NCBI GenBank assembly: GCA_022842645.1
Contig: JALHPE010000001.1
Span: 199,711-263,710, forward strand
Direction: 5' to 3'
Origin: Minisyncoccota bacterium
Lineage (GTDB): Bacteria > Patescibacteriota > Minisyncoccia > Phycocordibacterales > UBA2100
DNA length: 64,000 nucleotides
Positions 1-64,000 of this stretch are shown piece after piece; positions within the stretch are counted from its first letter, which is position 1; every line of letters begins with the position of its first letter. The notes beneath the pieces are model-generated. The model was not told the origin of the DNA and did not search any database. It saw only the letters and a program-made list of their open reading frames with translations. Both the position numbers and the translations under genes were made by a program.

Positions 1-594
1 AATAATGTCGGACTCAGCATATATCTCATCAAGAGCCGTATAGCGAGCCTCATCAGATTCGAGTGCCGTATTCGGAAAAAGATCATACATGAGCACTTTC
101 ATACCAAACGCCTTCGCGCGCGTAACCACATTTGCACCAATCGCCCCCGTGCCAATGACCCCGATTGTTTTTCCATAAAGGTCATCTCCCTCAAGCTCAG
201 GCGCCTTCTCAAACACGCCCGCGTTCATGTGTGTGAGTGACTCTGGAACGCGACGCGTGAGCGCAAGGAGGAGCGCAAAGGTGTATTCAGCAACCGTATG
301 CGCCCCGTAGCGAGGCACTGTGTTGAGTGCGATTCCTTTTTCCTTCAGAAATTCACTATCAATGTGATCAATGCCACTGGAGCGCGCAACCACGGCACGA
401 AGATTCGGCAAAAGTTGTATATCCTCTCGCGTAAGACGCGAGGAAACAAAGACAGAAACCACATCTGCATCACTATGGAGAAGAAGCGCATCGCGATTCA
501 CTGGTTCCTCAATGAAAAGAAGCTCGTGCTCTCCAAGCTCTCGTCCAAAGACCTCGCGCACTGTCGCGTCGGTATCAAAAATAAGTATTTTCAC
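1..594 (-). CDS. D-isomer-specific 2-hydroxyacid dehydrogenase (partial, C-terminus runs off window edge)
   Basis: Reverse-strand translation gives MKILIFDTD...GKTIGVIGTGAIGANVVTRAKAFGMKVLMYD, a classic NAD-binding GxGxxG Rossmann motif of D-2-hydroxyacid dehydrogenases. GTG start around 592-594. Confidence 0.6.
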   Translation of the reverse strand, partial: MKILIFDTDATVREVFGRELGEHELLFIEEPVNRDALLLHSDADVVSVFVSSRLTREDIQLLPNLRAVVARSSGIDHIDSEFLKEKGIALNTVPRYGAHTVAEYTFALLLALTRRVPESLTHMNAGVFEKAPELEGDDLYGKTIGVIGTGAIGANVVTRAKAFGMKVLMYDLFPNTALESDEARYTALDEIYAESDII

Positions 595-631
595 CGGCGT
601 ATTGTACCCACCCGAGCCAAACGCGCCAAGC

Positions 632-1048
632 CTACACCAACAACACAGACTTCACGCTCTCAAAAAACGCTTTGTCTTTGGGGTGTGTCAAAAGTCCCCC
701 CACCTGCTCGATCGGAACCCAGCGTGCCTCGGGATTCATCGGATCTTCTGGAGCAAGTGCCTGCTGCAATGTGCGAAACAAGAACATGTGAATGCGCTTA
801 AGCTCCCCCTCATCCTCCCCCACGCCTCCTTTGCCAATTCTGTAACGCTCATAGGATCCAAGCTCTCGTGCAAACGCCAATTCCGTAATCCCGGTTTCCT
901 CGCGCACCTCGCGCTCCGCCGCTTCGCGCGGCGTTTCCCCCGGATCAACATGCCCCTTCGGTAGCGACCACGAATCGCCTTTTTGGCTCACAACAGCAAC
1001 TTCATTGAGTGCATTGAGGACGATTCCGCCGGCGCTTTCTGTCACCAT
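632..1048 (-). CDS. NUDIX hydrolase
   Basis: 138 aa with Nudix box GHVDPGETPREAAEREVREETGI. Confidence 0.7.
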   Translation of the reverse strand: MVTESAGGIVLNALNEVAVVSQKGDSWSLPKGHVDPGETPREAAEREVREETGITELAFARELGSYERYRIGKGGVGEDEGELKRIHMFLFRTLQQALAPEDPMNPEARWVPIEQVGGLLTHPKDKAFFESVKSVLLV

Positions 1049-1152
1049 TACCGTAAGTATAGAACGAGATCGGAATCTTGTCGCCCAGAGAAAAGCCGCT
1101 GCTTAATTCGTATAAGCGGCCGTCTTCTGCACAATCTTAAAGCTTGGACTCA

Positions 1153-2574
1153 CTACTGATTCGCAATGACGTAGGCACGCGTCTTGGGTCCAAAATATCC
1201 ACTTGCTGGAACTATCTTTACCCCCTGCTGCATTTTTATAAGAGCAGCTTTAGTAGCATCGCCAAACATCATGGTCTCTGCACCCGGCGAACCAGGACCA
1301 GAAGCGGCAACAGCATAGCCATGGGAATTGAGCCACATCTGAAGAGCTCGGACGTCATCCCCCATCATGCCCCGATACAAATCCCTCTCGAAACTAGTAT
1401 TCGTATTGACGCGACTCCCTGTAGCTCCCGGCGCAGCGCTTGTGGAACCTTGGAGCGATCGTATTTTTGCAAGCAGACCTGCTAGTTGCGCCTGAAGCTG
1501 CTCGATGAGCGGAGCGTTCTTTTCTGGTGCGGTTGGAACATTCGTAGCTGTAGTAGTGACAATCGGCGATCGAGAAGTACCCCCTCCACCACCTCCTGTA
1601 GCACTTGAGCGAACGACGACCGTACGAGTTGCTGTACTCTCGTTACCTGCATCATCGGTCGCTGTATACGTCAATGTATATGTACCAGCTACGTTTGTAG
1701 TAACAGTTCCTGTCGTCGCAATAGTAACGCTCGAGTCAATACTATCAGTCGCCGTAGCCCCAGAGTCGGTGTAACTATTGTCCGATGCGCTCAATGCGGT
1801 TGTGTCAGGATTATTACCAAGCACTGTTATGGAAGGCCCGGTACGATCCACAACAACACGTGCCCCAGAGCTTACAAACGTCTGCGCAGTTGATGATGCA
1901 TTCCCCGCAAAGTCTACCGGTGTCACAGAGAAAGTGATTGCAGTGCCATCGGTATCACTTGAGGAGATGGTGGTTGAAGCCGTCCATGATGTCCCCGCTG
2001 CCCCACCGCTCAGGACTGACGCAGTCTGAGAGCCGATAGTTACACTCGGAGTAGAAAGTCCTTCGTTTGAAGTAAAGGTGAGTGTCACGACATTCCCAAC
2101 CTTCGCAAGAGTTGTCGAGCTGTTGTTTGATGCGATGGTCGTTGCAGATATGGATGGCGCTGTTTTGTCGAATCTCACATTTGCGCCAGTAAGGCTTGTC
2201 TGAGTAACAGTAGTCGTGGCTTCGCCTAAACTACCACCGAAAGCAATTCGGAATGTGAGAAACCCTTCCGTCCACGCGCTACTACTTGTCGTTGAATACG
2301 ACCACCAGGCGCCGCTCCCCGACATCGTCGTGGAGCCCATGTTGAAAATATTGATGATTGGTGTCGTGGTGGCACTAGGTGTTCCACTCAAATTGAGACC
2401 GAAGGTGATGGTGTCCCCGACCTTGGCGAGTGTGGTAGAGGCGTTCGAAGAGCTTGTTGTTGCTGTAACAACTGACAATGTTGCGGCGGCGGCTGATTGG
2501 GGAATGAAAGCGGCCGCAAACGCAAGCACCAGCCCGAGACACAAAGATACCGACATATATGAGGCGCGATACAT
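1153..2574 (-). CDS. Secreted Thr/Ser-rich repeat protein with C-terminal peptidoglycan-binding-like domain
   Basis: N-terminal signal peptide. Repeated TTLAKVG...T(L)TF modules. C-terminal LQMWLNSHGY...GDATKAALIKMQQ resembles a PG_binding_1 domain. A TATAAT -10 box lies about 45 nt upstream on the minus strand (plus coordinates about 2618-2625). Confidence 0.55.
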   Translation of the reverse strand: MYRASYMSVSLCLGLVLAFAAAFIPQSAAAATLSVVTATTSSSNASTTLAKVGDTITFGLNLSGTPSATTTPIINIFNMGSTTMSGSGAWWSYSTTSSSAWTEGFLTFRIAFGGSLGEATTTVTQTSLTGANVRFDKTAPSISATTIASNNSSTTLAKVGNVVTLTFTSNEGLSTPSVTIGSQTASVLSGGAAGTSWTASTTISSSDTDGTAITFSVTPVDFAGNASSTAQTFVSSGARVVVDRTGPSITVLGNNPDTTALSASDNSYTDSGATATDSIDSSVTIATTGTVTTNVAGTYTLTYTATDDAGNESTATRTVVVRSSATGGGGGGTSRSPIVTTTATNVPTAPEKNAPLIEQLQAQLAGLLAKIRSLQGSTSAAPGATGSRVNTNTSFERDLYRGMMGDDVRALQMWLNSHGYAVAASGPGSPGAETMMFGDATKAALIKMQQGVKIVPASGYFGPKTRAYVIANQ

Positions 2575-2717
2575 ATATTTTTGAATGGTTCTAAGATAGT
2601 AAAGAAAACAGTTACGCGTATTATACGTCCCCTACGAGCGTTTTATGCCACACTCACTCAAAGTGTGTGGATACACATTACTTAGAAAAACTAGATTTTG
2701 TTGAAGGGGTGGAATTC

Positions 2718-2758
2718 TTCAGAATCGAAATTCTCGTCAGAATTTCAATTCTGAAGCC
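2718..2758. promoter_or_regulatory. Approximately 40-bp nested palindrome (cttcagaatNgaaattct...agaatttcNattctgaag)
   Basis: Near-perfect inverted repeat read directly from sequence. Intergenic position. Candidate operator or cruciform site. Confidence 0.3.
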
Positions 2759-2861
2759 GGGATTTTGCGATCCATTCTGGTGAATGGATGCCTCCCAAAA
2801 TCCTGCAATTCCCATCACGAAGCGCACAGGTGCTTCGCTCCCCACGCAAAAGCAAAAAAAA

Positions 2862-2895
2862 GAAAAATGCCCTCAAGGGGCACTTTTCTTTTGGC
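2862..2895. terminator. Hairpin (gccctcaaggggc) flanked by A- and T-runs; possible bidirectional intrinsic terminator
   Basis: GC stem followed by ttttctttt on plus strand and preceded by an A-run. Confidence 0.3.
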
Positions 2896-2899
2896 TTGT

Positions 2900-2935
2900 T
2901 GCGGGGGCGGGAATTGCACCCGCGACCTTGAGGTT
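2900..2935 (-). ncRNA. tRNA-like T-arm / acceptor 3' element (GGTCGCGGGTGCAATTCCCGCCCCCGCAACA); full RNA not resolved
   Basis: 5-bp GCGGG/CCCGC stem with a 7-nt loop, followed by a C-rich 3' strand. No matching 5' acceptor strand or D/anticodon arm could be folded by eye. Sits in a 700-bp ORF-free region. Confidence 0.15.
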
Positions 2936-3296
2936 ATGCATACTACTTCGGCTTTCGCCGCTCTTTTACAAGATTCGTAGTCTGGACTATGCCTTCATCC
3001 GTTTCCTTTTTGAGGAATGAGGATGCTCGCCATCTAGTCTCTACACCTTCCCTGCTTCGCTAGCAGCTAGCAGGACTTGGCTCGGCATTATCACCTCTTT
3101 CGAGAAGACTTCACCGAATTTGACGAGTGTTCCACCGTCCGTTTCCAGGCGGCGAGCCCATTCTTGAGCCTCACGAGCTACTACTGCTCCACCCCGCTAT
3201 ACACCAATGGAAAAACCATCAGTACTGGCGAGTATATCATCCCGTACTATATCGGCAAATGTAGACAACAGAAAGCATAAATGACTACCTCGTGAT

Positions 3297-3995
3297 ATGA
3301 TACATATAATGGCTTCAACGATAAAACGTGATGAGGCACGAGCGTTGCGAGGACGAGGTGAAAGCATAAACACCATCGTCGCACACACGGGCATTAGCAA
3401 GAGTACCGTCAGTTATTGGTGCCGAGACATTCCCCTTTCAAAATCCCAACGGGAAGCGTTAGCAAAAAAGCAAAGTATCGGGGGCATGCTGGGACGATTG
3501 CATGCCGCCGAAAAGAAACGGGCACAACGGCTTGAGTCTGTAAAAGTAGATATGGCACGTGGTGCGCGTGACGTAAAGTCACTTTCAGATCGAGATATTT
3601 TCATGCTAGGACTTGGACTATATTGGGGCGAAGGATATAAGAATGGAAATGAGGAATGCGCTCTTACAAATTCAGATCCCGGTGTAATACAAGCTTTTAT
3701 TCGTTGGGCACGGAGCGCATATGGAATACGGCATACAGATCTAATTTTGCGCGTTTCAGTAAACGAAGCTCATAGAAGTAGAGTAGGTGCTATTGAAAAA
3801 TACTGGTCGCAGATTACCAGTGCCCCCCTTTCCCAATTCACAAAAACAAGCCTCATTCATACAAAGACAAAGAAACACTACGCAAATCATGAGAACCATT
3901 TCGGTACATTACGAGTGAAGGTGCGCAAAGCCACCTCCCTACGACGGAGAATACTCGGCTCAATAGAAGCTCTCCGTAAAATACACGCTAAATGA
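3297..3995 (+). CDS. Hypothetical protein with N-terminal helix-turn-helix and a LAGLIDADG-like motif (MLGLGLYWGEGYK)
   Basis: 232 aa. N-terminal ARALRGRGESINTIVAHTGISKSTV is HTH-like. A single LGLxxGEG motif resembles single-motif LAGLIDADG homing endonucleases. Locally lower GC. Confidence 0.35.
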   Translation: MIHIMASTIKRDEARALRGRGESINTIVAHTGISKSTVSYWCRDIPLSKSQREALAKKQSIGGMLGRLHAAEKKRAQRLESVKVDMARGARDVKSLSDRDIFMLGLGLYWGEGYKNGNEECALTNSDPGVIQAFIRWARSAYGIRHTDLILRVSVNEAHRSRVGAIEKYWSQITSAPLSQFTKTSLIHTKTKKHYANHENHFGTLRVKVRKATSLRRRILGSIEALRKIHAK

Positions 3996-4569
3996 ATCCA
4001 AATTCTTCAAAGATGCGTTTATAGAGACCGATCACGCGATTTTTTTCGCGCTCGGTAAGAGGAGATTCCGAGCCTTCGTGTGCAACTTTATTGCGCACTT
4101 TGTGCGCCTCCCACGCATCGTCAATTGAATGAAAATCTGCCGGATTAACCCGCTTCATTTTCTCCGACATCGTCTCCCCTTTATAACCCTTAAGATCAAG
4201 AAGTTCATTCAACATGATATCGGCCTCAAGGATCGCGAGACGCCATTGGTGCTCGTCGGGAGAGGCTGCGTGCTCCATGACACGCGCCCAGCGCAGCTGC
4301 GTGCGCGGCACATCTTCCGCCTCAACAGTATGCGCGTGCTTGTGGAAGTGCGCGTACTCGATGCGACGAATCGCCATGATGCGGAGCATGCAATAAATGA
4401 TACCAACGGCGAATAAGAGGGTCACGACAACAGAGATCGGATATACTGGCCCCCAAAAACCCTGTATTGTTTCCCATTTCCATCCAGTGACGAATTCTTC
4501 ACGGATGATTTCTTCCCATCGCGGCTTCTCTGTTGCAGAAAACACTGTTTCAAAAGCACCTGGCTCCAT
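3988..4569 (-). CDS. Hypothetical membrane protein
   Basis: 193 aa with one central TM helix (VVVTLLFAVGIIYCMLRIMAI). No recognisable motif. Confidence 0.45.
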   Translation of the reverse strand: MEPGAFETVFSATEKPRWEEIIREEFVTGWKWETIQGFWGPVYPISVVVTLLFAVGIIYCMLRIMAIRRIEYAHFHKHAHTVEAEDVPRTQLRWARVMEHAASPDEHQWRLAILEADIMLNELLDLKGYKGETMSEKMKRVNPADFHSIDDAWEAHKVRNKVAHEGSESPLTEREKNRVIGLYKRIFEEFGFI

Positions 4570-4595
4570 AGTACGAGTATACCGTGCCTATCTGT

Positions 4596-6014
4596 CTACG
4601 AGTGAACTTTCTCAACAACTGCACCAATCGTGCAGAGGTTCTCTTCCGCACCATGTGCACCGATAAGTTGGAATCCAACGGAAAGATTCTTTCCTTCACG
4701 AGCGACAGTGCTTACCGGCACCGATAGTGCCGGCACACCAGCCAAGTTGACCGGTACCGTAAAGATGTCGGCAGCATACAGTGAAACAGGATCAGCTTTT
4801 TCGCCAAGCTTCCACGGAAGAATAGGAGACGTTGGTGTTGCAATTGCATCCACCTCCTGAAATACATCTGCCATTTCAGCGCGAATCAGAGAGCGCACGG
4901 CTCGTGCCTTACGATAGTAGGCGTCAGCGTAGCCCGACGAGAGCACAAATGTGCCGACAAGAATACGGCGCCGCACTTCGGGGCCAAACCCTGCGCCGCG
5001 CGTCTTCGAATACACGCCACCAATATCATCCGCAGGAACTGAAAGCCCATAGCGAATACCGTCGTATCGCGCAAGATTCGTCGATACTTCCGCCGGATTC
5101 ACGATGTAATACACCGCAAGTGCATGCTGGAGGGATGGTAGTTCAATGTCGCGCACTTCGTACCCTTCCTCGCGAAGTGTCTCGAGTGCCTGTTCAAAAG
5201 ACGCGAGCACTTCGGGATCCACACCCTTGGCAAGAAGTGAGCGCGGTACACCAATGACTTTTTTAAGCGGACGCGCAGGATACAGCGATTCCGAAACAGA
5301 TGTGCCATCATGCTCATCGCGCCCGCGAATTGCCTTAAAAAGCATATGCACATCGGCAACACTCTTCCCCATGGGACCAATCTGATCGAGCGATGAGGCG
5401 GCGGCCATGAGTCCAAAGCGCGAGACAGAGCCGTAGGTAGTCTTCAAACCAACAATGCCGCAAAACGATGCGGGCTGACGAATGGAACCCCCGGTATCCG
5501 ACCCAAGTGCGAGAAGCGCGAGATCAGCTGCAACCGCGGCGGCGGAGCCGCCGGAAGTCCCGCCAGGCACGCGAGTCGTATCGAGTGGATTTTTCGTGGG
5601 ACCAAATGCGGAGTTTTCTGTCGAGCCACCGAGCGCAAACTCATCCATATTAGTACGGCCAAGAAACACTGCGCCCTCTTCTTTCAATTTCTTAATAACG
5701 GTTGCGTCGTACGAAGCTCGATAGTTCTCAAGCATTTTCGAAGCCGAGCTCGCGATTCGCCCCTCAATGAGGATGTTGTCTTTAACCGCAATAGGAACTC
5801 CGGTAAACATCGAGGCCTCGCCACGCGCAATTCGCTCATCTGCAGCGCGCGCTTCCGCGCGCGCCTGTTCTGCCCAGACCTCAAGATATGCATGGAGCTC
5901 GGTATCCTTCACCTTAATTGTATCAAGATAGGCGTTCGTAAGTTCGAGCGCCGAAAACTCCTTCGCATCGAGTGCACGACGAGCTTCCGCGACAGAAAGT
6001 GCAGCAAGATTCAT
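4596..6014 (-). CDS. gatA: Glu-tRNA(Gln) amidotransferase subunit A
   Basis: 472 aa. Amidase signature GGSSGGSAAAVA with Ser-cisSer-Lys context. Immediately downstream of gatC. Confidence 0.9.
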   Translation of the reverse strand: MNLAALSVAEARRALDAKEFSALELTNAYLDTIKVKDTELHAYLEVWAEQARAEARAADERIARGEASMFTGVPIAVKDNILIEGRIASSASKMLENYRASYDATVIKKLKEEGAVFLGRTNMDEFALGGSTENSAFGPTKNPLDTTRVPGGTSGGSAAAVAADLALLALGSDTGGSIRQPASFCGIVGLKTTYGSVSRFGLMAAASSLDQIGPMGKSVADVHMLFKAIRGRDEHDGTSVSESLYPARPLKKVIGVPRSLLAKGVDPEVLASFEQALETLREEGYEVRDIELPSLQHALAVYYIVNPAEVSTNLARYDGIRYGLSVPADDIGGVYSKTRGAGFGPEVRRRILVGTFVLSSGYADAYYRKARAVRSLIRAEMADVFQEVDAIATPTSPILPWKLGEKADPVSLYAADIFTVPVNLAGVPALSVPVSTVAREGKNLSVGFQLIGAHGAEENLCTIGAVVEKVHS

Positions 6015-6016
6015 AT

Positions 6017-8316
<2,300 letters not shown>

Positions 8317-8342
8317 TTATCGCACTCACACACAAGGAGCTA

Positions 8343-8894
8343 CTAGTATGAAAGCTCCACCGAGCGCTGCAGCGCGCGACTTGAGGCGTCTATTTCAGAG
8401 CACACGGTCGAAAATCCATCAGCCTCGATCACGGTGCTACCAGTGGTCCTATTTTTTGTAACGGCAACGCGCGCACAATAGCCGTTTGGCTCATATTCAA
8501 ACGACATCGTATACACCGGCTGCCCCGCTGGTGGCGTCGGTGGCGTAATGACTAACGGCACGCTGTCGCATAATGGTGCGCCACTCGGTGTTGTTGAACT
8601 AAAATAACCAAATCGTACATCCCAATACAGCGCACACTCTGCGGCTGTGTCCGCGGCATAAAAGGCATATTGCGAACTACGCCCGAGCGAAGAAAGAATC
8701 ACTTGTTTTTGAGCTATAGAAAACACCGATATACCAAGAGCAAGTACCAAAGTAGCGACTAGTGCGGCAAGTAGAATGGTGAAGCCTCGTGAAGCAGGTG
8801 CTGGGTGGCAGGTGCTAGGTGTTAGGACATGCAAAAAGAAGGTTTTTGTCTTTCCCTGGAACCTAGCACCTAGAACCTGTAACCTGTTCATCAT
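8343..8894 (-). CDS. Type IV pilin-like pseudopilin with long leader peptide
   Basis: ...SRG|FTILLAALVATLVLALG prepilin-type N-terminus. ATG overlaps upstream stop (ATGATGA). Leader is encoded by heptad-repeat DNA. Confidence 0.6.
   Translation of the reverse strand: MMNRLQVLGARFQGKTKTFFLHVLTPSTCHPAPASRGFTILLAALVATLVLALGISVFSIAQKQVILSSLGRSSQYAFYAADTAAECALYWDVRFGYFSSTTPSGAPLCDSVPLVITPPTPPAGQPVYTMSFEYEPNGYCARVAVTKNRTTGSTVIEADGFSTVCSEIDASSRALQRSVELSY
8795..8888. repeat. Heptad-repeat array family A (CCTANNA / inverse AGGTGNT), inverted arms around an A/T-rich spacer; lies inside pseudopilin leader coding sequence
   Basis: caggtgctgggtggcaggtgctaggtgttagg ... cctggaacctagcacctagaacctgtaacctg. 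Confidence 0.6.
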
Positions 8895-9472
8895 ATGCCG
8901 TCGTCCACCCATCGGTGGAGATTCTCATAAATCGTAATAGTGCGCTCCTGCGACGTACCAGCATCCCAGGCAATGACAACCTCTATGCGAATTTCGTCTT
9001 GCGTTCCGTTCACGTATGAAACAGTCACCGTGCGTCGATATGGCGTATCGCTCCATCCCGCATTGTATCCATATAAGTCGCCATTCGTTTGAAGTCGAGA
9101 GCACTGTCCAGAACAAACTGTGATAGCGTTATTGCGCGTATCGATCACAAACGGAGTGCCAATAGGAATGCCACACAAGAGCGTTGTGGGGGAACACGTG
9201 ACAGAAGGATTGTTGAATGCAATACGCAAAATATTGCCGTCTCGAATCGCGCGCACGGATTCAATAGCTTCTTGCGCCAAGTTAAAAGCAACCACTTGAT
9301 CGCGCGCATAATACGAGGCTGAAAGCGATTGCATCGTCAGCGACATTGGCGCCACGATCGCAACGGTGAGAATAACGATGGCCACCATCGTTTCGATAAG
9401 GGTCATGCCTCGCGCCGAAGATGCTGCGCCCTCCTGATACTTGAGACTTGATACTTGATACTTGAATGTCAT
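8891..9472 (-). CDS. Type IV pilin-like pseudopilin
   Basis: Leader MTFKYQVSSLKYQEGAASSARG followed by MTLIETMVAIVILTVAIV (class III signal, Glu+5). Confidence 0.65.
   Translation of the reverse strand: MTFKYQVSSLKYQEGAASSARGMTLIETMVAIVILTVAIVAPMSLTMQSLSASYYARDQVVAFNLAQEAIESVRAIRDGNILRIAFNNPSVTCSPTTLLCGIPIGTPFVIDTRNNAITVCSGQCSRLQTNGDLYGYNAGWSDTPYRRTVTVSYVNGTQDEIRIEVVIAWDAGTSQERTITIYENLHRWVDDGI
9435..9466. repeat. Heptad-repeat array family C (CAAGTAT x4) inside pseudopilin leader coding sequence
   Basis: tgatacttgagacttgatacttgatacttgaa. Confidence 0.6.
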
Positions 9473-10161
9473 ATATCGAGTGCTCGTTGTACGGCGGTCG
9501 CCTGGATGTAGAAGGTACTGCGAACACGCGTGCTCTCCTCCCCTGCCGCACCTTTCACCACAATCACGACCTTCGGCTGTGTTGTGTCTTGCGGAGTAGA
9601 GCCAACAACATACATCTGCATTGACTCAATCTCCACCTCGGGAGAAGTGACAGGTATTGACGCGGCTCCTCCATTTTGAGATCGGTAGAGCCGTGGCCGT
9701 CCTTGTGCATCGTTTGCAATACTGTAGACAGTGCGTTCAGTTTGTGCGTTCGGGTTTGAGCCATACGGAGCAAACGAGAACACTGCTGGAATAGCGGTGA
9801 GCGGCGCAACTCCCTGAGCACAATCGCCCCAATTCGGCGCCTGTGGTATGGCGGTTGAGCCACAATTATAATGCGTGCCCATACGAATGGCGCGCACCAT
9901 ACTATCGAGCGAGATATTAAGATTATTCATCACACTTTCAAGAGAACGTGCTTTTCGATTTGCATCCACCAAAGAGAGGAGCGCGCCTACCGAGACGAGC
10001 ATAATCACACCGAAAAGAGCGATTGAGACCATCATTTCCACGAGAGTGAAGCCGCGGGGGTTAGGTTCTAGGCTCCAGGTTTTAGGTTTTAGGGAAAATG
10101 CACAAATGCATTTTTGTATTCCCTGCCCTCTAACACCTAACACCTGAGACCTGTTTTCCAT
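9469..10161 (-). CDS. Type IV pilin-like pseudopilin
   Basis: ...PRG|FTLVEMMVSIALFGVIM. 41-aa leader MENRSQVLGVRGQG..., paralogous to the leader of 8343..8894. Confidence 0.65.
   Translation of the reverse strand: MENRSQVLGVRGQGIQKCICAFSLKPKTWSLEPNPRGFTLVEMMVSIALFGVIMLVSVGALLSLVDANRKARSLESVMNNLNISLDSMVRAIRMGTHYNCGSTAIPQAPNWGDCAQGVAPLTAIPAVFSFAPYGSNPNAQTERTVYSIANDAQGRPRLYRSQNGGAASIPVTSPEVEIESMQMYVVGSTPQDTTQPKVVIVVKGAAGEESTRVRSTFYIQATAVQRALDI
10058..10152. repeat. Heptad-repeat array family A, inverted arms; inside pseudopilin leader coding sequence
   Basis: ggttaggttctaggctccaggttttaggttttaggg ... ccctctaacacctaacacctgagacctg. Confidence 0.6.
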
Positions 10162-10162
10162 A

Positions 10163-10756
10163 TTATTGAACCGCTATCTGGCCAGAAGCTTCAACATGTA
10201 CCTCAGCGCGCGCACCACGGGGTGACTCTAGAACAATGCGCACACGATCATCTGTTGGTATGCCCGCGGCCCGACGAATCAGTGCATCTGGCTCAGGACG
10301 GTAAAACATGATGTGGATCCCAGGAAGTCCGCAAGTTTCTATTGAACTCGAAGCATTGCGCGCACAGATATCAACAATCCTATAACCGCCCGCAAGCGTA
10401 ATTGTACGGACCGTCTCGCCTCCGTCGTAGACGCCGTTAGCGACTACATCCCCAAAGAGTTGATACACCGTCTGAGTCTCACCACTGGAAGGCACAAAAT
10501 ACATGCCGTACCCCACATCAAAATTTGAACCTGCAAAACGACGCACGGCAATGCCGTACACTTGTGCCTCACGCACCGTGAGCGCCATTTCATGCGCAAG
10601 ATTTTGCAAGATCACCCTATTGCCAAATCGCGTATTTGCAGAGAGTACTACCGAGGAAAGCACCATGAAAATCGCGGAAACTACCATCAGTTCTACAAGG
10701 GTAAACCCCCGAGAAACGATAGTATCGGCATGTGCGCGTGAAGAAGTGCAAACCAT
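10163..10756 (-). CDS. Type IV pilin-like pseudopilin
   Basis: ...SRG|FTLVELMVVSAIFMVL. True start probably downstream of the listed M (overlaps pilD stop). Confidence 0.55.
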   Translation of the reverse strand: MVCTSSRAHADTIVSRGFTLVELMVVSAIFMVLSSVVLSANTRFGNRVILQNLAHEMALTVREAQVYGIAVRRFAGSNFDVGYGMYFVPSSGETQTVYQLFGDVVANGVYDGGETVRTITLAGGYRIVDICARNASSSIETCGLPGIHIMFYRPEPDALIRRAAGIPTDDRVRIVLESPRGARAEVHVEASGQIAVQ

Positions 10757-11529
10757 ACAAGAAGAGTGCCAAAGATTAAAAACGGGCCAAAGGGCACCTC
10801 GCTCTTCATTGTAACCTTCTGTGCGGACTCCCCTGAACCTTGTGTGGGGGTAACGAGCGCACGTACGCTCGCCCCACGTTCTGAAGAGAAAAACACCAAG
10901 AGGAGTCCAATGATGGCCCCCGAAAGAAATGCATAAAAAAGCGCTAGAAATCCATACGGGCCCAAGAGAAACCCTATGCCGAGCGCAAACTTCACGTCAC
11001 CAAATCCCATCCATGCACCGCGCGAAAAAAAGTGGAGGGCAAAAAGTGGTGCGGCAACCGCAATTCCCCAACCAAGAGCGAGTACATACTGTTCATAGTC
11101 TGCGCCGACTTGTAAGAGCCAGACACACGTCAACATGAGCGCAAGTCCATTCCACGCCCAAACCCACGCGTTCGGCATAAGCATGTGGTAGAGGTCATAA
11201 ACCGCAATTGCAACAAGAAAGACCACCATCGCGCACGCGATGAGTTTGAGAAAGAGCGACATGACCGTGCTTCCAATAGCGAAAAAGCCAAGTCCCACAA
11301 CCATCTCAACGATTGGATATTGTACGGAGATAGGCGCATCACATGCGCGACAGCGCGCACGAAGGAACATCCACGAAAGAACCGGGATAAGATCCCGTAC
11401 CTCTAATTTTTTTCCACAGAGAGGGCATGCGCTCCTCCCCTTCAGAGCATCTGTACCCTCACGGAGAATCAGAACGTTTGTAAAACTTCCGATAATAAGC
11501 CCGAATCCAAGCCACACCAGTGCCAACAT
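10693..11529 (-). CDS. pilD: Prepilin peptidase (A24 family)
   Basis: 278 aa polytopic membrane protein. N-terminal CPLCG...C...CRAC zinc-binding cysteines and conserved DUF/peptidase A24 TM segments. Confidence 0.8.
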   Translation of the reverse strand: MLALVWLGFGLIIGSFTNVLILREGTDALKGRSACPLCGKKLEVRDLIPVLSWMFLRARCRACDAPISVQYPIVEMVVGLGFFAIGSTVMSLFLKLIACAMVVFLVAIAVYDLYHMLMPNAWVWAWNGLALMLTCVWLLQVGADYEQYVLALGWGIAVAAPLFALHFFSRGAWMGFGDVKFALGIGFLLGPYGFLALFYAFLSGAIIGLLLVFFSSERGASVRALVTPTQGSGESAQKVTMKSEVPFGPFLIFGTLLVWFALLHAHMPILSFLGGLPL

Positions 11530-11595
11530 AGCACCACTCTAGCACGCAAACACCCGCCTTTCGGCGGGTGTTTTTGAAACACGATTCTGAAGAAA

Positions 11596-12084
11596 CTACG
11601 GTCTCATGCAGTAATAGGCAGGAGTGCCTGTGTCTGCACAATCAAGCCCACCCGCAGTGCCATCGACGTCTCCCGCAGGAACTGCAGTAGAGCCACCTTC
11701 AATACCAGAGCGAATGATGTAACTTGCACATGGTGCTGTAGAACACGCAGTGCCATCGAGATTCGCTGACGCATAGGTATAGATATACGTACCACTATTT
11801 GTCGGATCGGATGGAACCGACGAGATGTAGTTATTAGACACGAGCGCTGTAAGGGTCGTCGAGGCAGATCCTGAACCCGCAGGATAACTCTGTTGCGTAT
11901 CGTAGTAGAGCTCAAGTGCAAGCTGTACCTGCTTCACGTCAGACACACGACGCGCATCGCGCCCTTTCACACGAGCACTATTGAGAGAGGCAAGAACAAC
12001 TGATGAGAGGATCCCAATAATAGCGATCACGACAAGAAGCTCAATGAGCGTAAAGCCGCGAGAAACATGTTTTTTTTGGTTCAT
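11596..12084 (-). CDS. Type IV major pilin (paralog 2)
   Basis: MNQKKHVSRG|FTLIELLVVIAIIGILSSVVLASLNSAR. C-terminal Cys pair. AT-rich TATTATAAT -10-like box just upstream. Confidence 0.7.
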   Translation of the reverse strand: MNQKKHVSRGFTLIELLVVIAIIGILSSVVLASLNSARVKGRDARRVSDVKQVQLALELYYDTQQSYPAGSGSASTTLTALVSNNYISSVPSDPTNSGTYIYTYASANLDGTACSTAPCASYIIRSGIEGGSTAVPAGDVDGTAGGLDCADTGTPAYYCMRP

Positions 12085-12115
12085 AAATAAAAAATTATAA
12101 TAAATATTAGTAACG

Positions 12116-12595
12116 CTACGGCTGCACACAATAATAGAGTGCAGTCGAACAGTTTTCAGTACCTCGCGTCCCTGTAACACTTCCCGCTGGCACAGCAGCT
12201 TCCATCGTTGCGCGCAATACATAACTCGAACACACACCGCTTGCAACGGCACATCCTGCCACACCGTTACCGGTGAGATTGTCATAGCCATAGGCACTAC
12301 CGGTTTGTGGGTCCACAGGTACAGACGCTATAAAACCATTCGTAGCGAGTGTTGCGAGAGAGTCCGGATACTCAACACTCCCACCCGTGCAGGCATTTCC
12401 TGCATCGTAGCAAAGCTCAAGCGCAAGCTGAAGTTGCTTCAAATCTGAAATGCGACGTGCATCACGACCTTTCTGACGTGCGCTGTTAAGCGACGCAAGC
12501 ACAACCGACGAGAGAATACCAATGATGGCAATCACAACGAGAAGCTCTATAAGCGTGAAGCCGCGTGTTCCCTTTTGCATACGCATGTTCATCAT
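12116..12595 (-). CDS. Type IV major pilin (paralog 1)
   Basis: MMNMRMQKGTRG|FTLIELLVVIAIIGILSSVVLASLNSAR. N-terminal 40 aa near-identical to the neighbouring pilin. Confidence 0.75.
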   Translation of the reverse strand: MMNMRMQKGTRGFTLIELLVVIAIIGILSSVVLASLNSARQKGRDARRISDLKQLQLALELCYDAGNACTGGSVEYPDSLATLATNGFIASVPVDPQTGSAYGYDNLTGNGVAGCAVASGVCSSYVLRATMEAAVPAGSVTGTRGTENCSTALYYCVQP

Positions 12596-12639
12596 ACGCG
12601 TTGTTTAATAATAACAAAGCGTCTGATGTGGATATCGCA

Positions 12640-13845
12640 CTAAATACTTCCCGCAATATTGTAGATCGGCACCAAGACTGACGCGAGAAGAACAGCGACA
12701 CCGACAGCAAGGGCCACAATCATAATTGGCTCAATCAAAGAGACTAGTGTGTCTACGGCGTTATTCACTTCACGACGATAGAAGCGTGCAATTGATTCGA
12801 GAATCGGCCCCATGTTACCCGTCTCTTCTCCAATTTTGATCATGGCAATCATAATTCCCGGCATTTCAGGGTGTTTACGAAATGATTCGGACACGGTAAG
12901 CCCACCCTTCACATCAGAAGAAACCTCTCGAAGTACACGCTCATAGGTGGGGTCCTCCACAACAGAACCAGTAATTTCGAGGCCGCGAAGCATTTGTATT
13001 CCGCTCCTGAGCATAGTCGAAAGATTGTCGGCGATACGCGAGAGAAAAAGTTTCCGGTAGATACCGCCAACGATAGGGATTTGCAGACGCGCACGAGAAA
13101 AGAAAAATTTTCCAGAATCGGTCTTAATATAGCGGTAGAAAAAGATACCTGCAATTACGAAAAGTGCACCCCAGAGAAGTGCGTAGTTCGAAAGCGCATT
13201 ACTGATACCGATCACGATTTTTGTGTAGAGTGGTACCTCCTGCCCCACCTCCTCGAGCATAACGGCGAGTCGCGGAATAACGAGGGTCATCATTAAAAAC
13301 ATCACGACAAAAAATGTGCTGATGATGAACGCTGGGTAAATAAGTGCATTTTTTGCTTTCGAGGTAATTTCGTAATTACGCTCAAGATAATCTGCGAGAA
13401 AGAGGAATGTTTCGTCGAGCTTACCCGCTTCTTCTCCTGCACGCACCATGTTCACGTAAAAGTTTGAGAATACTTCAGGATGACGAGACATTGCCGCGGA
13501 AATGGCGGAGCCTGCTTGGATATCGGATGCGATTGCCGTGAGTTTTGCCGCAAGCTGGGGAGTGCGCGCCTCGGCGGCCAAAAGCTGGAAGGCGCGCAGC
13601 GCGGAAACCTGCGCCTCAAACAAGGTTGTCATCTGACGACTAAGCATCACGATGTCACTTCCCTTGATGCCAGAAAATAGCTGTATGTTAGTACTGAGCG
13701 AAAGCTTTTGTTCGACGGGATCGATCGATGCGATAATGAGCCCTCGGCGCTGGAGCGAAGAAATCGCAACATCGATGTTGACCGCATCAATTTGACCACT
13801 GCGGTCTGCTCCCTGCTCATCGACGGCCTTGTAGTTGAATAGCAT
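12640..13845 (-). CDS. pilC: Type IV pilus inner-membrane platform protein (GspF/PilC family)
   Basis: 401 aa with two T2SSF-like repeats and three TM segments. Confidence 0.85.
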   Translation of the reverse strand: MLFNYKAVDEQGADRSGQIDAVNIDVAISSLQRRGLIIASIDPVEQKLSLSTNIQLFSGIKGSDIVMLSRQMTTLFEAQVSALRAFQLLAAEARTPQLAAKLTAIASDIQAGSAISAAMSRHPEVFSNFYVNMVRAGEEAGKLDETFLFLADYLERNYEITSKAKNALIYPAFIISTFFVVMFLMMTLVIPRLAVMLEEVGQEVPLYTKIVIGISNALSNYALLWGALFVIAGIFFYRYIKTDSGKFFFSRARLQIPIVGGIYRKLFLSRIADNLSTMLRSGIQMLRGLEITGSVVEDPTYERVLREVSSDVKGGLTVSESFRKHPEMPGIMIAMIKIGEETGNMGPILESIARFYRREVNNAVDTLVSLIEPIMIVALAVGVAVLLASVLVPIYNIAGSI

Positions 13846-13852
13846 AAGGTAG

Positions 13853-13935
13853 TGGGTAGTTTGTAGACTGTAGTTTGTAGTGAATCTTTATGTGTGCATT
13901 TTCTACAAACTACAATCTACACACTACAAACTATT
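13853..13935. repeat. Heptad-repeat array family B (TACAAAC/TACAATC), inverted arms, upstream of pilC
   Basis: tagtttgtagactgtagtttgtag ... ctacaaactacaatctacacactacaaacta. Confidence 0.6.
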
Positions 13936-15024
13936 CTACAGTAATTTTTGAAGCAAATTCGGATTGAGCGAGTACTGGTATGCACTCTCGACGGTGATTT
14001 CGCCGCGTGTTACAAGCTCGGCGAGCGAACGATTCATGTCGATCATACCCTCTGCTGAAGACGTTTCAATCACAGTATTAATTTCGTGCGTGCGCTTCTC
14101 GCGAATAAGATTCGCGATGGCTTTGTTGTTGATAAGAAGCTCGTAGGCAGGAATGAGGCCGCCGGAAATGCGTGGAACAAGACGTTGACTGAAGATGCCT
14201 GCAAGCGACGAGCCAAGCTGTATTCGAATCTGATCCTGTTGATTTGCGGGGAAAGTATCAATAATGCGGTCGATTGTTTGTGCGGCGTTATTGGTGTGGA
14301 GCGTTGAAAACACGAGATGCCCGGTTTCCGCTGCAGTAACCGCCGCCGACATCGTCTCGTGCCCACGCATTTCTCCGACGAGAATCACATCCACATCCTG
14401 ACGAAATGCAGAAACGAGCGCTGTTGCGAAATCGCGTGTATCTATCAAAACCTCGCGCTGATCGACGAGCGAGCGCTTCGGTTCATAAATATATTCAACG
14501 GGGTCTTCAATTGTAACGATGTGCTCAGTGCGTTCGGTGTTGATCATTTCTATGAGCGAGGCGAGCGTTGTCGTCTTACCCTGCCCCACAGGACCCACCA
14601 CAAGGAAAAATCCCTGTGATTTGCGCGCAAAAGTCGTGAGAATGTCGGGAAGATTCAATTCCTCAAGTGTTTTTATCTGCTTCGGAATAAGGCGAAGGGC
14701 GATACCGACCGCACCGCGCTGGAAAAAAGCGTTCCCACGGAAACGATTACCATCGGCGGTCTGATACGCAAAGTCGACTTCGAGGGTCGAGAGAAATCGC
14801 CCTTGTTGATCTTTATTCAAAAGCACCTTCGCAAACGCCATGGTGTCCTCAGCAGTGAGCGGCGGCTCTTTGAGCATTGGCGTAAGCGAGCCCGAGACGC
14901 GAATCGTAGGATGCGCACCGGTCGAGAAGTGGAGGTCAGATCCCCCTTCGTGCACAAGAACATTAATGTACTTCTTCAGCGTTGCATCGTAATCCCCCAT
15001 TCCCATGCACACATTGTAGCGCAC
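13936..15024 (-). CDS. pilT: Type IV pilus retraction ATPase PilT (start probably at MGMGDYDATL, about 15006)
   Basis: 362 aa. Walker A GPVGQGKTTTLASLIEMIN, Asp/His boxes, signature AIANLIRE. Length and sequence fit PilT rather than PilB. Confidence 0.85.
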   Translation of the reverse strand: MRYNVCMGMGDYDATLKKYINVLVHEGGSDLHFSTGAHPTIRVSGSLTPMLKEPPLTAEDTMAFAKVLLNKDQQGRFLSTLEVDFAYQTADGNRFRGNAFFQRGAVGIALRLIPKQIKTLEELNLPDILTTFARKSQGFFLVVGPVGQGKTTTLASLIEMINTERTEHIVTIEDPVEYIYEPKRSLVDQREVLIDTRDFATALVSAFRQDVDVILVGEMRGHETMSAAVTAAETGHLVFSTLHTNNAAQTIDRIIDTFPANQQDQIRIQLGSSLAGIFSQRLVPRISGGLIPAYELLINNKAIANLIREKRTHEINTVIETSSAEGMIDMNRSLAELVTRGEITVESAYQYSLNPNLLQKLL

Positions 15025-15066
15025 TTTTCTGCACGAACTTTTCTATCCACACTATAAAAAAGAAAA

Positions 15067-15085
15067 GCCGCGTTGCGCACGCGGC
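15067..15085 (-). terminator. Intrinsic terminator (gccgcg-ttgcgca-cgcggc + T-run on minus strand)
   Basis: 6-bp GC stem, 7-nt loop, and minus-strand T-run (plus-strand A-run 15051-15066), 10 nt after the stop of 15096..15584. Confidence 0.5.
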
Positions 15086-15095
15086 GGGCGGGAGA

Positions 15096-15584
15096 TTATT
15101 CGATGATGAGATCGATTTCGTCTCCATTTTTGATGAGAAGTGCGTTTGCTTCGTCAGTATCGAGGTGCACCCGAGGCACAGCCCACGAATCAATGCGCAC
15201 CTCGACGTTGTCGAAACGTCCAGGTCGAGGACCTTGTGTTTGTTCGATTGAGACTTTCTGGCCCTTAGTGAGCCCCCACTCCTTTGCGGTTTTTTGATCG
15301 CAGTGGAAATGGCGAAGCTTCACTTGAAATGTGCCAGAAAATTGTGGCTCTCCTTCAAGGTAATTGAACCAGTCGGTGACTGAAACCTCGTAGACGCCCT
15401 TCCCATCTTCTGTGGGACGGGGCGGCAATACGACGCTAAAGCGCATACCCATCGCCTCAACTTTTTCGTTCGACACTGAGTGCCCACCTTGTGAAAGGTC
15501 GGCTTTCTTAGTGAACCTCCCATCGTCAGAGGATGGATGATGGTGTCGAGCTGAAACTTCGCAGATAACCTTGTGTCTTTTCAT
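15096..15584 (-). CDS. Hypothetical protein
   Basis: 162-aa ORF with no recognisable motif. True start may be the internal MGMRFSVVL. Confidence 0.35.
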   Translation of the reverse strand: MKRHKVICEVSARHHHPSSDDGRFTKKADLSQGGHSVSNEKVEAMGMRFSVVLPPRPTEDGKGVYEVSVTDWFNYLEGEPQFSGTFQVKLRHFHCDQKTAKEWGLTKGQKVSIEQTQGPRPGRFDNVEVRIDSWAVPRVHLDTDEANALLIKNGDEIDLIIE

Positions 15585-15629
15585 GTCTTTTTCTCCTGAA
15601 AGATCAGGCTATGATAATACCACGATATT

Positions 15630-16100
15630 CTAAAGTTTCAAGCGATAGACGTTCGTGTCCCGCTTCTCAAAACCGAGCTTTTGGTAGAGCTTATTTGCAG
15701 CAACACGGGAGGGACGGCTGGTGAGATTCAGGTGACTCAACTTCTTTTTCTTTGCCGCGACGATAAGGGCGCGCATCAAGAGCATCCCAAGACCCTGACC
15801 ACGATAGGCTTCATCCACGACCACATCCTCGACATAACCGCTCTTCTTCCCCATTTGGTGGAGCTCATAAAGCGTAGCAACCCCAATGATTTTCTTCTTG
15901 TCTCGTATCGCAAGCAACACAATGGCACGATTCCCACTCATCGCTTTAAGATCCCGAAGCGATCCTTTGCGACCCGTTTTCATGTCGAGTTGCTGGAGAA
16001 GACGATTAATATCCGCAACAGCGGTAGTATCTATCTTACGTACGGTCATTTGATCAACTTTCATCCCTGCATCGTACACCCCACTCCCTCCTGGGGGCAA
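15630..16100 (-). CDS. GNAT family N-acetyltransferase
   Basis: Acetyl-CoA binding motif VDEAYRGQGLGMLLMRAL (Q/RxxGxG/A). Confidence 0.75.
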   Translation of the reverse strand: MPPGGSGVYDAGMKVDQMTVRKIDTTAVADINRLLQQLDMKTGRKGSLRDLKAMSGNRAIVLLAIRDKKKIIGVATLYELHQMGKKSGYVEDVVVDEAYRGQGLGMLLMRALIVAAKKKKLSHLNLTSRPSRVAANKLYQKLGFEKRDTNVYRLKL

Positions 16101-16123
16101 GGAGAAATGTTGCGAAAGGGGTC

Positions 16124-17392
16124 GTGTATACTTTTGTGATGCTATTTGTGGGTGCGAAACGAGAACTCACTGTTGTGATTATGGTTTTTTTTATATTTTT
16201 TTCCCTTGTCACTTCTGTCGCCTCAAGCACTTTACCCGAAATAAGCGCACAGCAGCGGGAAACATGCGAGTTCTTTGGTGTCCCATCAAGCATGTGCAGA
16301 CCAGCAGACATCGTAATTTTACAGGGAGGATGCGAATTTAATCCGTATCCAATTCTCGAATCCCGCTATAAAGCCAACAATAATGTAAGAATTACACCCC
16401 GTGGAGACGGAGATGGTTTAAATCTGGCTGGCGGTATCAATCCGTCGCTGGCATGTCGTCTCGTGAAATTCTTCGAATATGCGGAGAAAAACCAAGGTTG
16501 TCGTAACATTAAGATAATTAGCTCATACCGTAGCGCGCAACAACAAGAAAATTTGTGTGGAGATGGAGGTACAGGATGTGCGCCGGCGGGTAAATCTTGC
16601 CATCAATATGGACTTGCGATTGATGTATCGTCTAGTTGTACCGAGTGGATGCGCTCGTTTCTGGGTAAAAAGAATCCAAATTCCGTTGGCGCACAACAAT
16701 TTCAACTACATTTCCCATACTCAGGTGATCATATCCAGTGTATAGAAAACATAGGAGCAAGTTGTAACCCAAACACTCGCGGATGTGATGGCAAGGCAAG
16801 TATTGTCCCAGATCTCAGCGTTGCCCGACGCCCCTCGCCAACAAATGTATTCTCGAATGCGGTCCGTCAATGGCTCTCACCTCAGCAACCACAGCAGCCC
16901 CAACAAGTAGTTACTGCAACACCGTCGCAGCCCGCGTCCGCTTCGCAAAACCCACTTACTGCATTCGAAGAGCCGCAAACCATTGGCGGAGTTTCAGGGC
17001 AATTAAATATGACTACAAGCAGCACGACGAACGGTGTTGCAGATCGTCTTGAATCCCTTGCCTTCCCCACAACAACCCAAACAGGCAGCACAGCCACAAC
17101 AGTGCCGCTTGTCATTTCTGGCGCGCAAGCCGTACAACTCTCTCCTAGACAACAAACGACAACAACGCCTGGGTACGTAGGCCCGGGCACCATCTCTCCT
17201 TCTCAAAACACGTTTATTTCCGGCGACTTAAGTTGGCAGGGGGCACCACAAGTGAGTCCACCCGTGACCGGCTTCCAGGCAACACTCGCAAACGTGCGTG
17301 CCATTCTTGAACGCATCCTCGCTTTCCTGACGCCTTTTAACGCACGCTACGTAATTAACGGCGAGACACACGAGCACGAATCGCTCGAATAA
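16124..17392 (+). CDS. Secreted Cys-rich protein with peptidase M15 (VanY/LAS D-Ala-D-Ala carboxypeptidase)-like core and Pro/Gln/Thr-rich C-terminus
   Basis: Signal peptide. SSYRSAQQQENL...SCHQYGLAIDV matches the SxxR...H..G.A.D zinc-binding pattern of M15/LAS peptidases. Confidence 0.5.
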   Translation: MYTFVMLFVGAKRELTVVIMVFFIFFSLVTSVASSTLPEISAQQRETCEFFGVPSSMCRPADIVILQGGCEFNPYPILESRYKANNNVRITPRGDGDGLNLAGGINPSLACRLVKFFEYAEKNQGCRNIKIISSYRSAQQQENLCGDGGTGCAPAGKSCHQYGLAIDVSSSCTEWMRSFLGKKNPNSVGAQQFQLHFPYSGDHIQCIENIGASCNPNTRGCDGKASIVPDLSVARRPSPTNVFSNAVRQWLSPQQPQQPQQVVTATPSQPASASQNPLTAFEEPQTIGGVSGQLNMTTSSTTNGVADRLESLAFPTTTQTGSTATTVPLVISGAQAVQLSPRQQTTTTPGYVGPGTISPSQNTFISGDLSWQGAPQVSPPVTGFQATLANVRAILERILAFLTPFNARYVINGETHEHESLE

Positions 17393-17404
17393 CCAGAGTT
17401 TCCG

Positions 17405-17413
17405 TGCTATAAT
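17405..17413 (+). promoter_or_regulatory. Extended -10 promoter element (TGcTATAAT) for infC operon
   Basis: gtgctataat at 17404-17413, about 28 nt upstream of the infC start. Weak -35. Confidence 0.45.
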
Positions 17414-17441
17414 CCCCCCACTCCGCGCCTGCGCGCGGTTC

Positions 17442-18065
17442 TTGATTCAAATGGGATTCACCAAATACACGACACAAGAAGACAAAGTACGCGTTCGGAT
17501 GAACGATGGTATACGCGTGCCTGAGGTACGCGTGATTGGCCCCAATGCCGAAAACTACGGCGTTATCTCTATTGGTGAAGCACTTGAAAAGGCGCGCGAA
17601 GCAGGGCTCGATCTCATCGAGGTCTCCCCCCTCGCAAAGCCGCCCGTCTGCAAGATCACCGACTACGGCAAATTTAAGTACGAACAGAATAAGAAGGACA
17701 AGGAGGTCAAATCCAAGATGAAGGTCTCGGAAACTAAGGAAGTACAGGTCAAAATCGGCACTTCAGAGCATGACATGGGCATCAAGGCGGCTAAGGCAGC
17801 TGCCTGGCTCCGGGAGGGGCATCGGGTCAAAGTCGACCTCTTCCTCTGGGGACGCTACAAATACATGGAATTTAGCTTCCTCAAGGAGCGTCTCGAGCGA
17901 TTCCTTGCTATTATCCCGGAATCGTATAAGATTGCTGAGCCTGTTCAGAAGAGTCCGAAAGGGCTCTCGGTCGCCCTCGAGCGTGATAAATCGGGCAAAA
18001 AGCCCGCCATTCTGCCCGTATCGACTACAGGAGAAAAACCCGAAGAAACCCATGAAGACGAATAA
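17442..18065 (+). CDS. infC: Translation initiation factor IF-3 (true start likely a few codons downstream / non-ATG)
   Basis: RVPEVRVIGPNAENYGVISIGEALEKAREAGLDLIEVSP and C-terminal domain. Followed by rpmI-rplT. Confidence 0.85.
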   Translation: MIQMGFTKYTTQEDKVRVRMNDGIRVPEVRVIGPNAENYGVISIGEALEKAREAGLDLIEVSPLAKPPVCKITDYGKFKYEQNKKDKEVKSKMKVSETKEVQVKIGTSEHDMGIKAAKAAAWLREGHRVKVDLFLWGRYKYMEFSFLKERLERFLAIIPESYKIAEPVQKSPKGLSVALERDKSGKKPAILPVSTTGEKPEETHEDE

Positions 18066-18237
18066 ATCATTCCAAAAGCGCCTCCGGGTTACCCGAAAAG
18101 GCAAGATTGTCGCCCGTGTCCCGGGTCAGAACCATTTCAATGCAAAGCAGAGCGGTTCCAAACGCCAGAAGAAATCCCGCGCTGTGGGCTTCCATGCAAC
18201 TATGGACGCAACCGCAAAAAGCCGGTTTTTGAACTAA
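18052..18237 (+). CDS. rpmI: 50S ribosomal protein L35
   Basis: MKTNKSFQKRLRVTRKGKIVARVPGQNHFNAKQSGSKRQKK.. basic 61-aa protein between infC and rplT. Sub-ORF of the listed 17770..18237 frame. Confidence 0.8.
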   Translation: MKTNKSFQKRLRVTRKGKIVARVPGQNHFNAKQSGSKRQKKSRAVGFHATMDATAKSRFLN

Positions 18238-18244
18238 GTATTTC

Positions 18245-18280
18245 CCTATACCCTAACCCCTAGAACCTAACACCTACCCT
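18245..18280. repeat. Heptad-repeat array family A directly upstream of rplT ATG
   Basis: ccctataccctaacccctagaacctaacacctaccct|ATG. Confidence 0.55.
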
Positions 18281-18625
18281 ATGGCACGCGTCAAACGAGG
18301 CACAATGAAGAATAAGCGCAGGAAGAATATCCTTGCGCAAACAAAAGGCTATCGTTTCGACCGCAAGTCGAAGGAGCGCGTTGCAAAAGAGGCTATTAAG
18401 CATGCTGGCACGTACGCATTCCGCCACCGCCGCACCAAGAAGCGCGACTTCCGCCAGCTCTTCACTCTTCGCATCAATGCCGGTGCTCGCTCTTTGGGAA
18501 TGTCATACTCTAAGCTCATTGGCGCCCTCAAGGATAAAAACATCGCGCTCGACAGAAAGTCGCTTTCAACTCTCGCAAAAGACTACCCCGAAACATTCGA
18601 ACGCCTCATAAAGTCGCTCTCATAA
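18281..18625 (+). CDS. rplT: 50S ribosomal protein L20
   Basis: MARVKRG...KRRKNILAQTKGYRF...FRHRRTKKRDFRQLFTLRINAGAR. Confidence 0.9.
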   Translation: MARVKRGTMKNKRRKNILAQTKGYRFDRKSKERVAKEAIKHAGTYAFRHRRTKKRDFRQLFTLRINAGARSLGMSYSKLIGALKDKNIALDRKSLSTLAKDYPETFERLIKSLS

Positions 18626-18632
18626 ACTAAAG

Positions 18633-18658
18633 AAAAACCCGCCGAAAGGCGGGTTTTT
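18633..18658. terminator. Bidirectional intrinsic terminator (cccgcc-gaaa-ggcggg flanked by A5/T5)
   Basis: Perfect 6-bp GC stem with GAAA tetraloop between convergent rplT and the 18668 gene. Confidence 0.7.
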
Positions 18659-18667
18659 CTTTAATGA

Positions 18668-19351
18668 CTACAAAATTACTTCTGCCCCTTTCCCCGTTGC
18701 CCCCCACCCATCATGATTCTGAAATACGATGTTCCTCTTTTTGATTTCCATCACCATCTCGATGAGACGGCTTACGAGTTTGCGCGGGTCAGAGTCGAAC
18801 ACAATGAATTCGTTGGGGCGGTGTGCAGCAAGAAGCACGCTCTTGAGAATTTCATCTGTTTGCCACGAGCCTTCGAGAACGCCAATCGGGCGGCGATCTT
18901 CAAAGGCAACTGAGAATTCGTTAAGTGTTCCCACGCGACCAGGGCCAATGATCATGGCGTCTGATGAGCGGACGAAGAGGAGGTCGCGCCCAGAGTAACC
19001 GAAGCCCGTGTACATGACGACATCCATGTAATCCAGGGGAAGTTTGTAGGTTTCGAGATGTTCGCGCTCCGATGACGCGGGAGAAAGACCGACCGAAAAA
19101 CCACACTCATCTTTTGCACCCATTGCCGCGTACATAGGGAAACCTGTTGTCGCTCCTGTCACGATAATGCCGCCATGAAGTGCGATCTCCCGACCCACCT
19201 CTTTTGCTTTTTCAAACGCATCGAGCCCAGCATGTGTCGTATCCGCCGCCCCAGAAACACCGATTTTTACTACACCGTAGCCGTCAGGAAGTCGACAAAA
19301 ATTACGTGGCACTGATTGATGATTCGGATGAATCTTTTTGAGTCGAGTCAT
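18668..19351 (-). CDS. TIGR00725/LOG-family Rossmann-fold nucleotide-binding protein (start probably downstream, near VVKIGVSG)
   Basis: KIGVSGAAD...HGGIIVTGATTGFPMYAAMGA...MIIGPGRVGTLNEF motifs typical of the LOG/DprA-like SLOG fold. Confidence 0.55.
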   Translation of the reverse strand: MTRLKKIHPNHQSVPRNFCRLPDGYGVVKIGVSGAADTTHAGLDAFEKAKEVGREIALHGGIIVTGATTGFPMYAAMGAKDECGFSVGLSPASSEREHLETYKLPLDYMDVVMYTGFGYSGRDLLFVRSSDAMIIGPGRVGTLNEFSVAFEDRRPIGVLEGSWQTDEILKSVLLAAHRPNEFIVFDSDPRKLVSRLIEMVMEIKKRNIVFQNHDGWGATGKGAEVIL

Positions 19352-19730
19352 AGTTTTCTATTCTATCATGCGCAATGAGTCTCTTTGCCAAAAGATATCC
19401 GCAGATGCCACCAAAGGCATCCATGATGAGATCAATCGTCGTATCAAACGCGAAATTTGCTTCGCGGGGAATGCCTCCCCAGAGTTCAAAAAGTTCCCAC
19501 CCGAACGCGACGCATGCAAGGAGCACAAACATGCGTGTGGGCGTTATTGCAATAGAGGTACGAATAAACACGTAGTGTGCGACAAGCATCACCCATACCC
19601 CTCCAAGAAAGTGCACTCCCGTGTCGAGCCACGGGAAAAGCCAGTAGAGGGAGAGGTTGAGTGCTGAAATGTGGAGCGCAGTTAAAACGATCAAAACAAA
19701 TACTTGTATGAAAAAGAGGCGCCGCGGCAT
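19302..19730 (-). CDS. Hypothetical integral membrane protein
   Basis: 142 aa with 4 predicted TM helices. Confidence 0.4.
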   Translation of the reverse strand: MPRRLFFIQVFVLIVLTALHISALNLSLYWLFPWLDTGVHFLGGVWVMLVAHYVFIRTSIAITPTRMFVLLACVAFGWELFELWGGIPREANFAFDTTIDLIMDAFGGICGYLLAKRLIAHDRIENYDSTQKDSSESSISAT

Positions 19731-19915
19731 AAGTTTGAAAAAACTCCGCTACAAAAGCGAAGTCTTTTCAGGGCGGACGGTACAGGAAGCCTGGGCATTG
19801 GAGACCAGGTGGGTTTCCGCAGCGTTAAGGCGCATTGCCTCAAGCGATATGAGAATCCCGTTTGTGAACCAAGCAGGTTTAAGTACAGTCCGCTGGCTCG
19901 ATTATAGCAAATCGA

Positions 19916-19994
19916 GAAGTATCAAGTAACAGGTATCAAGTATCACGAAATTCGTTTGCTACTTGTGCAAATGATACTTTTTGATACTTGCTAC
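19916..19994. repeat. Heptad-repeat array family C, inverted arms, upstream of membrane-protein gene 19302..19730
   Basis: atcaagtaacaggtatcaagtatcac ... atgatactttttgatacttgctac. Confidence 0.5.
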
Positions 19995-19996
19995 CC

Positions 19997-20602
19997 CTAC
20001 TCCAAGATCCCGTCCAGGTTTACGTCGTAGAGAATTGCCTCGCTCACGAGGCGATAGTTGAGGAGTTCGCCTTCAGTAAACCAGATCGCAATCTCGCGCT
20101 TTGCGTCTTCAACGTTCTCTGAGCAATGAATGAGATTGCGAACCGCGCGGTCGTCAACCGCAGAGATACCATACGAGTCGAGCGTGAGGTCTCCGCGAAT
20201 AGTGCCCACATCTGAGGTCGCTGGCTCGGTGTCGCCGGTAATTTTGCGCGCCACCACTGCTGCCTGGTTACCTTCCCAGACGATCATGACAACAGGACCG
20301 CTGGTCATAAACTTCACAAGCTGGCGGATGATGTCTTTCCCGTATTCCATAGGCTCCTTATCTACTGGAAGCCCTGCCGCTTTCTTATCTTCGGTGATTT
20401 TGGTGCCCTTTTTCAGGAACCATGCGTCATCTTTGTTGTAGTGCTCCCAGAGCTTCTTCTCGTCGGCAATGCCGAATTTGAGACCAGCAAGCTTGAGGCC
20501 GGTACGTTCATAGCGTTTTATGATTTCTCCGACGAGACCGCGCTGAAGACCGTCTGGCTTAATAATGACAAATGTGCGTTCTTTCTTGGGGTGATTGTCC
20601 AT
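19997..20602 (-). CDS. ndk: Nucleoside diphosphate kinase (with insertion)
   Basis: ERTFVIIKPDGLQRGLVGEIIKRYERTGLKL and the NDK active-site region. Longer than typical (201 aa). Confidence 0.75.
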   Translation of the reverse strand: MDNHPKKERTFVIIKPDGLQRGLVGEIIKRYERTGLKLAGLKFGIADEKKLWEHYNKDDAWFLKKGTKITEDKKAAGLPVDKEPMEYGKDIIRQLVKFMTSGPVVMIVWEGNQAAVVARKITGDTEPATSDVGTIRGDLTLDSYGISAVDDRAVRNLIHCSENVEDAKREIAIWFTEGELLNYRLVSEAILYDVNLDGILE

Positions 20603-20611
20603 ATTTGAATA

Positions 20612-20693
20612 GTGGGTGGTTAGTAGTTTGTAGATTGTAGTAAAGAAAACAAAAAAATCTCCGAACTACAAACTACAGTCTACAAACTACAGA
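20612..20693. repeat. Heptad-repeat array family B, inverted arms, upstream of ndk
   Basis: ggtggttagtagtttgtagattgtagt ... ctacaaactacagtctacaaactacagac. Confidence 0.6.
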
Positions 20694-20699
20694 CTTGCG

Positions 20700-23486
20700 T
20701 TAGTACGTCGGGAAACTCTGTGTGGGCACGGGTGGAGCGAATCGCTCGCGGATCTCCGCCTCGATCTCTCCCCTGTCCTTGCCGAACGTACGATACGAAA
20801 GTTCTTTGAGTGCGTCAACATGCGCGTGGTCGAAGGCGGGTAGGTTGGCTGTCTTGATAGTAAAGGGGCGAGCGGGCGTACCGTTCACAAGGAGTGCAAC
20901 GGATGCGTGTCTATTCTCCTGATTTTCGAGGTCGCTCCTTATGAAGACAGGATGAAATTGTTTTTCGAGAAACTCGGCGTCGGTGGTACCGATGCGAAAT
21001 GCGATTTTCGTGCCGACGTTCCCAATAACTGCATCACGAATCTCCTCCGGAAGCTGTGCAATAAATTGATGCGCGACCGTAAGCGCGAGTTTGTATTTAC
21101 GCGCCTCGGAGAGGATGGTTGAAATGGAGGGAGTAGCAAAGTTTTGGAACTCATCGATATAGAGATAAAAAACCGGGAGATCACCCTTCGTATCCACGCG
21201 GGAGAACGCCGCTTGGAGGAATTTTGATACAAGAACTAACCCTAGAAGCGATGCGTTGCGCTCGCCGAGACGCCCCTTCGAGAGATTGGCGAGGAAGATT
21301 TTCTTACCATCCATCATCTCGCGGAAGTCGAACGCACTCTCCTGCTGGGCGACGATGGGGCGCATGATGTCGTTGGCGAGAAAAACGTCGAACTTCGACG
21401 TGATATAGGGGACGATGTTTTCGAGTGAGGCTTCCCCGCCTGCGGCTTCAGCAATTTTCTTCCAGAACTGCACGATGACGGGATTATTGCAGCGTGAGAT
21501 TTTAAGATTTCTAAACGAAGAATCAGCAAACACACGCGGGATCTCGAGGAAGGTGGAGCCGGTGTCGGGGTCTTCCACCACCAGCTGCACGGCGTTGCGG
21601 TAGTATTGCTCAAACATAGGACCAAACGCCTCGGGCACGTCGGCATAGAGCTTGCGGAAGATTTGGTACACCTCGTCGACGACGAATGTCTTCATCTCCG
21701 GCTTCGCGCGGTCGTATTCGAGCATGTTGAGCCCCATCGGGCGGGCAGAGTACGCCGGGTCAAAGTAAATAACATCTTGTATGCGCTCGGGCGGCACGGC
21801 GGCAAGCACATCCTGAATGTCGTTTCCGTGCGGATCAATGAAGGCAACTCCCTCACCATTCAACATGTCTTGGATGATCATGTTCTTGATGAGCCCGGTT
21901 TTTCCCGTACCCGTCTGCCCAATCACATAGCAGTGGCGAAGGCGATCCTGCACGCCGTAGCGCACCTCGCGCTCGTCGGCGCCATAGCGGTTAAGCCCCA
22001 AGAGAATGCCATCCGCGGGCATCTCGACTGGTGCAGGAGCTTGTTTTGCATGCGCTTTCTTGAGTTCGCGAGAAGTCGTGACGCGCTCAGCAGTAAAGTG
22101 CACCATGGTCGCAATTTCGCTTAGGGAAAGTGGAATCGCAGACGCACTATCGAATGAGCGATAGGTAAAATCACGCAAGGGATTTCCAAATTCAGGAAGC
22201 CAGCCGCTTCCAGCTTTCGTGAATCGCAAACGATTCCCTTTTGAATCATCAAACTGATTGAAGGGTGAAATGAGATTATCAAGAAGCACGTTTGCGCGCG
22301 CCTGATCGGGAGCTGAAGCAACGAGACGAATAACCGCAGGCACAATCCTGCTTTTTATCTTTCTCCCAATTTCTTCGGTTGCCACCTGATCCCCTTGCCG
22401 ATTCGCATGCTTTGCTGCTTCGCGCTCCTTCTCGGAAGTCATGACGGTCTTTACGACATCGTGCACAAAATCACCAAACACTGTTTCAGGAGTTTTCAGT
22501 GCCTCATCGAGATGCTTTCCATGTTCAAGCGCGCGGAGAATCTTTTTGTAGTGTTGGTTGTACCGCTCGCCTTCGGATGAAACGACGATTTGAAGTGCGG
22601 CTCCTTCGCCGTGTTTTGCAATCTTTGCAAACGCAGCAAGAAGCACGTTCATTGGGTCATGCTCGAAAAGTTCGTAGGTTTTGAGTGGGTACGCGGGATG
22701 CTCGGCAAGTGTTGCGGTTGCCGAGGCGTGCGCACCTTCGTAGTTAAAGATGTTGTAATCGCCCCGAAGCTCGGAGATGCGCGCATTGGGGAAGACCGAT
22801 GAGATAAGACGTTCGGCAAGTGCCTGTTTTGCGCGCGGAACAGCCAGATAGAGCGCCGCCTCTTCCGTGCCCTCAGCAACCGCAATTTCAATTGAAAAAC
22901 CTTCGGCAGGAGTAATGAGGGAAAGGAGCCCCGCATAGAGCTGTTCGGAGGATGCGAGGATTTGCTCGAGCTTCTGCTCTCGGCGATCTTCCCCCTCTCC
23001 ATGCGCCTGAGGGTGTATCTCGAAGAGAACGAGGTGGAGTGCTCGGGAGACCCGCTCAGGGGCAGGAATACCCTTCTGTGGGAGCCCCTCGGCGATGTAG
23101 CGTACAAGGACGCGATGGAGGTCATCCTCAAGGTGAGGGTTTTTGAGCTTGCTTACCACCGACAGAGCGTTCCGAATACCCTGCTCGGAAACAATCTTTA
23201 GAAGTCCGTCCATCTGGGTATCGTGCGCCTCGGGCTCGAGTTTTAGCGCCTGGCGTAAAATCTCGTGTTCAGGCATCGCAACTGCTTCGTGCAAGACTCC
23301 TTGCGGAGTAACTGTGCCATATTCCTGCACCTCGCGCCGTGCAATGCGTTCTCTGTCGGGCATGGCAACTGCCTCAATTTCTTTTTCTTTCTCGGCAACG
23401 CGCGCGCGCAAAAATTGCAACTCCTCTTCTGGAGATTTAAACGTGAACGAAGGCGTGATCGCACGCTCCCCTGTTCGCGGCGGCAT
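20700..23486 (-). CDS. Large P-loop NTPase, HerA/FtsK/VirD4-like (DUF87-type) C-terminal domain, about 500-aa acidic helical N-terminal region
   Basis: Walker A VIGQTGTGKTGLIKNM followed by FIDPHGNDIQD (DPHG box of HerA/DUF87-like ATPases). Walker B VFYLYIDEFQNF. Confidence 0.55.
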   Translation of the reverse strand: MPPRTGERAITPSFTFKSPEEELQFLRARVAEKEKEIEAVAMPDRERIARREVQEYGTVTPQGVLHEAVAMPEHEILRQALKLEPEAHDTQMDGLLKIVSEQGIRNALSVVSKLKNPHLEDDLHRVLVRYIAEGLPQKGIPAPERVSRALHLVLFEIHPQAHGEGEDRREQKLEQILASSEQLYAGLLSLITPAEGFSIEIAVAEGTEEAALYLAVPRAKQALAERLISSVFPNARISELRGDYNIFNYEGAHASATATLAEHPAYPLKTYELFEHDPMNVLLAAFAKIAKHGEGAALQIVVSSEGERYNQHYKKILRALEHGKHLDEALKTPETVFGDFVHDVVKTVMTSEKEREAAKHANRQGDQVATEEIGRKIKSRIVPAVIRLVASAPDQARANVLLDNLISPFNQFDDSKGNRLRFTKAGSGWLPEFGNPLRDFTYRSFDSASAIPLSLSEIATMVHFTAERVTTSRELKKAHAKQAPAPVEMPADGILLGLNRYGADEREVRYGVQDRLRHCYVIGQTGTGKTGLIKNMIIQDMLNGEGVAFIDPHGNDIQDVLAAVPPERIQDVIYFDPAYSARPMGLNMLEYDRAKPEMKTFVVDEVYQIFRKLYADVPEAFGPMFEQYYRNAVQLVVEDPDTGSTFLEIPRVFADSSFRNLKISRCNNPVIVQFWKKIAEAAGGEASLENIVPYITSKFDVFLANDIMRPIVAQQESAFDFREMMDGKKIFLANLSKGRLGERNASLLGLVLVSKFLQAAFSRVDTKGDLPVFYLYIDEFQNFATPSISTILSEARKYKLALTVAHQFIAQLPEEIRDAVIGNVGTKIAFRIGTTDAEFLEKQFHPVFIRSDLENQENRHASVALLVNGTPARPFTIKTANLPAFDHAHVDALKELSYRTFGKDRGEIEAEIRERFAPPVPTQSFPTY

Positions 23487-23494
23487 AGGGAGAA

Positions 23495-23520
23495 GTATAC
23501 CGTATCGTGTATACCGTATG
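23495..23520. repeat. Heptad-repeat array family D (GTATNNN x5) directly upstream of the HerA-like ATPase start
   Basis: gtataccgtatcgtgtataccgtatgaggtatagg. Confidence 0.5.
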
Positions 23521-23530
23521 AGGTATAGGT

Positions 23531-24232
23531 TCAGTTTTTTGGGTTCGGTAAACGCAAATTAAGCTTATCCATGTATGTATCTAGATCCAGACTCCCCCGT
23601 TCTAGTTTTTTATTTATCAGTATTGCTAATTCAGCACGAGTCAATCGTTGTGTGAGTATGCAGTATATGTTGAGCAGAAAGACGGATGCATGTATCGAAG
23701 CATCCTCCCAAGTGGTTTCGGTCGTAGCAAGCCCGAGAGCTACTAACGCACCAGCTATATGTATTAGTTCGTTGAACGAACACTGTTTAATAGCGAAATC
23801 AAGCAAATGGGAATCTGACCTACCAGCTAAGAAATAATTTGTATTTTCCCCTTTGTCTAAAACAGACTGATGGAGGGGTTTTGATAACCTTCCAATTGTC
23901 CCAAGTATAAGTGATCTGTATTTTTGTACTCCCAGCACTTCCAAAAATTGCTTCGCCTTTACAGGGTCTCCAGTCTTGAGAAAAAACTTTGCCATTCTCT
24001 GATACACAGTGCCTGTGGAGGTGTCGAGCATGTCATCGAAAGAAGTGGGAGACTCGGACATACGCTCCAGGCTTTTAATGTCTTGGAGGGATTCTTCTCG
24101 TACGCCCAGAAATATCGCTCGTAGGTTCGCATTTTCCAACATCGATCTCGCAACATCGAAGTTGAGTGCATCAAGCTGACTTAGATCTTTATCATCTCGT
24201 GCCTCAATTCTTGATTTAGGACGTTCGAGCAT
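23531..24232 (-). CDS. Hypothetical protein, AT-rich gene (probable horizontally acquired)
   Basis: 233-aa ORF with markedly lower GC than its neighbours. No recognisable motif. Co-directional with, and 44 bp upstream of, the large ATPase. Confidence 0.45.
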   Translation of the reverse strand: MLERPKSRIEARDDKDLSQLDALNFDVARSMLENANLRAIFLGVREESLQDIKSLERMSESPTSFDDMLDTSTGTVYQRMAKFFLKTGDPVKAKQFLEVLGVQKYRSLILGTIGRLSKPLHQSVLDKGENTNYFLAGRSDSHLLDFAIKQCSFNELIHIAGALVALGLATTETTWEDASIHASVFLLNIYCILTQRLTRAELAILINKKLERGSLDLDTYMDKLNLRLPNPKN

Positions 24233-24239
24233 ACGAACA

Positions 24240-25010
24240 TCATACTCTCGTGATTACATCAGGACCATCCTTGGTGACAATAACAGTGTGCTCGACATGT
24301 GCCGTACGCGAGCCGTCTTTAGTGCGGTAGGAGTAACCATCTTTGTCGACGTAGAGCGTGCCCGAGCCGAGGGTAAACATGGGCTCAATCGCTATTACCA
24401 AGCCCTCCACGAGTCTTTCGCCAGTGCCGGGAGCGCCGAAATTCGGCACATGCGGCTCTTCGTGCACCTGCTTCCCCACGCCGTGTCCTGCAAGATTCTT
24501 TGGAAACCCGAGCTTATTTTTGCGCGCGATTTCCTCAACTGCGTGCCCAATGTCGCCTGTTGTGTTGCCCACGCGTGCCTGTGCAATCCCCGCCTCAAGC
24601 GCTTCGTGTGCAAGGCGAATCATGCGGACATCTTCAGGGTCGCGCTTTGTGCCCGCAATCACGGTAATAGCGTGATCAGTGTAGAGTCCACGGTGCTTTA
24701 TGCCAAAATCGAGCTTCACAATATCGCCGTCTGCAAAGACTGCGCCATTATCACTCCCCGGTGAGTGCACAATCACATCGTTCACTGAAACACAGAGCGA
24801 TGATGGATACGGCGTGTCACTCGGACGATCCTTATGCCCTTTAAACGCTGGTTCGTCTCCTTGGCTCGCAATCAGTTCGAGCGCGCACGTTTCGAGTTCT
24901 TTCGCAGAAACACCCGGCGCAACCATGCTCGCAAGCTCTTTCAAATAGGTGCCGAGGCGGCGTCCGCCTTCACGCAAAATCTCTCGCTCCTCTTCCGTTT
25001 TGATGATCAT
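24240..25010 (-). CDS. map: Methionine aminopeptidase type I
   Basis: 256 aa. Metal ligands in DGDIVKLDFG...HGVGKQVHE...LVIAIEPM context. Confidence 0.9.
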   Translation of the reverse strand: MIIKTEEEREILREGGRRLGTYLKELASMVAPGVSAKELETCALELIASQGDEPAFKGHKDRPSDTPYPSSLCVSVNDVIVHSPGSDNGAVFADGDIVKLDFGIKHRGLYTDHAITVIAGTKRDPEDVRMIRLAHEALEAGIAQARVGNTTGDIGHAVEEIARKNKLGFPKNLAGHGVGKQVHEEPHVPNFGAPGTGERLVEGLVIAIEPMFTLGSGTLYVDKDGYSYRTKDGSRTAHVEHTVIVTKDGPDVITRV

Positions 25011-25606
25011 GCAAGTCCGAGTGCTTTAAGAATATTTTGATGAATAGTTTCAGGATCAGGCTCGCCGTCGATTACATGCACAGTGCGACCACGCTCTTTC
25101 AAAAGCGCGAGTTGTGGGAGGACGTCGCTTTTGTACCATGAGAGACGATTTCTTATTCCCTCTTCGGTGTCGTCATTTCTGCCGCGAGCAAGAAGACGCT
25201 CCATCACCGAGCTTTCAGAGAGTTCAATAGAAACCACTTGAAAATCCTCGCGCCCAAAATAGTGCATGGCGTCATCAAAGCCACGCGTTTGATCCGCGCC
25301 GCGCGCGAGACCATCGGCAATCACGTGCTCCTCACCCGTAATGAGTTCTGTAACGAGCTTTTTTGTTTGGAGGTATATGGGCATAAAATCCGGCATGCGG
25401 TGCCCAGCGTCGATCGTAGCACCTGTGAGTTTCCCAGCATACGAACCACCATCGCGGAGTGCACGAAGCTCGGAACCCATATCAATATGAATAATGCCGC
25501 GCTCAGGCTCGCGGTTTTTCAAAAAATCCATGAGGAGTTTTACCTGCGTCCCCTTACCAGCGCCTTGGGAGCCAAAAAAAAGGACCGAGAATGGTCGTGT
25601 GTTCAT
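25007..25606 (-). CDS. adk: Adenylate kinase
   Basis: P-loop FFGSQGAGKGTQ, NMP-binding and LID regions. Immediately upstream of map, as in the spc/alpha cluster. Confidence 0.85.
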   Translation of the reverse strand: MNTRPFSVLFFGSQGAGKGTQVKLLMDFLKNREPERGIIHIDMGSELRALRDGGSYAGKLTGATIDAGHRMPDFMPIYLQTKKLVTELITGEEHVIADGLARGADQTRGFDDAMHYFGREDFQVVSIELSESSVMERLLARGRNDDTEEGIRNRLSWYKSDVLPQLALLKERGRTVHVIDGEPDPETIHQNILKALGLA

Positions 25607-26205
25607 GCGCCCAGATTATAGCCTTCTTTTGTGAGGATTTCTATTACCCCGTCTATCGCCGCCTCGAGCTTCCCTTCCTCATTGGTAATGCGGTAGTCAT
25701 AGAAAGGCGCATCTTCTTCCATCTCGCGACGAGTGTGCGTGAGACGTTCCTGCCACTCAATGTCGCTCATAGGCGCGCGTGCGCGCACACGTTTTTCCAA
25801 AATCTCAAGTGAAGGCGGCATGATGAAAATCGTCGTGGCATCATAGTGCTCCTTCAGGTAGCGTGCGCCGACAATTTGAATGACGGCAAAGACCACTTTC
25901 CCGCTTGCAATGCGGGCTTCTATATCCGGCTTGTAGGTGCCGTAATACGTATCGGTGTCAGCCCGATGATAGTGTTCAAGAATGTTTCCCGCTTGAAGTT
26001 CGGTAAGAAATTTTCCCTTAGTGAGAAAGTGGTAATTGACACCGTTCTCTTCTCCGGGGCGCATGGGACGGGTAGTTGCCGTCACCATGAGAGTCGCGTT
26101 CGGTGCGCGCCTCAGAACGCCTTGCACGACCGAATCTTTCCCGCTCCCTGCGGGTCCTGCAATCACAACCACCTGCTTCTGCATGCGCGCCATAGTAGCA
26201 CGCAA
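25603..26205 (-). CDS. gmk: Guanylate kinase
   Basis: GPAGSGKDSV...TTRPMRPGEENGVNYHF (TTRxxRxGE GMP-binding motif). Confidence 0.8.
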   Translation of the reverse strand: MRATMARMQKQVVVIAGPAGSGKDSVVQGVLRRAPNATLMVTATTRPMRPGEENGVNYHFLTKGKFLTELQAGNILEHYHRADTDTYYGTYKPDIEARIASGKVVFAVIQIVGARYLKEHYDATTIFIMPPSLEILEKRVRARAPMSDIEWQERLTHTRREMEEDAPFYDYRITNEEGKLEAAIDGVIEILTKEGYNLGA

Positions 26206-26208
26206 AAA

Positions 26209-27483
26209 TTAATACTCGCGAATGGAAGTCTGTGCGTCGATCTTTTTGACAACGTCGAGGACGACCGAAACCGCGATGAGGAGTGCCGTGCCGCCAATAG
26301 TCAGCGCGGTGATGCCCGTGATTCCCTGGAGAATGATTGGAAGAACTGCGATGCCACCGAGAAAGAGCGCGCCCACGAGTGTGATGCGGGTAATGATGGT
26401 TGCGAGGTATTCAGCGGTCATTTGTCCTGGGCGAACGCCTGGGATGAAGGCACCGTTCTTCTGGAGATTCTTAGCGACTTGATGCGGTTCAAAGGTAATT
26501 GCAGTGTAGAAGAACGTAAACATGAATACGAGGAGGAAGTAGAAGAAGCCATAAACCCACTGATTTGCGAGGCCGTTCACGACTGCCTGCGCGCCTGCCG
26601 CAAGCCAGCCGATTGACGACTGCGCAACAAAGGTGGCGATCATTTGAGGGAAAAGGAGAATCGAGAGACCGAAGATGATTGGCATGACGCCCGACTGATT
26701 GAGACGAAGTGGAAGATAGGTGGAAACACCGCCCATGACCTTTGCACCACGTACACGACGTGCGTAGGTAACAGGAATCGGACGTTCTGCTTCAGTGATA
26801 AAGACGACGCCAGCCGTGATTGCAATGCCCAAGGCCGCAAATGCGAGGTAGGTTGGCACTTGAGAGACATCGAACGCGAAAGCGACTTGCGCGAATGCGG
26901 CTGGAAGCCCAGCAACAATGCCAGCAAAGATGATGAGAGACACACCATTCCCCACACCGAACTCAGTGATGAGTTCTCCAATCCACATGAGGAGCATGGA
27001 ACCCGCAGCGACGATGAGTGTGTTCACAATTGCAGTTTGAAGATCCATGGGTGGAATAGCACCGTTCTGCTGGAGAAGGAGGAGGAACGCAAAGCCTTGC
27101 AGGAATGCAAGCGGCACCGTGAGGTAGCGTGCGTACTGCATGAATCGTGCACGTCCTGAATCCCCTTCTTCCTGGTACATCTCTTTTATCTTCGGCACAA
27201 GGACCGTGAGGAGCTGCATCACGATAGCGGCAGTGATGTAGGGACCGACGCCGAGCATCACGATGGAAAGATTAGAAAAGCCGCCGCCGGAAAAGACGTT
27301 CAGGAGTCCGAGGAACTGATTGTTAGCAAGAAATGCCTGCACACCTGAGGCGTCGATTGATGGCACAGGAATGGCTGCAAGAAGGCGAAAGACGATAAGC
27401 GCGCCCAAGACAAAAAGGACACGCATCCGGAGAATCGGATCTTCAATGACGATCGTTATCTTGCGCACGAATGCATCAAACAT
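26209..27483 (-). CDS. secY: Preprotein translocase subunit SecY
   Basis: 424 aa, 10 TM helices. Conserved SecY segments (GVQAFLANNQ..., GIAITAGVVFITEAERPIPV). Confidence 0.92.
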   Translation of the reverse strand: MFDAFVRKITIVIEDPILRMRVLFVLGALIVFRLLAAIPVPSIDASGVQAFLANNQFLGLLNVFSGGGFSNLSIVMLGVGPYITAAIVMQLLTVLVPKIKEMYQEEGDSGRARFMQYARYLTVPLAFLQGFAFLLLLQQNGAIPPMDLQTAIVNTLIVAAGSMLLMWIGELITEFGVGNGVSLIIFAGIVAGLPAAFAQVAFAFDVSQVPTYLAFAALGIAITAGVVFITEAERPIPVTYARRVRGAKVMGGVSTYLPLRLNQSGVMPIIFGLSILLFPQMIATFVAQSSIGWLAAGAQAVVNGLANQWVYGFFYFLLVFMFTFFYTAITFEPHQVAKNLQKNGAFIPGVRPGQMTAEYLATIITRITLVGALFLGGIAVLPIILQGITGITALTIGGTALLIAVSVVLDVVKKIDAQTSIREY

Positions 27484-27486
27484 ATA

Positions 27487-27933
27487 TTAAGAAATACTCC
27501 CTCCCGCTTTTTCAATTGCAGCCTTTGCACCCACCGTTGCAAGCACGCCAGAAACCGTCAGCTTCTTAGAAGCCGTAGCGCCCACGAGCTTCACCTGAGG
27601 AGCCTTGCGGCCTTTCTTCACGGAAATAAGCCCTGCTTCAGCGAGTGTTTGTGGGTTGATCGCACCTGTGAGTTTCTCAAGTTGCGAGAGTGTAATCGTG
27701 ACTGGACGCGGCTTCTTTTCCCAAACAGTGCGGCCACGGTTCTTACCGTATCCACGGCGCTTCGGAATTTTCTTGATGATATCGCGGAGTTCCGGTCGAC
27801 GCTTATTACCTGCGCGCGCAGTCTGACCCTTACCACCACGCCCCGATTGTTTACCTCGCGTAGAAGACTGTCCGCGCCCAACACGGCGGTATGCACGCTT
27901 CGTCATTCGCTTGAGTGTGTGAAGTGCTTTCAT
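27487..27933 (-). CDS. rplO: 50S ribosomal protein L15
   Basis: MKALHTLKR...RRVGRGQSSTRGKQSGRGGKGQ... Gly/Arg-rich L15 N-terminus. Confidence 0.85.
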   Translation of the reverse strand: MKALHTLKRMTKRAYRRVGRGQSSTRGKQSGRGGKGQTARAGNKRRPELRDIIKKIPKRRGYGKNRGRTVWEKKPRPVTITLSQLEKLTGAINPQTLAEAGLISVKKGRKAPQVKLVGATASKKLTVSGVLATVGAKAAIEKAGGSIS

Positions 27934-27937
27934 ATAA

Positions 27938-28540
27938 TTATTTTGCAATCTGCTTCAACGCTTCAATAGCAGCACGTGCGTTGTTGATTGGATTGTGCGA
28001 GCGCGAAAGAATCTTTGCAGTAACGTCGGTCACTCCTGCGAGCTCCAAGACTGAACGCACGGATGAGCCGGCCACAAGACCGCGACCCGGAGAAGGACGA
28101 ATCTCAAGCACTGATGCGGCATATTTTGCACTCACATCGTGCTTGATAGAGTTCGTCTTCGTAAGATCAACAGTGATCATTGCGCGCTTTGCAGCACGAG
28201 ACGCCTTCTCGATTGCAAGCTGTGTGTCTGCAGCCTTACCGAGACCAACACCCACACGGCCTTTCTTATCGCCAAGCGCCATACACACGGAGAAATTAAA
28301 ACGGCGACCGCCTGCCATCACACGAGCAACACGACGGATGGAGAGCATTTTTTGCTCAAATTCTGAGCGACGTTCGTCGCCCCCACGGCGCGGACCACGC
28401 CCTCCCCCGCGACGATCGCGACCAGGAGCGCCTCGACCTCCTCGTGCACCACGAACATTCGCCAGCGGAACATTGGCGGGAACATCCGCCACCGCCGCTT
28501 CGCTTACCTGTGCATCAATTACCTGTGTTTCGTCAGTCAT
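27938..28540 (-). CDS. rpsE: 30S ribosomal protein S5 (Arg/Gly-rich N-terminal extension)
   Basis: ...RRVARVMAGGRRFNFSVCMALGDKKGRVGVGLGKA... S5 dsRBD core. Start taken at MTDETQ, 5 nt after the rplR stop. Confidence 0.85.
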   Translation of the reverse strand: MTDETQVIDAQVSEAAVADVPANVPLANVRGARGGRGAPGRDRRGGGRGPRRGGDERRSEFEQKMLSIRRVARVMAGGRRFNFSVCMALGDKKGRVGVGLGKAADTQLAIEKASRAAKRAMITVDLTKTNSIKHDVSAKYAASVLEIRPSPGRGLVAGSSVRSVLELAGVTDVTAKILSRSHNPINNARAAIEALKQIAK

Positions 28541-28544
28541 AGAA

Positions 28545-28892
28545 TTAAAAGTCGAGTCCCGCCTTACGCGCTGCTTCTGCAAACGCCTTGATAGTGCCTT
28601 GGTATTGGAATCCGCCGCGATCAAACACAACTTTCTTCACACCTTTCTCACTCGCACTCTTCGCAAGCGTCTCTGCGGCTTTCTCTGCCTTTTCGCGTGG
28701 TGTCCCGCTTTTCACATCAGAAGAACTGACTGCGGCAAGCGTGATACCGCGCTCGTCGTCGATAATCTGCGCCACCACACGCGTATTCGATTTGAAGATC
28801 GAGAGACGAGGACGCTCCGCAGAACCAGAAACTTTTGCGCGCACGCGATTGTGTCGTCGCTCCCTTTGTTCAGATTTAGAAAGTGTTTGCAT
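28545..28892 (-). CDS. rplR: 50S ribosomal protein L18
   Basis: RHNRVRAKVSGSAERPRLSIFKSNTRVVAQIID. Confidence 0.88.
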   Translation of the reverse strand: MQTLSKSEQRERRHNRVRAKVSGSAERPRLSIFKSNTRVVAQIIDDERGITLAAVSSSDVKSGTPREKAEKAAETLAKSASEKGVKKVVFDRGGFQYQGTIKAFAEAARKAGLDF

Positions 28893-28897
28893 ATTTT

Positions 28898-29440
28898 TTA
28901 TGAAGCCGCAGCTGCTTTCTTACCCTGCTTCTGACGCACGACCTCGCCCTCATAGCGAATACCCTTGCCCTTATATGGCTCTGGCTTCTTGAGTGCGCGG
29001 ATGGATGCGGCAAATTGCCCAACAGCATCCTTATCAGCACCAGAAATCGTGATGATGTTTTTCTCAACGAGTGCCGTGAGTCCTTCTGGGATTGCAACAA
29101 TAACCGGGTGCGAGAAACCGAGTGCCATTTTGAGGTTTTTGCCCTGGAGCTCAGCTTTGTACCCAATACCTTCGATCTGGAGCTTTTTCACAAACGGCGT
29201 ATTCACACCGGAAATCATGTTCTTCACGTGCGCAGCGTAGGTGCCCCAAAGTGCTTTTGCGAGGCGCGAATCATTTGCAGGAGTCACAGAAACTGAACCA
29301 GATTCAACCTTCACAGAAACCGCGCTATGGGTCGGGCGTACGAGCGTGCCGCCTTTCCCTTTCACCGTGATGTCATCCGAAGAGACGGAGACGTCGGTGC
29401 CTGCAGGGATGGAAATAGCGAGTTTGCCGAGTCGTGACAT
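28898..29440 (-). CDS. rplF: 50S ribosomal protein L6
   Basis: MSRLGKLAISIPAGTDVSV...TVKGKGGTL two-domain L6. Confidence 0.88.
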   Translation of the reverse strand: MSRLGKLAISIPAGTDVSVSSDDITVKGKGGTLVRPTHSAVSVKVESGSVSVTPANDSRLAKALWGTYAAHVKNMISGVNTPFVKKLQIEGIGYKAELQGKNLKMALGFSHPVIVAIPEGLTALVEKNIITISGADKDAVGQFAASIRALKKPEPYKGKGIRYEGEVVRQKQGKKAAAAS

Positions 29441-29444
29441 AGAG

Positions 29445-29840
29445 TTACCAGATTTGAAAGAGTGCTTCACCACCTACTTTTTCTTTACGTGCTTCAAGAC
29501 CAGTCTTCACACCTTTTGGAGTTGAGAGGATGACCGCACCATGACCATAGCGCACCGGGGTGATCTCGGTGACAGAAGCATAGATGCGTCGCCCTGGCTT
29601 TGAAATGCGCTTCACACCCTTGATGTGGGGAGCGCCACCTTCGGTGTACTTGAGGTGCACTTCGATGGTCTTCTTTACCTTCTTACCCTTCTTTTCGACT
29701 TGTTTTACCCAACCAGCGTCCTTAAGTTTCTCTGCGATTGCGAGCTTGAATGCGGAAAACGGCACCGAGACGGTTGCCTGCTTCACTGCTCCAGCATTCT
29801 GGATGCGGTTTATGAAATCGCCGACGGGGTCAGTTATCAT
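29445..29840 (-). CDS. rpsH: 30S ribosomal protein S8
   Basis: MITDPVGDFINRIQNA... S8 signature. Confidence 0.9.
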   Translation of the reverse strand: MITDPVGDFINRIQNAGAVKQATVSVPFSAFKLAIAEKLKDAGWVKQVEKKGKKVKKTIEVHLKYTEGGAPHIKGVKRISKPGRRIYASVTEITPVRYGHGAVILSTPKGVKTGLEARKEKVGGEALFQIW

Positions 29841-29846
29841 AGAAAA

Positions 29847-30032
29847 TTACCAAGAGGATTTCTTCACGCCCGGGATATTGCCCTCAAGTGCCTCCTCGCG
29901 GAAGCAGATGCGGCACAGGTTGAAATCGCGCATAAAGCCGCGCGGACGACCGCACTTAAAGCAACGACGAACCGTACGCGAAGAGAACTTCGGCGTGCGA
30001 TTTGCTTTTACGATCATGGACTTTTTGGCCAT
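29847..30032 (-). CDS. rpsZ: 30S ribosomal protein S14 type Z (Zn-ribbon, 61 aa)
   Basis: [46 protein letters not shown] (CxxC...CxxC). Confidence 0.88.
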
Positions 30033-30269
30033 ATGAATGGTGCTCTTAGGAGTGTTTCGAGGCCTGCACCCGGGCTTTCGCCGCTGGGTTATGGACTCTC
30101 GGATGGCCTCTGTTTCTGGCAGTATCCGTCGGATGACGGACTTACGGAAAAACGGAGTCCCCTATGAGGCTCGTGCATACTACCCGAGGAGGAATAGGAA
30201 GTCAAATGCTTGTCATCACAATAATTTTCATATAGCTTTAACAAGGTCATTGGTTTAGAAGGAACACAT

Positions 30270-30671
30270 TTGATGCCCCACCAAAAACCGCTTGCCAACA
30301 AGTCACTTCTTCAGCATCGCATGAACGAAGAGGCGCGCGTTGGCTATGCACTTGCTCTTAAGTACGGAGCCCGTAAGACAGCTGCTCTGATACGTCTCGG
30401 TAGATTCGCGAGCTACGGCCCAGCGATTGCATGCGCCTGGCGGGAACTGGATATGGCAAAAACCGTTAGCGCACTTATCGAAATCGGTAATCCTGACTGG
30501 GCATTCTGTGCAATTCGGTACGCCCCGAATATAACCGCGGCGCAACGCCAATCCTTAATACCCGTTCTTTCCGAAGACTGCTTTAAGCGTGCAGAGTGGC
30601 AGCTCACACACATAATCCACCTTAGCGATGATGAGAAGAAAAATGTACAGTGGATTATTGACCAACGATAA
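30270..30671 (+). CDS. Hypothetical protein (part of the antisense insertion in the ribosomal cluster)
   Basis: 133-aa ORF with no motif, followed by a 10-bp-stem hairpin (30676-30705). Confidence 0.35.
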   Translation: MMPHQKPLANKSLLQHRMNEEARVGYALALKYGARKTAALIRLGRFASYGPAIACAWRELDMAKTVSALIEIGNPDWAFCAIRYAPNITAAQRQSLIPVLSEDCFKRAEWQLTHIIHLSDDEKKNVQWIIDQR

Positions 30672-30778
30672 AGATCCTCACCGGCGCAAGCTGGTGAGGA
30701 TCTGCTCTTAGTCAGAAATTGGGGTCAGGTACCATTTGGCTTATTGACAAAACTATACCAGAATATATATTTGAGTAT

Positions 30779-31069
30779 ATGACTACTACCACCGTACTTT
30801 TTAAGACTGATAAAAAGCTGAAGGCGCAGGCGCAGGCGACCGCAAAAAAGATGGGTATTCCCTTCTCCGCCGCGATGAATCGCCTCATGCAAGAATTCGT
30901 TGAGCGACAACACATTACGTTCGATACGAAACCGCTTATTCCAACGCCATATCTTGAGCGGATTCTTAAGCAGGGGGAGAAGAATTTGAAGGAAGGTAAG
31001 GTCAAACGATTTGATAGTGTTGATGCATTATTTGACGATCTTGAAGATAGAATTGCAAAAAAGAAATAG
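30779..31069 (+). CDS. Type II antitoxin, RelB/DinJ family (ribbon-helix-helix)
   Basis: MTTTTVLFKTDKKLKAQAQATAKKMGIPFSAAMNRLMQEFVERQHITFD is the typical DinJ/RelB N-terminus. 2-bp gap to the toxin gene. Confidence 0.7.
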   Translation: MTTTTVLFKTDKKLKAQAQATAKKMGIPFSAAMNRLMQEFVERQHITFDTKPLIPTPYLERILKQGEKNLKEGKVKRFDSVDALFDDLEDRIAKKK

Positions 31070-31071
31070 TC

Positions 31072-31335
31072 ATGGAAATTATTGAAGGACGTCCTTTTGC
31101 GAAACAGTTTGCAAAACTTCCTCAAAATCTCAGGATGAAGGTGCGTGAGCGGGTGCACATGCTTGTTGCGGATAGTACTCACCCGCTCCTCAATGACCAC
31201 AAGCTCAATCCTCCCTACGAGGGATACCGGAGCATCAATATCACCGGCGATTTTCGCCTTGTGTACAAGAAAATCAGTGACGATACCTATTACTTGCGGG
31301 CAGTTGGCACCCACCACGAGCTCTATAAATCCTAG
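31072..31335 (+). CDS. Type II toxin, RelE/YafQ/ParE-superfamily mRNA interferase
   Basis: 87 aa. C-terminal ...GYRSINITGDFRLVYKKISDDTYYLRAVGTHHELY matches the RelE/YafQ fold signature (R...GxxRLIY...L.vG.H.dlY). Confidence 0.7.
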   Translation: MEIIEGRPFAKQFAKLPQNLRMKVRERVHMLVADSTHPLLNDHKLNPPYEGYRSINITGDFRLVYKKISDDTYYLRAVGTHHELYKS

Positions 31336-31359
31336 ATTGAGCGGCAGCTCATTAAAAAA

Positions 31360-31379
31360 CCGCCTTGCGGCGGTTTTTT
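31360..31379. terminator. Bidirectional intrinsic terminator (ccgcc-ttgc-ggcgg flanked by A6/T6)
   Basis: Sits between the toxin stop and the rplE stop. Would terminate both the plus-strand TA transcript and minus-strand read-through from rplE. Confidence 0.6.
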
Positions 31380-31381
31380 CT

Positions 31382-31930
31382 TTATGCTTTGAGTGGGAGC
31401 CCGAGGTGGCGCAGAAACGCTTCTGCTTCCTTCTTGTTCTTTGCGGTTGTGGTGATCGTGACAGCAAGACCGAAAATATCTTTTGCTTCTTCGTCGGCGG
31501 TTTCAGGGAAAACCATGTGTTCCTTGAAGCCGAGTGTGATGTTTCCCATCTCATCAATAGCCTTCGGATCGATACCGCGGAAGTCGCGCACGCGTGGAAA
31601 GACGATGTTCACAAGCTTATCAAGAAAACTCTGCATACGTGCGCCGCGAAGCGTTACCTGGTAGCCAGAAAGGTCGCCACGACGAGTTTTGAAGTTTGCG
31701 ATGGATTTCGTTGTTGAACGAGGTGCCGGCTTCTGACCCGTGAGACGCGTAAGACGGTCATTGATGAGTTCGAGGCGCTTCTTGTCTTTTATGCTCCCAA
31801 CACCGGTTGAAACGATGATTTTCTGTACGCGTGGTGCCTGCATGGGGCTTGTATAGTTGAAATCCCCCTTAAGAGCAGCGAAGGTTCCTTTAAATTTTTC
31901 TGCAGAGGTAATGGTTTTCATATTATGCAA
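31382..31930 (-). CDS. rplE: 50S ribosomal protein L5
   Basis: ...PRVQKIIVSTGVG...ITLGFKEHMVFPE L5 signature. Confidence 0.9.
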   Translation of the reverse strand: MHNMKTITSAEKFKGTFAALKGDFNYTSPMQAPRVQKIIVSTGVGSIKDKKRLELINDRLTRLTGQKPAPRSTTKSIANFKTRRGDLSGYQVTLRGARMQSFLDKLVNIVFPRVRDFRGIDPKAIDEMGNITLGFKEHMVFPETADEEAKDIFGLAVTITTTAKNKKEAEAFLRHLGLPLKA

Positions 31931-32234
31931 TCTTTGACTTACTCTTCACCGCGATGCGCTCGCGGACGCCGTCTTTGGTACGTTCAATGCGGATGCGAGT
32001 GGGCTTGCCATCTTTTGGATCAGCAAGAGCGACGTTCGAAACGTGGATCGGCATCACCTTGTCGATGATCTGACCCTTTCGCGCGCGCTTATTGGGCTTG
32101 CGATGTTTTTTCACAGTGTTGAGACCATCGATAACCACCATTTCTTTTTTAGGAAGCACGCGCGCGACAGTACCAGAGCTGCCCTTGCTCTTCCCTGCGA
32201 TAACTATGACTTTGTCTCCTTTCTTGATTTTCAT
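31923..32234 (-). CDS. rplX: 50S ribosomal protein L24
   Basis: MKIKKGDKVIVIAGKSKGSSGTV (KOW motif). Confidence 0.88.
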   Translation of the reverse strand: MKIKKGDKVIVIAGKSKGSSGTVARVLPKKEMVVIDGLNTVKKHRKPNKRARKGQIIDKVMPIHVSNVALADPKDGKPTRIRIERTKDGVRERIAVKSKSKIA

Positions 32235-32239
32235 ATGCG

Positions 32240-32620
32240 TTACACGATTTCTGGAGCAAGCGTACCAATGCGCTGGTAGCCAGCTTCCACAACTTCGCGT
32301 GGAATAGGACCGAAGATGCGCGATGCTTTTGGTTCTTTTGGTTCTTTGCCGGAGCCGGTGACGAGGACTACTGCGTTTTCATCAAAGCGGACATAGCTGC
32401 CATCCTTGCGGCGGAGCGGCTTAGTTTGGCGAACGACGACCGCCTTGTGCACCTCCTTCTTTTTTACAGCCTTTCGCGGCTGCGCTGTCTGAATTGAAAT
32501 GACCACCTCGTCGCCTACCTGCGCATAGCGCTTCTTTGAGCCGCCAAGCACTTTGAAAACGCGCCCCATGGTTGCGCCGGAGTTGTCTGCAATCTTTACG
32601 AGCGTGCGGTCTTGAATCAT
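32240..32620 (-). CDS. rplN: 50S ribosomal protein L14
   Basis: MIQDRTLVKIADNSGA... start is internal to the listed longer ORF. Confidence 0.88.
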   Translation of the reverse strand: MIQDRTLVKIADNSGATMGRVFKVLGGSKKRYAQVGDEVVISIQTAQPRKAVKKKEVHKAVVVRQTKPLRRKDGSYVRFDENAVVLVTGSGKEPKEPKASRIFGPIPREVVEAGYQRIGTLAPEIV

Positions 32621-32624
32621 AGAA

Positions 32625-32888
32625 TTATTCTGTCTTCGCGGAAACGAGGATGGATGCGAGCGTAAAGTGCTTACGCTTTGAAAGCGGACGGATCTCACGG
32701 ATTGAGACCTTGTCCCCCACCTTTGCAGTATTGCCCGCATCGTGGACGAGGAACTTCTTAGACTTCTTTATGAACTTCTGGTATTTCGGGTGTTTTTCAA
32801 AGCGCTCAACGGAAACCGTGCAGGTGTCCTTCATAGCCGCCTTCACGACGGTGCCTTCGAGTGTTTTGCCTGTGGTTGTGGTTTCCAT
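32625..32888 (-). CDS. rpsQ: 30S ribosomal protein S17
   Basis: GKTLEGTVVKAAMKDTCTVSVERFEKHPKYQKF. Confidence 0.88.
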   Translation of the reverse strand: METTTTGKTLEGTVVKAAMKDTCTVSVERFEKHPKYQKFIKKSKKFLVHDAGNTAKVGDKVSIREIRPLSKRKHFTLASILVSAKTE

Positions 32889-32908
32889 AAGTCTAAAGAG
32901 TGCGCATC

Positions 32909-33112
32909 CTAGCCGTTTTTCTTGTTTTCCGCAATGGCGCGCGCTGAGAGCTCTGTTTCCATGCGCGCAATGTCGCGACGAAGCGTGCGACCAGAGCGAA
33001 CATTTCTCGTGCGGGAACCTGCCTCGCCAAAGCGGAATTTGCGAAGTGCTTCACGCTTTTCAGCGATTTCCTTCTGCAAGTCTTCAATGGTGTGTTTCTT
33101 GAATTCAGTCAT
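32909..33112 (-). CDS. rpmC: 50S ribosomal protein L29
   Basis: 67-aa helical protein EDLQKEIAEKREALRKFRF. Confidence 0.85.
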   Translation of the reverse strand: MTEFKKHTIEDLQKEIAEKREALRKFRFGEAGSRTRNVRSGRTLRRDIARMETELSARAIAENKKNG

Positions 33113-33114
33113 AG

Positions 33115-33537
33115 TTAATTTCGTGCGACGACGCGGGTCTTAACGGGAAGCTTGGTACCACCTTTGCGAAGCGCTTCTCGCGCCATAGCTTCAGGAGCCC
33201 CATCAACTTCAAAAAGAATGCGACCTGGGCGAACCTCAATAACGTAGCCCTGAAGATCTCCCTTTCCTGAACCCATACCTACTTCCGCAGCCTTCTGTGT
33301 GAATGGTCGATCAGGAAATACGCGAATCCAGACCTTTGCGGTCTTCCCTGCAGCGCGCGTAAGTGCACGACGTGCGGCTTCGAGCTGATTTGAGGTAATG
33401 CGTGCAGGCGTCATGGCCTTAAGCCCATGAGAGCCAAAGGCAACGGTGATACCGCGCGTCTCCGGCTTTGCGAGGCGTGCCGGGCTTTTGCGCCCCGTCT
33501 GCCATTTGCGATGAAGTGATTTCTTAGGTGCGAGCAT
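33115..33537 (-). CDS. rplP: 50S ribosomal protein L16
   Basis: MLAPKKSLHRKWQTGRK...AFGSHGLKA L16 signature. Confidence 0.9.
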   Translation of the reverse strand: MLAPKKSLHRKWQTGRKSPARLAKPETRGITVAFGSHGLKAMTPARITSNQLEAARRALTRAAGKTAKVWIRVFPDRPFTQKAAEVGMGSGKGDLQGYVIEVRPGRILFEVDGAPEAMAREALRKGGTKLPVKTRVVARN

Positions 33538-33542
33538 ATGTC

Positions 33543-34214
33543 TTATTTGTTCTTCTTCTCATCGAAAATTTCACCGCGATAGATCCACACCTTCACGCCA
33601 ATCACACCATATGGAAGATACGCATTTTCACGAGCGAAGTCGATGTCAGCACGGATTGTCTGGAGTGGAACACGGCCACGCTTGATTTCCTCTTGGCGTG
33701 ACATTTCGGCTCCTCCGAGACGACCCGAGACACCGATACGAACGCCCTGCACGTCGCGGTTTGCCATCACCTTCTCAACTGTCTGCTTGAGAACACGGCG
33801 GAATGTCTGACGCTTCTCGAGACCCTCAGCAATCATGTACGCAACCACTGGTGCCTGGGATTCTGGTGAGCGCACTTCCTCGATATCAAGCTTGATAGGA
33901 AGCTTTGGCGCACCTTTCACAGTGTGAGCAACCTTGGTGATTTCTTTGATGAGCTTCTGTGAGCCTTCACCCGCACGGCCAATAACCATACCTGGACGCG
34001 AGGTTTTGACGAGAATGCGAATCGCCTGACGTGTGCGCTCAATCTCAACCGAGGTGACATACATACCGCGGAGGCGCTTCTTCAAAAATCGACGGATCGT
34101 GGTGTCTATCATCACGTTGTCGCGATACTGCTTCGGAGTTGTTGCAAACCAACGCGACTTCCAGTCGCGGATGACGCCGAGGCGATGTGCGTATGGATGT
34201 ACTGTGTGTGTCAT
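33543..34214 (-). CDS. rpsC: 30S ribosomal protein S3
   Basis: MTHTVHPYAHRLGVIRDWKSRWFA... KH domain. Start is internal to the listed ORF. Confidence 0.88.
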   Translation of the reverse strand: MTHTVHPYAHRLGVIRDWKSRWFATTPKQYRDNVMIDTTIRRFLKKRLRGMYVTSVEIERTRQAIRILVKTSRPGMVIGRAGEGSQKLIKEITKVAHTVKGAPKLPIKLDIEEVRSPESQAPVVAYMIAEGLEKRQTFRRVLKQTVEKVMANRDVQGVRIGVSGRLGGAEMSRQEEIKRGRVPLQTIRADIDFARENAYLPYGVIGVKVWIYRGEIFDEKKNK

Positions 34215-34218
34215 AAAA

Positions 34219-34653
34219 TTATGGGGTTTTTTTCTTTGCGACGCGCTTCTTTTTTGCGACCGGCTTTTCTGTTTCGGTAGTTGCCGCCTCAGGAGCTGCG
34301 ACCTTATGTGCAGAAGTCTTCTTCGATTCACCTCGTGCACCGAGCTCGATACGGACGATCGACATAGTGCGGTTGATGCGACCCGCGCGACCACGCGCTT
34401 TCGGCATAAAGCGGCGAAGGACCAATCCCTTATCAACACTAATCGTCTTCACGACGAGATTCTCCGCAGCAAAACCCTGCTCGCGCGCGTTTGCAACAGC
34501 CGACGCAAGAAGTTTTGCGATTTCAGGTGCAGACTTTTTCGGGAGAAATGCGAGCTGATCACGCGCAAAGACAACGCTCTTACCGCGAATCATATCGGCT
34601 ACAAGGCGAACCTTGCGTGGTGACTGTTTGAAATTAGAGAGCATTGCTTTCAT
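34219..34653 (-). CDS. rplV: 50S ribosomal protein L22 (Lys-rich C-terminal extension)
   Basis: SPRKVRLVADMIRGKSV... Confidence 0.85.
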   Translation of the reverse strand: MKAMLSNFKQSPRKVRLVADMIRGKSVVFARDQLAFLPKKSAPEIAKLLASAVANAREQGFAAENLVVKTISVDKGLVLRRFMPKARGRAGRINRTMSIVRIELGARGESKKTSAHKVAAPEAATTETEKPVAKKKRVAKKKTP

Positions 34654-34656
34654 ATA

Positions 34657-34998
34657 CTATTTCTTCTTGGCATCCGCTGCACCCTTTGCGGCTTGCGCAG
34701 TCGCGATTTCAGCAGCCTTTGCCTTCTGCTCGATCTCCTTCTGCATCTTACCGCCGTGACGGCCGAAGCGGGTTGTAGGAGCGAATTCGCCCAAACGGTG
34801 CCCCACCATGTCCTCGGTCACAAACACGTCGTCAAAATTCTTACCTGTATGGACAGCGAATGTGTAGCCCACGAACTCCGGCGCAATCATTGATGCGCGT
34901 GCCCAGGTTTTGATGCTTCCTGCATTCGCTTTACGCGCCGCAACTTTCTTTGCGAGCTTTACGTCGATGTAGGGACCTTTTTTAAGTGAGCGTGTCAT
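34657..34998 (-). CDS. rpsS: 30S ribosomal protein S19
   Basis: [15 protein letters not shown]...HTGKNF...[13 protein letters not shown]. Confidence 0.9.
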
Positions 34999-35053
34999 AG
35001 GTGTAGCGGGGGTACTGTAGCTGAATTATGGCTTAACGTCAAGAAAATTAAGA

Positions 35054-35902
35054 TTATTTTCTCTTGCCAACACGGCGGCGGGAGACCAAAAATACGTTTG
35101 AATACTTCTTCGGGCGACGCGTCTTCTGGCCTTTGCCCGATGGACGACCCCACAGAGTCTTCGCACGACGAAGACCACGGCCCTGCTTACCCTCACCTCC
35201 ACCGTGTGGGTGGTCAACTGGGTTCATCGCGGTGCCACGCACGCGCGGACGAATACCCTTCCAGCGCGAGCGCCCTGCTTTACCAAAATTCACGAGATGA
35301 TGTTCGTCGTTTGACGCTTCACCAACGGATGCCCAAGCAGTACCGAGGACTTTACGCACTTCTGTCGAAGGCATTTTGAGATGGGTGTAGCCGCCGTCCT
35401 GTGCAACAATTTCTGCGTAGTTGCCTGCGGAGCGCGCAATCTTGCCGCCGCCATTTGGCTTGACTTCGATGTTGTACACGAAGGTGCCGACCGGCATGTT
35501 CTTGAGTGGAAGACGGTTGCCACGGGTGACCGGAACGTTTTCACCAACGAGGAAGGAGTCTCCCACCTGCACGTTCTTCGGCACGATGATGTAGCGCTTT
35601 GCGCCATCAGCGTAGACCGCAAGACCAATGAAGGCAGAGCGGTTTGGGTCGTATTCAACTGAGGTTATTTTTGCAGGAATGTCTTTCTTGTCGAAATTGA
35701 AATCAACAGCGCGCCAGAGTTGTTTGTGACCGCCACCACGGTGACGCATGGTGATGCGCCCCTGATTGTTGCGTCCAAACCCGCGCTTTCCGCCACCTTT
35801 AAGTGCTTTATGTGGCGCATGCCCTGAGAGCACCGCACGATAGTGGATGCGAGTCATTGCACGAGAGCTTTTGGTTACCGGACGATATTTTTTAAGTGCC
35901 AT
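35054..35902 (-). CDS. rplB: 50S ribosomal protein L2
   Basis: 282 aa. ...MNPVDHPHGGGEGK signature. Confidence 0.92.
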   Translation of the reverse strand: MALKKYRPVTKSSRAMTRIHYRAVLSGHAPHKALKGGGKRGFGRNNQGRITMRHRGGGHKQLWRAVDFNFDKKDIPAKITSVEYDPNRSAFIGLAVYADGAKRYIIVPKNVQVGDSFLVGENVPVTRGNRLPLKNMPVGTFVYNIEVKPNGGGKIARSAGNYAEIVAQDGGYTHLKMPSTEVRKVLGTAWASVGEASNDEHHLVNFGKAGRSRWKGIRPRVRGTAMNPVDHPHGGGEGKQGRGLRRAKTLWGRPSGKGQKTRRPKKYSNVFLVSRRRVGKRK

Positions 35903-35913
35903 AGAGTTTAAAG

Positions 35914-36267
35914 TTAGGAAAGAGTGATTGTTTCGCCTTTCTTGAGGTACACATAGGCCTTTTTGCCCCCCTGCTTCACGCCACGCTTGCCGCTTTTCAT
36001 GTTGCGTACGATCTTCGGACGAATATTCACAATGCGGACAGCGCGTGGTGTGACGTTGTATACAGCTTTCACCGCAGAGGCGATTTGTTTCTTGTTTGAC
36101 GACGTGGCAACGTCGAACACATATGTGCTCACACCAGCTGCGAAGGTTGCCTTCTCAGTGATGCGCGGTTTCAAAAGTACGTGCGAGAGATTTGTAGCAC
36201 GCGCCGGAGCACTAACGGAAACCGCTTTTTCTTGTGTCTTCTTCTGTGTGCGTGAAAAGAGTGCCAT
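35914..36267 (-). CDS. rplW: 50S ribosomal protein L23
   Basis: LLKPRITEKATFAA...YVFDV L23 core. Heptad CCTANNA array directly upstream. Confidence 0.85.
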   Translation of the reverse strand: MALFSRTQKKTQEKAVSVSAPARATNLSHVLLKPRITEKATFAAGVSTYVFDVATSSNKKQIASAVKAVYNVTPRAVRIVNIRPKIVRNMKSGKRGVKQGGKKAYVYLKKGETITLS

Positions 36268-36271
36268 AAAA

Positions 36272-36298
36272 TAGGTGCTAGGGGCTAGGTTTTAGGGG
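36272..36298. repeat. Heptad-repeat array family A directly upstream of rplW ATG (overlaps rplD 3' end)
   Basis: Minus strand reads cccctaaaacctagcccctagcacct-atttt-ATG. Confidence 0.55.
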
Positions 36299-36974
36299 AA
36301 TTTTTAACACCTTGAGGAGCGCGTGTCGCGAGGATCGCAACTGCTGCTTCGGGGTTTTCGATAACGAGGAAGGTGTGCTTGAGGATAGCAACAGGATTCA
36401 AATCGCGGACAGCGCTTGAAGAGATGTTGCTGATGTTGCGGAAGCTTTTTGTAGTAGAAGACTTTGCGTCCGCAAATGCAACGAGAGCAGCGTTCTTCTT
36501 TTTTGCTGAAAGCTTCTCGAAATCGCCCTTTGAGAGCGCAACCAAAGACTTTTTTGCAGACGACGTAGATGGCTGCTTTTCAATGCCGAAAGAATCCACG
36601 AAGATAATGTGACCGTCCTTCATTTTCTGCGAAAGCGCCATAAAGAGTGCCTTAGCGCGCATCTTTGCAGGAATGGTACGAGCAAAGACCTTTTCATTAC
36701 GCGGACCATGTGTCACACCACCACCCTTCCAGATTGGGGAGCGTGATGAACCGTGACGAGCGCGGCCAGTGCCCTTCTGCTTCCATGGCTTCCTGCCGCC
36801 GCCGCGCACTTCACCGCGACCCTTTGTGTGCGCGACATTTGTGCGTGCATTGTCCTGCATTGAGGTGACCACCTGGTGCATGAGGGATTCGTTCCACGCG
36901 AGGCCGAAGATGTTCTCCGGGAGTTCGAGCGAACCTGCCTTCTTGCCTTGTGCGTTGTAGATATCAGTTTTCAT
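36285..36974 (-). CDS. rplD: 50S ribosomal protein L4
   Basis: MKTDIYNAQGKKAGSLELPENIF... Start is internal to the listed ORF. Confidence 0.85.
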   Translation of the reverse strand: MKTDIYNAQGKKAGSLELPENIFGLAWNESLMHQVVTSMQDNARTNVAHTKGRGEVRGGGRKPWKQKGTGRARHGSSRSPIWKGGGVTHGPRNEKVFARTIPAKMRAKALFMALSQKMKDGHIIFVDSFGIEKQPSTSSAKKSLVALSKGDFEKLSAKKKNAALVAFADAKSSTTKSFRNISNISSSAVRDLNPVAILKHTFLVIENPEAAVAILATRAPQGVKNSPKT

Positions 36975-36984
36975 ACTATAAAAA

Positions 36985-37593
36985 TTAGCCACGAATCTCG
37001 ACAAGTGTGCCTGGCTTTCCTGGAATAGCACCTAGGATAAACAAGGTGTTGGTCGCAGCGTCGATCTTCATCACCTTCAAGTTTTTGACTGTGATGCGAT
37101 CGCCACCCATACGTCCTGCCATGCGCATGCCCGGAACGACACGACCGCCTGCACGACCGCCGCCGCCGATAGAACCTGGTGCGCGCTCTTTATTCTTCTG
37201 ACCGTGCGATCGAGGACCGCCTTTGAAGCCATGTCGCTTAACCACGCCCTGGAAGCCCTTACCCTTTGAAACAGCAGAAACTACGACGACATCGCCTTCT
37301 GCAAAGCTTCCGAGATCAATCGTTGCGCCGCGCTCCATGGTTTCAGAAGTGCGCACTTCGCGGATATGGCGAGAAAGAGGTAGATCCTTTAGGTGTCCTT
37401 TCACTGCTTTTGAAAGGCGGCTTTCGCGGCGGATGCCTGTCCCGAGCTGGAGCGCCTCATACCCGTCCTTTTCAGTGGTTTTCGCTTGAGTGACGGTCAT
37501 TGGCGTTGCAGTCACGATGGTCACCGGGGAGACGGTGCCTTTTTCATCAAATATCTGGGTCATACGACCTTTGATACCGAGTATGAATTTCAT
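36985..37593 (-). CDS. rplC: 50S ribosomal protein L3
   Basis: MKFILGIKGRMTQIFDEKG...FKGGPRSHGQKN. Start is internal to the listed ORF. Confidence 0.88.
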   Translation of the reverse strand: MKFILGIKGRMTQIFDEKGTVSPVTIVTATPMTVTQAKTTEKDGYEALQLGTGIRRESRLSKAVKGHLKDLPLSRHIREVRTSETMERGATIDLGSFAEGDVVVVSAVSKGKGFQGVVKRHGFKGGPRSHGQKNKERAPGSIGGGGRAGGRVVPGMRMAGRMGGDRITVKNLKVMKIDAATNTLFILGAIPGKPGTLVEIRG

Positions 37594-37605
37594 AATTGTA
37601 GAATG

Positions 37606-37627
37606 AAAAAACCGCGCACTAGCGCGG
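37606..37627 (-). terminator. Intrinsic terminator-like hairpin (ccgcgc-acta-gcgcgg + T6) 13 nt upstream of rplC start
   Basis: Perfect 6-bp GC stem with flanking A/T runs. Between inserted ORF 37724..38143 and rplC. Confidence 0.55.
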
Positions 37628-37723
37628 AAAAATGATGATTCCGAGCCAGTGGTCCGATATGCGGACATGGGTGCTCCTTTAGGAGTCCCGGCACTATACA
37701 CGAGACTCTTCGGGTATGCAAAT

Positions 37724-38143
37724 TTAGGACACTATTTTATCTGGCGACCCACCCTCACGGCGCTTTTTGCGCTGGATTGCGAGGAATAGCCATACGCCAA
37801 TGAGGACGATAAAGAATGCGCCGATGGCGAGCGAGAGAGCGTTGTATGGCACGCTTTCGAGCACTTCATACACAGGCGCCTCGAATGGAACGTCATCAAA
37901 GCTATTTTGTGCCTCAAGATATTCGCCCGCCACGCCCTGATCTTCCGCTTGCGCGGCAAGCGCTTCCACCAAAGCGTCGAGCTCTGTCGGCGACATCTCT
38001 ACCGAACGCGGATCCGCCATGATGTCAGCGCGAATAGCCGCACGCAGGGCGTCTTCCTCCTGTGCCAGTGAAGAAAATGGCACAAAAAACGGCAGCATCG
38101 TTATAACAGCAAGAATGAGTGCCCACCTTCGAGCAAGAGTCAT
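37724..38143 (-). CDS. Hypothetical secreted/membrane-anchored acidic protein inserted between rpsJ and rplC
   Basis: 139 aa. N-terminal signal peptide (LILAVITMLPFFVPFSSLA), acidic middle, C-terminal TM helix + KKRREG stop-transfer. Confidence 0.45.
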   Translation of the reverse strand: MTLARRWALILAVITMLPFFVPFSSLAQEEDALRAAIRADIMADPRSVEMSPTELDALVEALAAQAEDQGVAGEYLEAQNSFDDVPFEAPVYEVLESVPYNALSLAIGAFFIVLIGVWLFLAIQRKKRREGGSPDKIVS

Positions 38144-38203
38144 ACAAAATAGTATAGCTCCCTTGCAGGAGCTATATAAGAACTATCCCCACCGATCACG
38201 TAC

Positions 38204-38236
38204 TTTCTCGAATCCCACAAAGTGGGATTCGAGAAA
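38204..38236. promoter_or_regulatory. Perfect 15-bp-stem hairpin tttctcgaatcccac-aaa-gtgggattcgagaaa immediately after the rpsJ stop. A second hairpin (tatagctcc-ttgca-ggagctata) lies at 38154-38176.
   Basis: Read directly from sequence. Not followed by a clean T-run, so more likely a regulatory/processing structure than a simple terminator. Confidence 0.4.
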
Positions 38237-38596
38237 TTACATCATCTTCACGTCGATCGAAACGCCGGATGGCAAATCAATGTTGGTGAGCGCCTCAATC
38301 ACTTTCCCTTCTGGATTGATGATGTCGATCATGCGCTTGTGCACACGCATCTCAAACTGCTCGCGAGAGTCTTTGTCGATGAAGGCACCGCGGTTCACCG
38401 TGTATTTCTTGATATCAATAGGAAGTGGGACAGGACCAACCACCTTTGCGCTATAGCGAGCGGCGGTGTCGATGATTTGCTTCACCGACTTGTCCAAAAC
38501 AGCGTGCTCATAGGCGCGCACCTTAATGCGCAGGCGGTGTTCGCCCTCGCTTTTCTTGCCCTTTCGAGCTTTGCCTGCCGCTTTGGTTACTGTCAT
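38237..38596 (-). CDS. rpsJ: 30S ribosomal protein S10
   Basis: RLRIKVRAYEHAVLDKSVKQIIDTAARYSAKVVGPVPLP. Start MTVTKAAGK is internal to the listed ORF. Confidence 0.88.
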   Translation of the reverse strand: MTVTKAAGKARKGKKSEGEHRLRIKVRAYEHAVLDKSVKQIIDTAARYSAKVVGPVPLPIDIKKYTVNRGAFIDKDSREQFEMRVHKRMIDIINPEGKVIEALTNIDLPSGVSIDVKMM

Positions 38597-38674
38597 AGAA
38601 CTTGGCGAGTATGCCCTATTCCGAGCGAAAACGCAAGATTTTGTTTCAAACGCTCTCACAATATCCCCCGGTCA

Positions 38675-39067
38675 TCACCCTCTCTTTTTGTGAAGCATCG
38701 CATTCACCTTTTCCACAATTTCCGATGGAATAAACTCTGCCTTGATGATGTGGGCGTCTGCGCCGAGCTCCAGAAGGCGTTTATGGGCGGCTTCGCGCCC
38801 CTCGTTCGTGAGGGCAATCTTGAGCGCATGTCTTGCTAAACGCTCTTCATTGACGGTTTCGATGAACTGAAAACCACTGTCGCTCTCTGGCATGGTGACG
38901 TCAAAAAGAATAACGTCGGGTTCGTAGCCGCCGCGGAGTGCGTTTAGTGCATCCCAGGCGCTGCCATAGAGCACAACATCGTAGCCACGCTTCTCAAACG
39001 AAATCTTATAGATCTCCAAAAGAAATCGCTCATCGTCGAGCATTAAGACTGTGGGTTTTTGTTCCAT
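38675..39067 (-). CDS. Single-domain response regulator (CheY-like receiver)
   Basis: MEQKPTVLMLDDERFLLEIY...DVILFDVTMPESDSG...KIALTN: phospho-acceptor Asp and conserved Lys pattern. No output domain. Confidence 0.7.
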   Translation of the reverse strand: MEQKPTVLMLDDERFLLEIYKISFEKRGYDVVLYGSAWDALNALRGGYEPDVILFDVTMPESDSGFQFIETVNEERLARHALKIALTNEGREAAHKRLLELGADAHIIKAEFIPSEIVEKVNAMLHKKRG

Positions 39068-39110
39068 AACACTACGTATTATAAATCCCACGGCGACACT
39101 CGGCATCCTG

Positions 39111-39815
39111 TTACCCCAAGAGACCCCAGCCACTCGCCTCCCCCCGGTCTTTTGCACAGAGGAGTTGTATGTTCTTGCCGCTTTGCACAAAACGCAGACC
39201 ACTTTGCAGCTTACACGCAGCGCAGCGGCCTTTGGCTTTTTCCCATGCGGCCGCTTTGACAGAAGCGCTCAGGAATCGCTCTTCTTCAAGAACTAGGTCA
39301 CGATCGTTCCTCTCACTGTTTGCCGGCAAGAGCAAGAATTTGAATACTTTCCGCCCGCCTTCGGTTACGCCAACTGCATCCACGAGATCAAAGATGCCTT
39401 TGTCAAACCACACACCAGGATCGAGCTTTTCATACACCTGCACTTGCAACGGCTCGGCCCGAGTGCCGTCTTTGAATGCATGTGCAGCCTTATAAAACTT
39501 CCCGTTCTCGGTGAGTTTTTCGCCGCCATACATAAGAAGCTGATCGAGCGATTTCCCGCCCGTTTCTTTTGTGATCGAATCGTGTCCCTCAAAGGTGAGA
39601 CGGAGCTTCTTCGCATCCCACGCGTCCTTAAATTCCCCATCTTCTTTTGCCAAGACGAGAAAGACACTGAGCGCTTCGTCTTTGTCACGAAAGTTCATGC
39701 TCTTCTGAAGCATTAATCCTTCGCGCTCCATAAGTTCACTCGCGGAAAGAATTGAGGTGGGGCGCTTCGGCACATGCACCTCGCCGAGAAAATTGGACAT
39801 CGGAATATAGTACAC
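39111..39815 (-). CDS. Hypothetical protein with C-terminal Cys cluster (GRCAACK...LLCAKD)
   Basis: 234-aa ORF. The CxxC...C spacing is faintly HNH/zinc-ribbon-like but lacks the catalytic His. Confidence 0.35.
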   Translation of the reverse strand: MYYIPMSNFLGEVHVPKRPTSILSASELMEREGLMLQKSMNFRDKDEALSVFLVLAKEDGEFKDAWDAKKLRLTFEGHDSITKETGGKSLDQLLMYGGEKLTENGKFYKAAHAFKDGTRAEPLQVQVYEKLDPGVWFDKGIFDLVDAVGVTEGGRKVFKFLLLPANSERNDRDLVLEEERFLSASVKAAAWEKAKGRCAACKLQSGLRFVQSGKNIQLLCAKDRGEASGWGLLG

Positions 39816-39858
39816 GATTGCACCCGTCGAGAACGAGGTCTTCTAAATTCCCTCGAGG

Positions 39859-40161
39859 CTACCGCATGATGTCTTTCACCTGTGCCGGATCAAGACCCGC
39901 TTTTTCGTATGCACTGTCGGGGATGCGAGCGAGCGCATACGAGACAACAAGGAGTGTGAAAGTAACATCATCAATCTGTCCCACAAGCGGTACGAGATCG
40001 GGAAGAATGTCGAATGGGAAAATGACGTACCCAATGACAGCAAGGAGTAGTACTTTTGCAAGCATTGGCGTTTCAGCACTCAGCATGAGTCGGAGTGTAC
40101 GTAGCGGATGCCGGATGAACATACGCATCTTCCAGATGAGGGCAATGTGTTTTATCTGCAT
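39859..40161 (-). CDS. Small membrane protein (DUF1232/YkvA-like)
   Basis: 100 aa with two TM helices and conserved PFDILPDLVPLVGQIDD. Confidence 0.45.
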   Translation of the reverse strand: MQIKHIALIWKMRMFIRHPLRTLRLMLSAETPMLAKVLLLAVIGYVIFPFDILPDLVPLVGQIDDVTFTLLVVSYALARIPDSAYEKAGLDPAQVKDIMR

Positions 40162-40170
40162 AGGGTGGAA

Positions 40171-40599
40171 TTACAACACTTCGACGTACTTCTTGAAATT
40201 ATCCAAAATACCCTGCCACCCTTCTTTTTGCATTTCGATGGGGTTCTCACTCTCGGAATCAAAGATGGTTTTTATGTAGGTACTATTCCCCATTTCTTCA
40301 AACACGACTGTTGCGATGCGACCATCGTCCATGGTGTAAGCAATGCGCTGACGCGGCACTACTTCGTCGTACGTGCCAGCAAAATCGAATCCTTCTGAGC
40401 CGTCTTTCGACTCCATGCGCGTATTAAATTTTCCTCCCGCACGCAGATCATTCTCCGCACGCGGTGCATGCCAATCATCTGATGCAAACGCCCACTTGAT
40501 TATGTGCTCGGGCTTCGTGAACGCATCCCACACTTTCTCAATAGAGTCGTTGATTATAACTTCCACCGCGATTTTTTCTGCCATAGCGCGAGTATACAT
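40171..40599 (-). CDS. SRPBCC-fold protein, Activator-of-Hsp90-ATPase (AHSA1)-like
   Basis: IEKVWDAFTKPEHIIKWAF...FDFAGTYDEVVPRQRIAYTM pattern of the AHSA1/SRPBCC family. Confidence 0.5.
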   Translation of the reverse strand: MYTRAMAEKIAVEVIINDSIEKVWDAFTKPEHIIKWAFASDDWHAPRAENDLRAGGKFNTRMESKDGSEGFDFAGTYDEVVPRQRIAYTMDDGRIATVVFEEMGNSTYIKTIFDSESENPIEMQKEGWQGILDNFKKYVEVL

Positions 40600-40655
40600 C
40601 GCCTGTAATAAAAAGCCGCCAGTGTACTGGCGGCTTTATCTTTTGTGCACGAATC

Positions 40656-41882
40656 TTATGTTCGTGTTTTTTTTCTTTCCATGAGCTGCATGACCTCTGC
40701 CGATGTAGCACGTTTTGAGTTGCGAATACCGGTGAGTATCTTTATGAGGCCGTCAAAGACGGCTTGTGCGTCTTTGAGTTTCTGGATGAACACGTCGATA
40801 TCTTCCCGAGAAGAATTGTCGAACACGCGTCTGAATTCTCCCGGAGACCAATCGATGATTGATGATCCAACGACTTCACTCGCAAGATTCGCCAGTATGT
40901 CCTTGCGACGCGCTGGTTGATAACGCGTCGTTTTCCGGGGATACAAACGCCCAGCACTGAATCGCAGCGTGCGATCGTGTATAAACTCGGCAGCGCGCAC
41001 CGAATTGAGTTTGCGCGTCACGATCACGTGTGCCAAGAGTTTTTGCATCGCAAATCTGCGAGCATCCTCATCAAGCTTCTCGAATGAATCGTGCCCGGTG
41101 ACCTGTGTCGCATTCACCGTGTCGGCAAAATTGACCGCAAGATCCTCAAGCTCCTGCGCTGTGGGCGCTTTCAATCCGCCAAGAATCCCGGCCGGATACA
41201 TCGGAAGCAACCGCTTCTTACCGTGGGAATCCAATGCGAGAAGCTGGTGCAGATCGGGATGAAGCTTCGTGAGATTAATACGGTTATGCGCCGTCTGCTG
41301 ATTAATACCATGCGCATCAGCAATTTGCGCTATAGTTTTACCAGCTTTTTTCTCCCGAAGATAGTCGAATCCTTGTTCAAGCTCCGTGAGATCATCACGA
41401 CACGAATTCAGGACTCCACCGTCAGTACGGTGCATAGGCTCGTTTTGGTAGATACGAATGCGCACCGGAACGGCGCGTAATTCCGCTTTCAGCGCCGCCT
41501 CGACCCTTCGGTGGCCACTCACGATAACGTGTGAAAGATGCTCATGCCGTGGCTCGACGCGAGCCCACGGAGCGTGCGCACGTGGAGTGATGGTGATTAC
41601 TTCTCTCACTCCGCAGGTCGCGATGCTTTTTTCAAGCTCAGCGAGCTTCGTCGGATTCATTCGCTTGCGTGGCTGGTCAGGATCAGGCGCGAGTAACCGC
41701 GGATCCATGTAGCCAGTAGTATCGTTGTGCGCCCACCATGGCTCGGGTGTTTCAGAAGTGAGCACCTGAGTACCATCAGGAAGCGTGACGTGTTTCTGCG
41801 TTTTGGTAAGCATGTCCGTCTCCTTGGGTAAGAGTGGATGCATGGCCTGTCGAAGAACAGACTGCCCGCAGGATACCTGCAA
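40656..41882 (-). CDS. ParB/Sulfiredoxin-fold N-terminal domain protein with HTH
   Basis: LSHVIVSGHRRVEAALKAELRAVPV (ParB GxRR box) followed by HTH KTIAQIADAHGINQQTAHNRI. Confidence 0.5.
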   Translation of the reverse strand: MQVSCGQSVLRQAMHPLLPKETDMLTKTQKHVTLPDGTQVLTSETPEPWWAHNDTTGYMDPRLLAPDPDQPRKRMNPTKLAELEKSIATCGVREVITITPRAHAPWARVEPRHEHLSHVIVSGHRRVEAALKAELRAVPVRIRIYQNEPMHRTDGGVLNSCRDDLTELEQGFDYLREKKAGKTIAQIADAHGINQQTAHNRINLTKLHPDLHQLLALDSHGKKRLLPMYPAGILGGLKAPTAQELEDLAVNFADTVNATQVTGHDSFEKLDEDARRFAMQKLLAHVIVTRKLNSVRAAEFIHDRTLRFSAGRLYPRKTTRYQPARRKDILANLASEVVGSSIIDWSPGEFRRVFDNSSREDIDVFIQKLKDAQAVFDGLIKILTGIRNSKRATSAEVMQLMERKKTRT

Positions 41883-41967
41883 GGTGTAGAAAAACCACTT
41901 GTGCGTGAGCTACATCCATTGAATGATCTCGAGACTTTCATCTTCGTATATTGCTATACTGGACTCG

Positions 41968-42447
41968 ATGGCAGACAAAAACTACGTTGACTGGCTACGT
42001 AAAAAAGTTGGTACGGAACCAGTGATACTCAACGCCGCAAATGCAATCATAGCGGACGAAAAAGGCGATGTGCTTTTTATGCGCCGCGGCGATTTTGCAG
42101 CAAGCCCCGTGTGGGGACTCCCTGGGGGCATGCTCGAACTCGAAGAATCTGCAGAAACCGCCGTGCGCCGTGAAGTGTTGGAAGAAACAGGGCTTGAAGT
42201 AATGGCAACAGAATTCCTTGGCACCTACACCAACAACCCAATTGTTTCGTACCCAAACGGCGACCAGTGCAAAATTATATTGTTTGTATTTGTCTGCACC
42301 GTCGCATCAGGCACCTTGCAGGCAGATGGGAAAGAATCGCTCGAGCTTGGCTTCTATAATCCTAAGACTCCCCCACCTCTGTTTCGCCCATACATTCAAA
42401 ATATTCTTGACGATTTTGTGGCAGGCAAACGCGGATTGCTACGATAA
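41968..42447 (+). CDS. NUDIX hydrolase
   Basis: GLPGGMLELEESAETAVRREVLEETGLEV Nudix box. Start at MADKNYV. Confidence 0.7.
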   Translation: MADKNYVDWLRKKVGTEPVILNAANAIIADEKGDVLFMRRGDFAASPVWGLPGGMLELEESAETAVRREVLEETGLEVMATEFLGTYTNNPIVSYPNGDQCKIILFVFVCTVASGTLQADGKESLELGFYNPKTPPPLFRPYIQNILDDFVAGKRGLLR

Positions 42448-42690
42448 ACGCCTCTGGCTCAGATGCCAGAGGCGCGCTATTTACCTCACAGACAGTGCGG
42501 CAATTCTCTGCACTCCACGTAATCGAAGAAAAGTTTCATACGCACCTAGCGCAATGAAGCGTTCCCACGATTCTCCCGCCGCAACACAAAATCGTATTTC
42601 CGTATTATGAAGCATAAAACCACGAGGAGGCGTATAGAAAAAGGTCGGCATTTTGATGCCGACCTTTCTTCTTGTATGCAAGCTATGTAC

Positions 42691-43047
42691 TCAGCCGCAG
42701 TTACCAGCAGCGGCAACTGCTTGCGCTTTCGCGGCTCCTTCACACGCTCCAATGCAGGCCGGGTTTGCCGGTCCAGTTGTCAAAACGCACGCGACACACG
42801 CATAAGTTGCGCCCGTTGCAATGGCCTTGATGTTTGCACATTGCTGACAGACTGCCTTCCTGGCTTCACAGACCGGATCTTTTCCTTCCTGTATGCAACC
42901 ACCGTCCCCGAGGGGAGGGCTGGGACGATGCAGTAGGCATCGATGACATTCCTCATCTGGATTGCAGGCGGCACTCGCTGGAGTGGACATCATGAATGCA
43001 CTACATAATCCGAGCACGACAACCATGCCGAGCAGAACTTTCTTCAT
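42691..43047 (-). CDS. Small secreted cysteine-rich protein (12 Cys in about 95 mature residues)
   Basis: Signal peptide MKKVLLGMVVVLGLCSAFMMSTPASA. Mature part has regularly spaced Cys. Confidence 0.45.
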   Translation of the reverse strand: MKKVLLGMVVVLGLCSAFMMSTPASAACNPDEECHRCLLHRPSPPLGDGGCIQEGKDPVCEARKAVCQQCANIKAIATGATYACVACVLTTGPANPACIGACEGAAKAQAVAAAGNCG

Positions 43048-43161
43048 CAGATATACTCCTCTTTCAAGAATCGACCCCGCTCTTTGTGCATTCACACGCC
43101 ACGAGGTCGGCGGAACAGTACCATCCCTTTCGAGAGTTGCCTAGGCACTGTTCGACATTAC

Positions 43162-43455
43162 TTACATCCATCGCATATCTTTTTCCTTTGAAACCTTCAC
43201 ACGATACTTTGCGATTTTGAGAATGAGCGCTGTCGGGAGTGGCGTATCAAAGGAAAATTTAATAACGGACTTGCTCGTTGCATACCCTTTTAACTCTTTA
43301 GTAAAAACTTTCACTACCGGCGGCGTTGGCATGAGGGAGACATGTGTTTTGAACGCATCGTAGGCAAAGAGGACATATTTATGCGCGAGCGTGGGTACTC
43401 CCCACTTGATCGCCTCCGTCGCGCCCAGCGCGGCTTTCTTGAGAATCGCGCGCAT
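43162..43455 (-). CDS. DUF1801 (YdhG/YdeI-like) domain protein
   Basis: 97 aa. EAIKWGVPTL...KTHVSLMP...KGYATSKSVIKFSFD pattern typical of DUF1801. Confidence 0.4.
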   Translation of the reverse strand: MRAILKKAALGATEAIKWGVPTLAHKYVLFAYDAFKTHVSLMPTPPVVKVFTKELKGYATSKSVIKFSFDTPLPTALILKIAKYRVKVSKEKDMRWM

Positions 43456-43524
43456 CTCACGAGGCTTCCTCTGTCCTTCGACGCCTGAGCGATATATTCA
43501 GCGACGGTTTCTGGTTCTGCCATA

Positions 43525-44058
43525 TTAGTAGTGTTCTGGGTTCTCCAGATGCATAAGCGCCATCCCGATGGCGGTTTTGTTGAACGCTGTGCGGTTAGTG
43601 CGACCTTTTGTCATGATCCCAACAAGGCCTTCGTGTTCGCCAAGTTTGTCGTGCCCCGTGAGTCCGTGCTTTTTCATTGCCTGACTACCGTCGAGACCCT
43701 CATGCAAGATGGAATGAATTACCTTCTTCGGCCACTCGCATCCTTGCGACATGCCAAGGTGTATTTGTTCGCCATCGTAAATAGCACAGATCGCAACCTC
43801 CATGTAGCCGGTTTTTGTGTGAGGAATCGCAATGAGTCCACCCTCGATGCCAAAACCATACTCGCGCCCTATTTGTGCCTGTTTCGCTCGATTGATTGCG
43901 CCAGCAACTGTTTCGTCGATACTCTTTGGGTGTCCAAATTCTTCAACCTGCACGGCGACACTCTCAACTTCTGCATCTTCAAACATCGGGTAGTCTTTTA
44001 GAAGCTCGGCAACAGCATTTACTTTTGTTTTATTCTTCGAACCGATGCCAACGTTCAT
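43525..44058 (-). CDS. Non-canonical purine NTP phosphatase, YjjX/DUF84 family
   Basis: VGIGSKNKTKVNAVAEL...SVAVQVEEFGHPKSIDETVAGAINRAKQA...GFGIEGGL matches the inosine/xanthosine triphosphatase family layout. Confidence 0.5.
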   Translation of the reverse strand: MNVGIGSKNKTKVNAVAELLKDYPMFEDAEVESVAVQVEEFGHPKSIDETVAGAINRAKQAQIGREYGFGIEGGLIAIPHTKTGYMEVAICAIYDGEQIHLGMSQGCEWPKKVIHSILHEGLDGSQAMKKHGLTGHDKLGEHEGLVGIMTKGRTNRTAFNKTAIGMALMHLENPEHY

Positions 44059-44078
44059 GACCAGATTATAGCGGAAAC

Positions 44079-44870
44079 CTACTTCAAGTGCTTTGCAAGA
44101 AACGCGAGTGATTTTGTCCACGCGTCGGCTGTTTCTGCGGGGGCATGGTTCGGATTTGAAGGATTCGCGAAGGCGTGGCCGACACCCGGATACATATAAA
44201 TCTCGTTTTCAATGCCAAGTGTATTGAGTGATGTCTCAAACGTTTTTACCATCTCGACAGGGATTATCTGGTCAGCATCGCCGAATACTCCCATAACTGG
44301 CCACGTAATTGGCCCGAGCTGCTCTGTCGTTGTTGCCATACCGCCGCCATAGTAGACAATCGTCGCATCAAGTGGCTCTCCTGAAATCGCAAGATTCACG
44401 GATTGGCGGCCGCCAAAGCACCAGCCCCATGAAGCGACTTTTGTCGCGCCATGGTCGCGGAGGTACTGCACTGCCGCACGCATGTTTGCTGTGCCTGTAG
44501 CTTGATTAAACTGCGCTGTCTTTGCGCGCGCCTCTTCCTGAGTCTCCAGCACATCGCCATTAAAGAGATCGACAGCGAGTACCATATAGCCCTCCCTTGC
44601 AAGGTCCTCTGCTGCTTTTTTGATCTCTGGTCGCAGGCCACGATTTTCATGGATCAAGACAACCCCCGGATATCCGCCAGCTGGCGGACCCGCCTCTGGG
44701 CGAGCAAGGTAGCCAGTCGCGCCTTCAAAATATGACATATCTTGGGTGATAATTTCTATCGCTTGTTGATGTGGTTCTTGCATAGTCAGCTGTGCGGACT
44801 CTGAATAAAGCCAATATCCTCCCCCGAGAAGTATTACCAGAATAACGATGAAGCCTGGGAGGTAGTTCAT
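44079..44870 (-). CDS. Dienelactone hydrolase family protein (N-terminal TM/signal anchor)
   Basis: GYPGVVLIHENRGL...WGWCFGGRQSV...GVGHAF catalytic triad context. Confidence 0.65.
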   Translation of the reverse strand: MNYLPGFIVILVILLGGGYWLYSESAQLTMQEPHQQAIEIITQDMSYFEGATGYLARPEAGPPAGGYPGVVLIHENRGLRPEIKKAAEDLAREGYMVLAVDLFNGDVLETQEEARAKTAQFNQATGTANMRAAVQYLRDHGATKVASWGWCFGGRQSVNLAISGEPLDATIVYYGGGMATTTEQLGPITWPVMGVFGDADQIIPVEMVKTFETSLNTLGIENEIYMYPGVGHAFANPSNPNHAPAETADAWTKSLAFLAKHLK

Positions 44871-44972
44871 GCATCTAGTATGTCACAGAATTAGGGAGAT
44901 TGTAGGAACTTGCTCGCACGAAAAAATCCGCCACATGGACGGATTTTTTCGTGCTGAATCTCAGGAGTGAGA

Positions 44973-46172
44973 TTATGCTGTGATCTTTGTCACAACACCT
45001 GCGCCAACCGTTTTACCACCCTCGCGGATAGCAAAACGCTGCTGCTCTTCCATAGCGATTGGACCCACGAGTTTGACCTTGAAGGTAACTGTGTCGCCTG
45101 GCATAACCATCTCCACGCCCTCCTTGAGCGTCACTTCGCCCGTTACGTCCGTTGTGCGGATGTAGAACTGTGGCTTGTAACCCGTGAAGAACGGTGTGTG
45201 ACGGCCGCCTTCCTCCTTGGTGAGGATGTAGACTTCTGCGTCAAAATCAGTGTGCGGCTTAACCGTACCTGACTTCGCGAGAACCTGTCCGCGATGCACG
45301 TCTTCCTTCTTAAGGCCGCGCAGAAGAATACCTGCATTGTCGCCCGCCTGACCCTGCTGGAGGGACTTGTTGAACATTTCAACGCCGGTGACTGTTGTCT
45401 TTGCAGTGTCCTTAATACCGATGATTTCCACTTCTTCACCAACCTTCACAATACCGCGATCGATACGACCCGTAACGACGGTACCGCGACCTTCGATTGA
45501 GAAGACGTCTTCAATTGCCATGAGGAATGGCTTATCGAGCTCACGCACTGGCTCTGGAATGTATTCATCAAGTGCCTTGATGAGCTCCATCACCTTGCCG
45601 GACCATTCGTTTCCTGCCTCAGGCGCTTCAAGCGCCTTAAGACCCGAACCACGGATGATTGGTGCATTCTTTCCGTCGAAGCCCTGCTTATCAAGAAGAT
45701 CGCGCACTTCCTCCTCGACGAGATCAACGAGCTCTTTGTCGTCAACCATGTCTACCTTGTTGAGGAAGACTACAATCTTTGGCACACCCACCTGCTTTGC
45801 AAGAAGGATGTGCTCACGCGTCTGAGGCATAACGCCGTCAGTTGCTGCAACCACGAGAATAGCGCCGTCCATCTGAGCGGCACCTGTGATCATGTTCTTA
45901 ATGTAGTCGGCGTGACCTGGGGCGTCCACGTGTGCGTAGTGACGGCTTGGTGTCTCGTACTCAGAGTGCGAGAGACTAATCGTAATACCGCGCGCCTTTT
46001 CTTCTGGCGCCTTGTCGATGTCGTCCACTCCCTTGACTGACGCGCCGTAGCCGCCGCCCGCCTTCGAGAGGACGTTCAGAATCGCCGCAGTAAGCGTTGT
46101 CTTACCGTGGTCGACGTGACCAATTGTGCCGACATTTACGTGCGGCTTCGTTCGTTGAAATTCTCCTGCCAT
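44973..46172 (-). CDS. tuf: Elongation factor Tu
   Basis: 399 aa. [23 protein letters not shown]-motifs. Confidence 0.95.
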
Positions 46173-46383
46173 AAAATTAAATATGACTAATGAATAATGC
46201 GGCTTGCGCCGAGACTGTCGCCAACGCGTTGGGTGCTCCGGTACTTTCTTGCCCTACCCCCTTTGCTTTTGACGCCAGCGGATTGCTAATCCGCACAAAG
46301 GAATTTGAGCAAAGAAATACGCACAGAGCGTGCGTGAACGCATAGTATCAAAATACCCCCTCGGCGCAAGTTGAGAAGCTACG

Positions 46384-46450
46384 CGGCCTGGTGGGAAACG
46401 ACCTCCACATTGTGACCATCCGGATCGATGAGGAGGGCTGCGTCAGAACC
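46384..46450 (-). pseudogene. Duplicated 3' fragment of the VOC/glyoxalase gene (encodes ...LIDPDGHNVEVVSHQAA*)
   Basis: About 45 bp near-identical to the 3' end of the VOC gene at 47845-47900 (ctggtgggaaacgacctccacattgtgacc[a/g]tccggatcgat). Lies immediately beyond the stop of the FG-GAP gene. Confidence 0.45.
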
Positions 46451-46452
46451 CT

Positions 46453-47784
46453 TTACCACACAGAGGTATTAATAAGCACAGACATGACAGCGGCAAGGAG
46501 ATTGGCTACTACGATGTCATTTTTTCCATCGTTATTTACGTCACCGATAGATACATCCATTGGCCCACCAGCAACAGAAAAATTACGTGGCGAGTTGAAC
46601 ATCGCAGCCCCTGTCGTACTGGCGACCAGTACAGAGATAGAATTTCCGCTGAAGTTAGAAACGACAACATCAGGTATACCGTCACCGCTCACATCTCCTG
46701 CTTTCACGCGCCATGGACCAGCTCCGACTGCAAAATTCACACTCGTAGCAAAGGTTCCGTTTCCGTTGTTTCTCAGGAATGAAATGGAGTTTGAGCTATT
46801 GTTCGCAACAACGATATCAGGGCTACCGTTTGAATCGAAATCAGCGGCCGCAACCCCCATAGGATAGCTTCCCACTGAATAAGCAGTGCGTGCATTAAAT
46901 GTGCCTGGCGCGGCCACACCCCTATTAAGAAGTATTGACACTGTCGAATGTCGATATCCATCGGCCCCGACGAGATCGAGGTATCCATCAGCATTGAAAT
47001 CTGCAACTGCCACATCCATCGTAGCAGCACTTGTAGGGTAACTGACTGCAGGTGCAAAAGTACCCGGTGCTACTGCGGCGCGATTTATAAGAATGGTAAA
47101 GGGACCATTGACGTTGGCTATATCCAAGTGACCATCGGCATTGAGATCGCCAAGAGCGACCGCATTGCTTGCGCTCGCATAATTTACTCTGGTGTTAAAC
47201 GTTCCGTTCCCGATACCAGTAAGCACAGACACACTACCTGACGTCCAATTCGAAGTTACCATATCTTGTCGACCATCATTATTGATGTCACCAATCGCTA
47301 CATCCCGCGAACCAGTGCCGATGGAATAATTGACCCGCGGATGAAGGGTTCCCGGCGCACTTGCCCCCCTATTGAGGAATACTGAGATTGTTGTCGCAGA
47401 GCCTCCTGCGCCGAAATTAGGTACGGCGACATCTAGATATCCGTCACCATTAAAGTCCCCCAATTCTACTCCTTGCGAAGATATCCCCGGTGCATACGTG
47501 ACCGGTGACGCAAACGTAACATTATTCGTCCCGCACGCATTTGCCACAACACCACTCGGTGGATTTGTATAAAACGACGCCCACTCAGCAGATGAGACCG
47601 TGGGAACGTACACACTGAGCCCCGTCGTGCTGTTGTTCGTGACCCGACGACAGGTTGAGTGCGCGGTGATCGATTGGTTAGCACCGTGAGTTACTGTGGA
47701 ACTATCTGAAGCTTCGAGAAAAGCGGAAAAGCTAAAGACAATCGCGAGTGAAAGAATTATGCCCGTGAGATGGTCGCGTTGCAT
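46453..47784 (-). CDS. Secreted FG-GAP/VCBS-repeat beta-propeller protein with conserved N-terminal SDSSTV module
   Basis: Seven Dx[DN]xDGxxD repeats (DFNGDGYLDV, DINNDGRQDM, DLNADGHLDI ...). Signal peptide with cleavage at ...LEA|SDSS. Confidence 0.7.
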   Translation of the reverse strand: MQRDHLTGIILSLAIVFSFSAFLEASDSSTVTHGANQSITAHSTCRRVTNNSTTGLSVYVPTVSSAEWASFYTNPPSGVVANACGTNNVTFASPVTYAPGISSQGVELGDFNGDGYLDVAVPNFGAGGSATTISVFLNRGASAPGTLHPRVNYSIGTGSRDVAIGDINNDGRQDMVTSNWTSGSVSVLTGIGNGTFNTRVNYASASNAVALGDLNADGHLDIANVNGPFTILINRAAVAPGTFAPAVSYPTSAATMDVAVADFNADGYLDLVGADGYRHSTVSILLNRGVAAPGTFNARTAYSVGSYPMGVAAADFDSNGSPDIVVANNSSNSISFLRNNGNGTFATSVNFAVGAGPWRVKAGDVSGDGIPDVVVSNFSGNSISVLVASTTGAAMFNSPRNFSVAGGPMDVSIGDVNNDGKNDIVVANLLAAVMSVLINTSVW

Positions 47785-47836
47785 TTATCAATCATTGCAT
47801 GCGCACTGACGTCGAACTTCCCTTCATGTGAACAAC

Positions 47837-48205
47837 TTACTCTGCCTGGTGGGAAACGACCTCCACATTGTGACCGTCCGGATCGATAACGAAGGCGGCA
47901 TAGTAGTTGGGGTGATATTGCTCGCGGATTCCCGGTGCGCCGTTGTCCTTTCCGCCCGCCGCAAGAGCCGCTGTATAAAAAGCATCGACGGCTGCGCGAT
48001 TGGGTGCGGTGAATGCGAGATGGACGGGGGTGGCTACCGTGCCGATCTCACCTATCCAAAGTTCCCCCTTCCCATTTTTTCCTAAGAAACCCCAGCCTTC
48101 GCCTGAACCTATCCATGCATACCCGAGTGGCGCTAAAGCTTGTTCATAAAATGAGCGTGAGGCCGCGAAGCTCTTCACGCCGAAACCGATGTGATCAAGT
48201 GACAT
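47837..48205 (-). CDS. VOC (glyoxalase/bleomycin-resistance) family protein
   Basis: MSLDHIGFGVKSFAASRSFYE...HLAFTAPNRAAVDAFY...AFVIDPDGHNVEVVSH. Confidence 0.65.
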   Translation of the reverse strand: MSLDHIGFGVKSFAASRSFYEQALAPLGYAWIGSGEGWGFLGKNGKGELWIGEIGTVATPVHLAFTAPNRAAVDAFYTAALAAGGKDNGAPGIREQYHPNYYAAFVIDPDGHNVEVVSHQAE

Positions 48206-48284
48206 ATGAAGAGTGTAGCATTTCGTAATCAATCCTACGTTACAACAACTTACCCCGCGCTCCTGCACCTCCTTTACACAGTGA

Positions 48285-49460
48285 TTAAGGGCAACTCCCC
48301 ACTGCGCTGACATCGCAACGATTCGTAAAATCTCGAACCACTCCATCATACCCTCCGCAAATGAGCACTCTGCCATCACTGAGCGTTGATTGTTTGTGGG
48401 CACCCTTGATTTGCGGTAGTTGAGGAGAGCTCGTCCATGTGTTCGTTGCAGGATTATACGTATCACAACGATTCGTGTCTGAACTTCCACTATTCCCCCC
48501 GCATGCGATTACTCGCCCGCCCTGGAGAGTACTCATGGAAAAATGGTAACGACCCTGTGGCATGTCAGCAACCCGAGTCCATGTGTTAGTAGAAGAATTA
48601 TACACATCACATCGTGCTGATAGTGCGCCGGTATAGCCTCCACACACGAGTACGCGACCGTCAATAAGTGTTGCCGAAGCAAGGCCATGTTTCGCTTCTG
48701 GCAAATTAGCGGCTTGAGTCCACGTTCCCGTTTGTGAACTATACACATCACATCTATTTAGGTAGGTGCTTACATATCCTCCACACGCAATCATGTTTCC
48801 GTTACCGAGGAGCGCAGCTGTATGGCCAGACTTTACGGTAGGCATGGCAGCAAAAACTCCCCATGTGTTTGCTACAGGATCGTATGCTCGACAAACATTC
48901 GTATGATTTGAATTCATTGCTAAGGAACCACCACAAAGGACTACTCTGCCATCATTCATCGTCACCGAACTTTGAAGATAGAGAATTGAGCTCAAACTTG
49001 CGACTTGTGACCATGTACCGAGGGACACGTTAAACACATCGCATCGATTGGTCATAGCAAAAGAAGGACCGGTATCGGCCAAACCTCCGCACGCAAGCAC
49101 ATTTCCATTTAGCATAGTGGACTGACTAAAAAAATATTTTGCCTGCGGCAGATTTGCAGTTTGCGTCCACGAAGCAACGCATGTCTCACAGGTTCCAACA
49201 CCCACCCCGCCCGGCGGATTGGTATAAAAAGAAGTCCACTCAGCAGATGAGACTGTGGGAACGTACACACTGAGCCCCGTCGCACTGTTGTTCGTCACGT
49301 TCCTACAGGTACTGTGCGCCGTGATGCTTTGCGATCCACCGTGATTCACGGTGGAGCTGTCGGAAGCTTCGATTATAACTGCAACACTAAGGACCACCAT
49401 CGTACTCAGAAAAGCACCCACTATCCCTTTTCTCGTCATGTATTTGCTGAGTGTATCCAA
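48285..49460 (-). CDS. Secreted Kelch-like beta-propeller protein with conserved N-terminal SDSSTV module
   Basis: Repeated RCDV(Y/F)N..TNTWT...P....H units (6 blades). N-terminal 60 aa of the mature protein near-identical to 46453..47784 and 52461..53624. Confidence 0.6.
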   Translation of the reverse strand: MDTLSKYMTRKGIVGAFLSTMVVLSVAVIIEASDSSTVNHGGSQSITAHSTCRNVTNNSATGLSVYVPTVSSAEWTSFYTNPPGGVGVGTCETCVASWTQTANLPQAKYFFSQSTMLNGNVLACGGLADTGPSFAMTNRCDVFNVSLGTWSQVASLSSILYLQSSVTMNDGRVVLCGGSLAMNSNHTNVCRAYDPVANTWGVFAAMPTVKSGHTAALLGNGNMIACGGYVSTYLNRCDVYSSQTGTWTQAANLPEAKHGLASATLIDGRVLVCGGYTGALSARCDVYNSSTNTWTRVADMPQGRYHFSMSTLQGGRVIACGGNSGSSDTNRCDTYNPATNTWTSSPQLPQIKGAHKQSTLSDGRVLICGGYDGVVRDFTNRCDVSAVGSCP

Positions 49461-49466
49461 AACCGC

Positions 49467-50954
49467 CTAGCGCTCCTTCCAGACAGGAAGTGCATTTACG
49501 ACCGCAGTCTTCGTGAGGACTCCTTGATTTGATTGACAGGTAAGCGTGTATCGTACTTGCCGAGAAATTGGACTCGACAACTCGCCGCCGATCGGAGATT
49601 CAACACCAGTCCATGCATCGCCATTCGCTCCTTGTACTGTGCACGATTGCACATTTGTTGCCGACCAGTTCACACGAACCGTCTCACCTTGACGCACGAG
49701 GGACGGTACGACACGTATCGTTAGATTCGGCTCTAAAGAACCGCTGCCACCCCATACCACACCCCCGCCATTCCCTGTTATACCCCCATCGAAACCAACT
49801 ATGGCATCACCCGGAAGATTCGCATTGTTCGCACAATTAAAAGTCAAATTTGCCCACGATGAATTCCTACCTCCTTGATCTTGCGCAACGATCCCTATCG
49901 TCTTGGATCCAGAAGAGGAGAACGTTCGAGACGCCGATTGCTGGACACCTGAAGAAACATACCCCGAAGCAGGCGCCCACTCATCGATTGCGCTATCGTT
50001 ATTCCAATCGATACCGTACCTCAGAGGGTCATTATCCGCATCGGTTGCGGTGAAATTAATGGTGTGTGGAATTCCTACGACACAGGCTCCTCCAGCAGCC
50101 GAAACTGTTGGCGTGGTGGGAGCACTGCCAACGGGCTGACCGACGGTAATCTCGCAGGAACGTGTAAGGGTGGGTATGTTGATCATGAAGGGAGCGTCAT
50201 TCGCACCCCTCCCCAAAGAACTCGGATACACACTTTCCGGCGTGCATCCCGGCCCACTGGTGCGAGTGTGGCAGTATTGCGCGGTGTGATCCATCCAATA
50301 GGTGGCATTCGTCGCACCGAACATGAACGTGGGAGTGAATGTGCCTACATTCGGCGTGGTACACAGATACTCCCCATTTCCCACGCTCGTGCATCCGAGG
50401 TTTTCTGCTCCGGTCAAAGTCTTTGGCGGCGGATTCACTGAGAGCTCAGCGTACAAGTTGCCCCAGATCTTTTTTGCACGAGCGATATAGTTTTCTGGTT
50501 CGCAGATATTCACACCCGGCTCCGCGGCATTCGGCACCCACACGCCATACGGAGAATCCAGGAAGGCGCCGGTGATGAACCACGAGATATCCTGCGGCAC
50601 ATGTGGGACGAACGTGTATTTCACTTTCGTACCTGCCGGGACGGATGCGCCGCATGCAATAACCGCGCCCGTATCGGCATCAGTCACTTTCGTATGATAT
50701 TTGATAGTCACGTTCGAGCCCGAGAATCGCGGCTGCCCAGAATCGCCACTACAAGTGAGTCCCCAGACTGTCCCCCCTTCGGTCCTGTTCCATAGAATAT
50801 CGTCGCCGGTAACTGAAGAAGTCTCAGATGTCGCTATTCCTGCACCAACTCCACGCGTACCTCGCGCCTCAGTAAAAAATACGAGTACCGATAGCATGAT
50901 CAACGAGAGCCCGATGAGTCCCACAACATATCTGCCTAAAAAGAATGTACGCAT
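49467..50954 (-). CDS. Secreted hypothetical protein (possible PKD/Ig-like region)
   Basis: 495 aa with signal peptide. ...FTATDADNDPLRYGIDWNNDS resembles PKD/cadherin-like beta-sandwich motifs. Confidence 0.4.
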   Translation of the reverse strand: MRTFFLGRYVVGLIGLSLIMLSVLVFFTEARGTRGVGAGIATSETSSVTGDDILWNRTEGGTVWGLTCSGDSGQPRFSGSNVTIKYHTKVTDADTGAVIACGASVPAGTKVKYTFVPHVPQDISWFITGAFLDSPYGVWVPNAAEPGVNICEPENYIARAKKIWGNLYAELSVNPPPKTLTGAENLGCTSVGNGEYLCTTPNVGTFTPTFMFGATNATYWMDHTAQYCHTRTSGPGCTPESVYPSSLGRGANDAPFMINIPTLTRSCEITVGQPVGSAPTTPTVSAAGGACVVGIPHTINFTATDADNDPLRYGIDWNNDSAIDEWAPASGYVSSGVQQSASRTFSSSGSKTIGIVAQDQGGRNSSWANLTFNCANNANLPGDAIVGFDGGITGNGGGVVWGGSGSLEPNLTIRVVPSLVRQGETVRVNWSATNVQSCTVQGANGDAWTGVESPIGGELSSPISRQVRYTLTCQSNQGVLTKTAVVNALPVWKER

Positions 50955-50963
50955 ACGTATGTG

Positions 50964-52403
50964 TTATTGCTGCGGTGGTAGTTGATGAGATTCTGTTCGA
51001 GTAATTTTGCGAAACACCACTAACAGAAGGATGATGAGAAGAAAACTAAAAATCAACATACCGATACCATAGATCGAATCCTTTATAGAAGATAGTGGCG
51101 AGACTTTCTTGGTAGAAGCACAGAGCGTGGGGTCAATATCTGCGCAGTCATACGTGAGCAGTGCCTCATCGACGAACTCCCCTTCCTGATACAATCGCGC
51201 CGAGAGCGTCACGTAGTCATACGTCTCTCCTGGAGTGAAGAGACTTTCAACCCCCATCATCGCGCCAGATACTTCACCATCATAACGATATTCATGTATG
51301 ACCTTGCCGTCGCGATCAGTAAGGCTCAGATCGAAGCTGACATTTTCCACACTCGGTGCGCTACCGGAATTATGAAGGCACGCAAATAGTACATTCTCTT
51401 GTCCGGCTGTTATTGGAAACGTGGTGATGCCGGGAAAATTAATACGCGGAATATCTATCCCTTCACGCACGAATCGTACGCCAATGATTGATTTTGCTCC
51501 ATTCCACGAAAGCGTGCCAACAACATAGTACACAGGGTAGTTGCTATTGCTCACGACAATCTCAACATCTGTCCCCCCCTCGGGAACGATGATATCGCGG
51601 AACTCCTCATCGATTACATTCTCTCTCAGCTGCGCATCCCATCGATACACGCTCCACGAAAGCGATGCGCGCTGTGATTTGCCGAGCGTGTTGTCGATAC
51701 GAGCGCGTACAGTAACTGGCGATACCGCGTCTTTTCTTGGTGGAAATGCCGCAAAGAAATACGGCTCATTATCGATAGTTACTTTCGCCTTGTCGAATCC
51801 GAAAGTCCCGACATGTTCGCTACTGACAGTGAACGGTACGGTATTCCCCACCACATCATCAGTGAATGAAAGACCGAGAAGATTAAATTTACGGGAGGTT
51901 GTGAAGAACGTCGCAAGCTGGTACTCCCCACTGAGCGCAAATGCGGGCACCTGCCATTTAAATGACACCGGGACTGAGCCTCCCGCAGGGATGGTGATAT
52001 CGCCCTCGACCAGGAATTGATCGACGACGTCCGGTCCGAGACCGTCATTTGCTCCGCCACGCGATTTGAAAATCTTCACGTATAAGGCGCCATCGACGAT
52101 TGGATACGGATTGCTGTTGACGAGATTGCCGCTGAAAGTAATCGGTGCGCCCGAAACCGTGCCAGAGACCTCTGCGCGGATGCGTGCCTGCACGGAACCG
52201 AATGTGTAGTAGTCGAAGCACGAAACAGTGCCCGGCGGGACGACGACATCTGCGAATCCTTCATCTTCATTCGAGGCTTCGATCACGCCATTTTCAATGA
52301 ACGCAGGTGCCTGAGCGTATGCAGAAAGAGGCAACGTTATAAGACCGATCAAGAAAATTGCGGCCGTCTTCACTCCTCCCTGAGAGCGATTGAGTACGAA
52401 CAT
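50964..52403 (-). CDS. Secreted hypothetical protein with C-terminal TM anchor
   Basis: 479 aa. N-terminal signal peptide. C-terminal IGMLIFSFLLIILLLVVFRKITR anchor. Confidence 0.4.
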   Translation of the reverse strand: MFVLNRSQGGVKTAAIFLIGLITLPLSAYAQAPAFIENGVIEASNEDEGFADVVVPPGTVSCFDYYTFGSVQARIRAEVSGTVSGAPITFSGNLVNSNPYPIVDGALYVKIFKSRGGANDGLGPDVVDQFLVEGDITIPAGGSVPVSFKWQVPAFALSGEYQLATFFTTSRKFNLLGLSFTDDVVGNTVPFTVSSEHVGTFGFDKAKVTIDNEPYFFAAFPPRKDAVSPVTVRARIDNTLGKSQRASLSWSVYRWDAQLRENVIDEEFRDIIVPEGGTDVEIVVSNSNYPVYYVVGTLSWNGAKSIIGVRFVREGIDIPRINFPGITTFPITAGQENVLFACLHNSGSAPSVENVSFDLSLTDRDGKVIHEYRYDGEVSGAMMGVESLFTPGETYDYVTLSARLYQEGEFVDEALLTYDCADIDPTLCASTKKVSPLSSIKDSIYGIGMLIFSFLLIILLLVVFRKITRTESHQLPPQQ

Positions 52404-52460
52404 GATTCTATTGTATATAAAATTTACCTACCAAAACGACATATCCCCAGCGATTCTTCG

Positions 52461-53624
52461 CTACTGGTAGATGTCGCAGCGCCCGTGGATCGACATACCG
52501 CCCGAGTATCCGCCGCAGACGAGTACCGCTCCACTCGATAATGCTGCTGCTGAATACATACTCCTCGTCAGCGGATCGTTCGCCGCTTGCGTCCAGGTAT
52601 TAGTCGCAACGTTATACAGATCGCATCGATTCGTATAACTACCTGTCGTGCCTCCGCACATGAGAACCCTCCCGTCGCTGATGCGCGCTGCAGCTATACT
52701 GCCTTTCACCTGCGGGAGATTGGCTACCTGAGTCCACATATTTGTAGTTGGATTGTAGATATCGCACCGATTCGTATAGGTCGCGCTGCGACCTGGCTTC
52801 ACCGTCATACCGCCACACAAGAGCACTCGCCCATCGGTCAACGTTGCTGCACCCGGATGCGATTTTGCTTGAGGAACACCAGCCACCTGCGTCCAGGTAT
52901 TCGTTGAATAATTATAGATATCGCAACGATTCGTGAGAACGCCGGTATCGCCGGCACAATAGAGGGCTCGACCATCTAAGAGAGCGACACCTACGACACC
53001 AGCCCTCCCACCTGCAGGCACGCTGGCAACTTGCGTCCACGCGTTCGTCGGAACATCATATGTGTAGCAACTGCCGTTCGGCGATACCGCTGCCCCGCCA
53101 CAGATCAATACGCGATTGTTCCCGAGCAGTACGGCTGTCGAATATCCGAGTGGCGCCGGCATGCTCGCGACTGCAGTCCACGTGTTGCTCGTGGGATTAT
53201 ATATTTCGCAGTTGGCAATGACGCCAGAGTAGGATTGGTTCATGCCGCCGCATACAAGCGCACGCCCATCAGCAAGACCGACCAACATATGAGAAAAACG
53301 CCCCTGTACCATGTTCGCGCGCTGCGTAAACGTATTCAACCAACAGCTCCCTGCCGTCACCCCACTCGGTGGATTTGTATAAAACGACGCCCACTCGGCT
53401 GCGGTGACAGTCGGAACGTAGAGGCTTGCGCCAGTTGTGCTGTTGTTTGTCACATTGCGGCATGTCGAGTGCGCAGTGATCGCAAGGCTTCCGCCATGAT
53501 TCACGGTGGAACTGTCGGAGGCTTCGAGTACGATCGCAGAAAATGCGAGAGCAGCGAGCGTCAGTACAAGAAAGGCGAGCATCGGCCCCAGAAAGGTCCG
53601 AAGCCGTGATGCACCTAGAACCAT
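52461..53624 (-). CDS. Secreted Kelch-like beta-propeller protein with conserved N-terminal SDSSTV module
   Basis: RCDIYN.TTNMWTQVA-type blades. N-terminal module shared with the two proteins above. Confidence 0.6.
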   Translation of the reverse strand: MVLGASRLRTFLGPMLAFLVLTLAALAFSAIVLEASDSSTVNHGGSLAITAHSTCRNVTNNSTTGASLYVPTVTAAEWASFYTNPPSGVTAGSCWLNTFTQRANMVQGRFSHMLVGLADGRALVCGGMNQSYSGVIANCEIYNPTSNTWTAVASMPAPLGYSTAVLLGNNRVLICGGAAVSPNGSCYTYDVPTNAWTQVASVPAGGRAGVVGVALLDGRALYCAGDTGVLTNRCDIYNYSTNTWTQVAGVPQAKSHPGAATLTDGRVLLCGGMTVKPGRSATYTNRCDIYNPTTNMWTQVANLPQVKGSIAAARISDGRVLMCGGTTGSYTNRCDLYNVATNTWTQAANDPLTRSMYSAAALSSGAVLVCGGYSGGMSIHGRCDIYQ

Positions 53625-53626
53625 AA

Positions 53627-54175
53627 TTACATCTGAGATTTGAGGGTCTCGATGTCCGCCTTGAGCACATCTATTTCACGCTGCTGCTCTTTTACCGCCT
53701 CAATAAGAACGCCGATGAGCTGATCGTATTCGACCGACTTAAAACCATCTGCACTGGTGTGTACCGCACTGGGAAGCACGGCTTCTACCTCCTGCGCGAT
53801 GATGCCAGCGCCTTGGGTGCCGTCTTTTTTCCAATTAAATGAAACGCCACGGATTTTTTCAAGAATGGAAAGTCCCTGGAGAGGCGCAATATTCTCTTTT
53901 AAACGCGCGTCAGACGAATGAAAATATCCGAGTGCCGTTACATTATTCCCTACAGTCAATGTGCCAGTGAGCGAACTATTACCAAAAACGGCGAGCGCAT
54001 TGACTGAAAGTCCCGCATTTTTAACCTGATCTGTGGTTCCCACATTCACCGGAGGAGAGACATTACCGTTTGGCGGAGATTGTGAGGGACCCGTCCACGC
54101 CGTCACGGAAAAACCAATGGAAACGAGAGTGATGACAAGCGAGAGCACTATGCCTCGAAGCGAAAACACATACAT
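53627..54175 (-). CDS. Small secreted protein consisting of a short fibre-like segment plus peptidase S74 (intramolecular chaperone auto-processing) domain
   Basis: ...GYFHSSDARLKENIAPLQGL...FNWKKDG...VEYDQLIGVLIEAVKEQQREIDVLKADIETLK matches the S|DxRxK autocleavage site and coiled-coil of tail-fibre/endosialidase C-terminal chaperone domains. Confidence 0.55.
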   Translation of the reverse strand: MYVFSLRGIVLSLVITLVSIGFSVTAWTGPSQSPPNGNVSPPVNVGTTDQVKNAGLSVNALAVFGNSSLTGTLTVGNNVTALGYFHSSDARLKENIAPLQGLSILEKIRGVSFNWKKDGTQGAGIIAQEVEAVLPSAVHTSADGFKSVEYDQLIGVLIEAVKEQQREIDVLKADIETLKSQM

Positions 54176-54271
54176 GAGAAAAGTATATGCTCCGGGAAAT
54201 GTATGGCGACTTCTTTTGAAAGAAATCTGGGGACAAGTCTTCGCGTTTAGTTTGATTTAAAAGTGCAAAAA

Positions 54272-56428
54272 CTAAATCTCCTTCCAATCCGGCCGTCGCG
54301 ATACCGTGGCGGTTTGCGTAAGATTCCCTCCAAGACCGGTGCAGAAAAGTGTGTAGGTGGTCATACGCGTGAGCGGAGATGATGTTTCGGAACCAGAAAG
54401 CATGCTCCATAAGTCGTCGATGTCCGGATTGTCTTCTGTCACGGTGCACGAGGTTGCGCTTTGCACATTCCAGGATACGGTGACGGTGTTGTTGTAGCCG
54501 ATGAAGGAAGGAGAGACACGAAGTTCGCCGCCCGAAGCAGTGAACGGGGCGGGGGGCAGGGTGCAGGTGCCTGCGGAGCAGATGAGGCCGGTGCTACAAG
54601 CTTCTATAGGAGCATTGGTGCATGCATTCTGTCGATGTGTGCTGTCGGTGCAGACGTAGGTGGAGGCGCATGCCGGAAGCCAGGTGGTTTGCACGGGGTT
54701 TGAGCCAGCGTTGAAACTGACCCATCCTACGTTTGTGTCTCCCCACGCATAGCCTGAGAGTGTGCTACTCGCGAGTGTCGGGCCGTAGGTGGGAGATGTA
54801 CCAGAGAGACTGATGAAGCCGTCCCAACCGCCGCTTTGTGGATCGTTTGCGGAGAGCACCTTCATCCAACCCCTGAGTGCAAGATCTTCCATGCGTGCAG
54901 TGCAGGTGCCCGAGGGACATCCAAGAAGATCATTTGCACTCGCACTCACCCAGCCGACATTTGCGCTCCATGCACAGCCCGAGAATGTGCCGTCGTTTGC
55001 GATTGCGACGCCGAAGTTGCTCGCGCCACAGGTGCCAGAGTTCTGGCAGCTGAAATCGATCCATCCGATGGTGTCGCTCCAGGCGTAGCCGGTCACAGGA
55101 GTGCCTCCTGATGCAACGGTACATTGAGGAAGTGCAATGATTGCACTATCTTCGTTGGAATATGGACTGTCGCCCACTGCATTAGTGGCAACGGCGCGGT
55201 AGTAGTAGGTGGTGTTGGGTGAGGCAGTGGTGTCGTCGAAGGTGTTTACGACGCCGACTGACGTGAGGAGTGTCGTGGGATTTGAGGATGTGCCACGGTA
55301 GATCTTGTAGCCAGTGATTGCGCTGCCGCCGTTGCTTGAAGGAGTGTTCCACGTGAGAGAGATGCTGTCCGCGTCTGCGGTGGCGTTGAGGGATTGGGGG
55401 GCGGTGGGGGCTACAGAAGTGACTGACGCATAGTAAATGACGTTAGTGCGATTGGCGCCCGTAAACATACCGCCAAATAAGTACGCAAAACTACCAATGA
55501 AAGAAAATTGAGAAGACGCTAATGCTCCCGGCAAGACAGCTCCTGTATCAGTCCATACGGTCGGACTCGATACGTGAGCCCGATAAATATTATTAGAATA
55601 TACGCTGCCACCAGAGATACCACCGAGAGCGTAGACGTAGTCACCGACTACCCCGACGGCATGATGTCCAAGCGCTTTCGGAAGCACGTTCGTTTCGCGG
55701 ATCCAGCTTGTCGGATTAGATAGTGGCGCGCGATAGATCTGGTTCGTATATGCACCGCCTGAGGTATCTCCTCCGAATAGGTACACATTGCTTCCTACTA
55801 TTGCCAATCGCGATCCGGAGAGATTATTTGGCAGAGTCGCGCCTGTATTTGTCCAACTCAGCGGATTCGTAAGCGGCGCTCGGTAAATTGCACTCGTACT
55901 GACCGAAGGCCCTGTCTGGCCTCCGAATAGGTACACGTAGTCCCCGATTACGGCGGCTTGTGAAGAACCTACCACGTTCGGCAGTGTACTTCCGGTATTT
56001 GTCCAAGTCGTGGGATTAGACACCGGCGCACGATATATGACGTTGGTATACTGCAATCCCGTATATCCGCCGAAAAGATACACGTAGTCCCCGATTACCA
56101 TGGCCTGCGATGAACCGAGATTACCTGGCAATGTCGCCCCTGTATTAGTCCAACTTAGCGGGTTGGCAACTGGCGCTCGATAAATGACGTTGGTATACGA
56201 TGGAGAACCTTGCCCACCAAATAGATATATGTAATCTCCTATGGTGACGAGCTGCGAACCTCGGAGAACGCCGGGTAGTGTCCCTGGCGCAACCGTCCAC
56301 CCACCCTCATTGAGAGTCTGTGAATCTACCTTTTGTGGCTCCGCAGAAAAAGAAACAATGAATGCAATGGAAGCAAGAAGCACCAAAAGCCCAGAAACAT
56401 GGTGCGCTCGAATACTCCGTTTATTCAT
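54272..56428 (-). CDS. Secreted Kelch-like beta-propeller protein with fibronectin type III domain
   Basis: Seven YRAP(L/V)(S/T)NP..WTNTG..LP repeats, then FN3-like ...ISLTWNTPSSNGGSAITGYKIYRG...YYYRAVATN. Confidence 0.6.
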   Translation of the reverse strand: MNKRSIRAHHVSGLLVLLASIAFIVSFSAEPQKVDSQTLNEGGWTVAPGTLPGVLRGSQLVTIGDYIYLFGGQGSPSYTNVIYRAPVANPLSWTNTGATLPGNLGSSQAMVIGDYVYLFGGYTGLQYTNVIYRAPVSNPTTWTNTGSTLPNVVGSSQAAVIGDYVYLFGGQTGPSVSTSAIYRAPLTNPLSWTNTGATLPNNLSGSRLAIVGSNVYLFGGDTSGGAYTNQIYRAPLSNPTSWIRETNVLPKALGHHAVGVVGDYVYALGGISGGSVYSNNIYRAHVSSPTVWTDTGAVLPGALASSQFSFIGSFAYLFGGMFTGANRTNVIYYASVTSVAPTAPQSLNATADADSISLTWNTPSSNGGSAITGYKIYRGTSSNPTTLLTSVGVVNTFDDTTASPNTTYYYRAVATNAVGDSPYSNEDSAIIALPQCTVASGGTPVTGYAWSDTIGWIDFSCQNSGTCGASNFGVAIANDGTFSGCAWSANVGWVSASANDLLGCPSGTCTARMEDLALRGWMKVLSANDPQSGGWDGFISLSGTSPTYGPTLASSTLSGYAWGDTNVGWVSFNAGSNPVQTTWLPACASTYVCTDSTHRQNACTNAPIEACSTGLICSAGTCTLPPAPFTASGGELRVSPSFIGYNNTVTVSWNVQSATSCTVTEDNPDIDDLWSMLSGSETSSPLTRMTTYTLFCTGLGGNLTQTATVSRRPDWKEI

Positions 56429-56432
56429 ATAT

Positions 56433-56699
56433 TCACTGCGTACTCAATGACTCAAGTATGCGCAGTTTTTCTTCCTCCGAAACGTCCGCGCCAGTGGATG
56501 ATGCGCTGAGGGTCGCAAGCACTTCGGCCTTCTGCTCAACAGAATACTCAGGATTAAATATTTCGTTCGCCTCGCGTGCGCGCTCGTCTTTCATTTCAGG
56601 CTGTGTAAGCGCGATCCCCAAGGCGAGGATACCGACTGCTGCGAAGAGGACCCCTATCGCAAGTACGCGCTTTGAATTTTTATCGATATCACCTCCCAT
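56433..56699 (-). CDS. Small membrane-anchored hypothetical protein
   Basis: 88 aa, one TM helix. Confidence 0.3.
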   Translation of the reverse strand: MGGDIDKNSKRVLAIGVLFAAVGILALGIALTQPEMKDERAREANEIFNPEYSVEQKAEVLATLSASSTGADVSEEEKLRILESLSTQ

Positions 56700-56792
56700 A
56701 CGACCATAATACCGCTTTCTTAAGAAAATAATTTGTATCCTGTGTATTACTTATAAAAATGCACATCCCTCGGCTGATATACTAGATTCGTC

Positions 56793-58130
56793 ATGCGCGA
56801 CTCACGTTCTTCATACTCTCTTGATACGCGAGGGCTTGGTTTCGCGTGTAAAGCACTTTTTGCAGTTGTGCTTGTGTTTGGAGCAGTACACTACGGCACA
56901 ACACGTGCATCTGAATATCTCATTCTTTCTACAATCGATACGGCGGCACAACCCGCTGCAATAACACCAGCAGTGCAAGAAACAGTTCACCCCATCTACG
57001 ACGCACTCACTGAGTATGAACGCACACTGTCCGCGCGCACAACGGGCGTTGCAGCGTTTGACACTCTCGTTCGTGCGCGGGCGCGTATGGTGGGTATACG
57101 AGATCAAACGATATTCCTCTTCGAAAATAGTGCTGTCGGTAAGGAAATACCCTTCACAGCTCATGGCACTATACCGACGGGCCTCGCCGTAGCACATGCC
57201 CTCTCGGGCACAGACGACATATTCCCCACAATCAGCTTCCCAGGATGTGTCATAAGCGGCCCACTCCCGAAAGACAACGACACTCTCTGTGTCACACTCA
57301 CCCCAGAAGACGCCGCTCATCTCGCCGAGTTTGTCGGAGCTGGAACGCCTATTTTTGTTACCGCATCAGAGCACAAAGCCGGAACTCCACCAGAACAACC
57401 ACTCCCGCGCATCTCAGCAAAAGCATTTATTGTGGCTGATCTTGGCACGGGTACTGTATATGCCGCAAAAGACGCTGAAACGGCACGCCCTATTGCATCC
57501 ATTTCAAAACTTTTTACGGCCCTTGTTGCCCGCGAAACCATTCGCGACGACAGGACGATGACCGTAACGCGTGACGATCAGTCGCAGACGGAAGGGGTGC
57601 CCGGCTCTATTCGCGCAGGAGAAAGTTTTACAGTCGACGAGCTGCTCTACCCCCTTCTTATGGAGAGTAATAATTCCTCTGCCTACACACTCGCTCGCTA
57701 TGAAGGTACCGAGCAATTTATCGAGCGCGTCAATCAGAAAATAGGGGTGCTTGGCATGACGGCAACGAGACTTGATGACCCTTCGGGGCTCTCCCCAAAC
57801 AATGTCTCAAGCCCGAAAGATCTTGTTACCCTTCTGCGCCACATTAGCGATTATCACTCGCTCCTTTTTGAAATAACCGGAGCGCGCACCAAGGCACTCC
57901 GCGCAGAAAACGGTAGAACCTACGGCTTTTCAAACTTCAACCATTTTGCAGGCGACGAGGGATTTGTCGGTGGAAAAACAGGATTTATTGCAGAAGCAGG
58001 TCAAACCTACGCAGGTGTCTTTGAAGTTCCTAGCACAAGCGGCACGAGCACAATTGCAATTGTGGTGCTTGGGTCGGAAGATCGTAAAAAAGACTCGGCC
58101 GCTCTCCTCTCCTGGTTCCGGGAACGATAA
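56793..58130 (+). CDS. Serine-type D-Ala-D-Ala carboxypeptidase (peptidase S11, PBP5/6-like) with about 200-aa N-terminal extension
   Basis: SxxK (SISK), SxN (SNN) and KTG (KTGF) motifs in correct order. Confidence 0.75.
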   Translation: MRDSRSSYSLDTRGLGFACKALFAVVLVFGAVHYGTTRASEYLILSTIDTAAQPAAITPAVQETVHPIYDALTEYERTLSARTTGVAAFDTLVRARARMVGIRDQTIFLFENSAVGKEIPFTAHGTIPTGLAVAHALSGTDDIFPTISFPGCVISGPLPKDNDTLCVTLTPEDAAHLAEFVGAGTPIFVTASEHKAGTPPEQPLPRISAKAFIVADLGTGTVYAAKDAETARPIASISKLFTALVARETIRDDRTMTVTRDDQSQTEGVPGSIRAGESFTVDELLYPLLMESNNSSAYTLARYEGTEQFIERVNQKIGVLGMTATRLDDPSGLSPNNVSSPKDLVTLLRHISDYHSLLFEITGARTKALRAENGRTYGFSNFNHFAGDEGFVGGKTGFIAEAGQTYAGVFEVPSTSGTSTIAIVVLGSEDRKKDSAALLSWFRER

Positions 58131-58183
58131 GCAGAACACCCCGTAACCGTGTACGGGGTATTCTTATAGCAAAGCCTCCGGTG

Positions 58184-59020
58184 CTATATCTCCTGGAACT
58201 GCGGAATAATGGTGACTAACGCTTGGTCTGTCACGTTTTGTCCGTTGAATGCGGTACAGCTGAGCGTATAGGTGGTCTGCGCATTAATGATGCCTGAGGT
58301 CTTTTCTCCGGAAGTACCTTCCCATGAGTCCCCGTTGCTTCCAGTAACGGTACACGCGGTTACTTCTCGCCCCTGCCATTTAATGACCGTTGTTCCACCA
58401 CTTCGCACCAGAGCCGGCTTTGCATAGATGTTCGCGGCAATCATGCTAATCCGAAACTGAGTCAGTTGATCAAGACTGGAAGTTTGTACTGATGTATTTT
58501 CCAGTGCTGCAATGTCACTGTTCAGTGACGTGACTTCTACCGTAGGATTAGCGCATGCCGCGCCCGCATTGTATGTCGTGCGCGTTTCTTCAATCTGACA
58601 CGCCGAAGATTCAGTGATAATCTTGCCCTCTTTATACCCACTCGCACCACCCCCACCTCCAGATTGTACTTGTGAGTACCCAGCCTCACATGCTGTGCGA
58701 CGATTGAGATATTGCAAAATATGACTTGTGGTACGAGTACCCGTGTAGATTCGCTTCTCCACCTGTGTAGGTGCGCATGCCGTTGCGTTAGTAGAAGACG
58801 ATACCGTTTGCCACGCACCCCAACTGCCATTAGTACAATCGCCGTTCACCTCGATGATGTCCGTACAAATATAATCTGCATTCGCCCCCGCATTGCGCAC
58901 AATGAGAAACGAGGCGGCAATCGAAGCAAGTGCGATAATAATTGCACCCCATAGATAGAGCTTGCCGTGATGGGAAACGTCAGGTGCCTGAGAATGCATT
59001 TGTATATCTTCCATAGTCAA
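58184..59020 (-). CDS. Secreted hypothetical protein
   Basis: 278 aa, N-terminal TM/signal. No motif. Confidence 0.35.
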   Translation of the reverse strand: MTMEDIQMHSQAPDVSHHGKLYLWGAIIIALASIAASFLIVRNAGANADYICTDIIEVNGDCTNGSWGAWQTVSSSTNATACAPTQVEKRIYTGTRTTSHILQYLNRRTACEAGYSQVQSGGGGGASGYKEGKIITESSACQIEETRTTYNAGAACANPTVEVTSLNSDIAALENTSVQTSSLDQLTQFRISMIAANIYAKPALVRSGGTTVIKWQGREVTACTVTGSNGDSWEGTSGEKTSGIINAQTTYTLSCTAFNGQNVTDQALVTIIPQFQEI

Positions 59021-59036
59021 TTATATAAATGAATAA

Positions 59037-60590
59037 CTAATCATCACGCAGTGTGTAAAAAATGGTTTTGATTGTCCCCTGCGTATCGAGCACACTCACA
59101 CCTATGTTGTCCCACACCCCTCGCTTCCTATCAAACACCCAGAAGGCCGGAAAGCGCAAGAGGTTGTTGTTGATAAGAAATTCACGATCAATCGGATAGC
59201 CGCCCCCACGCGACGCTTCAACAAGAAATTGCATGTCCGCATCAGTGAGTGGTTCGTAGATTTGATCTTGATTTGCGCGCAGCGCTTCCATGTCAGCAAT
59301 CCGATAGGTCAGCATCATAGGAGCGCTCTCACGCACATGCAATTCAACACCGTCCTGTGTAAAAAACTGAATATAGGGCATACCAAATGTCTTCATAAGA
59401 TCTCCGGCGAATCCCATGACATCATCAAACGTATCAATTTGCATTAAACTCTCGGGCGGATTACCTTTCGTAAATTCATATAGGTATATATCAATCGGAC
59501 CATCGTACGGTTTTCCATCTGCATCAACAATCGCGCCCTCAGGAATCTCATAGATACTGTTCGATGTGGTGATGACGACGCCTGCCTCGGTGAAGCGATT
59601 TCCGCTACCCGTTACTGTTCGATCATCAAAATCGATACTCACAATGGTAATCGGACTTTCAAGTGCAATATCCCCAATACTCACTGTTTTGACACCCGTA
59701 GCAAGAAGAATTGCGTCCGCATAACCGTCTGAATAATTCCGTTTCGAGGCTCGAACTCGTAGCTTTTCCATTTGCATAGCCCCCGTAGGAATTGAGTAGA
59801 TACCGTCTTTGTTGGAAAGAACAGGTTGCACACCTGCACGACTCACAATTTCCACTGTTGCCCCAGCAATCGGAAGACCATTCGTATCAACGACCCGCCC
59901 CGTTGCAGTAATTTCAGACGCATTCTCGCACCTCACCCTGAAGCGCGTACAATTTTCCTGATTCAAACGATCGCGTTTCGCATAATTTCCTTCAAGTTCG
60001 TACAGATAGCTGAGTTCAAAAAGTTCTTCTGAAGAAGCTCTTCCTGCGCGCATCTTCTCAAGGAGCACATTTTTCATGTCGAGCGTGGTGAGTCCGGTTG
60101 AGCCAAAAGCGTAAATTGCGTTATGAAACTGAAGCTCTTCTGGCAATTCAACATCTGAGACAGTGCGCATAAGGTTTCTTTGTGTAACACGAGACTTGCC
60201 TACCACTTCGGCAAGCTGACGAAGTTCGTCGTCTGAGATACCAGCACGAGCAAGTGCGTCCGGGTCAAAGTAGAGCACGTGTTCGTTCCCCTCTGCGTCA
60301 GTATAGGTGTACCAAAAACCATTTACGATGGTTGTTTTATCAATGCCCACATCAGTAAACGCATTGGTGAATCGCTCGCGCTCACGAGCGATTGATTCTA
60401 ATTCGACTCGCGCCGCCTGATTTATTTGAATAATGTTCGCATAACGAACAGCACCAATCACAAAGCCCGCGGAGAGTATGAGGAGTGCGAAGATAAGAAA
60501 CGGCCGCAGCGTCTGACGCGGCGTCTGACGCGGCGCCATACGATCGCGCATATACTCAGGAACAGCTTCTGGTTCAATCTGAGGATCCAT
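59037..60590 (-). CDS. Membrane-anchored hypothetical protein with carboxypeptidase-regulatory-like beta-sandwich segment
   Basis: N-terminal TM. ...ITATGRVVDTNGLPIAGATVEIV is CarboxypepD_reg-like. Confidence 0.4.
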   Translation of the reverse strand: MDPQIEPEAVPEYMRDRMAPRQTPRQTLRPFLIFALLILSAGFVIGAVRYANIIQINQAARVELESIARERERFTNAFTDVGIDKTTIVNGFWYTYTDAEGNEHVLYFDPDALARAGISDDELRQLAEVVGKSRVTQRNLMRTVSDVELPEELQFHNAIYAFGSTGLTTLDMKNVLLEKMRAGRASSEELFELSYLYELEGNYAKRDRLNQENCTRFRVRCENASEITATGRVVDTNGLPIAGATVEIVSRAGVQPVLSNKDGIYSIPTGAMQMEKLRVRASKRNYSDGYADAILLATGVKTVSIGDIALESPITIVSIDFDDRTVTGSGNRFTEAGVVITTSNSIYEIPEGAIVDADGKPYDGPIDIYLYEFTKGNPPESLMQIDTFDDVMGFAGDLMKTFGMPYIQFFTQDGVELHVRESAPMMLTYRIADMEALRANQDQIYEPLTDADMQFLVEASRGGGYPIDREFLINNNLLRFPAFWVFDRKRGVWDNIGVSVLDTQGTIKTIFYTLRDD

Positions 60591-60645
60591 CGAACCTCAT
60601 ACTAACATGTACTACTGCGCACGATTTCATGCGCATGCCGCAAAA

Positions 60646-62787
60646 TTATTTACGCGATGCAATTACCTCATCTGCCACGTTGCGCGGAACGACAGCGTAG
60701 TGTGAGAACTCAAGGTTTGGTACTGCGCGACCTTCGGTGAGGGAGCGGAGTTGTGTAGTGTAACCGAAGAGTTCTGAAAGCGGTACTTTTGCGACGACAA
60801 CACGTGCCTGACCACGTTCACCCATTGATTCAATGAGACCACGCTTTGCGTTGATGGAGCCTGTCACGTCGCCCAAGAATTTCTCTGGCGTAACAACCTC
60901 AAGCTTCATGACTGGCTCGAGAAGAACCGGCTTCGCCTGCTTCATCGCTTCCTGCATCGCGTTTATTGCGGCGAGCTTGAAGGCGATTTCTGAGGAGTCC
61001 ACATCGTGCGCGGAGCCGTCGTAAAGGTCGACGGAAATATCAACAACTGGGAATCCAGCGAGAACCCCACGATCCATTGCCTCCTTGAGACCCTTTTTGA
61101 TTGGGGAAATAAATTCTGCTGGGATAACGCCTCCTTTGATGTTGTTCACGAATTCAAAGTGGTCTTCACGGTCAACATTGTTCTTCACCTTTTCACCCTC
61201 TACAACTGGCTCGAGTGGCTTCATGCGAATCTTCACGTGACCATACTGACCGCGACCACCCGTCTGCTTGATGTGCTTGTATTCAACATCCGCGGTGCCC
61301 TGAATCGTTTCGCGGAAGGCAACCTGCGGCTTCCCTGTCGTTGCTTCCACCCCGAACTCGCGCTTCATGCGATCGACGAGAATTTCGAGGTGAAGCTCAC
61401 CCATCCCGGAGATAATGGTCTCACCCGTTTCTTCATCGGATTTAACGCGGAACGTTGGATCTTCGTCGGAAAGACGCGAAAGTGCGATACCGAGCTTCTC
61501 CTGATCAGCCTTTGTCTTTGGCTCGACGCGCATGGAAATAACAGGTGTTGGGAAGACAATGGATTCAAGCGCGATCGGGTGATCGCCGTCGCAAACGGTG
61601 TTACCAATCTTCACCTCCTTCATGCCAACGAATGCAGCGATTTCTCCTGCAAAGACTTCCTCCACTTCCTCGCGCTTGTCTGCCTGGAGGCGGACGATGC
61701 GTCCCACACGCTCCTTCTTATTGTTCGCTGAGTTGTAGACAGTGTCACCCGCTTTGACTGAGCCGGAATAGACGCGGAAGAAGGTGAGAGCACCCACGAA
61801 CGGATCGACTTGGAGTTTGAAGACGAGCGCTGCAAATGGACCATCATCTTTTGCGGGACGAGTTTCCTCTGCGCCGGTGTCAGTATTGATGCCCGTTGCC
61901 GCTGGAAGGTCGAGTGGCGACGGAAGGTAGTCGACAACCGCATCGAGGACGAGTTGCACACCCTTGTTCTTGAGCGAGGAACCCGTGAGAACTGGGAAGA
62001 TTTCATTCTTGATAACCGCCTTGCGAAGATTTGCCTTCAACACATCAAGTGGAATCTCCTTCCCTTCGAGGTAGTCGTTCATGAGCTTCTCATCGTTTTC
62101 CACGATACGCTCGACGAGTTCGGCATGGTACTTCTTTGCGTCTTCCATCATCTCTGCTGGAATGTCATAGGCAATAACCTCCTTACCCATTTCGCCTTCA
62201 AACTTGTAGGCTTTCATCGAGAGAAGATCGACAACGCCGTTGAAGTCTCCTTCTGCGCCGATTGGAATCTGGAGACGAACTGCCTTTGTGGAAAGTCGCT
62301 CGAGGATGGAAGCGTATGACTTCTCAAAGCTTGCACCGGTGCGGTCGAGCTTGTTGATATAGCAAATGCGGGGCACTTCCGCTTCTTCAGCGTATCTCCA
62401 GTTGGTTTCAGACTGTGGCTCCACACCAGCAACGCCGTCGAAGACGACGACTGCGCCGTCGAGAACGCGCATCGAACGCTTCACTTCCGATGTGAAGTCG
62501 ATATGTCCTGGAGTGTCGATAACGTTAAAGCGTACTTTCTGGGAGATGTCGGTACCCATGTAGGTTGGGTTCCAGAAACAAGTAATAGCGGCGGCGGTGA
62601 TGGTGATGCCACGCTCGCGCTCCTGTTCCATCCAGTCGGTCACCGTTGCACCGTCGTGCACTTCACCGATTTTGTGGCTCATTCCGGTATAGAAAAGGAT
62701 ACGCTCAGACGTGGTGGTCTTCCCAGCGTCCACGTGGGCGACGATACCGAAGTTGCGGACTTTTTCGAGAGGATAATCGCGGCTCAT
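60646..62787 (-). CDS. fusA: Elongation factor G
   Basis: 713 aa. [21 protein letters not shown] and domains II-V. Confidence 0.95.
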
Positions 62788-62788
62788 A

Positions 62789-62823
62789 CTAGGTTATAGG
62801 TGTCAGGTGTTAGGTTCTAGGGG
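62789..62823. repeat. Heptad-repeat array family A (CCTAGAA CCTAACA CCTGACA CCTATAA CCTAGT) directly upstream of fusA ATG
   Basis: Minus strand reads cccctagaacctaacacctgacacctataacctagt|ATG. Confidence 0.6.
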
Positions 62824-62889
62824 AAACAAATAAAAACCGCCTGAGGCGTAGGCACAATATAGTGTAAATTTGCGAAATTGCAAACACGA

Positions 62890-64000
62890 TCACACTCGAA
62901 TCTTACCCGCACGTATCACGAGTTCGTAGCGCGCTTTTAGTTCATCAATGCTGTGAAGAAAGGTGACGGGGCCGATAACGTCATAGGCACGCCGAAGCGT
63001 ATCGCGCTCACGCTTCTTTGCGTACACAATCGCGATATCAATACCCTTCTCGCGTACTTCCTTCCAAAATGCGCCGAGGTCTTCAATCCCAGAGAGGTCG
63101 ATATCGTTCACACCTGCAAAACTCATCACGAAGAGCTTCGCCGTGCCGCAGTCTGCTTCATGGCGCGCGAGTATCGCGCGCATGCCGTTCACAATATGCT
63201 CGCTATTGGCATAGAGAATCGAACTCTCTATACGAACCATAAGAAGCCCCGGAAGAGTCTCGACAGAGTCTCGCACGCCGACGGGATGCAACGTGTTGCT
63301 GAGCTCACGATCAAATCCAACCTCCTGCACTTTCGCAAACATAATGCCATGGATGAGGAATATGAGCGCGATGAAAATACCCACAATCACCGCAACATCC
63401 GGCTTAAAGATAAATGCGAGCACGAAAGTGATAGCTGCAGTAGAACCGCCAGAGAGCGAGAGCGCGAATGCTTTTCGCATCTCCCCAAAATTAATCATTG
63501 GAACAACCGCAGCGATTACAATTGCCGCAAGAATTACTTTAGGAAGAAGCGAGAGGAGTGGTGCAAGAAAAAGAATACTCGCAAGAATCGCAAGTGACAC
63601 AATAATAATGGAAAGTGCTGTTTTTGCTCCCGCACTGATATTCACTGCACTTGCTGAGAATGATCCCGAAACAGGAAATCCACCGGCAACTCCCGCCGCA
63701 ATATTCGCAAGCCCCTGCCCCGTCAGTTCGCGGTCAGCATCAAGACGTTCGCGCGTTTTCTGTGCAAACGACTTGCCAATCGCAAACGTTTCCATAAACC
63801 CCACGAGTGCAATCACCACAGCGGAGCTAAGGAGTGTTGCAAGGGTAGTAAATGAAAGATCGGGAAAACCAAGCACCGGTAAGCGCGATGGGATCTCTTC
63901 CATGAGTGCAATACCGCTTTCGGGAAGCGCAAAAAACGCACTTGCCGCTATACCTGCTATGAGCGCGCACAGTGCTGCCGGAAATGTGGGCACGAGACGG
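62890..64000 (-). CDS. SulP-family anion permease with C-terminal STAS domain (N-terminus beyond window)
   Basis: Multiple TM helices. C-terminal STAS segment ...FVMSFAGVNDIDLSGIEDLGAFWKEV... Confidence 0.65.
   Translation of the reverse strand, partial: RLVPTFPAALCALIAGIAASAFFALPESGIALMEEIPSRLPVLGFPDLSFTTLATLLSSAVVIALVGFMETFAIGKSFAQKTRERLDADRELTGQGLANIAAGVAGGFPVSGSFSASAVNISAGAKTALSIIIVSLAILASILFLAPLLSLLPKVILAAIVIAAVVPMINFGEMRKAFALSLSGGSTAAITFVLAFIFKPDVAVIVGIFIALIFLIHGIMFAKVQEVGFDRELSNTLHPVGVRDSVETLPGLLMVRIESSILYANSEHIVNGMRAILARHEADCGTAKLFVMSFAGVNDIDLSGIEDLGAFWKEVREKGIDIAIVYAKKRERDTLRRAYDVIGPVTFLHSIDELKARYELVIRAGKIRV

What the first reader, a model, noticed from the sequence alone, without database searches (positions are those of the whole stretch)
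8795..62823. Genome-specific 7-bp-periodic tandem repeat arrays placed immediately upstream of start codons (four families)
At 10 or more places in this window, the 25-40 nt directly preceding a start codon is built from 3-5 tandem heptamers. Family A is CCTANNA. It precedes rplT (18245-18280), rplW (36272-36298) and fusA (62789-62823), and also lies inside the two pseudopilin leader-coding regions (8795-8888, 10058-10152). Family B is TACAAAC/TACAGTC, upstream of pilC (13853-13935) and ndk (20612-20693). Family C is CAAGTAT (9435-9466, 19916-19994). Family D is GTATACC/GTATCGT, upstream of the 928-aa ATPase (23495-23520). In mRNA orientation the proximal arm is G-poor and C/A-rich, with no Shine-Dalgarno sequence. 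At several loci a second, inverted copy of the same array sits 25-30 nt further upstream, across an A/T-rich spacer, making a long imperfect palindrome. The strict 7-nt register, the shared TA core across families, and the fixed position abutting the ATG are not explained by any annotated feature. They suggest a dedicated translation-initiation or transcription-factor recognition syntax. An unstructured CA-rich enhancer replacing SD, or an array of binding sites for a repeat-type nucleic-acid-binding protein, are both possible. Alternatively this is a MITE-like miniature repeat family that targets 5' ends.
Basis: seen in the sequence. Interest (0 to 1): 0.8.

Follow-up and report, generated by a model that had tools for sequence, protein, structure and literature searches.

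The report
Heptamer repeat arrays at gene boundaries
Short 7-base tandem repeats, often paired into hairpins, fill the gaps between genes and the cleaved-off front ends of pilin genes in this Parcubacteria (CPR) genome; the repeat class is already known from cyanobacteria, Xanthomonas and giant sulfur bacteria, and its function is still unproven.

Summary
The 7-nt arrays are real and far beyond chance: 13 lag-7 segments against 0-2 at other lags, and CCTANNN x3 occurs 14 times against 0.09 expected. The description needs correcting. Six arrays abut a start codon (pilC, rplT, ndk, 928-aa ATPase, rplW, fusA). Three lie after the ATG, in frame inside minor-prepilin leaders. One follows the ndk stop. 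Five are 80-95-nt hairpins and five are single, unstructured, G-poor arms.

The phenomenon is not genome-specific. CCTA heptamer arrays with the same layout occur in many phyla. The class is published: cyanobacterial heptamer repeats, TAACTGA repeats in Beggiatoaceae, GGGAATC in Xanthomonas/Nostoc. All have the same position and strand bias and no proven function.

Close relatives lack the arrays at rplT and mostly at ndk, so this is not a conserved initiation syntax. The genome has no Shine-Dalgarno sites anywhere. Family D is a 14-nt duplication of a leaderless -10 box.

New here: a discrete ~95-nt family-A hairpin sits in frame in prepilin leaders of three related genomes. The same leader sites host other heptamer families in other genomes, always with the pilin frame open (12/12).

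Verdict: new member of a known, functionally unresolved repeat class.

The parts
8796..8888 (-). Family A (CCTANNA) hairpin element, about 93 nt. It lies in frame inside the leader of the minor prepilin 8343-8891. The leader reads MNRLQVLGARFQGKTKTFFLHVLTPSTCHPAPASRG, followed by FTILL after the cleavage site.
   Evidence: Sequence. RNA fold -39.8 kcal/mol, z -3.4. Only the pilin frame is free of stops. Homologous to copies in L207 and L209.
9435..9466 (-). Family C (CAAGTAT) single arm of 4.4 units. It lies in frame in the leader of prepilin 8891-9472 (MTFKYQVSSLKYQEGAASSARG, then MTLIE after the cleavage site). The ATG overlaps the upstream stop (ATGA).
   Evidence: TRF, 91% matches. Sequence and translation. 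No structure.
10058..10152 (-). Family A hairpin element, in frame in the leader of minor prepilin 9469-10161 (MENRSQVLGVRGQGIQKCICAFSLKPKTWSLEPNPRG, then FTLVEMM after the cleavage site).
   Evidence: (-32.7 kcal/mol). Slots where TAG/TAA would fall in frame read CAG or TGG instead. The identical protein is found on 13 contigs.
13846..13935 (-). Family B (GTAGTTT/CTACAAA) hairpin. It fills the spacer from the pilB stop (UAG, 13936-13938, in 7-nt register with the UAG-containing units of the array) to 3 nt before the pilC ATG (13845).
   Evidence: -39.2 kcal/mol, z -7.0. An orthologous hairpin with a conserved loop but a different arm unit is in L207. L208 has an empty site.
18244..18280 (+). 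Family A single arm of 5 units, between the rpmI stop and the rplT ATG (18281).
   Evidence: Unstructured. Absent in 9 relatives, which have an 11-25-nt A/T-rich spacer.
19914..19994 (-). Family C hairpin starting 3 nt after the ndk stop (19997). It is followed by a promoter and a structured non-coding RNA, not by a start codon.
   Evidence: (-30.7 kcal/mol, z -4.6).
20606..20693 (-). Family B hairpin between the stop of the 928-aa gene (20700) and the ndk ATG (20602). Its 3' end (ACCCACTA) is shared with the pilC copy.
   Evidence: (-28.5 kcal/mol, z -3.5). The nearest relative, L127, has a different heptamer hairpin (CGAAAYN) at the same junction. Other relatives have a -10 box instead.
23487..23527 (-). 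Family D: a 14-nt tandem duplication of the extended -10 region (ATACGGTATACACG, then ATACGGTATACTTC) of the leaderless promoter of the 928-aa ATPase gene (ATG 23486).
   Evidence: In most of the close relatives examined (seven of twelve loci) there is a single TATACT/TATAAT box 6-7 nt before the ATG; L127 reads GATACGGTATACT.
36268..36298 (-). Family A single arm. It supplies the rplD stop codon (TAG, 36285-36287) and ends 4 nt before the rplW ATG (36267).
   Evidence: Unstructured.
62788..62823 (-). Family A single arm abutting the fusA ATG (62787). It lies downstream of a promoter-like TTGCAA-16-TATATT and a small stem plus T-run, so it is in a real 5' UTR.
   Evidence: The promoter was read by eye from the sequence and is an inference.
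46173..46203 (-). Possible weak extra array (CATTANT x3) abutting the tuf ATG (46172).
   Evidence: The lag-7 segment appears only at the lower threshold. Not analysed further.

Best explanation
These are heptanucleotide simple-sequence-repeat arrays, the same class as cyanobacterial heptamer repeats, the TAACTGA repeats of Beggiatoaceae and the GGGAATC repeats of Xanthomonas/Nostoc. Here they are in a Parcubacteria (Kaiserbacteria-like) CPR genome.

Shown:
- They are young and turn over quickly.
- At least one (family D) arose by local 7/14-nt tandem duplication.
- Family A also exists as a discrete ~95-nt palindromic element, copied among sites and genomes.
- They survive only where extra sequence is harmless: stop-to-start spacers of co-directional genes, and prepilin leaders that are cleaved off. 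In the leaders they are kept free of in-frame stop codons, so they are translated.
- The G-poor strand is the mRNA strand next to the start codon.

Inferred:
- The arrays are made and remodelled by slipped-strand replication in 7-nt steps. Template switching between the two arms of a palindrome keeps the arms complementary while the unit sequence drifts.
- They are not a dedicated initiation signal.
- At RNA level a single G-poor arm cannot base-pair. It therefore leaves the AUG accessible in a genome that uses no Shine-Dalgarno pairing.
- In the hairpin form the 5' arm starts 0-9 nt after the upstream stop and the 3' arm ends 3-38 nt before the downstream coding start (3 nt at pilC; about 24 nt including the array's degenerate last units at ndk). 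The ~90 inserted bases are looped out, and the stop and start stay side by side at the base of the stem. This would preserve termination-reinitiation coupling. That geometry would explain why long insertions at gene junctions are palindromic.
For: Class and layout:
- 7-nt periodicity is far above chance.
- The same arrays and the same hairpin-then-ATG layout occur in many phyla, including CPR (Levyibacteriota L087 between secY and adk; Uhrbacteria L062).
- Over 119 CCTA-type arrays, a stop lies within 40 nt upstream on the G-rich sense strand in 44 cases, against 18 on the C-rich strand. A start lies within 40 nt downstream on the C-rich sense strand in 16 cases, against 7. This reproduces the published bias (PMC4692102 sections 13 and 16).
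- PMC4679880 describes repeats within a few nt of start codons, without SD, in ribosomal protein operons, overlapping upstream stops and at protein termini.

Turnover:
- No array upstream of rplT in 9 relatives.
- 0-2 arrays per 20 kb in the closest relatives.
- A different family, or an empty site, at orthologous junctions.

In-situ origin:
- Family D is a duplicated -10 box.
- The L207 pilB-pilC arm unit, AACGTAG, matches the empty-site spacer TAG-GAACGT-ATG of L208.

Concerted arms:
- The pilB-pilC hairpins of the window and L207 share their loop (ATGCACACA...ATTCAC) but have different arm units. Both still fold (z -7.0 and -5.2).

Tolerance filter:
- 12 of 12 leader-embedded elements are open in the pilin frame. 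Only 3 of 24 other frames are open, and 5 of 30 frames of non-coding elements. The shuffle product probability is 4e-10.

Context:
- SD-like motifs precede 6 of 33 genes. -10 boxes lie 6-8 nt before many ATGs.
- Single arms are unstructured.
- Reduced structure around the start is the proposed rule for non-SD genes (PMC5397173 abstract).
Against: - Slippage alone does not explain why the same unit recurs at several loci (family A at 5, B at 2).
- It also does not explain why family A copies are more conserved than the flanking pilin genes (82% against 67% between the window and L207).
- The looped-out coupling idea is geometry only. No expression data exist.
- It cannot apply to the three elements that lie inside ORFs.
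- The family A hairpins are weak (z -1.0 to -3.4), because only the CCTA/TAGG cores pair.
- Sequences are identical on 13-15 contigs from several samples, so no ongoing slippage was seen.
- The G-poor orientation bias in other CPR loci is only a trend (14 against 9, p = 0.4).
Confidence: 0.6

Rival explanations
1. REPIN/MITE-like mobile element. The hairpins are non-autonomous palindromic elements, and the single arms are their half-copies. A transposase encoded elsewhere in the genome moves them, with a preference for gene boundaries.
For: - Six to seven family A copies in three genomes align without gaps over about 100 nt at 66-90% identity.
- Non-orthologous copies (pilinX, 3, 4, 5 leaders) are as similar as orthologous ones. 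Copies within L207 are 85-90% identical. Some copies are more conserved than the flanking coding DNA.
- Single arms at rplT, rplW and fusA start with the same TTCCCCTA boundary as the 3' arm of the hairpin.
- The mix of doublets and singlets recalls REP/REPIN (from my own knowledge of Bertels and Rainey 2011; not re-read here).
Against: - No target-site duplication appears at filled versus empty sites: pilB-pilC in the window or L207 against L208, and rplT against 9 relatives.
- No transposase or RAYT was found among 20 window proteins scanned against Pfam or among the 27 gene calls of L001.
- The arms are tandem heptamers, not REP-type palindromes.
- Family D clearly arose in situ.
- The adjacent paralogous pilin genes could exchange leaders by gene conversion, without any transposition.
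Confidence: 0.15
2. Dedicated post-transcriptional signal. The G-poor heptamer arrays are multivalent binding sites for an RNA-binding protein (ribosomal protein S1, a cold-shock protein with a roughly 7-nt footprint, or a CsrA-like factor). This protein recruits ribosomes or co-regulates the array-bearing genes in place of Shine-Dalgarno pairing.
For: - Arrays abut the AUG of highly expressed genes (rplT, rplW, fusA, possibly tuf) in a genome without SD.
- fusA has a real 5' UTR, so it needs some SD-independent entry route (inference).
- Orientation is consistent in this window.
- The same proposal was made for TAACTGA repeats (PMC4679880) and for Nostoc heptamers (bioRxiv 10.1101/2022.06.06.494920).
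Against: - Orthologous genes in close relatives do without the arrays.
- Four or more unrelated unit sequences in one genome would need several binders or a sequence-blind one.
- Most SD-less genes here have no array (33 of 42).
- Half of the loci pair the supposed binding arm into a hairpin.
- Three arrays lie inside ORFs.
Confidence: 0.13
3. Phase-variation (contingency) loci. Because 7 is not a multiple of 3, gain or loss of one unit inside the prepilin leaders would switch minor pilins on and off. Unit changes in spacers would tune expression.
For: - Three arrays sit in the 5' coding region of surface-exposed minor pilins.
- The same sites carry heptamer arrays in four syntenic genomes.
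- Simple-sequence repeats near N-termini are a known signature of frameshift switching (discussed in PMC4692102).
Against: - The units are imperfect, with at most 2-3 identical units in a row. Such tracts slip rarely.
- There are no length variants among 13-15 contigs from several samples.
- Most arrays flank housekeeping genes.
- The inverted-arm layout is not needed for switching.
- Rehm et al. reached the same negative conclusion for their repeats.
Confidence: 0.06
4. Ordinary transcription signals. The hairpins are intrinsic terminators or attenuators, and the TA-containing units are promoter -10 boxes.
For: - Family D really is a -10 box.
- Family C and D units resemble the genome's TATACT box.
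- Hairpin centres often read as an A-run, a small stem and a T-run. The L175 rplJ hairpin has a clear terminator at its centre.
Against: - None of the five hairpins is called terminator-like on the sense strand, and no T-run follows the long stems.
- Apart from family D, no TANNNT box sits at the 6-8-nt distance from the ATG seen at leaderless genes (read).
- Three elements are inside ORFs.
Confidence: 0.06

Closest known systems
TAACTGA heptamer direct repeats of marine Beggiatoaceae, also in cyanobacteria and Bacteroidetes (MacGregor 2015, PMC4679880)
   Same: - 2-6 tandem heptamers, mostly within a few nt upstream of start codons and in a fixed orientation.
- No Shine-Dalgarno sequence.
- Present in ribosomal-protein operons.
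- Some overlap the upstream stop codon.
- A few lie at the ends of ORFs.
- Patchy phylogenetic distribution, and no mobile-element genes found.
- Function untested.
   Different: - One dominant unit there, against at least four here (CCTANNA, CTACAAA, CAAGTAT, GTATACN).
- Only one inverted pair was reported there. Half of the loci here are long hairpins.
- No discrete conserved element with a defined loop was reported there.
GGGAATC / GGGGA(C/T)T heptamer repeats of Xanthomonas and Nostoc (Rehm et al. 2015, PMC4692102)
   Same: - Located between co-directional ORFs.
- The G-rich strand is sense within 50 bp after stops. The C-rich strand is sense within 50 bp before starts.
- Inverted pairs can form stem-loops.
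- Transcribed.
[quoted passage not shown]
- No link to phase variation or to mobile elements.
   Different: - Those units carry G-tracts and form G-quadruplexes in vitro, with a preference for four units.
- Families B, C and D here have no G-tracts. Family A has only GG.
- Occupancy of prepilin leaders was not reported there.
Cyanobacterial STRR (short tandemly repeated repetitive) heptanucleotide sequences, and the survey of long simple-sequence repeats by Mrazek et al. 2007
   Same: - Several heptamer families per genome, mainly non-coding.
- Heptamers are the commonest long simple-sequence-repeat unit in prokaryotes.
- A polymerase-slippage origin has been proposed (as summarised in PMC4679880, and PMC4692102).
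- Many cyanobacterial hits in the CCTA scan.
   Different: - STRR arrays are often much longer (tens of units).
- The primary papers were not read here. The resemblance rests on secondary citation and my own recollection.
REP / REPIN elements (and Correia-type MITEs)
   Same: - Short extragenic palindromic repeats that occur as singlets and as inverted doublets forming roughly 100-nt hairpins.
- They lie between genes and are transcribed within operons.
- They form a dispersed family of diverged copies.
   Different: - REP units are themselves palindromes with a conserved 5' tetranucleotide and depend on a RAYT transposase. Correia elements make TA duplications.
- Here the arms are tandem heptamers. 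No duplication and no transposase were found.
SD-independent initiation through local absence of mRNA structure (Nakagawa et al. 2017, PMC5397173)
   Same: The genome lacks SD. Pre-start regions are G-depleted. The single-arm arrays are extreme cases of structure-free leaders.
   Different: That rule needs no repeats and no 7-nt register. The hairpin versions go against it.

Membership tests
Heptanucleotide simple-sequence-repeat arrays (STRR / TAACTGA / GGGAATC class) | Tandem head-to-tail copies of a 7-nt unit, at least 3 units | tested here: met
   TRF gives period 7 or 14 at ten loci, with 1.9-4.7 copies of the reported period, i.e. 3.4-4.8 heptamer units. Lag-7 gives 13 segments against 0-2 at other lags.
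Heptanucleotide simple-sequence-repeat arrays (STRR / TAACTGA / GGGAATC class) | The same unit recurs at several unlinked loci of one genome, far above chance | tested here: met
   Family A at 5 loci (14 pattern matches against 0.09 expected). Family B at 2 loci (11 against 0.07).
Heptanucleotide simple-sequence-repeat arrays (STRR / TAACTGA / GGGAATC class) | Mostly non-coding, between co-directional ORFs, close to the start or stop codon | tested here: met
   All ten loci lie at junctions of same-strand genes. Seven are non-coding and three lie in cleaved leader-coding sequence.
Heptanucleotide simple-sequence-repeat arrays (STRR / TAACTGA / GGGAATC class) | Strand bias: G-rich strand is sense after stops, C-rich (G-poor) strand is sense before starts | tested here: met
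   This window: all five hairpins and the three family A single arms (rplT, rplW, fusA). Across 119 arrays from many phyla: 44 against 18, and 16 against 7. In other CPR loci it is only a trend.
Heptanucleotide simple-sequence-repeat arrays (STRR / TAACTGA / GGGAATC class) | Length and sequence variation, or presence/absence, between related genomes | tested here: met
REP / REPIN | Each repeat unit is itself a 20-40-nt imperfect palindrome with a conserved terminal tetranucleotide | tested here: not met
   Single arms have no self-complementarity (MFE -2.5 to -10.9 kcal/mol, z about 0). GTAG occurs in every family B unit, not once at an end.
REP / REPIN | Cognate RAYT (Y1 transposase) gene in the genome | not testable with these tools
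   Only 64 kb of the genome is available. None was found among 20 proteins scanned and 27 precomputed gene calls.
MITE | Target-site duplication flanking the element | tested here: not met
   Filled against empty sites: pilB-pilC (window and L207 against L208), rpmI-rplT (window against 9 relatives), pilin5 leader (window against L208). No duplicated flank was seen.
MITE | Multiple similar copies with terminal inverted repeats at unrelated sites | tested here: inconclusive
   Family A copies are 66-90% identical at pilinX, 3, 4 and 5 leaders in three genomes. However, all hairpin copies lie in neighbouring paralogous genes, where gene conversion is an alternative.
Intrinsic (Rho-independent) terminator | G+C-rich stem followed directly by a T-run | tested here: not met
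   None of the five hairpins is listed on the sense strand. No T-run follows the long stems.
Phase-variable contingency repeat | Perfect repeat tract whose unit number varies within a population | tested here: not met
   Units are imperfect. Sequences are identical on 6 fetched contigs and the pilin protein is identical on 13 contigs. This is a weak test, because no reads were examined.
Shine-Dalgarno ribosome-binding site | GGAGG-like motif 5-10 nt upstream of the start | tested here: not met
   Absent at all array genes and at 27 of 33 other genes.
Rfam RNA families | Match to a curated covariance model | tested here: not met
   The only hit at gathering score in the window is a group I intron elsewhere.

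The most novel reading that the evidence does not exclude
The heptamer hairpins may be a distinct, self-propagating class of palindromic element in CPR bacteria. A dedicated activity, either an unknown nuclease/transposase or a 7-nt-register nucleic-acid-binding protein, would keep their arms in 7-nt register and mutually complementary. The elements would home to the first bases after a stop codon. There they would act as looped-out coupling devices in an SD-less, leaderless-type translation system. When the stop overlaps the next ATG, they would be read through as part of the prepilin leader. My evidence does not exclude this. It would explain why the same leader sites are re-occupied by different families in four genomes, and why family A is more conserved than its host genes.
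Probability: 0.12. Interest if true: 0.75.

Novelty: new member of a known kind. Interest (0 to 1): 0.4.

Why it matters
What heptamer repeats next to start codons do has been open since they were first seen in cyanobacteria. The two detailed surveys and one reporter study read here all end with 'function to be elucidated'.

This window adds a new phylum and compact genomes in which the array is the whole spacer from stop to start. It also adds a set of syntenic relatives in which gain, loss, replacement and in-frame translation of the elements can be seen site by site. That makes some origin questions tractable by comparative genomics alone: slippage against mobility, and tolerance against function.

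Practical consequences:
- Gene callers produce prepilins with 35-40-residue leaders that are translated repeat elements.
- The arrays should not be annotated as ribosome-binding sites or regulatory motifs.

It does not reveal a new translation-initiation mechanism.

Tried and rejected
- Rfam at gathering score on the whole window, and at E <= 1 on two sub-regions: nothing at the arrays.
- tRNA scan of array-rich CPR loci, to test whether the arrays flank tRNA genes: none.
- Strain variation at the arrays among contigs carrying the identical ndk: all identical, so uninformative about slippage.
- Peptide search with the 40-aa family A leader: the first attempt was too short. The second found no candidate through the word index, so one search was wasted.
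- Profile search of the leader against 1.84 billion representatives: one genuine hit, another minor prepilin (P0121). The other five were unrelated repetitive proteins. So there is no sign of the family A element translated inside non-pilin proteins. The 50% clustering hides most N-terminal variants.
- Promoter/terminator consensus scan: the hairpins are not canonical terminators, and promoter-like hits are below the shuffle expectation.
- Anti-SD mimicry (CACCU in family A resembles the 16S 3' end): dropped, because families B-D and the units in other CPR genomes have no such resemblance. The 16S gene is not in the window.
- Promoter -10 origin for all families: holds for D, is plausible for C, and is not demonstrable for A or B.
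- G-poor orientation rule in other CPR loci: only a non-significant trend once A/T-rich arrays are included.
- Automated search for the intron-split tRNA over a grid of splice points failed. A manual splice succeeded.

Full report
**What is in the sequence**

Tandem Repeats Finder reports period 7 or 14 at ten loci.

I ran a self-similarity scan using 21 compared positions and requiring at least 15 matches. It finds 13 segments at lag 7. Lags 4-6, 8-13 and 15 give 0-2, and lag 14, a multiple of 7, gives 8.

CCTANNNCCTANNNCCTA with up to one mismatch occurs 14 times, against 0.09 expected from dinucleotide-preserving shuffles. CTACNNNCTACNNNCTAC occurs 11 times against 0.07.

**Anatomy**

There are two forms.

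Five loci are long imperfect palindromes of 80-95 nt:

| Locus | Family | Fold energy (kcal/mol) | z-score |
|---|---|---|---|
| 8796-8888 | A | -39.8 | -3.4 |
| 10058-10152 | A | -32.7 | -1.3 |
| 13846-13935 | B | -39.2 | -7.0 |
| 20606-20693 | B | -28.5 | -3.5 |
| 19914-19994 | C | -30.7 | -4.6 |

Five loci are single arms that fold no better than shuffles:
- rplT 18244-18280
- rplW 36268-36298
- fusA 62788-62823
- the prepilin leader 9435-9466
- 23487-23527

In every hairpin the 5' arm, in mRNA sense, is G/T-rich and starts 0-9 nt after the stop codon of the upstream gene. At pilB the stop UAG lies in 7-nt register with the UAG-containing units of the array. The 3' arm is C/A-rich and G-poor. 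It ends 3-38 nt before the ATG or before the mature pilin sequence.

Gene identities are confirmed: L20, NDK, T2SSF, T2SSE, L23, L4, L35, EF-G, EF-Tu, prepilin N-methyl motifs and prepilin peptidase.

Only six arrays precede a start codon. Three lie after the ATG, inside prepilin leader-coding sequence. One (19914-19994) follows the ndk stop and precedes a promoter and a non-coding RNA.

**Genome context**

Homologues of the pilin are labelled Parcubacteria, Paceibacterota, Minisyncoccia and Candidatus Kaiserbacteria. Relatives come from 0.1-um groundwater fractions. The window is therefore from a CPR bacterium.

It has no Shine-Dalgarno sites. A GGAG/GAGG/AGGA motif is present before only 6 of 33 array-free genes. 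G is depleted at -13 to -1. A G(G/C)TATACT box sits 6-8 nt before many ATGs, which is the signature of leaderless transcripts.

In most of the close relatives examined, the 928-aa ATPase gene has a single such box 6-7 nt before its ATG. In this window the box region is duplicated in tandem (ATACGGTATACACG, then ATACGGTATACTTC). Family D is therefore a local 14-nt duplication of a promoter.

**Not genome-specific**

I scanned one genome per species of bacteria and archaea for five CCTA cores at 7-nt spacing. The hits include many cyanobacteria, Planctomycetes, Bacteroidota, Acidobacteriota, Proteobacteria (Pseudoxanthomonas, Thiobacillus, Methylotenera, Aliivibrio fischeri) and two CPR genomes.

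Many show the same layout. One example is Levyibacteriota L087: secY stop, then (TAGGGTN)4, a 12-nt loop, (CCCTAAN)5, then the adk ATG.

Across 119 such arrays, a long ORF ends within 40 nt upstream 44 times when the G-rich strand is taken as sense, against 18 for the C-rich strand. A long ORF starts within 40 nt downstream 16 times for the C-rich strand against 7.

**Already described**

- MacGregor (PMC4679880) reported 169 sets of TAACTGA repeats in a Beggiatoaceae genome. Most lie a few nucleotides upstream of start codons, without SD, including in ribosomal-protein operons. Some overlap upstream stops or sit at protein termini. S1, Csp or CsrA were suggested as readers, and nothing was tested.
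- Rehm et al. (PMC4692102) found GGGAATC and GGGGAYT heptamers in Xanthomonas and Nostoc between co-directional ORFs. The G-rich strand follows stops and the C-rich strand precedes starts. Inverted pairs can form stem-loops. The repeats are transcribed and variable between sister species, with function unknown.
- Both cite Mrazek et al. 2007: heptamers are the commonest long simple-sequence repeat in prokaryotes, and a polymerase-slippage origin was proposed.
- A Nostoc preprint deleted such repeats and saw modest, unexplained effects.
- I found no report for CPR.

**Turnover in relatives**

I collected 80 loci around homologues of the 928-aa protein (39-78% identity).

- The closest relatives have 0-2 lag-7 arrays per 20 kb.
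- The patterns for families A and B match 4 and 12 positions in 1.07 Mb of these loci, against 16 and 8 in this 64 kb.
- The rpmI-rplT spacer in nine relatives is 11-25 nt, A/T-rich, and has no array.
- The junction between the 928-aa gene and ndk has a -10 box in most relatives. In the nearest one (L127, 76%) it has a hairpin built from a different heptamer (CGAAAYN) in the opposite polarity.
- More distant CPR loci carry their own families (CTACTNA, GAGTAGT, TTTGAGA, AAGCTAW and others). These often run from stop to ATG, as before mreB in L183 and before rplJ and tgt in L175.
- In L175 and L182, arrays are also inserted in frame inside tgt and a second gene.

So the arrays are evolutionarily young and replaceable. 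That argues against a conserved initiation or transcription-factor syntax.

**The prepilin leaders: the new part**

The three arrays inside pilin genes lie between an ATG that overlaps or abuts the upstream stop (ATGA, TGATG, TAATATG) and the Gly-Phe/Met cleavage site. Only the pilin frame is free of stops. Where a TAG or TAA of the repeat would fall in frame, the unit reads CAG, TGG or TGC instead.

Orthologues of pilin 9469-10161 in other Parcubacteria (50-86% identity) fall into three groups:
- Short leaders, for example MRQAHEKG followed by F.
- Long leaders with the same motif, NRLQVLGxRFQGKxK..F..SLTPSTxHLAPxSRG.
- Long leaders that read like translations of other heptamers, for example YRDKGQGTRDKGRG...LHPSIPSSLHPS and FRIPHSKFHIPNP.

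I fetched DNA for three syntenic genomes: L207, L208 and L209. Family occupancy of the four leader sites is:

| Leader site | Window | L209 | L208 | L207 |
|---|---|---|---|---|
| pilinX | none | not covered | not examined | A |
| pilin3 | A | A | GTCAACG arm | A |
| pilin4 | CAAGTAT arm | A | AGCTGRA hairpin | CAGCCAA hairpin |
| pilin5 | A | GCTTGTA hairpin | none | A |

All 12 elements are open in the pilin frame. Only 3 of 24 other frames are open, and 5 of 30 frames of non-coding elements are open. The product of the shuffle probabilities is 4e-10. They are therefore almost certainly translated and removed with the leader.

A caveat on that statistic: the leaders come from gene calls, which favour open frames. 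I examined the pilin3, pilin4 and pilin5 junctions in all four genomes and saw none with a broken frame.

**Family A as a discrete element**

Six copies align without gaps over about 100 nt, including the loop (GGGAAA.ACAAA...TTTTTGCAT).

- Pairwise identity is 66-90%.
- Within L207 it is 85-90%.
- Non-orthologous pairs are as similar as orthologous ones.
- The pilin5 copies of the window and L207 are 82% identical, while the adjacent mature-pilin DNA is 67% identical.

The single arms at rplT, rplW and fusA begin with the same TTCCCCTA boundary as the 3' arm.

This is the best evidence for copying between sites, by transposition or by gene conversion among the neighbouring paralogous pilin genes. 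A profile of the leader peptide found only one further protein among 1.84 billion representatives, and it too is a minor prepilin. No target-site duplication is visible at filled versus empty sites. No transposase was found in the window.

**Arms evolve in concert**

The pilB-pilC hairpin exists in the window and in L207. The loop is conserved (ATGCACACA...ATTCAC), but the arm units differ (GTAGTTT against GTAGAAC). Both still fold strongly (z -7.0 and -5.2).

L208 has the empty site TAG-GAACGT-ATG. Its spacer resembles the L207 unit AACGTAG. I infer from this that units are seeded from local sequence, expanded in 7-nt steps, and copied between arms.

**How it most likely works**

Shown:
- The class, the layout and the strand bias.
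- The rapid turnover.
- The in-situ origin of family D.
- The dispersed family A element.
- The maintenance of the reading frame.

Inferred:
- Generation is by slipped-strand replication, plus template switching within palindromes.
- Persistence depends on tolerance.
- A G-poor single arm keeps the AUG unpaired in an SD-less genome. This is consistent with the view that low structure around the start matters most where SD is rare (PMC5397173).
- In a hairpin, the stop-proximal and start-proximal bases pair at the base of the stem. The ~90 inserted bases are looped out, and a terminating ribosome still sits next to the downstream AUG.
- This would preserve the stop-start coupling that the many overlapping gene pairs in this window suggest.

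I put 0.6 on this package. Most of that confidence rests on class membership and origin. The RNA-level role is a hypothesis.

The rivals are, in order: a REPIN/MITE-like mobile element (0.15), a dedicated protein-read signal (0.13), phase variation (0.06), and ordinary terminators or promoters (0.06).

**Verdict**

The finding is a genuine, well-described instance of a known but functionally unresolved repeat class, in a phylum where I found no report of it. It is not a new initiation mechanism and not genome-specific.

The part a specialist might not expect is the recurrent, in-frame, translated occupation of minor-prepilin leaders by heptamer hairpins, with one element more conserved than its host genes.

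Noticed in passing
window 2898-3198 (-): A tRNA-Met(CAU) gene is split in its anticodon loop by a 228-nt group I intron. The exons are about 3198-3167 and 2938-2898, and the intron is 3166-2939. ARAGORN misses the gene unless the intron is removed by hand. Rfam calls the intron at 69.8 bits.
   Followed up: yes
window 19755-19900 (-): A conserved structured RNA of about 140 nt has its own promoter (TTGCTATAAT). It is followed by a stem plus T-run just before the ATG (19730) of a 142-aa membrane protein, a riboswitch-like arrangement. It is conserved in seven relatives, with compensatory changes at 13 of 34 predicted pairs. No Rfam family matches it.
   Followed up: partly
window, many gene starts (e.g. 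4569, 23486, 38143, 44870, 56793): The genome has essentially no Shine-Dalgarno motifs. Many ATGs lie 6-8 nt downstream of a G(G/C)TATACT box, so a large share of transcripts is probably leaderless. Relatives show the same box before the 928-aa ATPase gene and ndk.
   Followed up: partly
L175 6291-7574 and 8206-9708; L182 6520-7923: In two distant, A/T-rich CPR contigs, heptamer arrays (CAAAAGT, AAAATTA, AAGCTAW, TTTGAGA) are inserted in frame inside tgt and a second gene. At least one sits at the same position in both contigs. The same unit families also sit before rplJ, rplL and tgt start codons.
   Followed up: partly
L208 14946-16338: A reverse transcriptase (RVT_1) next to a bAvd-like gene, resembling a diversity-generating retroelement, lies between the ligA region and gatC. 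This window has nothing at that position.
   Followed up: no
window 46453-56428 (-): A run of paralogous predicted secreted or membrane proteins shares an N-terminal hydrophobic segment followed by the motif EASDSSTV.
   Followed up: no
window 46173-46203 (-): A weak three-unit CATTANT array abuts the tuf start codon. It is seen only at the lower periodicity threshold.
   Followed up: no
window 10693-10756 (-): The pilin-like gene 10163-10756 starts inside the 3' end of the prepilin peptidase gene, a 64-nt overlap if the ATG at 10756 is used. One gene caller instead begins it at 10687, after the cleavage motif (SRG, then FTLVEL), which truncates the prepilin.
   Followed up: no

Follow-up and report, generated by a model that had tools for sequence, protein, structure and literature searches.

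Heptanucleotide-repeat hairpins as probable translated leaders of minor pilins in a Paceibacteria lineage

Are the tandem 7-nt repeats at the 5′ ends of three minor-pilin genes of an ultra-small CPR/Paceibacteria bacterium translated into leader peptides, or do they lie untranslated in front of an unconventional start codon? We addressed this question in a 64,000-nt stretch of DNA, hereafter the window, and in related genomes.

Long leaders in a minor-pilin operon

The pilin genes of interest and the adjacent peptidase gene are arranged as follows.

10693..11529, minus strand: prepilin peptidase, A24 family (A24_N_bact, E = 4.7e-27; Peptidase_A24, E = 2.8e-9)
10163..10756, minus strand: g4, pseudopilin with a 17-aa leader and without an array (N_methyl, 1e-6); 64-nt overlap with the peptidase gene
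9469..10161, minus strand: g3, pseudopilin ORF of 230 aa (N_methyl, E = 1.4e-8); leader 10161..10051, F+1 codon 10050..10048
8891..9472, minus strand: g2, pseudopilin ORF of 193 aa (N_methyl, 3.1e-5); leader 9472..9407, M+1 codon 9406..9404
8343..8894, minus strand: g1, pseudopilin-like ORF (in-frame alternative ATG at 8912); leader 8894..8784, F+1 codon 8783..8781

Around g1–g4, Pfam matches delineate a co-directional cluster comprising the A24 peptidase, T2SSF (pilC), the T2SSE ATPase and two major pilins. Public gene calls truncate g4. The pilin-type N-terminus is present, with the motif G|F(M)-T-L-x-E ahead of a hydrophobic helix and Pfam N_methyl matches in g2, g3 and g4. The g1 product has no E5 (G|FTILL) and no Pfam match, as is commonly the case for a single minor pilin in a set of this kind. 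The original prediction that three of the four pseudopilins carry unusually long leaders before the cleavage site was borne out: g1–g3 have 22–37 residues ahead of an R-G|F/M site, and their ORFs translate as had been quoted, namely MENRSQVLGVRGQGIQKCICAFSLKPKTWSLEPNPRG|FTLVE for g3 (37 aa), MMNRLQVLGARFQGKTKTFFLHVLTPSTCHPAPASRG|FTILL for g1 from ATG 8894 (37 aa) and MTFKYQVSSLKYQEGAASSARG|MTLIE for g2 (22 aa). Typical type IV prepilin leaders measure about 6–30 aa and are not known to be repeat-derived. Counted from the only usable starts, leaders of 37, 37 and 22 aa do not conform as a set to the short, hydrophilic leader of class III signal peptides (about 6–30 aa), and those of 37 aa exceed in length the leaders of well-studied type IV prepilins. 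Leader length is the unusual feature here, and the membership of the mature proteins among type IV pilins is unaffected by it. In relatives, leader length peaks at 35–37 aa; among 540 motif matches, position −1 is G in 481, although the search did not require G, and position −2 is K or R in 334. Pseudogenisation of the minor pilins was rejected because their mature domains show a strong third-position bias relative to orthologues and their motifs are intact.

Heptad arrays inside and outside the leaders

Tandem Repeats Finder located period-7 arrays in the leaders at 8796–8826, 8855–8878, 9435–9465, 10061–10093 and 10130–10145. Period 7 is in excess over chance, since a scan of the window returned 14 arrays at this period versus 0–2 at periods 5–11. 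The window arrays are not long perfect tandem tracts, with 70–91% matches and 3–4.7 copies. The components of the leaders are listed below.

10119..10153, minus strand: g3 arm 1, family A, CAGGTCT CAGGTGT TAGGTGT TAGAGGG CAGGGAA; in-frame units have CAG, out-of-frame units TAG
10096..10118, minus strand: g3 hairpin loop with the recurrent AAAATGCA motif
10059..10095, minus strand: g3 arm 2, TCCCTAAAA CCTAAAA CCTGGAG CCTAGAA CCTAACC; in the in-frame unit TGG replaces TAA/TAG
9434..9466, minus strand: g2 single array, family C (TCAAGTA x4; Tandem Repeats Finder, 91% matches)
8852..8886, minus strand: g1 arm 1, family A, CAGGTTA CAGGTTC TAGGTGC TAGGTTC CAGGGAA (repeat finder and inverted-arm detection)
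8794..8827, minus strand: g1 arm 2, CCTAACA CCTAGCA CCTGCCA CCCAGCA CCTGC; the in-frame unit has TGC

The claim that leader DNA consists of family-A and family-C heptad arrays with both inverted arms holds for the arrays of g1–g3 and for the arms of g1 and g3, and fails for g2, whose one array has no second arm. A protein search with a 40-aa leader-only query gave no match. As also predicted, the array families of the leaders recur as non-coding DNA; copies outside ORFs lie upstream of fusA, rplT, rplW, ndk, pilC and a TraG-like gene.

62788..62825, minus strand: family-A single array CCTAGAA CCTAACA CCTGACA CCTATAA CCTAGT, extending up to the fusA ATG (array scan, 62788–62821)
36268..36298, minus strand: family-A array at the rplD–rplW junction, one TAG of which is the rplD stop codon (Tandem Repeats Finder)
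20610..20696, minus strand: heptad hairpin of the same family as the 13846..13935 copy, between the TraG-like gene and ndk (z = −3.65)
19915–19990: non-coding family C, with a period-7 array outside ORFs at 19915–19950
18242..18278, plus strand: family-A array directly 5′ of the rplT ATG (Tandem Repeats Finder)
13846..13935, minus strand: heptad hairpin GTAGTTT / CTACAAA, from the T2SSE-ATPase stop to the pilC ATG (z = −6.7; stops in all three frames)

A single family can therefore occupy both kinds of site: family A is found in the g1 and g3 leaders and 5′ of fusA, rplT and rplW, and family C in the g2 leader and at 19915–19990. Non-coding copies of the window contain stops in all three frames and end 2–13 nt before the downstream start codon. 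By eye, TAGCTTC arrays located 5′ of ligA (L085) and of a gene downstream of g1 (L086) display the same stop pattern.

Reading frame and start codons

In close relatives (L001–L035) and the window, 27 arrays lie no more than 170 nt 5′ of a G|F site, and their stop content depends on the frame. None of the 27 has a stop in the pilin frame, whereas another frame is blocked in 20 (P about 6e-7 under equivalence of the frames). The frames contain 0, 18 and 14 stop triplets, respectively; such counts are not fully independent, given the common descent of the copies in a family. In an extended set of 29 pilin genes without a start after the last array, the corresponding numbers are 7, 39 and 37. Just 2 genes account for the seven in-frame stops; in neither was a start located at the first array or 5′ of it, and one of the pair, L055, has an ATG between its two arms. 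The same purging is seen unit by unit: where a neighbouring unit has a stop, the homologous triplet is also a stop 16 times out of 24 in out-of-frame positions, but 0 times out of 19 in frame. In an alignment of 14 family-A copies, the in-frame units read CAG (12) or CGG (1), CAG (12) or AAG (2), and TGG (5), TAT (4), TGC, TAC, TGT or GGT, whereas the out-of-frame units retain TAG in 10/14 and 10/14 copies and TAA or TAG in 12/14 and 12/14.

The start codons point the same way. The g3 ATG (10161–10159) lies 1 nt past the g4 stop, and public gene callers place the g3 start at this same ATG, 10161; the g2 ATG at 9472 and the g1 ATG at 8894 overlap the stops of g3 and g2, respectively (both ATGA). 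Across 23 genes, the upstream ATG overlaps or adjoins the stop of the preceding gene in 17 (ATGA, TAATATG). A near-cognate start next to RG|FTLxE, the observation that would have spoken for untranslated repeats, was not found: no NTG, ATH, AAG, ACG or AGG occurs in frame within 11 codons upstream of G−1 in g1, g2 or g3. The ATG of the loop motif was also considered as a start and discarded, since in both g1 and g3 it lies in another frame, which is interrupted by stops. Between the two options originally posed, a repeat exonised into the leader or a non-ATG start by the RG|F site, the frame, the start codons and the position of the ATG support the former.

Based on these comparisons, we consider it probable that the leaders are real and translated, and that an in-frame heptad hairpin is tolerated in a leader which the prepilin peptidase of the operon would remove. 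The heptad-array hairpin, about 100 nt long, would represent a dispersed repeat class of a Paceibacteria lineage lacking Shine-Dalgarno (SD) sites. Elsewhere, the element fills cistron junctions directly 5′ of start codons; in minor-pilin genes it would separate the start codon from the site of prepilin cleavage without breaking the frame. Translation would initiate at the ATG overlapping or adjoining the stop of the upstream cistron, the ribosome would pass through arm 1, loop and arm 2, and the peptidase would presumably cut after the conserved R-G, so that the repeat-encoded peptide is thrown away. Such a leader being disposable, its amino-acid sequence would be unconstrained; selection would only remove stops, so that every third heptad, where TAG, TAA or TGA would fall in frame, is mutated, and would also retain the AGG:CCU pairing cores.

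Hairpin structure, turnover and competing readings

An open frame, a conserved start position and a conserved hairpin are shown by the comparisons. AGG:CCU cores are kept across the 14 family-A copies, in which the purged position is still paired (U-G in 6, U-A in 5 and C-G in 3). Fold z-scores are −3.4 for the g1 hairpin, −1.1 for the g3 hairpin, which is degenerate, and −0.5 for the g2 array, which has no significant fold. Given the degenerate g3 hairpin and the missing second arm of g2, a role as RNA structure cannot hold for every copy. Strict automatic detection of hairpin pairs, which yielded 5 pairs among 243 arrays, was replaced by inspection and alignments. Rfam gave no match over the hairpins at the gathering threshold in the whole window, and by E-value only sub-threshold look-alikes of miRNA precursors between 8300 and 14000. 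Scanning the operon for promoters and terminators gave counts at chance level, and we saw no sign that the hairpins serve as promoters or, as no U-tract follows the stem, as terminators. Pairing of the family-A arms with the 16S anti-SD was set aside, because arm 2 (CACCU) looks like the anti-SD and not like the sequence complementary to it, and the other families are unrelated; the window holds no 16S gene.

At cistron junctions the hairpin may act as RNA, for instance in translational coupling or in mRNA processing or stability. A more specific proposal, which we regard as possible though doubtful, is that it constitutes a conserved cistron-junction RNA element of SD-less Paceibacteria, whose position is kept while the repeat family turns over and which controls translation of the downstream cistron or mRNA processing. 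The positions kept would be the ATPase/pilC, g4/g3, g3/g2 and g2/g1 junctions. Initiation would then occur only through coupling with the upstream ribosome, which would fix minor-pilin stoichiometry, or the element would direct mRNA processing. The pilin leaders would have evolved to allow read-through of an RNA regulatory structure, and the single C/A-rich arm 5′ of fusA, rplT and rplW would correspond to an open, constitutively active form.

It is unlikely that only arm 2 is coding, with g1 and g3 starting in the hairpin loop and arm 1 and the upstream ATG forming an untranslated junction. Candidate loop starts are TTG 8834 in g1, 17 codons before F+1, and ATT 10107 or ATA 10119 in g3. This layout does exist in L003 and L055, where many stops occur in arm 1 and an ATG lies either at its end or in the loop, so that start position is not uniform among relatives; moreover, SD sites are nearly absent (3 of 40 genes), and start choice is therefore unreadable from the ribosome-binding site. 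However, all 13 arm-1 arrays from close relatives and the window are open in the pilin frame, with another frame blocked in 10 (P about 0.002), and in the 14-copy alignment TAG occupies 0 of 27 arm-1 in-frame triplets versus 20 of 28 in out-of-frame units 3 and 4. The conserved position of the upstream ATG at the preceding gene's stop also argues against initiation in the loop, as does the fact that the g3 loop offers only the rare ATT or ATA.

We see little likelihood that the repeats are contingency loci in which slipped-strand gain or loss of 7-nt units would alter the frame, so that individual minor pilins are turned on or off (phase variation). Such a mechanism would be in keeping with a unit length that is not a multiple of 3, with arrays at the 5′ end of surface-structure genes, with stop-rich off frames and with the 4–5 perfect units present in L006, L017, L020, L022 and L078. 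Against it, unit number is steady at 5+5 (the 37-aa leader) across the 14 family-A copies, diverged as they are, none of which has gained or lost a unit in its arms, and the window arrays are imperfect. Furthermore, the examined contigs encoding the exact g3 product (14) or peptidase (13) share the same neighbouring genes, DNA comparison of one of them gave 100% identity, and no array-length variant was found among them, although as consensus assemblies they are not decisive. The same arrays also precede fusA, rplT and rplW, which are not plausibly phase-variable.

We give equally little credence to the possibility that the 37-aa leader serves as a peptide module with a function of its own, for example in targeting or in the timing of processing, the heptad periodicity being incidental. 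A consensus, MxNRLQVLGARFQGKxKxxFxHSLTPSTYxLAPASRG, does recur, without change of frame, in g3 homologues with 52% to 86% identity, and other genomes have it in g1, g2, g4 and a major pilin. Nevertheless, 24, 31 and 28 of 36 columns vary at the three codon positions of family-A leaders (entropies 0.58, 0.73 and 0.80), compared with 28/15/117 and 23/15/98 in mature domains, and the conserved leader columns track the heptad AGG/CCT cores rather than residues. The synonymous bias expected of a coding leader was thus not observed. Because variation is about even over codon positions, the leader peptide is not conserved as a protein; this evenness reflects an unconstrained peptide, not an absence of translation, and selection is confined to eliminating stop codons and preserving the nucleotide hairpin. 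Turnover among the nearest relatives also speaks against a peptide module: at orthologous sites the insert is polymorphic for presence and absence, through insertion or loss. Orthologues of g3 at 85–89% identity carry family A, another, unrelated family or no array, which indicates that the insert is dispensable and turns over quickly. Array-less orthologues (L002, L084 and L147) have short leaders. In L147, whose g3 is 85% identical, the g3, g2 and g1 leaders are all free of arrays, so any function is dispensable. Recombination between leaders is as possible a mode of spread as transposition.

Finally, that the repeats are purely 5′ UTR ahead of a non-ATG start adjoining RG|F, as the spacing of non-coding copies from other genes' start codons and the ATG at the +1 codon of g2 might suggest, is largely refuted and very improbable, since g1–g3 offer no in-frame start codon near G−1, arm 2 is purged of in-frame stops, the conserved R-G at −2/−1 makes sense only if translated, and g2 orthologues with F at +1 cannot initiate there.

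Known repeats and significance

Probably translated leaders built from a dispersed repeat have partial counterparts in known systems. Rickettsia palindromic elements (RPEs) and MITEs are dispersed palindromes of about 100 nt found between genes and inside ORFs, where the host frame is kept and the peptide is a by-product. Their in-frame presence within protein-coding genes of prokaryotes is among the cases described in PMC1458961 and in a review (PMC10969869). The pilin-leader hairpins are likewise dispersed, about 100 nt long, coding as well as intergenic, and preserve the frame; they differ in having tandem 7-nt arms and several families of one architecture, and in that the coding copies lie in a presumably cleaved leader rather than in the mature protein. 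To our knowledge, there is no reason to expect a sequence relationship with RPEs.

Cyanobacterial STRRs are tandem 7-nt units, mostly intergenic, with several families per genome and hairpin potential when inverted. The arrays described here also consist of tandem heptanucleotide units in intergenic DNA, but the units are AGGTGNT/CCTAACA, GTAGTTT and TCAAGTA and the host belongs to the CPR/Paceibacteria, not to the cyanobacteria; we know of no report of STRRs as read-through signal-peptide leaders with periodic stop purging. Enterobacterial REP/BIME elements are repeated hairpins at intra-operon cistron junctions with a presumed RNA-level role, and they are not known to be heptad arrays or to be translated. 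The heptad hairpins share their location at cistron junctions in operons and the presumed role, and differ in being heptad-built and, in the pilin genes, probably translated. Neisseria opa genes carry CTCTT repeats in the region coding for the signal peptide. In Haemophilus influenzae, hmw heptanucleotide repeats involve a 5′-UTR RNA structure (PMC8262952, PMC12721329). As at the pilin locus, opa and hmw have short non-triplet repeats at the 5′ end of surface-structure genes, but theirs are perfect, hypervariable on/off or volume switches, whereas those described here are imperfect, stable in copy number and also placed before housekeeping genes. With type IV prepilins (class III), the proteins share G−1, a basic −2 residue, a hydrophobic helix with E5 (g2–g4) and an adjacent A24 peptidase; they differ from them, long type IVb leaders included, by leaders of 35–42 aa built of repeat DNA. 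The literature searched contained no description of a heptad-hairpin repeat class at Paceibacteria cistron junctions.

Our results provide statistically strong evidence, drawn entirely from sequence, for translation starts in an uncultivated lineage without SD sites, in which ordinary start-site prediction is weak. They suggest that a cleavable type IV prepilin leader can take up about 100 nt of repeat DNA, which predicts that the prepilin peptidases of these bacteria accept leaders of 35–42 residues. Across CPR genomes, heptad repeats could mislead gene callers and the annotation of pilins; they may also represent a regulatory element, in organisms for which very few regulators are known.

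Pilus operon and leader architecture

The minor pilin (pseudopilin) genes g1 to g4 are part of a co-directional pilus operon on the minus strand.

Genes of the pilus operon, in window positions
13936..15024, minus strand: T2SSE ATPase, first in operon order
12640..13845, minus strand: pilC, after the T2SSE ATPase
minus strand: two major pilins, between pilC and the A24 prepilin peptidase
10693..11529, minus strand: A24 prepilin peptidase, before g4
10163..10756, minus strand: g4 minor pilin
9469..10161, minus strand: g3 minor pilin
8891..9472, minus strand: g2 minor pilin
8343..8894, minus strand: g1 minor pilin
minus strand: ligA, after g1 in operon order

The host belongs to the CPR bacteria and is of Paceibacteria/Kaiserbacteria type. 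Peptidase identity is 68% at the closest species-representative locus, and g3 and peptidase proteins identical to those of the window are present on contigs of SRR281545xx assemblies, one of which, checked as DNA, is 100% identical to the window across 4.9 kb. The sole ATG start of g4 is located inside the prepilin peptidase gene, 64 nt from its 3′ end (10693-10756, minus strand), and a similar overlap is seen at L001, a locus from a relative. Public gene calls avoid it by placing the g4 start at a Met further inside (174 aa); such a start would strip the pilin of its N-terminus and probably reflects an annotation error.

The unusual leaders of g1, g2 and g3, which precede the R-G|F/M cleavage site, translate exactly as in the original prediction. 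Tandem Repeats Finder and our own autocorrelation scan placed period-7 arrays in each; across the window the scan found 14 arrays at period 7 against 0-2 at periods 5-11. Both inverted arms are present in g1 and g3; g2 has a single array, (TCAAGTA)x4 (family C), and no second arm. In mRNA sense, the g3 leader consists of the ATG, 5 nt, arm 1 (CAGGTCT CAGGTGT TAGGTGT TAGAGGG CAGGGAA), a 23-nt loop, arm 2 (CCTAAAA CCTAAAA CCTGGAG CCTAGAA CCTAACC) and then CCCGCGGC|TTC. The g1 leader is identical to it in architecture, family (family A, AGG/CCT cores) and length (111 nt, 37 codons). RNA folding was good for the g1 element (z = -3.4) and weak for that of g3 (z = -1.1), and no fold was found for that of g2. 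A loop motif, AAAATGC(A/G) or TTTTGCAT, is common to hairpins of unrelated heptad families and genomes (window 10096-10118 and 13884-13899; relatives' loci L001, L004, L006, L014 and L085).

Open frame through the arrays

A 7-nt unit visits all three frames every three units, so an untranslated array bearing TAG, TAA or TGA should close every frame. Arrays of the same families outside the leaders do have every frame blocked (stop triplets in frames 0/1/2: 3/1/2, 2/2/1, 2/1/2, 1/1/1 and 1/1/1); the pilin-leader copies, unlike these, do not close every frame. Non-coding hairpins occupy the ATPase|pilC (z = -6.7) and TraG-like|ndk (z = -3.65) junctions, and a single C/A-rich array stops 2-13 nt 5′ of each ATG of fusA, rplT and rplW. 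The stop codon of rplD is a TAG of the rplD-rplW array, which also supplies the last codons of this L4 gene (…AAA ACC TAG; 36285-36298, minus strand); heptad arrays can therefore intrude into gene 3′ ends too.

Other features of the window were recorded alongside. The TraG-like gene (20700-23486, minus strand), flanked by heptad arrays and adjoining ndk, encodes 928 aa with weak matches to TraG/VirD4 coupling-protein domains. A family-C hairpin downstream of ndk is followed by a TATAAT-like box and then by about 170 nt of GC-rich DNA without a long ORF (19730-19900, minus strand), a possible small RNA for which Rfam returned a sub-threshold sraL match alone (15.8 bits). A G-rich period-7 tract (GGGGCAG-like, 54540-54573) lies within the C-terminal portion of a 718-aa ORF and probably has no connection with the junction arrays. 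At 2959-3222 (minus strand) lies a group I intron match (Rfam gathering level, 69.8 bits, full-length model), with a tRNA-like T-arm sequence (GGTCGCGGGTGCAATTCCCGC) after its 3′ end; no tRNA (ARAGORN) or rRNA was detected.

For comparison among relatives, we collected 80 peptidase-centred loci from species-representative genomes, 54 g3-centred metagenome loci and a further 8 that carry close g3 homologues. Closer relatives provided 27 arrays lying upstream of a G|F site at a distance of no more than 170 nt. None of these had a stop in the pilin frame, and 20 were closed in one or both of the other frames (P about 6e-7, assuming equivalent frames), with stop triplets by frame of 0/18/14. Triplets homologous to a neighbouring-unit stop were still stops in 16 of 24 cases out of frame versus 0 of 19 in frame. 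An enlarged set of 29 array-bearing pilin genes without a start codon 3′ of the last array gave 7/39/37, the in-frame stops being confined to two genes for which no start was located either at the first array or 5′ of it; one of these, L055, has an ATG between the arms. We also aligned 14 family-A leaders of g1, g2, g3, g4 and one major pilin from eight genomes. The arm 1 junctions read CAG 12/CGG 1 and CAG 12/AAG 2 in frame, and TAG in 10/14 and 10/14 out of frame. Out-of-frame arm 2 units carry TAA or TAG in 12/14 and 12/14, and the in-frame unit carries TGG (5), TAT (4), TGC, TAC, TGT or GGT; varied sense codons at the sole position of a would-be in-frame stop are as predicted by selection against stops. 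This purging upholds the first of two alternatives originally offered, that the repeat is read within the leader.

Start positions and constraint

Each ATG 5′ of the arrays either shares bases with the stop of the gene before it or adjoins that stop (ATGA in g2 and g1, TAATATG in g3); of 23 pilin genes with arrays in relatives, 17 show this arrangement. Coupled cistrons typically look like this, and a chance ATG in a UTR would not be expected to. SD-like motifs precede 3 of 40 genes (long ORFs, whole window), and initiation in this host seems independent of SD pairing; the genome being essentially without SD sites, their absence at the pilin leaders is uninformative. A weaker reading starts g1 and g3 within the hairpin loop (g1 TTG 8834; g3 ATT 10107 or ATA 10119), as an ATG inside the hairpin at some relatives' loci (L003, L055) might suggest, but in-frame stops have been removed from arm 1 in the same way as from arm 2, the arm 1 arrays being open in frame in 13/13 and blocked in another frame in 10/13 (P about 0.002). 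The second original alternative, a non-ATG start beside RG|F with the repeats as 5′ UTR, is left without a candidate codon, since the 11 codons before G-1 contain no in-frame canonical or near-cognate start in any of g1, g2 and g3. For g2, ATG 9472 is the sole canonical start upstream of G-1. G at -1 and K/R at -2 are conserved also in a search without the G requirement. The g2 +1 residue is Met (G|MTLIE, 9404-9406) in a sub-clade that includes L001, L004, L014, L140, L141, L143, L146 and L147, and Phe in other clades; an ATG there would in principle permit leaderless initiation of a mature-like pseudopilin.

The repeat-encoded peptide itself is not under selection. Variable leader columns fell about equally on the three codon positions: they were 17/20/17 of 35 and, in a second comparison, 18/17/22 of about 36; the 14-copy alignment gave 24/31/28 of 36 (entropies 0.58/0.73/0.80). 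Mature domains compared with L001 orthologues differ at 28/15/117 (g3) and 23/15/98 (g2). The synonymous bias originally proposed as a sign of coding is thus absent from the leader, although the DNA is translated. Leader conservation tracks the heptad cores, and AGG:CCU mini-helices are retained in 10-14 of 14 family-A copies (RNAalifold). The purged arm 2 position remains paired, as U-G (6), U-A (5) or C-G (3); this tolerance of G-U pairs hints, suggestively only, at constraint at the RNA level more than at the DNA level.

Turnover and proposed role

Orthologous leaders change much faster than the proteins behind them. The family-A 37-aa leader (consensus MxNRLQVLGARFQGKxKxxFxHSLTPSTYxLAPASRG) is found on g3 homologues whose identity to the window protein is 86%, 63%, 60%, 60%, 57% and 52%; those at 88% carry another family (GTATACC/GGAATAC), and L147 (85%) has short leaders without arrays in g3, g2 and g1. 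The element is therefore dispensable, yet positionally recurrent: arrays recur at the ATPase|pilC, g4|g3, g3|g2 and g2|g1 junctions with differing unit sequences. The family-A cassette sits on differing pilin paralogues across genomes, always in the same frame, and in L141 three of the four minor pilins carry it. The pattern is repeated by a second family, CAGCTTT/CTGAAAG, in L004, L006, L020 and L143. The element is thus frequently exchanged or replaced, either through insertion or through recombination of one leader with another, the data favouring neither. Phase variation is unlikely as the main role, given a constant unit number across diverged copies, imperfect arrays in the window, the same arrays before fusA and ribosomal protein genes, and no variants among contigs with the exact g3 or peptidase protein (consensus assemblies).

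The nearest analogues are RPE, a palindromic repeat of Rickettsia that occurs in frame, and other in-frame MITEs; cyanobacterial STRRs share the heptad unit, and phase-variable surface proteins carry repeat tracts in signal-peptide regions. To our knowledge, none unites tandem-heptad hairpin arms with periodic stop purging and a position within a class III signal peptide that is cleaved off. A full-text literature search of incomplete coverage returned no account of pilin leaders derived from repeats, nor of heptad repeats from any CPR bacterium.

Sequence statistics show an open frame that is maintained, conservation of the start position and of the hairpin cores, and no constraint on the peptide. 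Translation would begin at the stop-overlapping ATG, the ribosome would read through the whole hairpin, and the operon's A24 peptidase would cut after R-G, removing the repeat-encoded leader. As the minor pilin stops and starts overlap, there is no intergenic space, and the leader may be a permissive site for an element otherwise housed in intergenic junctions. Speculatively, the hairpin may act as RNA at cistron junctions and serve coupling, processing or stability.

Follow-up and report, generated by a model that had tools for sequence, protein, structure and literature searches.

Why does a toxin-antitoxin gene pair lie backward within a cluster of ribosomal protein genes? In the window (the whole stretch of DNA analysed, 64,000 nucleotides long), which comes from an uncultured Kaiserbacteria-type bacterium (Patescibacteria/CPR), a relB/dinJ-yafQ pair is located on the plus strand between rpsZ and rplE, which are both encoded on the minus strand. 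The rplE gene (31382-31921, or to 31930) encodes ribosomal protein L5 of 179 amino acids (NF000585, 188.2 bits; gene call). The rpsZ gene (29847-30032) encodes a type Z, zinc-binding S14 protein with a CxxC...CxxC arrangement (NF005974, 106.9 bits; PF00253) and opens the downstream block rpsZ-rpsH-rplF-rplR-rpsE-rplO-secY. Three plus-strand genes lie between them, encoding a 132-amino-acid protein (30273-30671, within an open reading frame at 30270-30671), a RelB/DinJ-family antitoxin of 96 amino acids (30779-31069) and a YafQ-family toxin with a RelE fold of 87 amino acids (31072-31335), and these are followed by a bidirectional intrinsic terminator (31354-31379). All elements of the original prediction were found, with coordinates that were exact or differed by a few bases. 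The GC content of the segment is modestly lowered (0.474 overall and 0.433 for relB, versus 0.52-0.53 in the flanking ribosomal genes). Misassembly was ruled out, as an identical toxin in the same context is present on 15 contigs, which come from independent runs within a single study.

In the original prediction, this arrangement was taken as an insertion that breaks up an rplE-rpsZ-rpsH unit which would otherwise be contiguous and co-transcribed. Comparison with relatives contradicts this part: the rplE-rpsZ junction is open in 59 of 59 related species genomes, with cargo that varies. The gap ranges from 176 to 4307 nt (median 1296 nt), exceeds 500 nt in 52 of the 59 genomes and is never shorter than 176 nt. 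The medians of the control junctions are -6 nt (L24|L5), 5 nt (S14|S8) and -27 nt (S8|L6), and none of these junctions exceeds 500 nt. The cargo comprises, among others, 16 SAM methyltransferases, five PaaX/Cas2-like proteins, four YafQ toxins and three EamA transporters, as well as MazF, NYN and GNAT proteins. The only mobile element seen in the gaps is a GIY-YIG mini-element (three genomes). No tRNA genes were found within the window or 60 related loci, and no integrase families occur among the cargo families listed; these results give no support to a genomic island associated with an integrase or with a tRNA or tmRNA attachment site. We interpret the junction as a lineage-wide variable gap between two blocks that would be transcribed separately. 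A full-text literature search of incomplete coverage returned no report in which the spc operon of Patescibacteria is split or toxin-antitoxin modules lie inside ribosomal operons; a prior description is possible.

The 132-amino-acid protein that forms part of the cargo in the window is all-helical, and its likelier start is the ATG at 30273, which is preceded by the Shine-Dalgarno sequence AAGGA. A word-indexed protein search with this protein gave no match besides the query, and only tblastn against related loci brought up homologues. One of these loci (L098) has the gene order of the window, rpsZ-ORF132-relB-yafQ-rplE. Directly 3' of the gene is a stem-loop of 14 bp (30672-30703, plus strand; -27.6 kcal/mol, z = -5.6), at which its transcript probably ends. 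The gene appears to stand apart from the toxin-antitoxin pair, with a Shine-Dalgarno sequence of its own.

The presence of a promoter and a structured leader in front of the downstream block also argues against a contiguous unit. An internal promoter within 30033-30270 had been proposed as one of two possibilities, the other being antitermination, and a sigma-70-type promoter on the minus strand was indeed predicted there (TTGACT-17 nt-TAGTAT, 30205-30177) by a promoter scan and by its motif in relatives. The motif TTGAC[TA]-17 nt-TAnnnT is found directly before the leader in all 47 genomes in which the leader was found. The leader itself (30041-30178, minus strand; 50.3 bits, E 7e-11 with a covariance model) is roughly 140 nt long and folds into a three-way junction. 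Helix P1 is formed between a 5' GCCU/GGGG segment and CUCC...GC just 5' of the rpsZ start codon, P2 bears a variable hairpin (P2a), and P3 leads via an invariant UAA/UGC internal loop to P4, which has a GNRA loop. At the 5' end, a local hairpin with a U-run forms an alternative to P1.

The covariance model was built from two near-identical sequences, and all matches were then re-aligned to it. One full-length match per genome was obtained in 47 of 81 sources, and all 47 are located upstream of rpsZ on the same strand. When independently collected metagenome contigs were searched, the model matched 12 of the 14 contigs that carry S14; its only two other matches are at contig ends, where rpsZ would follow. 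Within the alignment of 47 sequences, 91.3% of the cells are paired (41-56% in slid controls), compensatory changes occur in 39 of 48 pairs, the covariation score is 0.373 (<0.1 for slid controls) and the observed values were reached by 0 of 500 shuffles; the alignment is fitted to the covariance model, which favours the structure, and independent single-sequence folds yield the same architecture. The fold of the window's own leader has this architecture as well (z = -3.0). Two other approaches were discarded: RNAalifold gave no more than 13 pairs from a plain MAFFT alignment, in which the variable hairpin was misaligned, and a column-wise pairing scan was too noisy. None of the 4227 Rfam covariance models overlapped the leader at E <= 10 in 29950-30350, no family reached its gathering score when the gaps of 14 related loci were scanned, and the leader is not among the 20 leader candidates of PMC7247131. 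The full-text literature search, incomplete in coverage and thus leaving room for an earlier report, gave no description of an rpsZ/S14 leader. Covariation strongly supports the leader as a folded RNA that appears to be previously undescribed.

The leader is proposed to be an autoregulatory operator for a ribosomal protein encoded downstream. A rather unlikely alternative is that it acts as a transcription attenuator or riboswitch-like element instead of as a translational operator that binds protein. In this alternative, the 5' hairpin GCCUC-GUA-GGGGC followed by UUUGUUUUUU would form an early terminator and formation of P1/P2 would prevent termination, or else a small ligand would be sensed. 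The hairpin and the U-run are nearly invariant and were flagged by the terminator scan in two related loci (L015 and L054), the hairpin cannot coexist with P1 and the base of P2, and single-sequence folds switch between both states. However, a hairpin of only 5 base pairs would make a weak intrinsic terminator, the U-run doubles as one strand of P2, which shows compensatory changes, and no match to a known riboswitch was obtained. The distance of 9-25 nt between the 3' strand of P1 and the start codon is in line with translational control. For the preferred reading, an autoregulatory operator, S8 would be the first candidate ligand. Compared by eye with the S8 site in helix 21 of E. coli 16S rRNA, the leader shares the U-A-A/U-G core, which fits only half of the site, and lacks an equivalent of the U641/A642 bulge.

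The RelB/DinJ and RelE/YafQ assignment of the gene pair, for which an HMM search had been proposed, was borne out by this search. The antitoxin scored 51.2 bits against TIGR02384 (RelB_DinJ; cut-off 45.65) and 25.9 bits against PF04221 (cut-off 22.4), and its nearest solved chain is RelB (4fxe). The toxin scored 34.3 bits against PF15738 (YafQ_toxin; cut-off 30) and 26.8 bits against TIGR02385 (RelE_StbE), slightly under the cut-off of 27.9. Among solved structures, E. coli YafQ (4ml0) is the best match to the toxin, and the two align at DH, D and GTH. The antitoxin gene comes first, and its stop codon (31067-31069) is separated by a 2-nt spacer from the toxin ATG at 31072; the same gene order was found in 49 related loci. 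A predicted promoter (TTGACA-16 nt-TATATT) and palindrome precede the pair at 30744-30779 (plus strand), as identified by the promoter scan and the motif in relatives. The imperfect palindrome of 26 bp (30754-30779) covers both the -10 element and the antitoxin ATG, and the motif TTGACA-N5-TATACYARRATATATAYT-N4-GTATATG is conserved in 41 of the 49 related toxin-antitoxin loci. The palindrome is likely the RelB operator, and from its position the antitoxin mRNA is predicted to be leaderless or nearly so. Since both proteins pass curated cut-offs and have YafQ and RelB as their nearest solved structures, the toxin gene follows the antitoxin gene with 2-nt spacing and the operator is conserved, the assignment of the pair as a type II RelB/DinJ-YafQ toxin-antitoxin system is supported at the sequence level. 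The module is in itself ordinary.

The toxin gene converges with rplE at the terminator (31354-31379), which has an 11-bp stem flanked by A6 and T6 and is 2 nt from the rplE stop codon. As had been proposed, the terminator is bidirectional, with strong fold energies on both strands (about -22 kcal/mol; -21.9 and -22.5 kcal/mol, one per strand). It is predicted to serve both the toxin-antitoxin operon and the upstream ribosomal block, whose last gene is rplE. Of 80 relatives, 36 have a strict terminator 3' of rplE, and many of the remainder show GC-rich hairpins. Genomes with a minimal gap (about 180 nt) have no separate terminator between rplE and the rpsZ promoter, and read-through from rplE may also feed rpsZ there. 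These transcript boundaries are inferred from the elements just described.

Convergence raises the question of whether the placement is functional. Transcription of the very strongly expressed ribosomal unit running into the 3' end of yafQ could, by polymerase collision or antisense RNA, lower the level of toxin when ribosome synthesis is high, so that toxin-antitoxin expression would be inverse to growth rate; we regard this as quite unlikely. All 26 rplE-linked copies examined are convergent with rplE, and the pair is retained at the rplE site across deep divergence. The alignments of toxin and rplE end 7-29 nt apart in about half of 23 metagenome loci, often too short for a terminator, and four loci (L011, L034, L071 and L075) have no terminator between the two genes. 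In the window, however, the strong bidirectional terminator should minimise overlap, the same subfamily with its promoter/operator also occurs away from rplE (15 loci), and a single ancestral insertion explains the uniform orientation equally well. A broader proposal is that the spacer between rplE and rpsZ is more than a tolerated gap, namely a selected docking bay, whose modules, chiefly RelB-YafQ, are wired to ribosome synthesis. Convergent transcription would then damp the toxin during fast growth, and the leader, to which S8 or a different ribosomal protein encoded there would bind, would be both an attenuator and a translational operator that sets rpsZ-secY expression independently. If true, docking bay and leader would act as a brake on translation that is coupled to growth rate, in an organism whose regulatory repertoire is minimal; as a whole, this proposal is decidedly improbable.

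The catalytic residues of YafQ in E. coli numbering are H50, H63, D67, H87 and F91. According to the 4ml0 alignment, H50, D67 and H87 are kept, another aromatic residue (Y) stands at F91 and H63 is replaced by N, so that four of the five may be counted as kept. The replacement of H63, together with family scores that are only modestly over the cut-offs, might indicate that the genes are decaying remnants without toxin activity. This is very unlikely, given that the N at the H63-equivalent position is invariant in seven of seven aligned toxins of the RelB-YafQ subfamily and is therefore not a private change, that the toxin and antitoxin open reading frames are both intact in seven of seven aligned orthologues, that the toxin orthologue alignment (n = 7) has 27 invariant columns including the DH, D and GTHH motifs, and that the promoter/operator is conserved. 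By analogy with its family, we infer that the toxin would cause growth arrest from which the antitoxin would rescue the cells.

Toxin-antitoxin modules are generally mobile. The original prediction had suggested examining synteny in related genomes for an insertion that could be strain-specific. This was not what was found: the pair is convergent to rplE in 23 metagenome loci and six species genomes, and at least 21 non-redundant lineages, with L5 distances of up to 43%, carry this RelB-YafQ subfamily in that position. The two nearest relatives (L5 88% identical) also hold the pair in the gap. Distances between toxin-antitoxin pairs correlate with L5 distances across the 21 non-redundant lineages (Mantel r = 0.49, p = 2e-4), in a test that rests on physically linked genes and a toxin-biased sample. 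The pair is kept in about 10% (6/59) of the species genomes with a defined gap, and 15 loci with close homologues and the same promoter/operator are found away from rplE; loss and movement therefore appear to be frequent. Because its divergence tracks that of rplE, the pair seems to be a long-term resident of the rplE site, inherited mostly vertically. A recent, strain-specific horizontal insertion that broke a contiguous rplE-rpsZ-rpsH operon is most improbable and largely refuted, as the low GC content of relB, the presence in only six of 59 species genomes and the general mobility of such modules are outweighed by a junction that is open whatever its cargo, an rpsZ promoter and leader conserved in 47 genomes, the correlated divergence of the rplE-convergent lineages and the shared location in the nearest relatives.

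Taken together, the locus is likely to represent a ribosomal operon in two units with a leader, a variable islet between them and an old, resident and self-contained toxin-antitoxin operon. The ribosomal cluster of this lineage would be divided into two transcription units, with the boundary between rplE and rpsZ. In this genome the upstream unit would end after rplE at the bidirectional intrinsic terminator, and the downstream unit would start at its own conserved sigma-70-type promoter and continue through the leader, whose closing helix is predicted to pair with the bases that immediately precede the rpsZ start codon. DNA placed after the rplE stop codon and ahead of the rpsZ promoter would carry no polar cost, because rpsZ would be independent of read-through from rplE, and the spacer could therefore have become a variable islet throughout the lineage. 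Its cargo here would be the stand-alone gene for the helical protein and the self-contained RelB/DinJ-YafQ operon. By family analogy, the antitoxin would bind the palindrome over its own promoter and neutralise the toxin, and free YafQ would cleave mRNA at the A site of the ribosome.

Few bacterial gene orders are as conserved as that of the S10-spc-alpha cluster, and an always-open, hypervariable junction in a whole CPR family is an exception, which can be explained because the junction would have its own promoter and leader. To our knowledge, almost nothing is known about gene regulation in organisms of the candidate phyla radiation; the leader is a well-supported candidate for a new regulatory RNA of ribosomal protein genes. 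A toxin-antitoxin module that stays at one ribosomal position across deep divergence is unusual for elements regarded as highly mobile, and could be used to test whether the expression of such modules depends on their genomic context.

The pair resembles DinJ-YafQ of E. coli (4ml0, 4q2u) and the YafQ-like HP0894/HP0892 of H. pylori in its antitoxin-first order, its ribbon-helix-helix antitoxin of the RelB/DinJ type and its small RelE-fold toxin with a match to the YafQ family. Its DH, D and GTH motifs correspond in the alignment to H50, D67 and H87 of E. coli YafQ, with the aromatic Y at F91, and the palindrome overlaps the promoter, as autoregulation would predict. In contrast, the relationship is distant (E about 1e-3 to solved chains), H63 is replaced by N throughout its subfamily, the antitoxin mRNA is apparently leaderless and the module is fixed convergent to rplE in many Kaiserbacteria lineages. 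Like the S8 translational operator in the spc operon of E. coli and other ribosomal protein leaders, the rpsZ leader is a conserved, structured RNA inside the S10-spc cluster, located before genes that include rpsH (S8), and part of its structure overlaps the translation start region. It differs from the S8 operator in that it precedes rpsZ instead of rplE, follows its own promoter, has no Rfam 15 match at E <= 10 and resembles the helix-21 site only partially. Chromosomal integration hotspots or accessory islets likewise consist of two core genes around changing cargo rich in toxin-antitoxin modules, whereas the rplE-rpsZ gaps have no tRNA gene, no integrase among the cargo families listed and a site within the ribosomal protein cluster. 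Known insertions of a few unrelated genes between ribosomal genes keep the flanking gene order, as is the case here; unlike these, the rplE-rpsZ break lies inside what is elsewhere the spc operon, is universal in the lineage and combines hypervariable content with a dedicated promoter and leader.

A six-frame reading of 26-36 kb of the window gave the minus-strand ribosomal genes, in order of transcription, as rplB, rpsS, rplV, rpsC, rplP, rpmC, rpsQ, rplN, rplX and rplE, followed by rpsZ, rpsH, rplF, rplR, rpsE, rplO and secY. Between rplE [31382-31921 (-); L5, NF000585, 188.2 bits] and rpsZ [29847-30032 (-); type Z S14, NF005974, 106.9 bits] lie three plus-strand ORFs, and the toxin-antitoxin (TA) pair that the original prediction had placed antisense between the two genes is indeed there. 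As also predicted, the segment is lower in GC (0.474, and 0.433 in relB) than the flanking genes (0.52-0.53), and a bidirectional terminator adjoins rplE. This hairpin (31354-31379, both strands) has an 11-bp stem between A6 and T6, is worth about -22 kcal/mol on either strand and reaches to within 2 nt of the rplE stop codon. A chimeric assembly was ruled out, as several sequencing runs yielded a total of 15 contigs on which the identical toxin has this same context.

The L5 relatives drawn from one-genome-per-species GTDB contigs belong to Candidatus Kaiserbacteria and other Paceibacteria-type Patescibacteria. In all 59 genomes carrying both rplE and rpsZ on the locus the two genes are at least 176 nt apart (median 1296, maximum 4307, >500 nt in 52), compared to medians of -6, 5 and -27 nt for the control junctions L24|L5, S14|S8 and S8|L6, none of which exceeds 500 nt. 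In six further genomes rpsZ was absent within 5 kb of rplE. The cargo of the gap varies by genome and includes PaaX/Cas2-like proteins, EamA transporters, GNAT, NYN and MazF proteins, many RelB-like antitoxins, four more YafQ toxins and, in 16-17 genomes, a SAM methyltransferase encoded on the ribosomal strand. In the related loci scanned, the gaps contained neither tRNA genes nor known RNA families. Since the gap is open in all 59 genomes and its cargo varies, the site is a lineage-wide variable islet and not a private, strain-specific insertion. The original description of a cassette splitting a contiguous operon holds relative to other bacteria but is misleading within the host lineage. There the split is a lineage trait, accompanied by a dedicated promoter and a new structured leader, and the TA pair is one among numerous tenants of the site.

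The methyltransferase (class I, 230-290 amino acids, same strand as the ribosomal genes) is the commonest gap cargo (loci L018, L022-L024, L026, L029, L031, L033, L038, L039, L041, L042, L048, L052, L059, and L074). It is the first ORF 3' of rplE in many of these genomes and may have joined the cluster earlier and be co-transcribed with it. Directly 3' of the rplE stop several genomes share a conserved non-coding stretch, GGACRAGAACTKCTTCTYGTCCGGCA...GGCGGAGCGATGTTTTTG...CAAAAACCG (L010:5546-5625, L028:5513-5592, L059:3825-3904; variant in L061, L064, L065, L066, and L070), and seven of these loci scanned gave no Rfam family at gathering score.

The 160 nt 5' of rpsZ are conserved in nucleotide sequence among genomes with unrelated gap cargo. 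The internal promoter that had been predicted is found here as TTGACT-17-TAGTAT [30205-30177 (-)], and 47/47 genomes have the motif TTGAC[TA]-17 nt-TAnnnT (usually TATATT) ahead of the conserved element. Single-sequence folds downstream of the promoter repeatedly converge on one architecture [30041-30178 (-) in the window]. In P1, 5' GCCU and GGGGG pair with CUCCU...AGGC, 9-25 nt before the rpsZ start codon; P2, formed by GCYUUGUUUUUU and RAGAACAARGYC, has a variable hairpin inside it; P3 is joined to P4, a GNRA-looped hairpin, by an internal loop in which UAA and UGC are invariant. Two sequences served to build a covariance model, which gave exactly one full-length match in 47 of 81 sources, always 5' of rpsZ and on its strand (window: 50.3 bits, E 7e-11). 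In the alignment, whose fitting to the model is a bias in favour of structure, 91.3% of cells pair, compared to 41-56% with slid partners, and 39 of the 48 pairs are changed on both sides; none of 500 shuffles reached the observed values. Both the independent folds and the slid controls speak for a genuine pairing signal. Most compensatory changes fall in P2, P2a, P3 and P4, and support for P1 is mainly conservation (86 and 96% paired). The model also matched 12 of the 14 S14-carrying metagenome contigs, which had been gathered via the toxin and hence independently of the RNA; the only two other matches were at contig ends where rpsZ would come next. Nothing in Rfam 15 overlapped the leader at E ≤ 10.

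In the smallest gaps (~180 nt) the spacer consists of just the rpsZ promoter and leader, which indicates that cargo enters after the stop codon of rplE and ahead of the rpsZ promoter, a position at which no polar effect is expected; a separate promoter and leader for rpsZ would explain why the site tolerates cargo. In three related genomes an element of ~380 nt (L071:6994-7447, L069:7224-7612, L062:8563-8940; mean column identity 84% over the aligned region) separates the leader from the start codon of rpsZ. This insertion, which codes for an 86-amino-acid GIY-YIG nuclease (PF01541, E 2e-16), is bounded by inverted repeats of ~20 nt (CCCAGCACCTTGTTTGTTTA / TAAACAAACAAGGTGCTGGG).

The RelB/DinJ and RelE/YafQ identity proposed for the TA pair was borne out, both ORFs scoring above curated cut-offs: the antitoxin [30779-31069 (+)] matches RelB_DinJ TIGR02384 (51.2, cut-off 45.65) and Pfam RelB (25.9, cut-off 22.4), and the toxin [31072-31335 (+)] Pfam YafQ_toxin (34.3, cut-off 30). 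The third ORF [30273-30671 (+), 132 amino acids] has no family match, and the TA module none in PADLOC. Among solved structures the antitoxin is closest to RelB 4fxe, and the toxin to E. coli YafQ 4ml0 (E 1e-3) and H. pylori YafQ-like toxins. Aligned to YafQ, the toxin retains the DH, D and GTH motifs with the aromatic residue in place, the equivalents of H50, D67, H87, and F91 (E. coli numbering); E. coli YafQ H63 differs, aligning with N. These motifs and the N are among 27 columns invariant across seven toxin orthologues. A promoter scan found TTGACA-16 nt-TATATT [30744-30771 (+); 11/12 consensus positions], which ends 7 nt ahead of the antitoxin ATG; its -10 element and the ATG are both overlapped by a 26-bp palindrome (30754-30779). 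Of 49 related TA loci, 41 retain the motif TTGACA-N5-TATACYARRATATATAYT-N4-GTATATG. Together these features suggest an autoregulated, probably leaderless relB-yafQ transcript. At the sequence level the pair is in every respect intact and ordinary for a type II module.

Among the species genomes, a homologous RelB-YafQ pair occupies the gap in L010, L011, L034, L071 and L075 and a more distant pair that in L048, always with the toxin end towards rplE. Metagenomes were scanned with the toxin alignment, and loci were kept if toxin identity was ≥49% and ≥400 nt followed downstream. In 23 of these rplE is convergent within 7-860 nt and in 15 it is not; more distant toxins were never linked to rplE. 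One locus (L098, L5 identity 83%) shows the full rpsZ-ORF132-relB-yafQ-rplE order of the window. TA distances correlate with L5 distances over 21 non-redundant lineages (Mantel r = 0.49, p = 2e-4), indicating that the pair has long resided in the spacer, inherited for the most part vertically and lost often. In roughly half of the 23 loci 7-29 nt separate the end of the toxin alignment from that of rplE, and direct examination of L011, L034, L071 and L075 revealed no terminator between the two genes, so that overlap of the predicted convergent transcripts is unavoidable there. The window, by contrast, has the strong bidirectional terminator in between. Regulatory coupling between toxin and ribosomal transcription is possible, chiefly in the terminator-less relatives.

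Elsewhere in the cluster, a 139-amino-acid ORF without Pfam match [37724-38143 (-)], on the ribosomal strand between rpsJ (S10) and rplC (L3), is a second non-canonical occupant. No rpmD (L30) was found between rpsE (S5) and rplO (L15) [27487-28540 (-)]; L30 is known to be missing from candidate-phyla-radiation bacteria. For S5, the ORF allows an N-terminal extension to 230 amino acids, compared to the 200 of the gene call. A guanylate kinase gene [25603-26205 (-)] lies between secY and adk at the cluster tail, and after map and a CrtO-family gene comes a 928-amino-acid, coupling-protein-like DUF8128/TraG-D_C protein [20700-23486 (-)]. A group I intron [2959-3222 (-); Rfam RF00028, 69.8 bits, E 1e-15] lies beside an ORF [3297-3995 (+)] with a weak resolvase-type HTH match; neither an rRNA nor a tRNA gene was detected anywhere in the window.

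Two results stand out as the most novel, the rpsZ leader RNA and the hypervariability of a junction within the ribosomal cluster; full-text literature searches, of incomplete coverage, gave no prior account of either. The disconnection of operons in this cluster has been described to begin when a few genes insert between two of them (PMC8046335), and none of 20 ribosomal-leader candidates was for S14 or for these organisms (PMC7247131). We read the structured element as a putative ribosomal-protein leader that would control the rpsZ-...-secY block. Its 5' hairpin GCCUC-GUA-GGGGC with U-run is mutually exclusive with P1, which points to a possible switch. Compared by eye with the helix-21 S8 core, the leader matches half of the core only, so that S8 remains a candidate; it is the analogy with the E. 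coli spc operon that makes S8 the obvious putative ligand.
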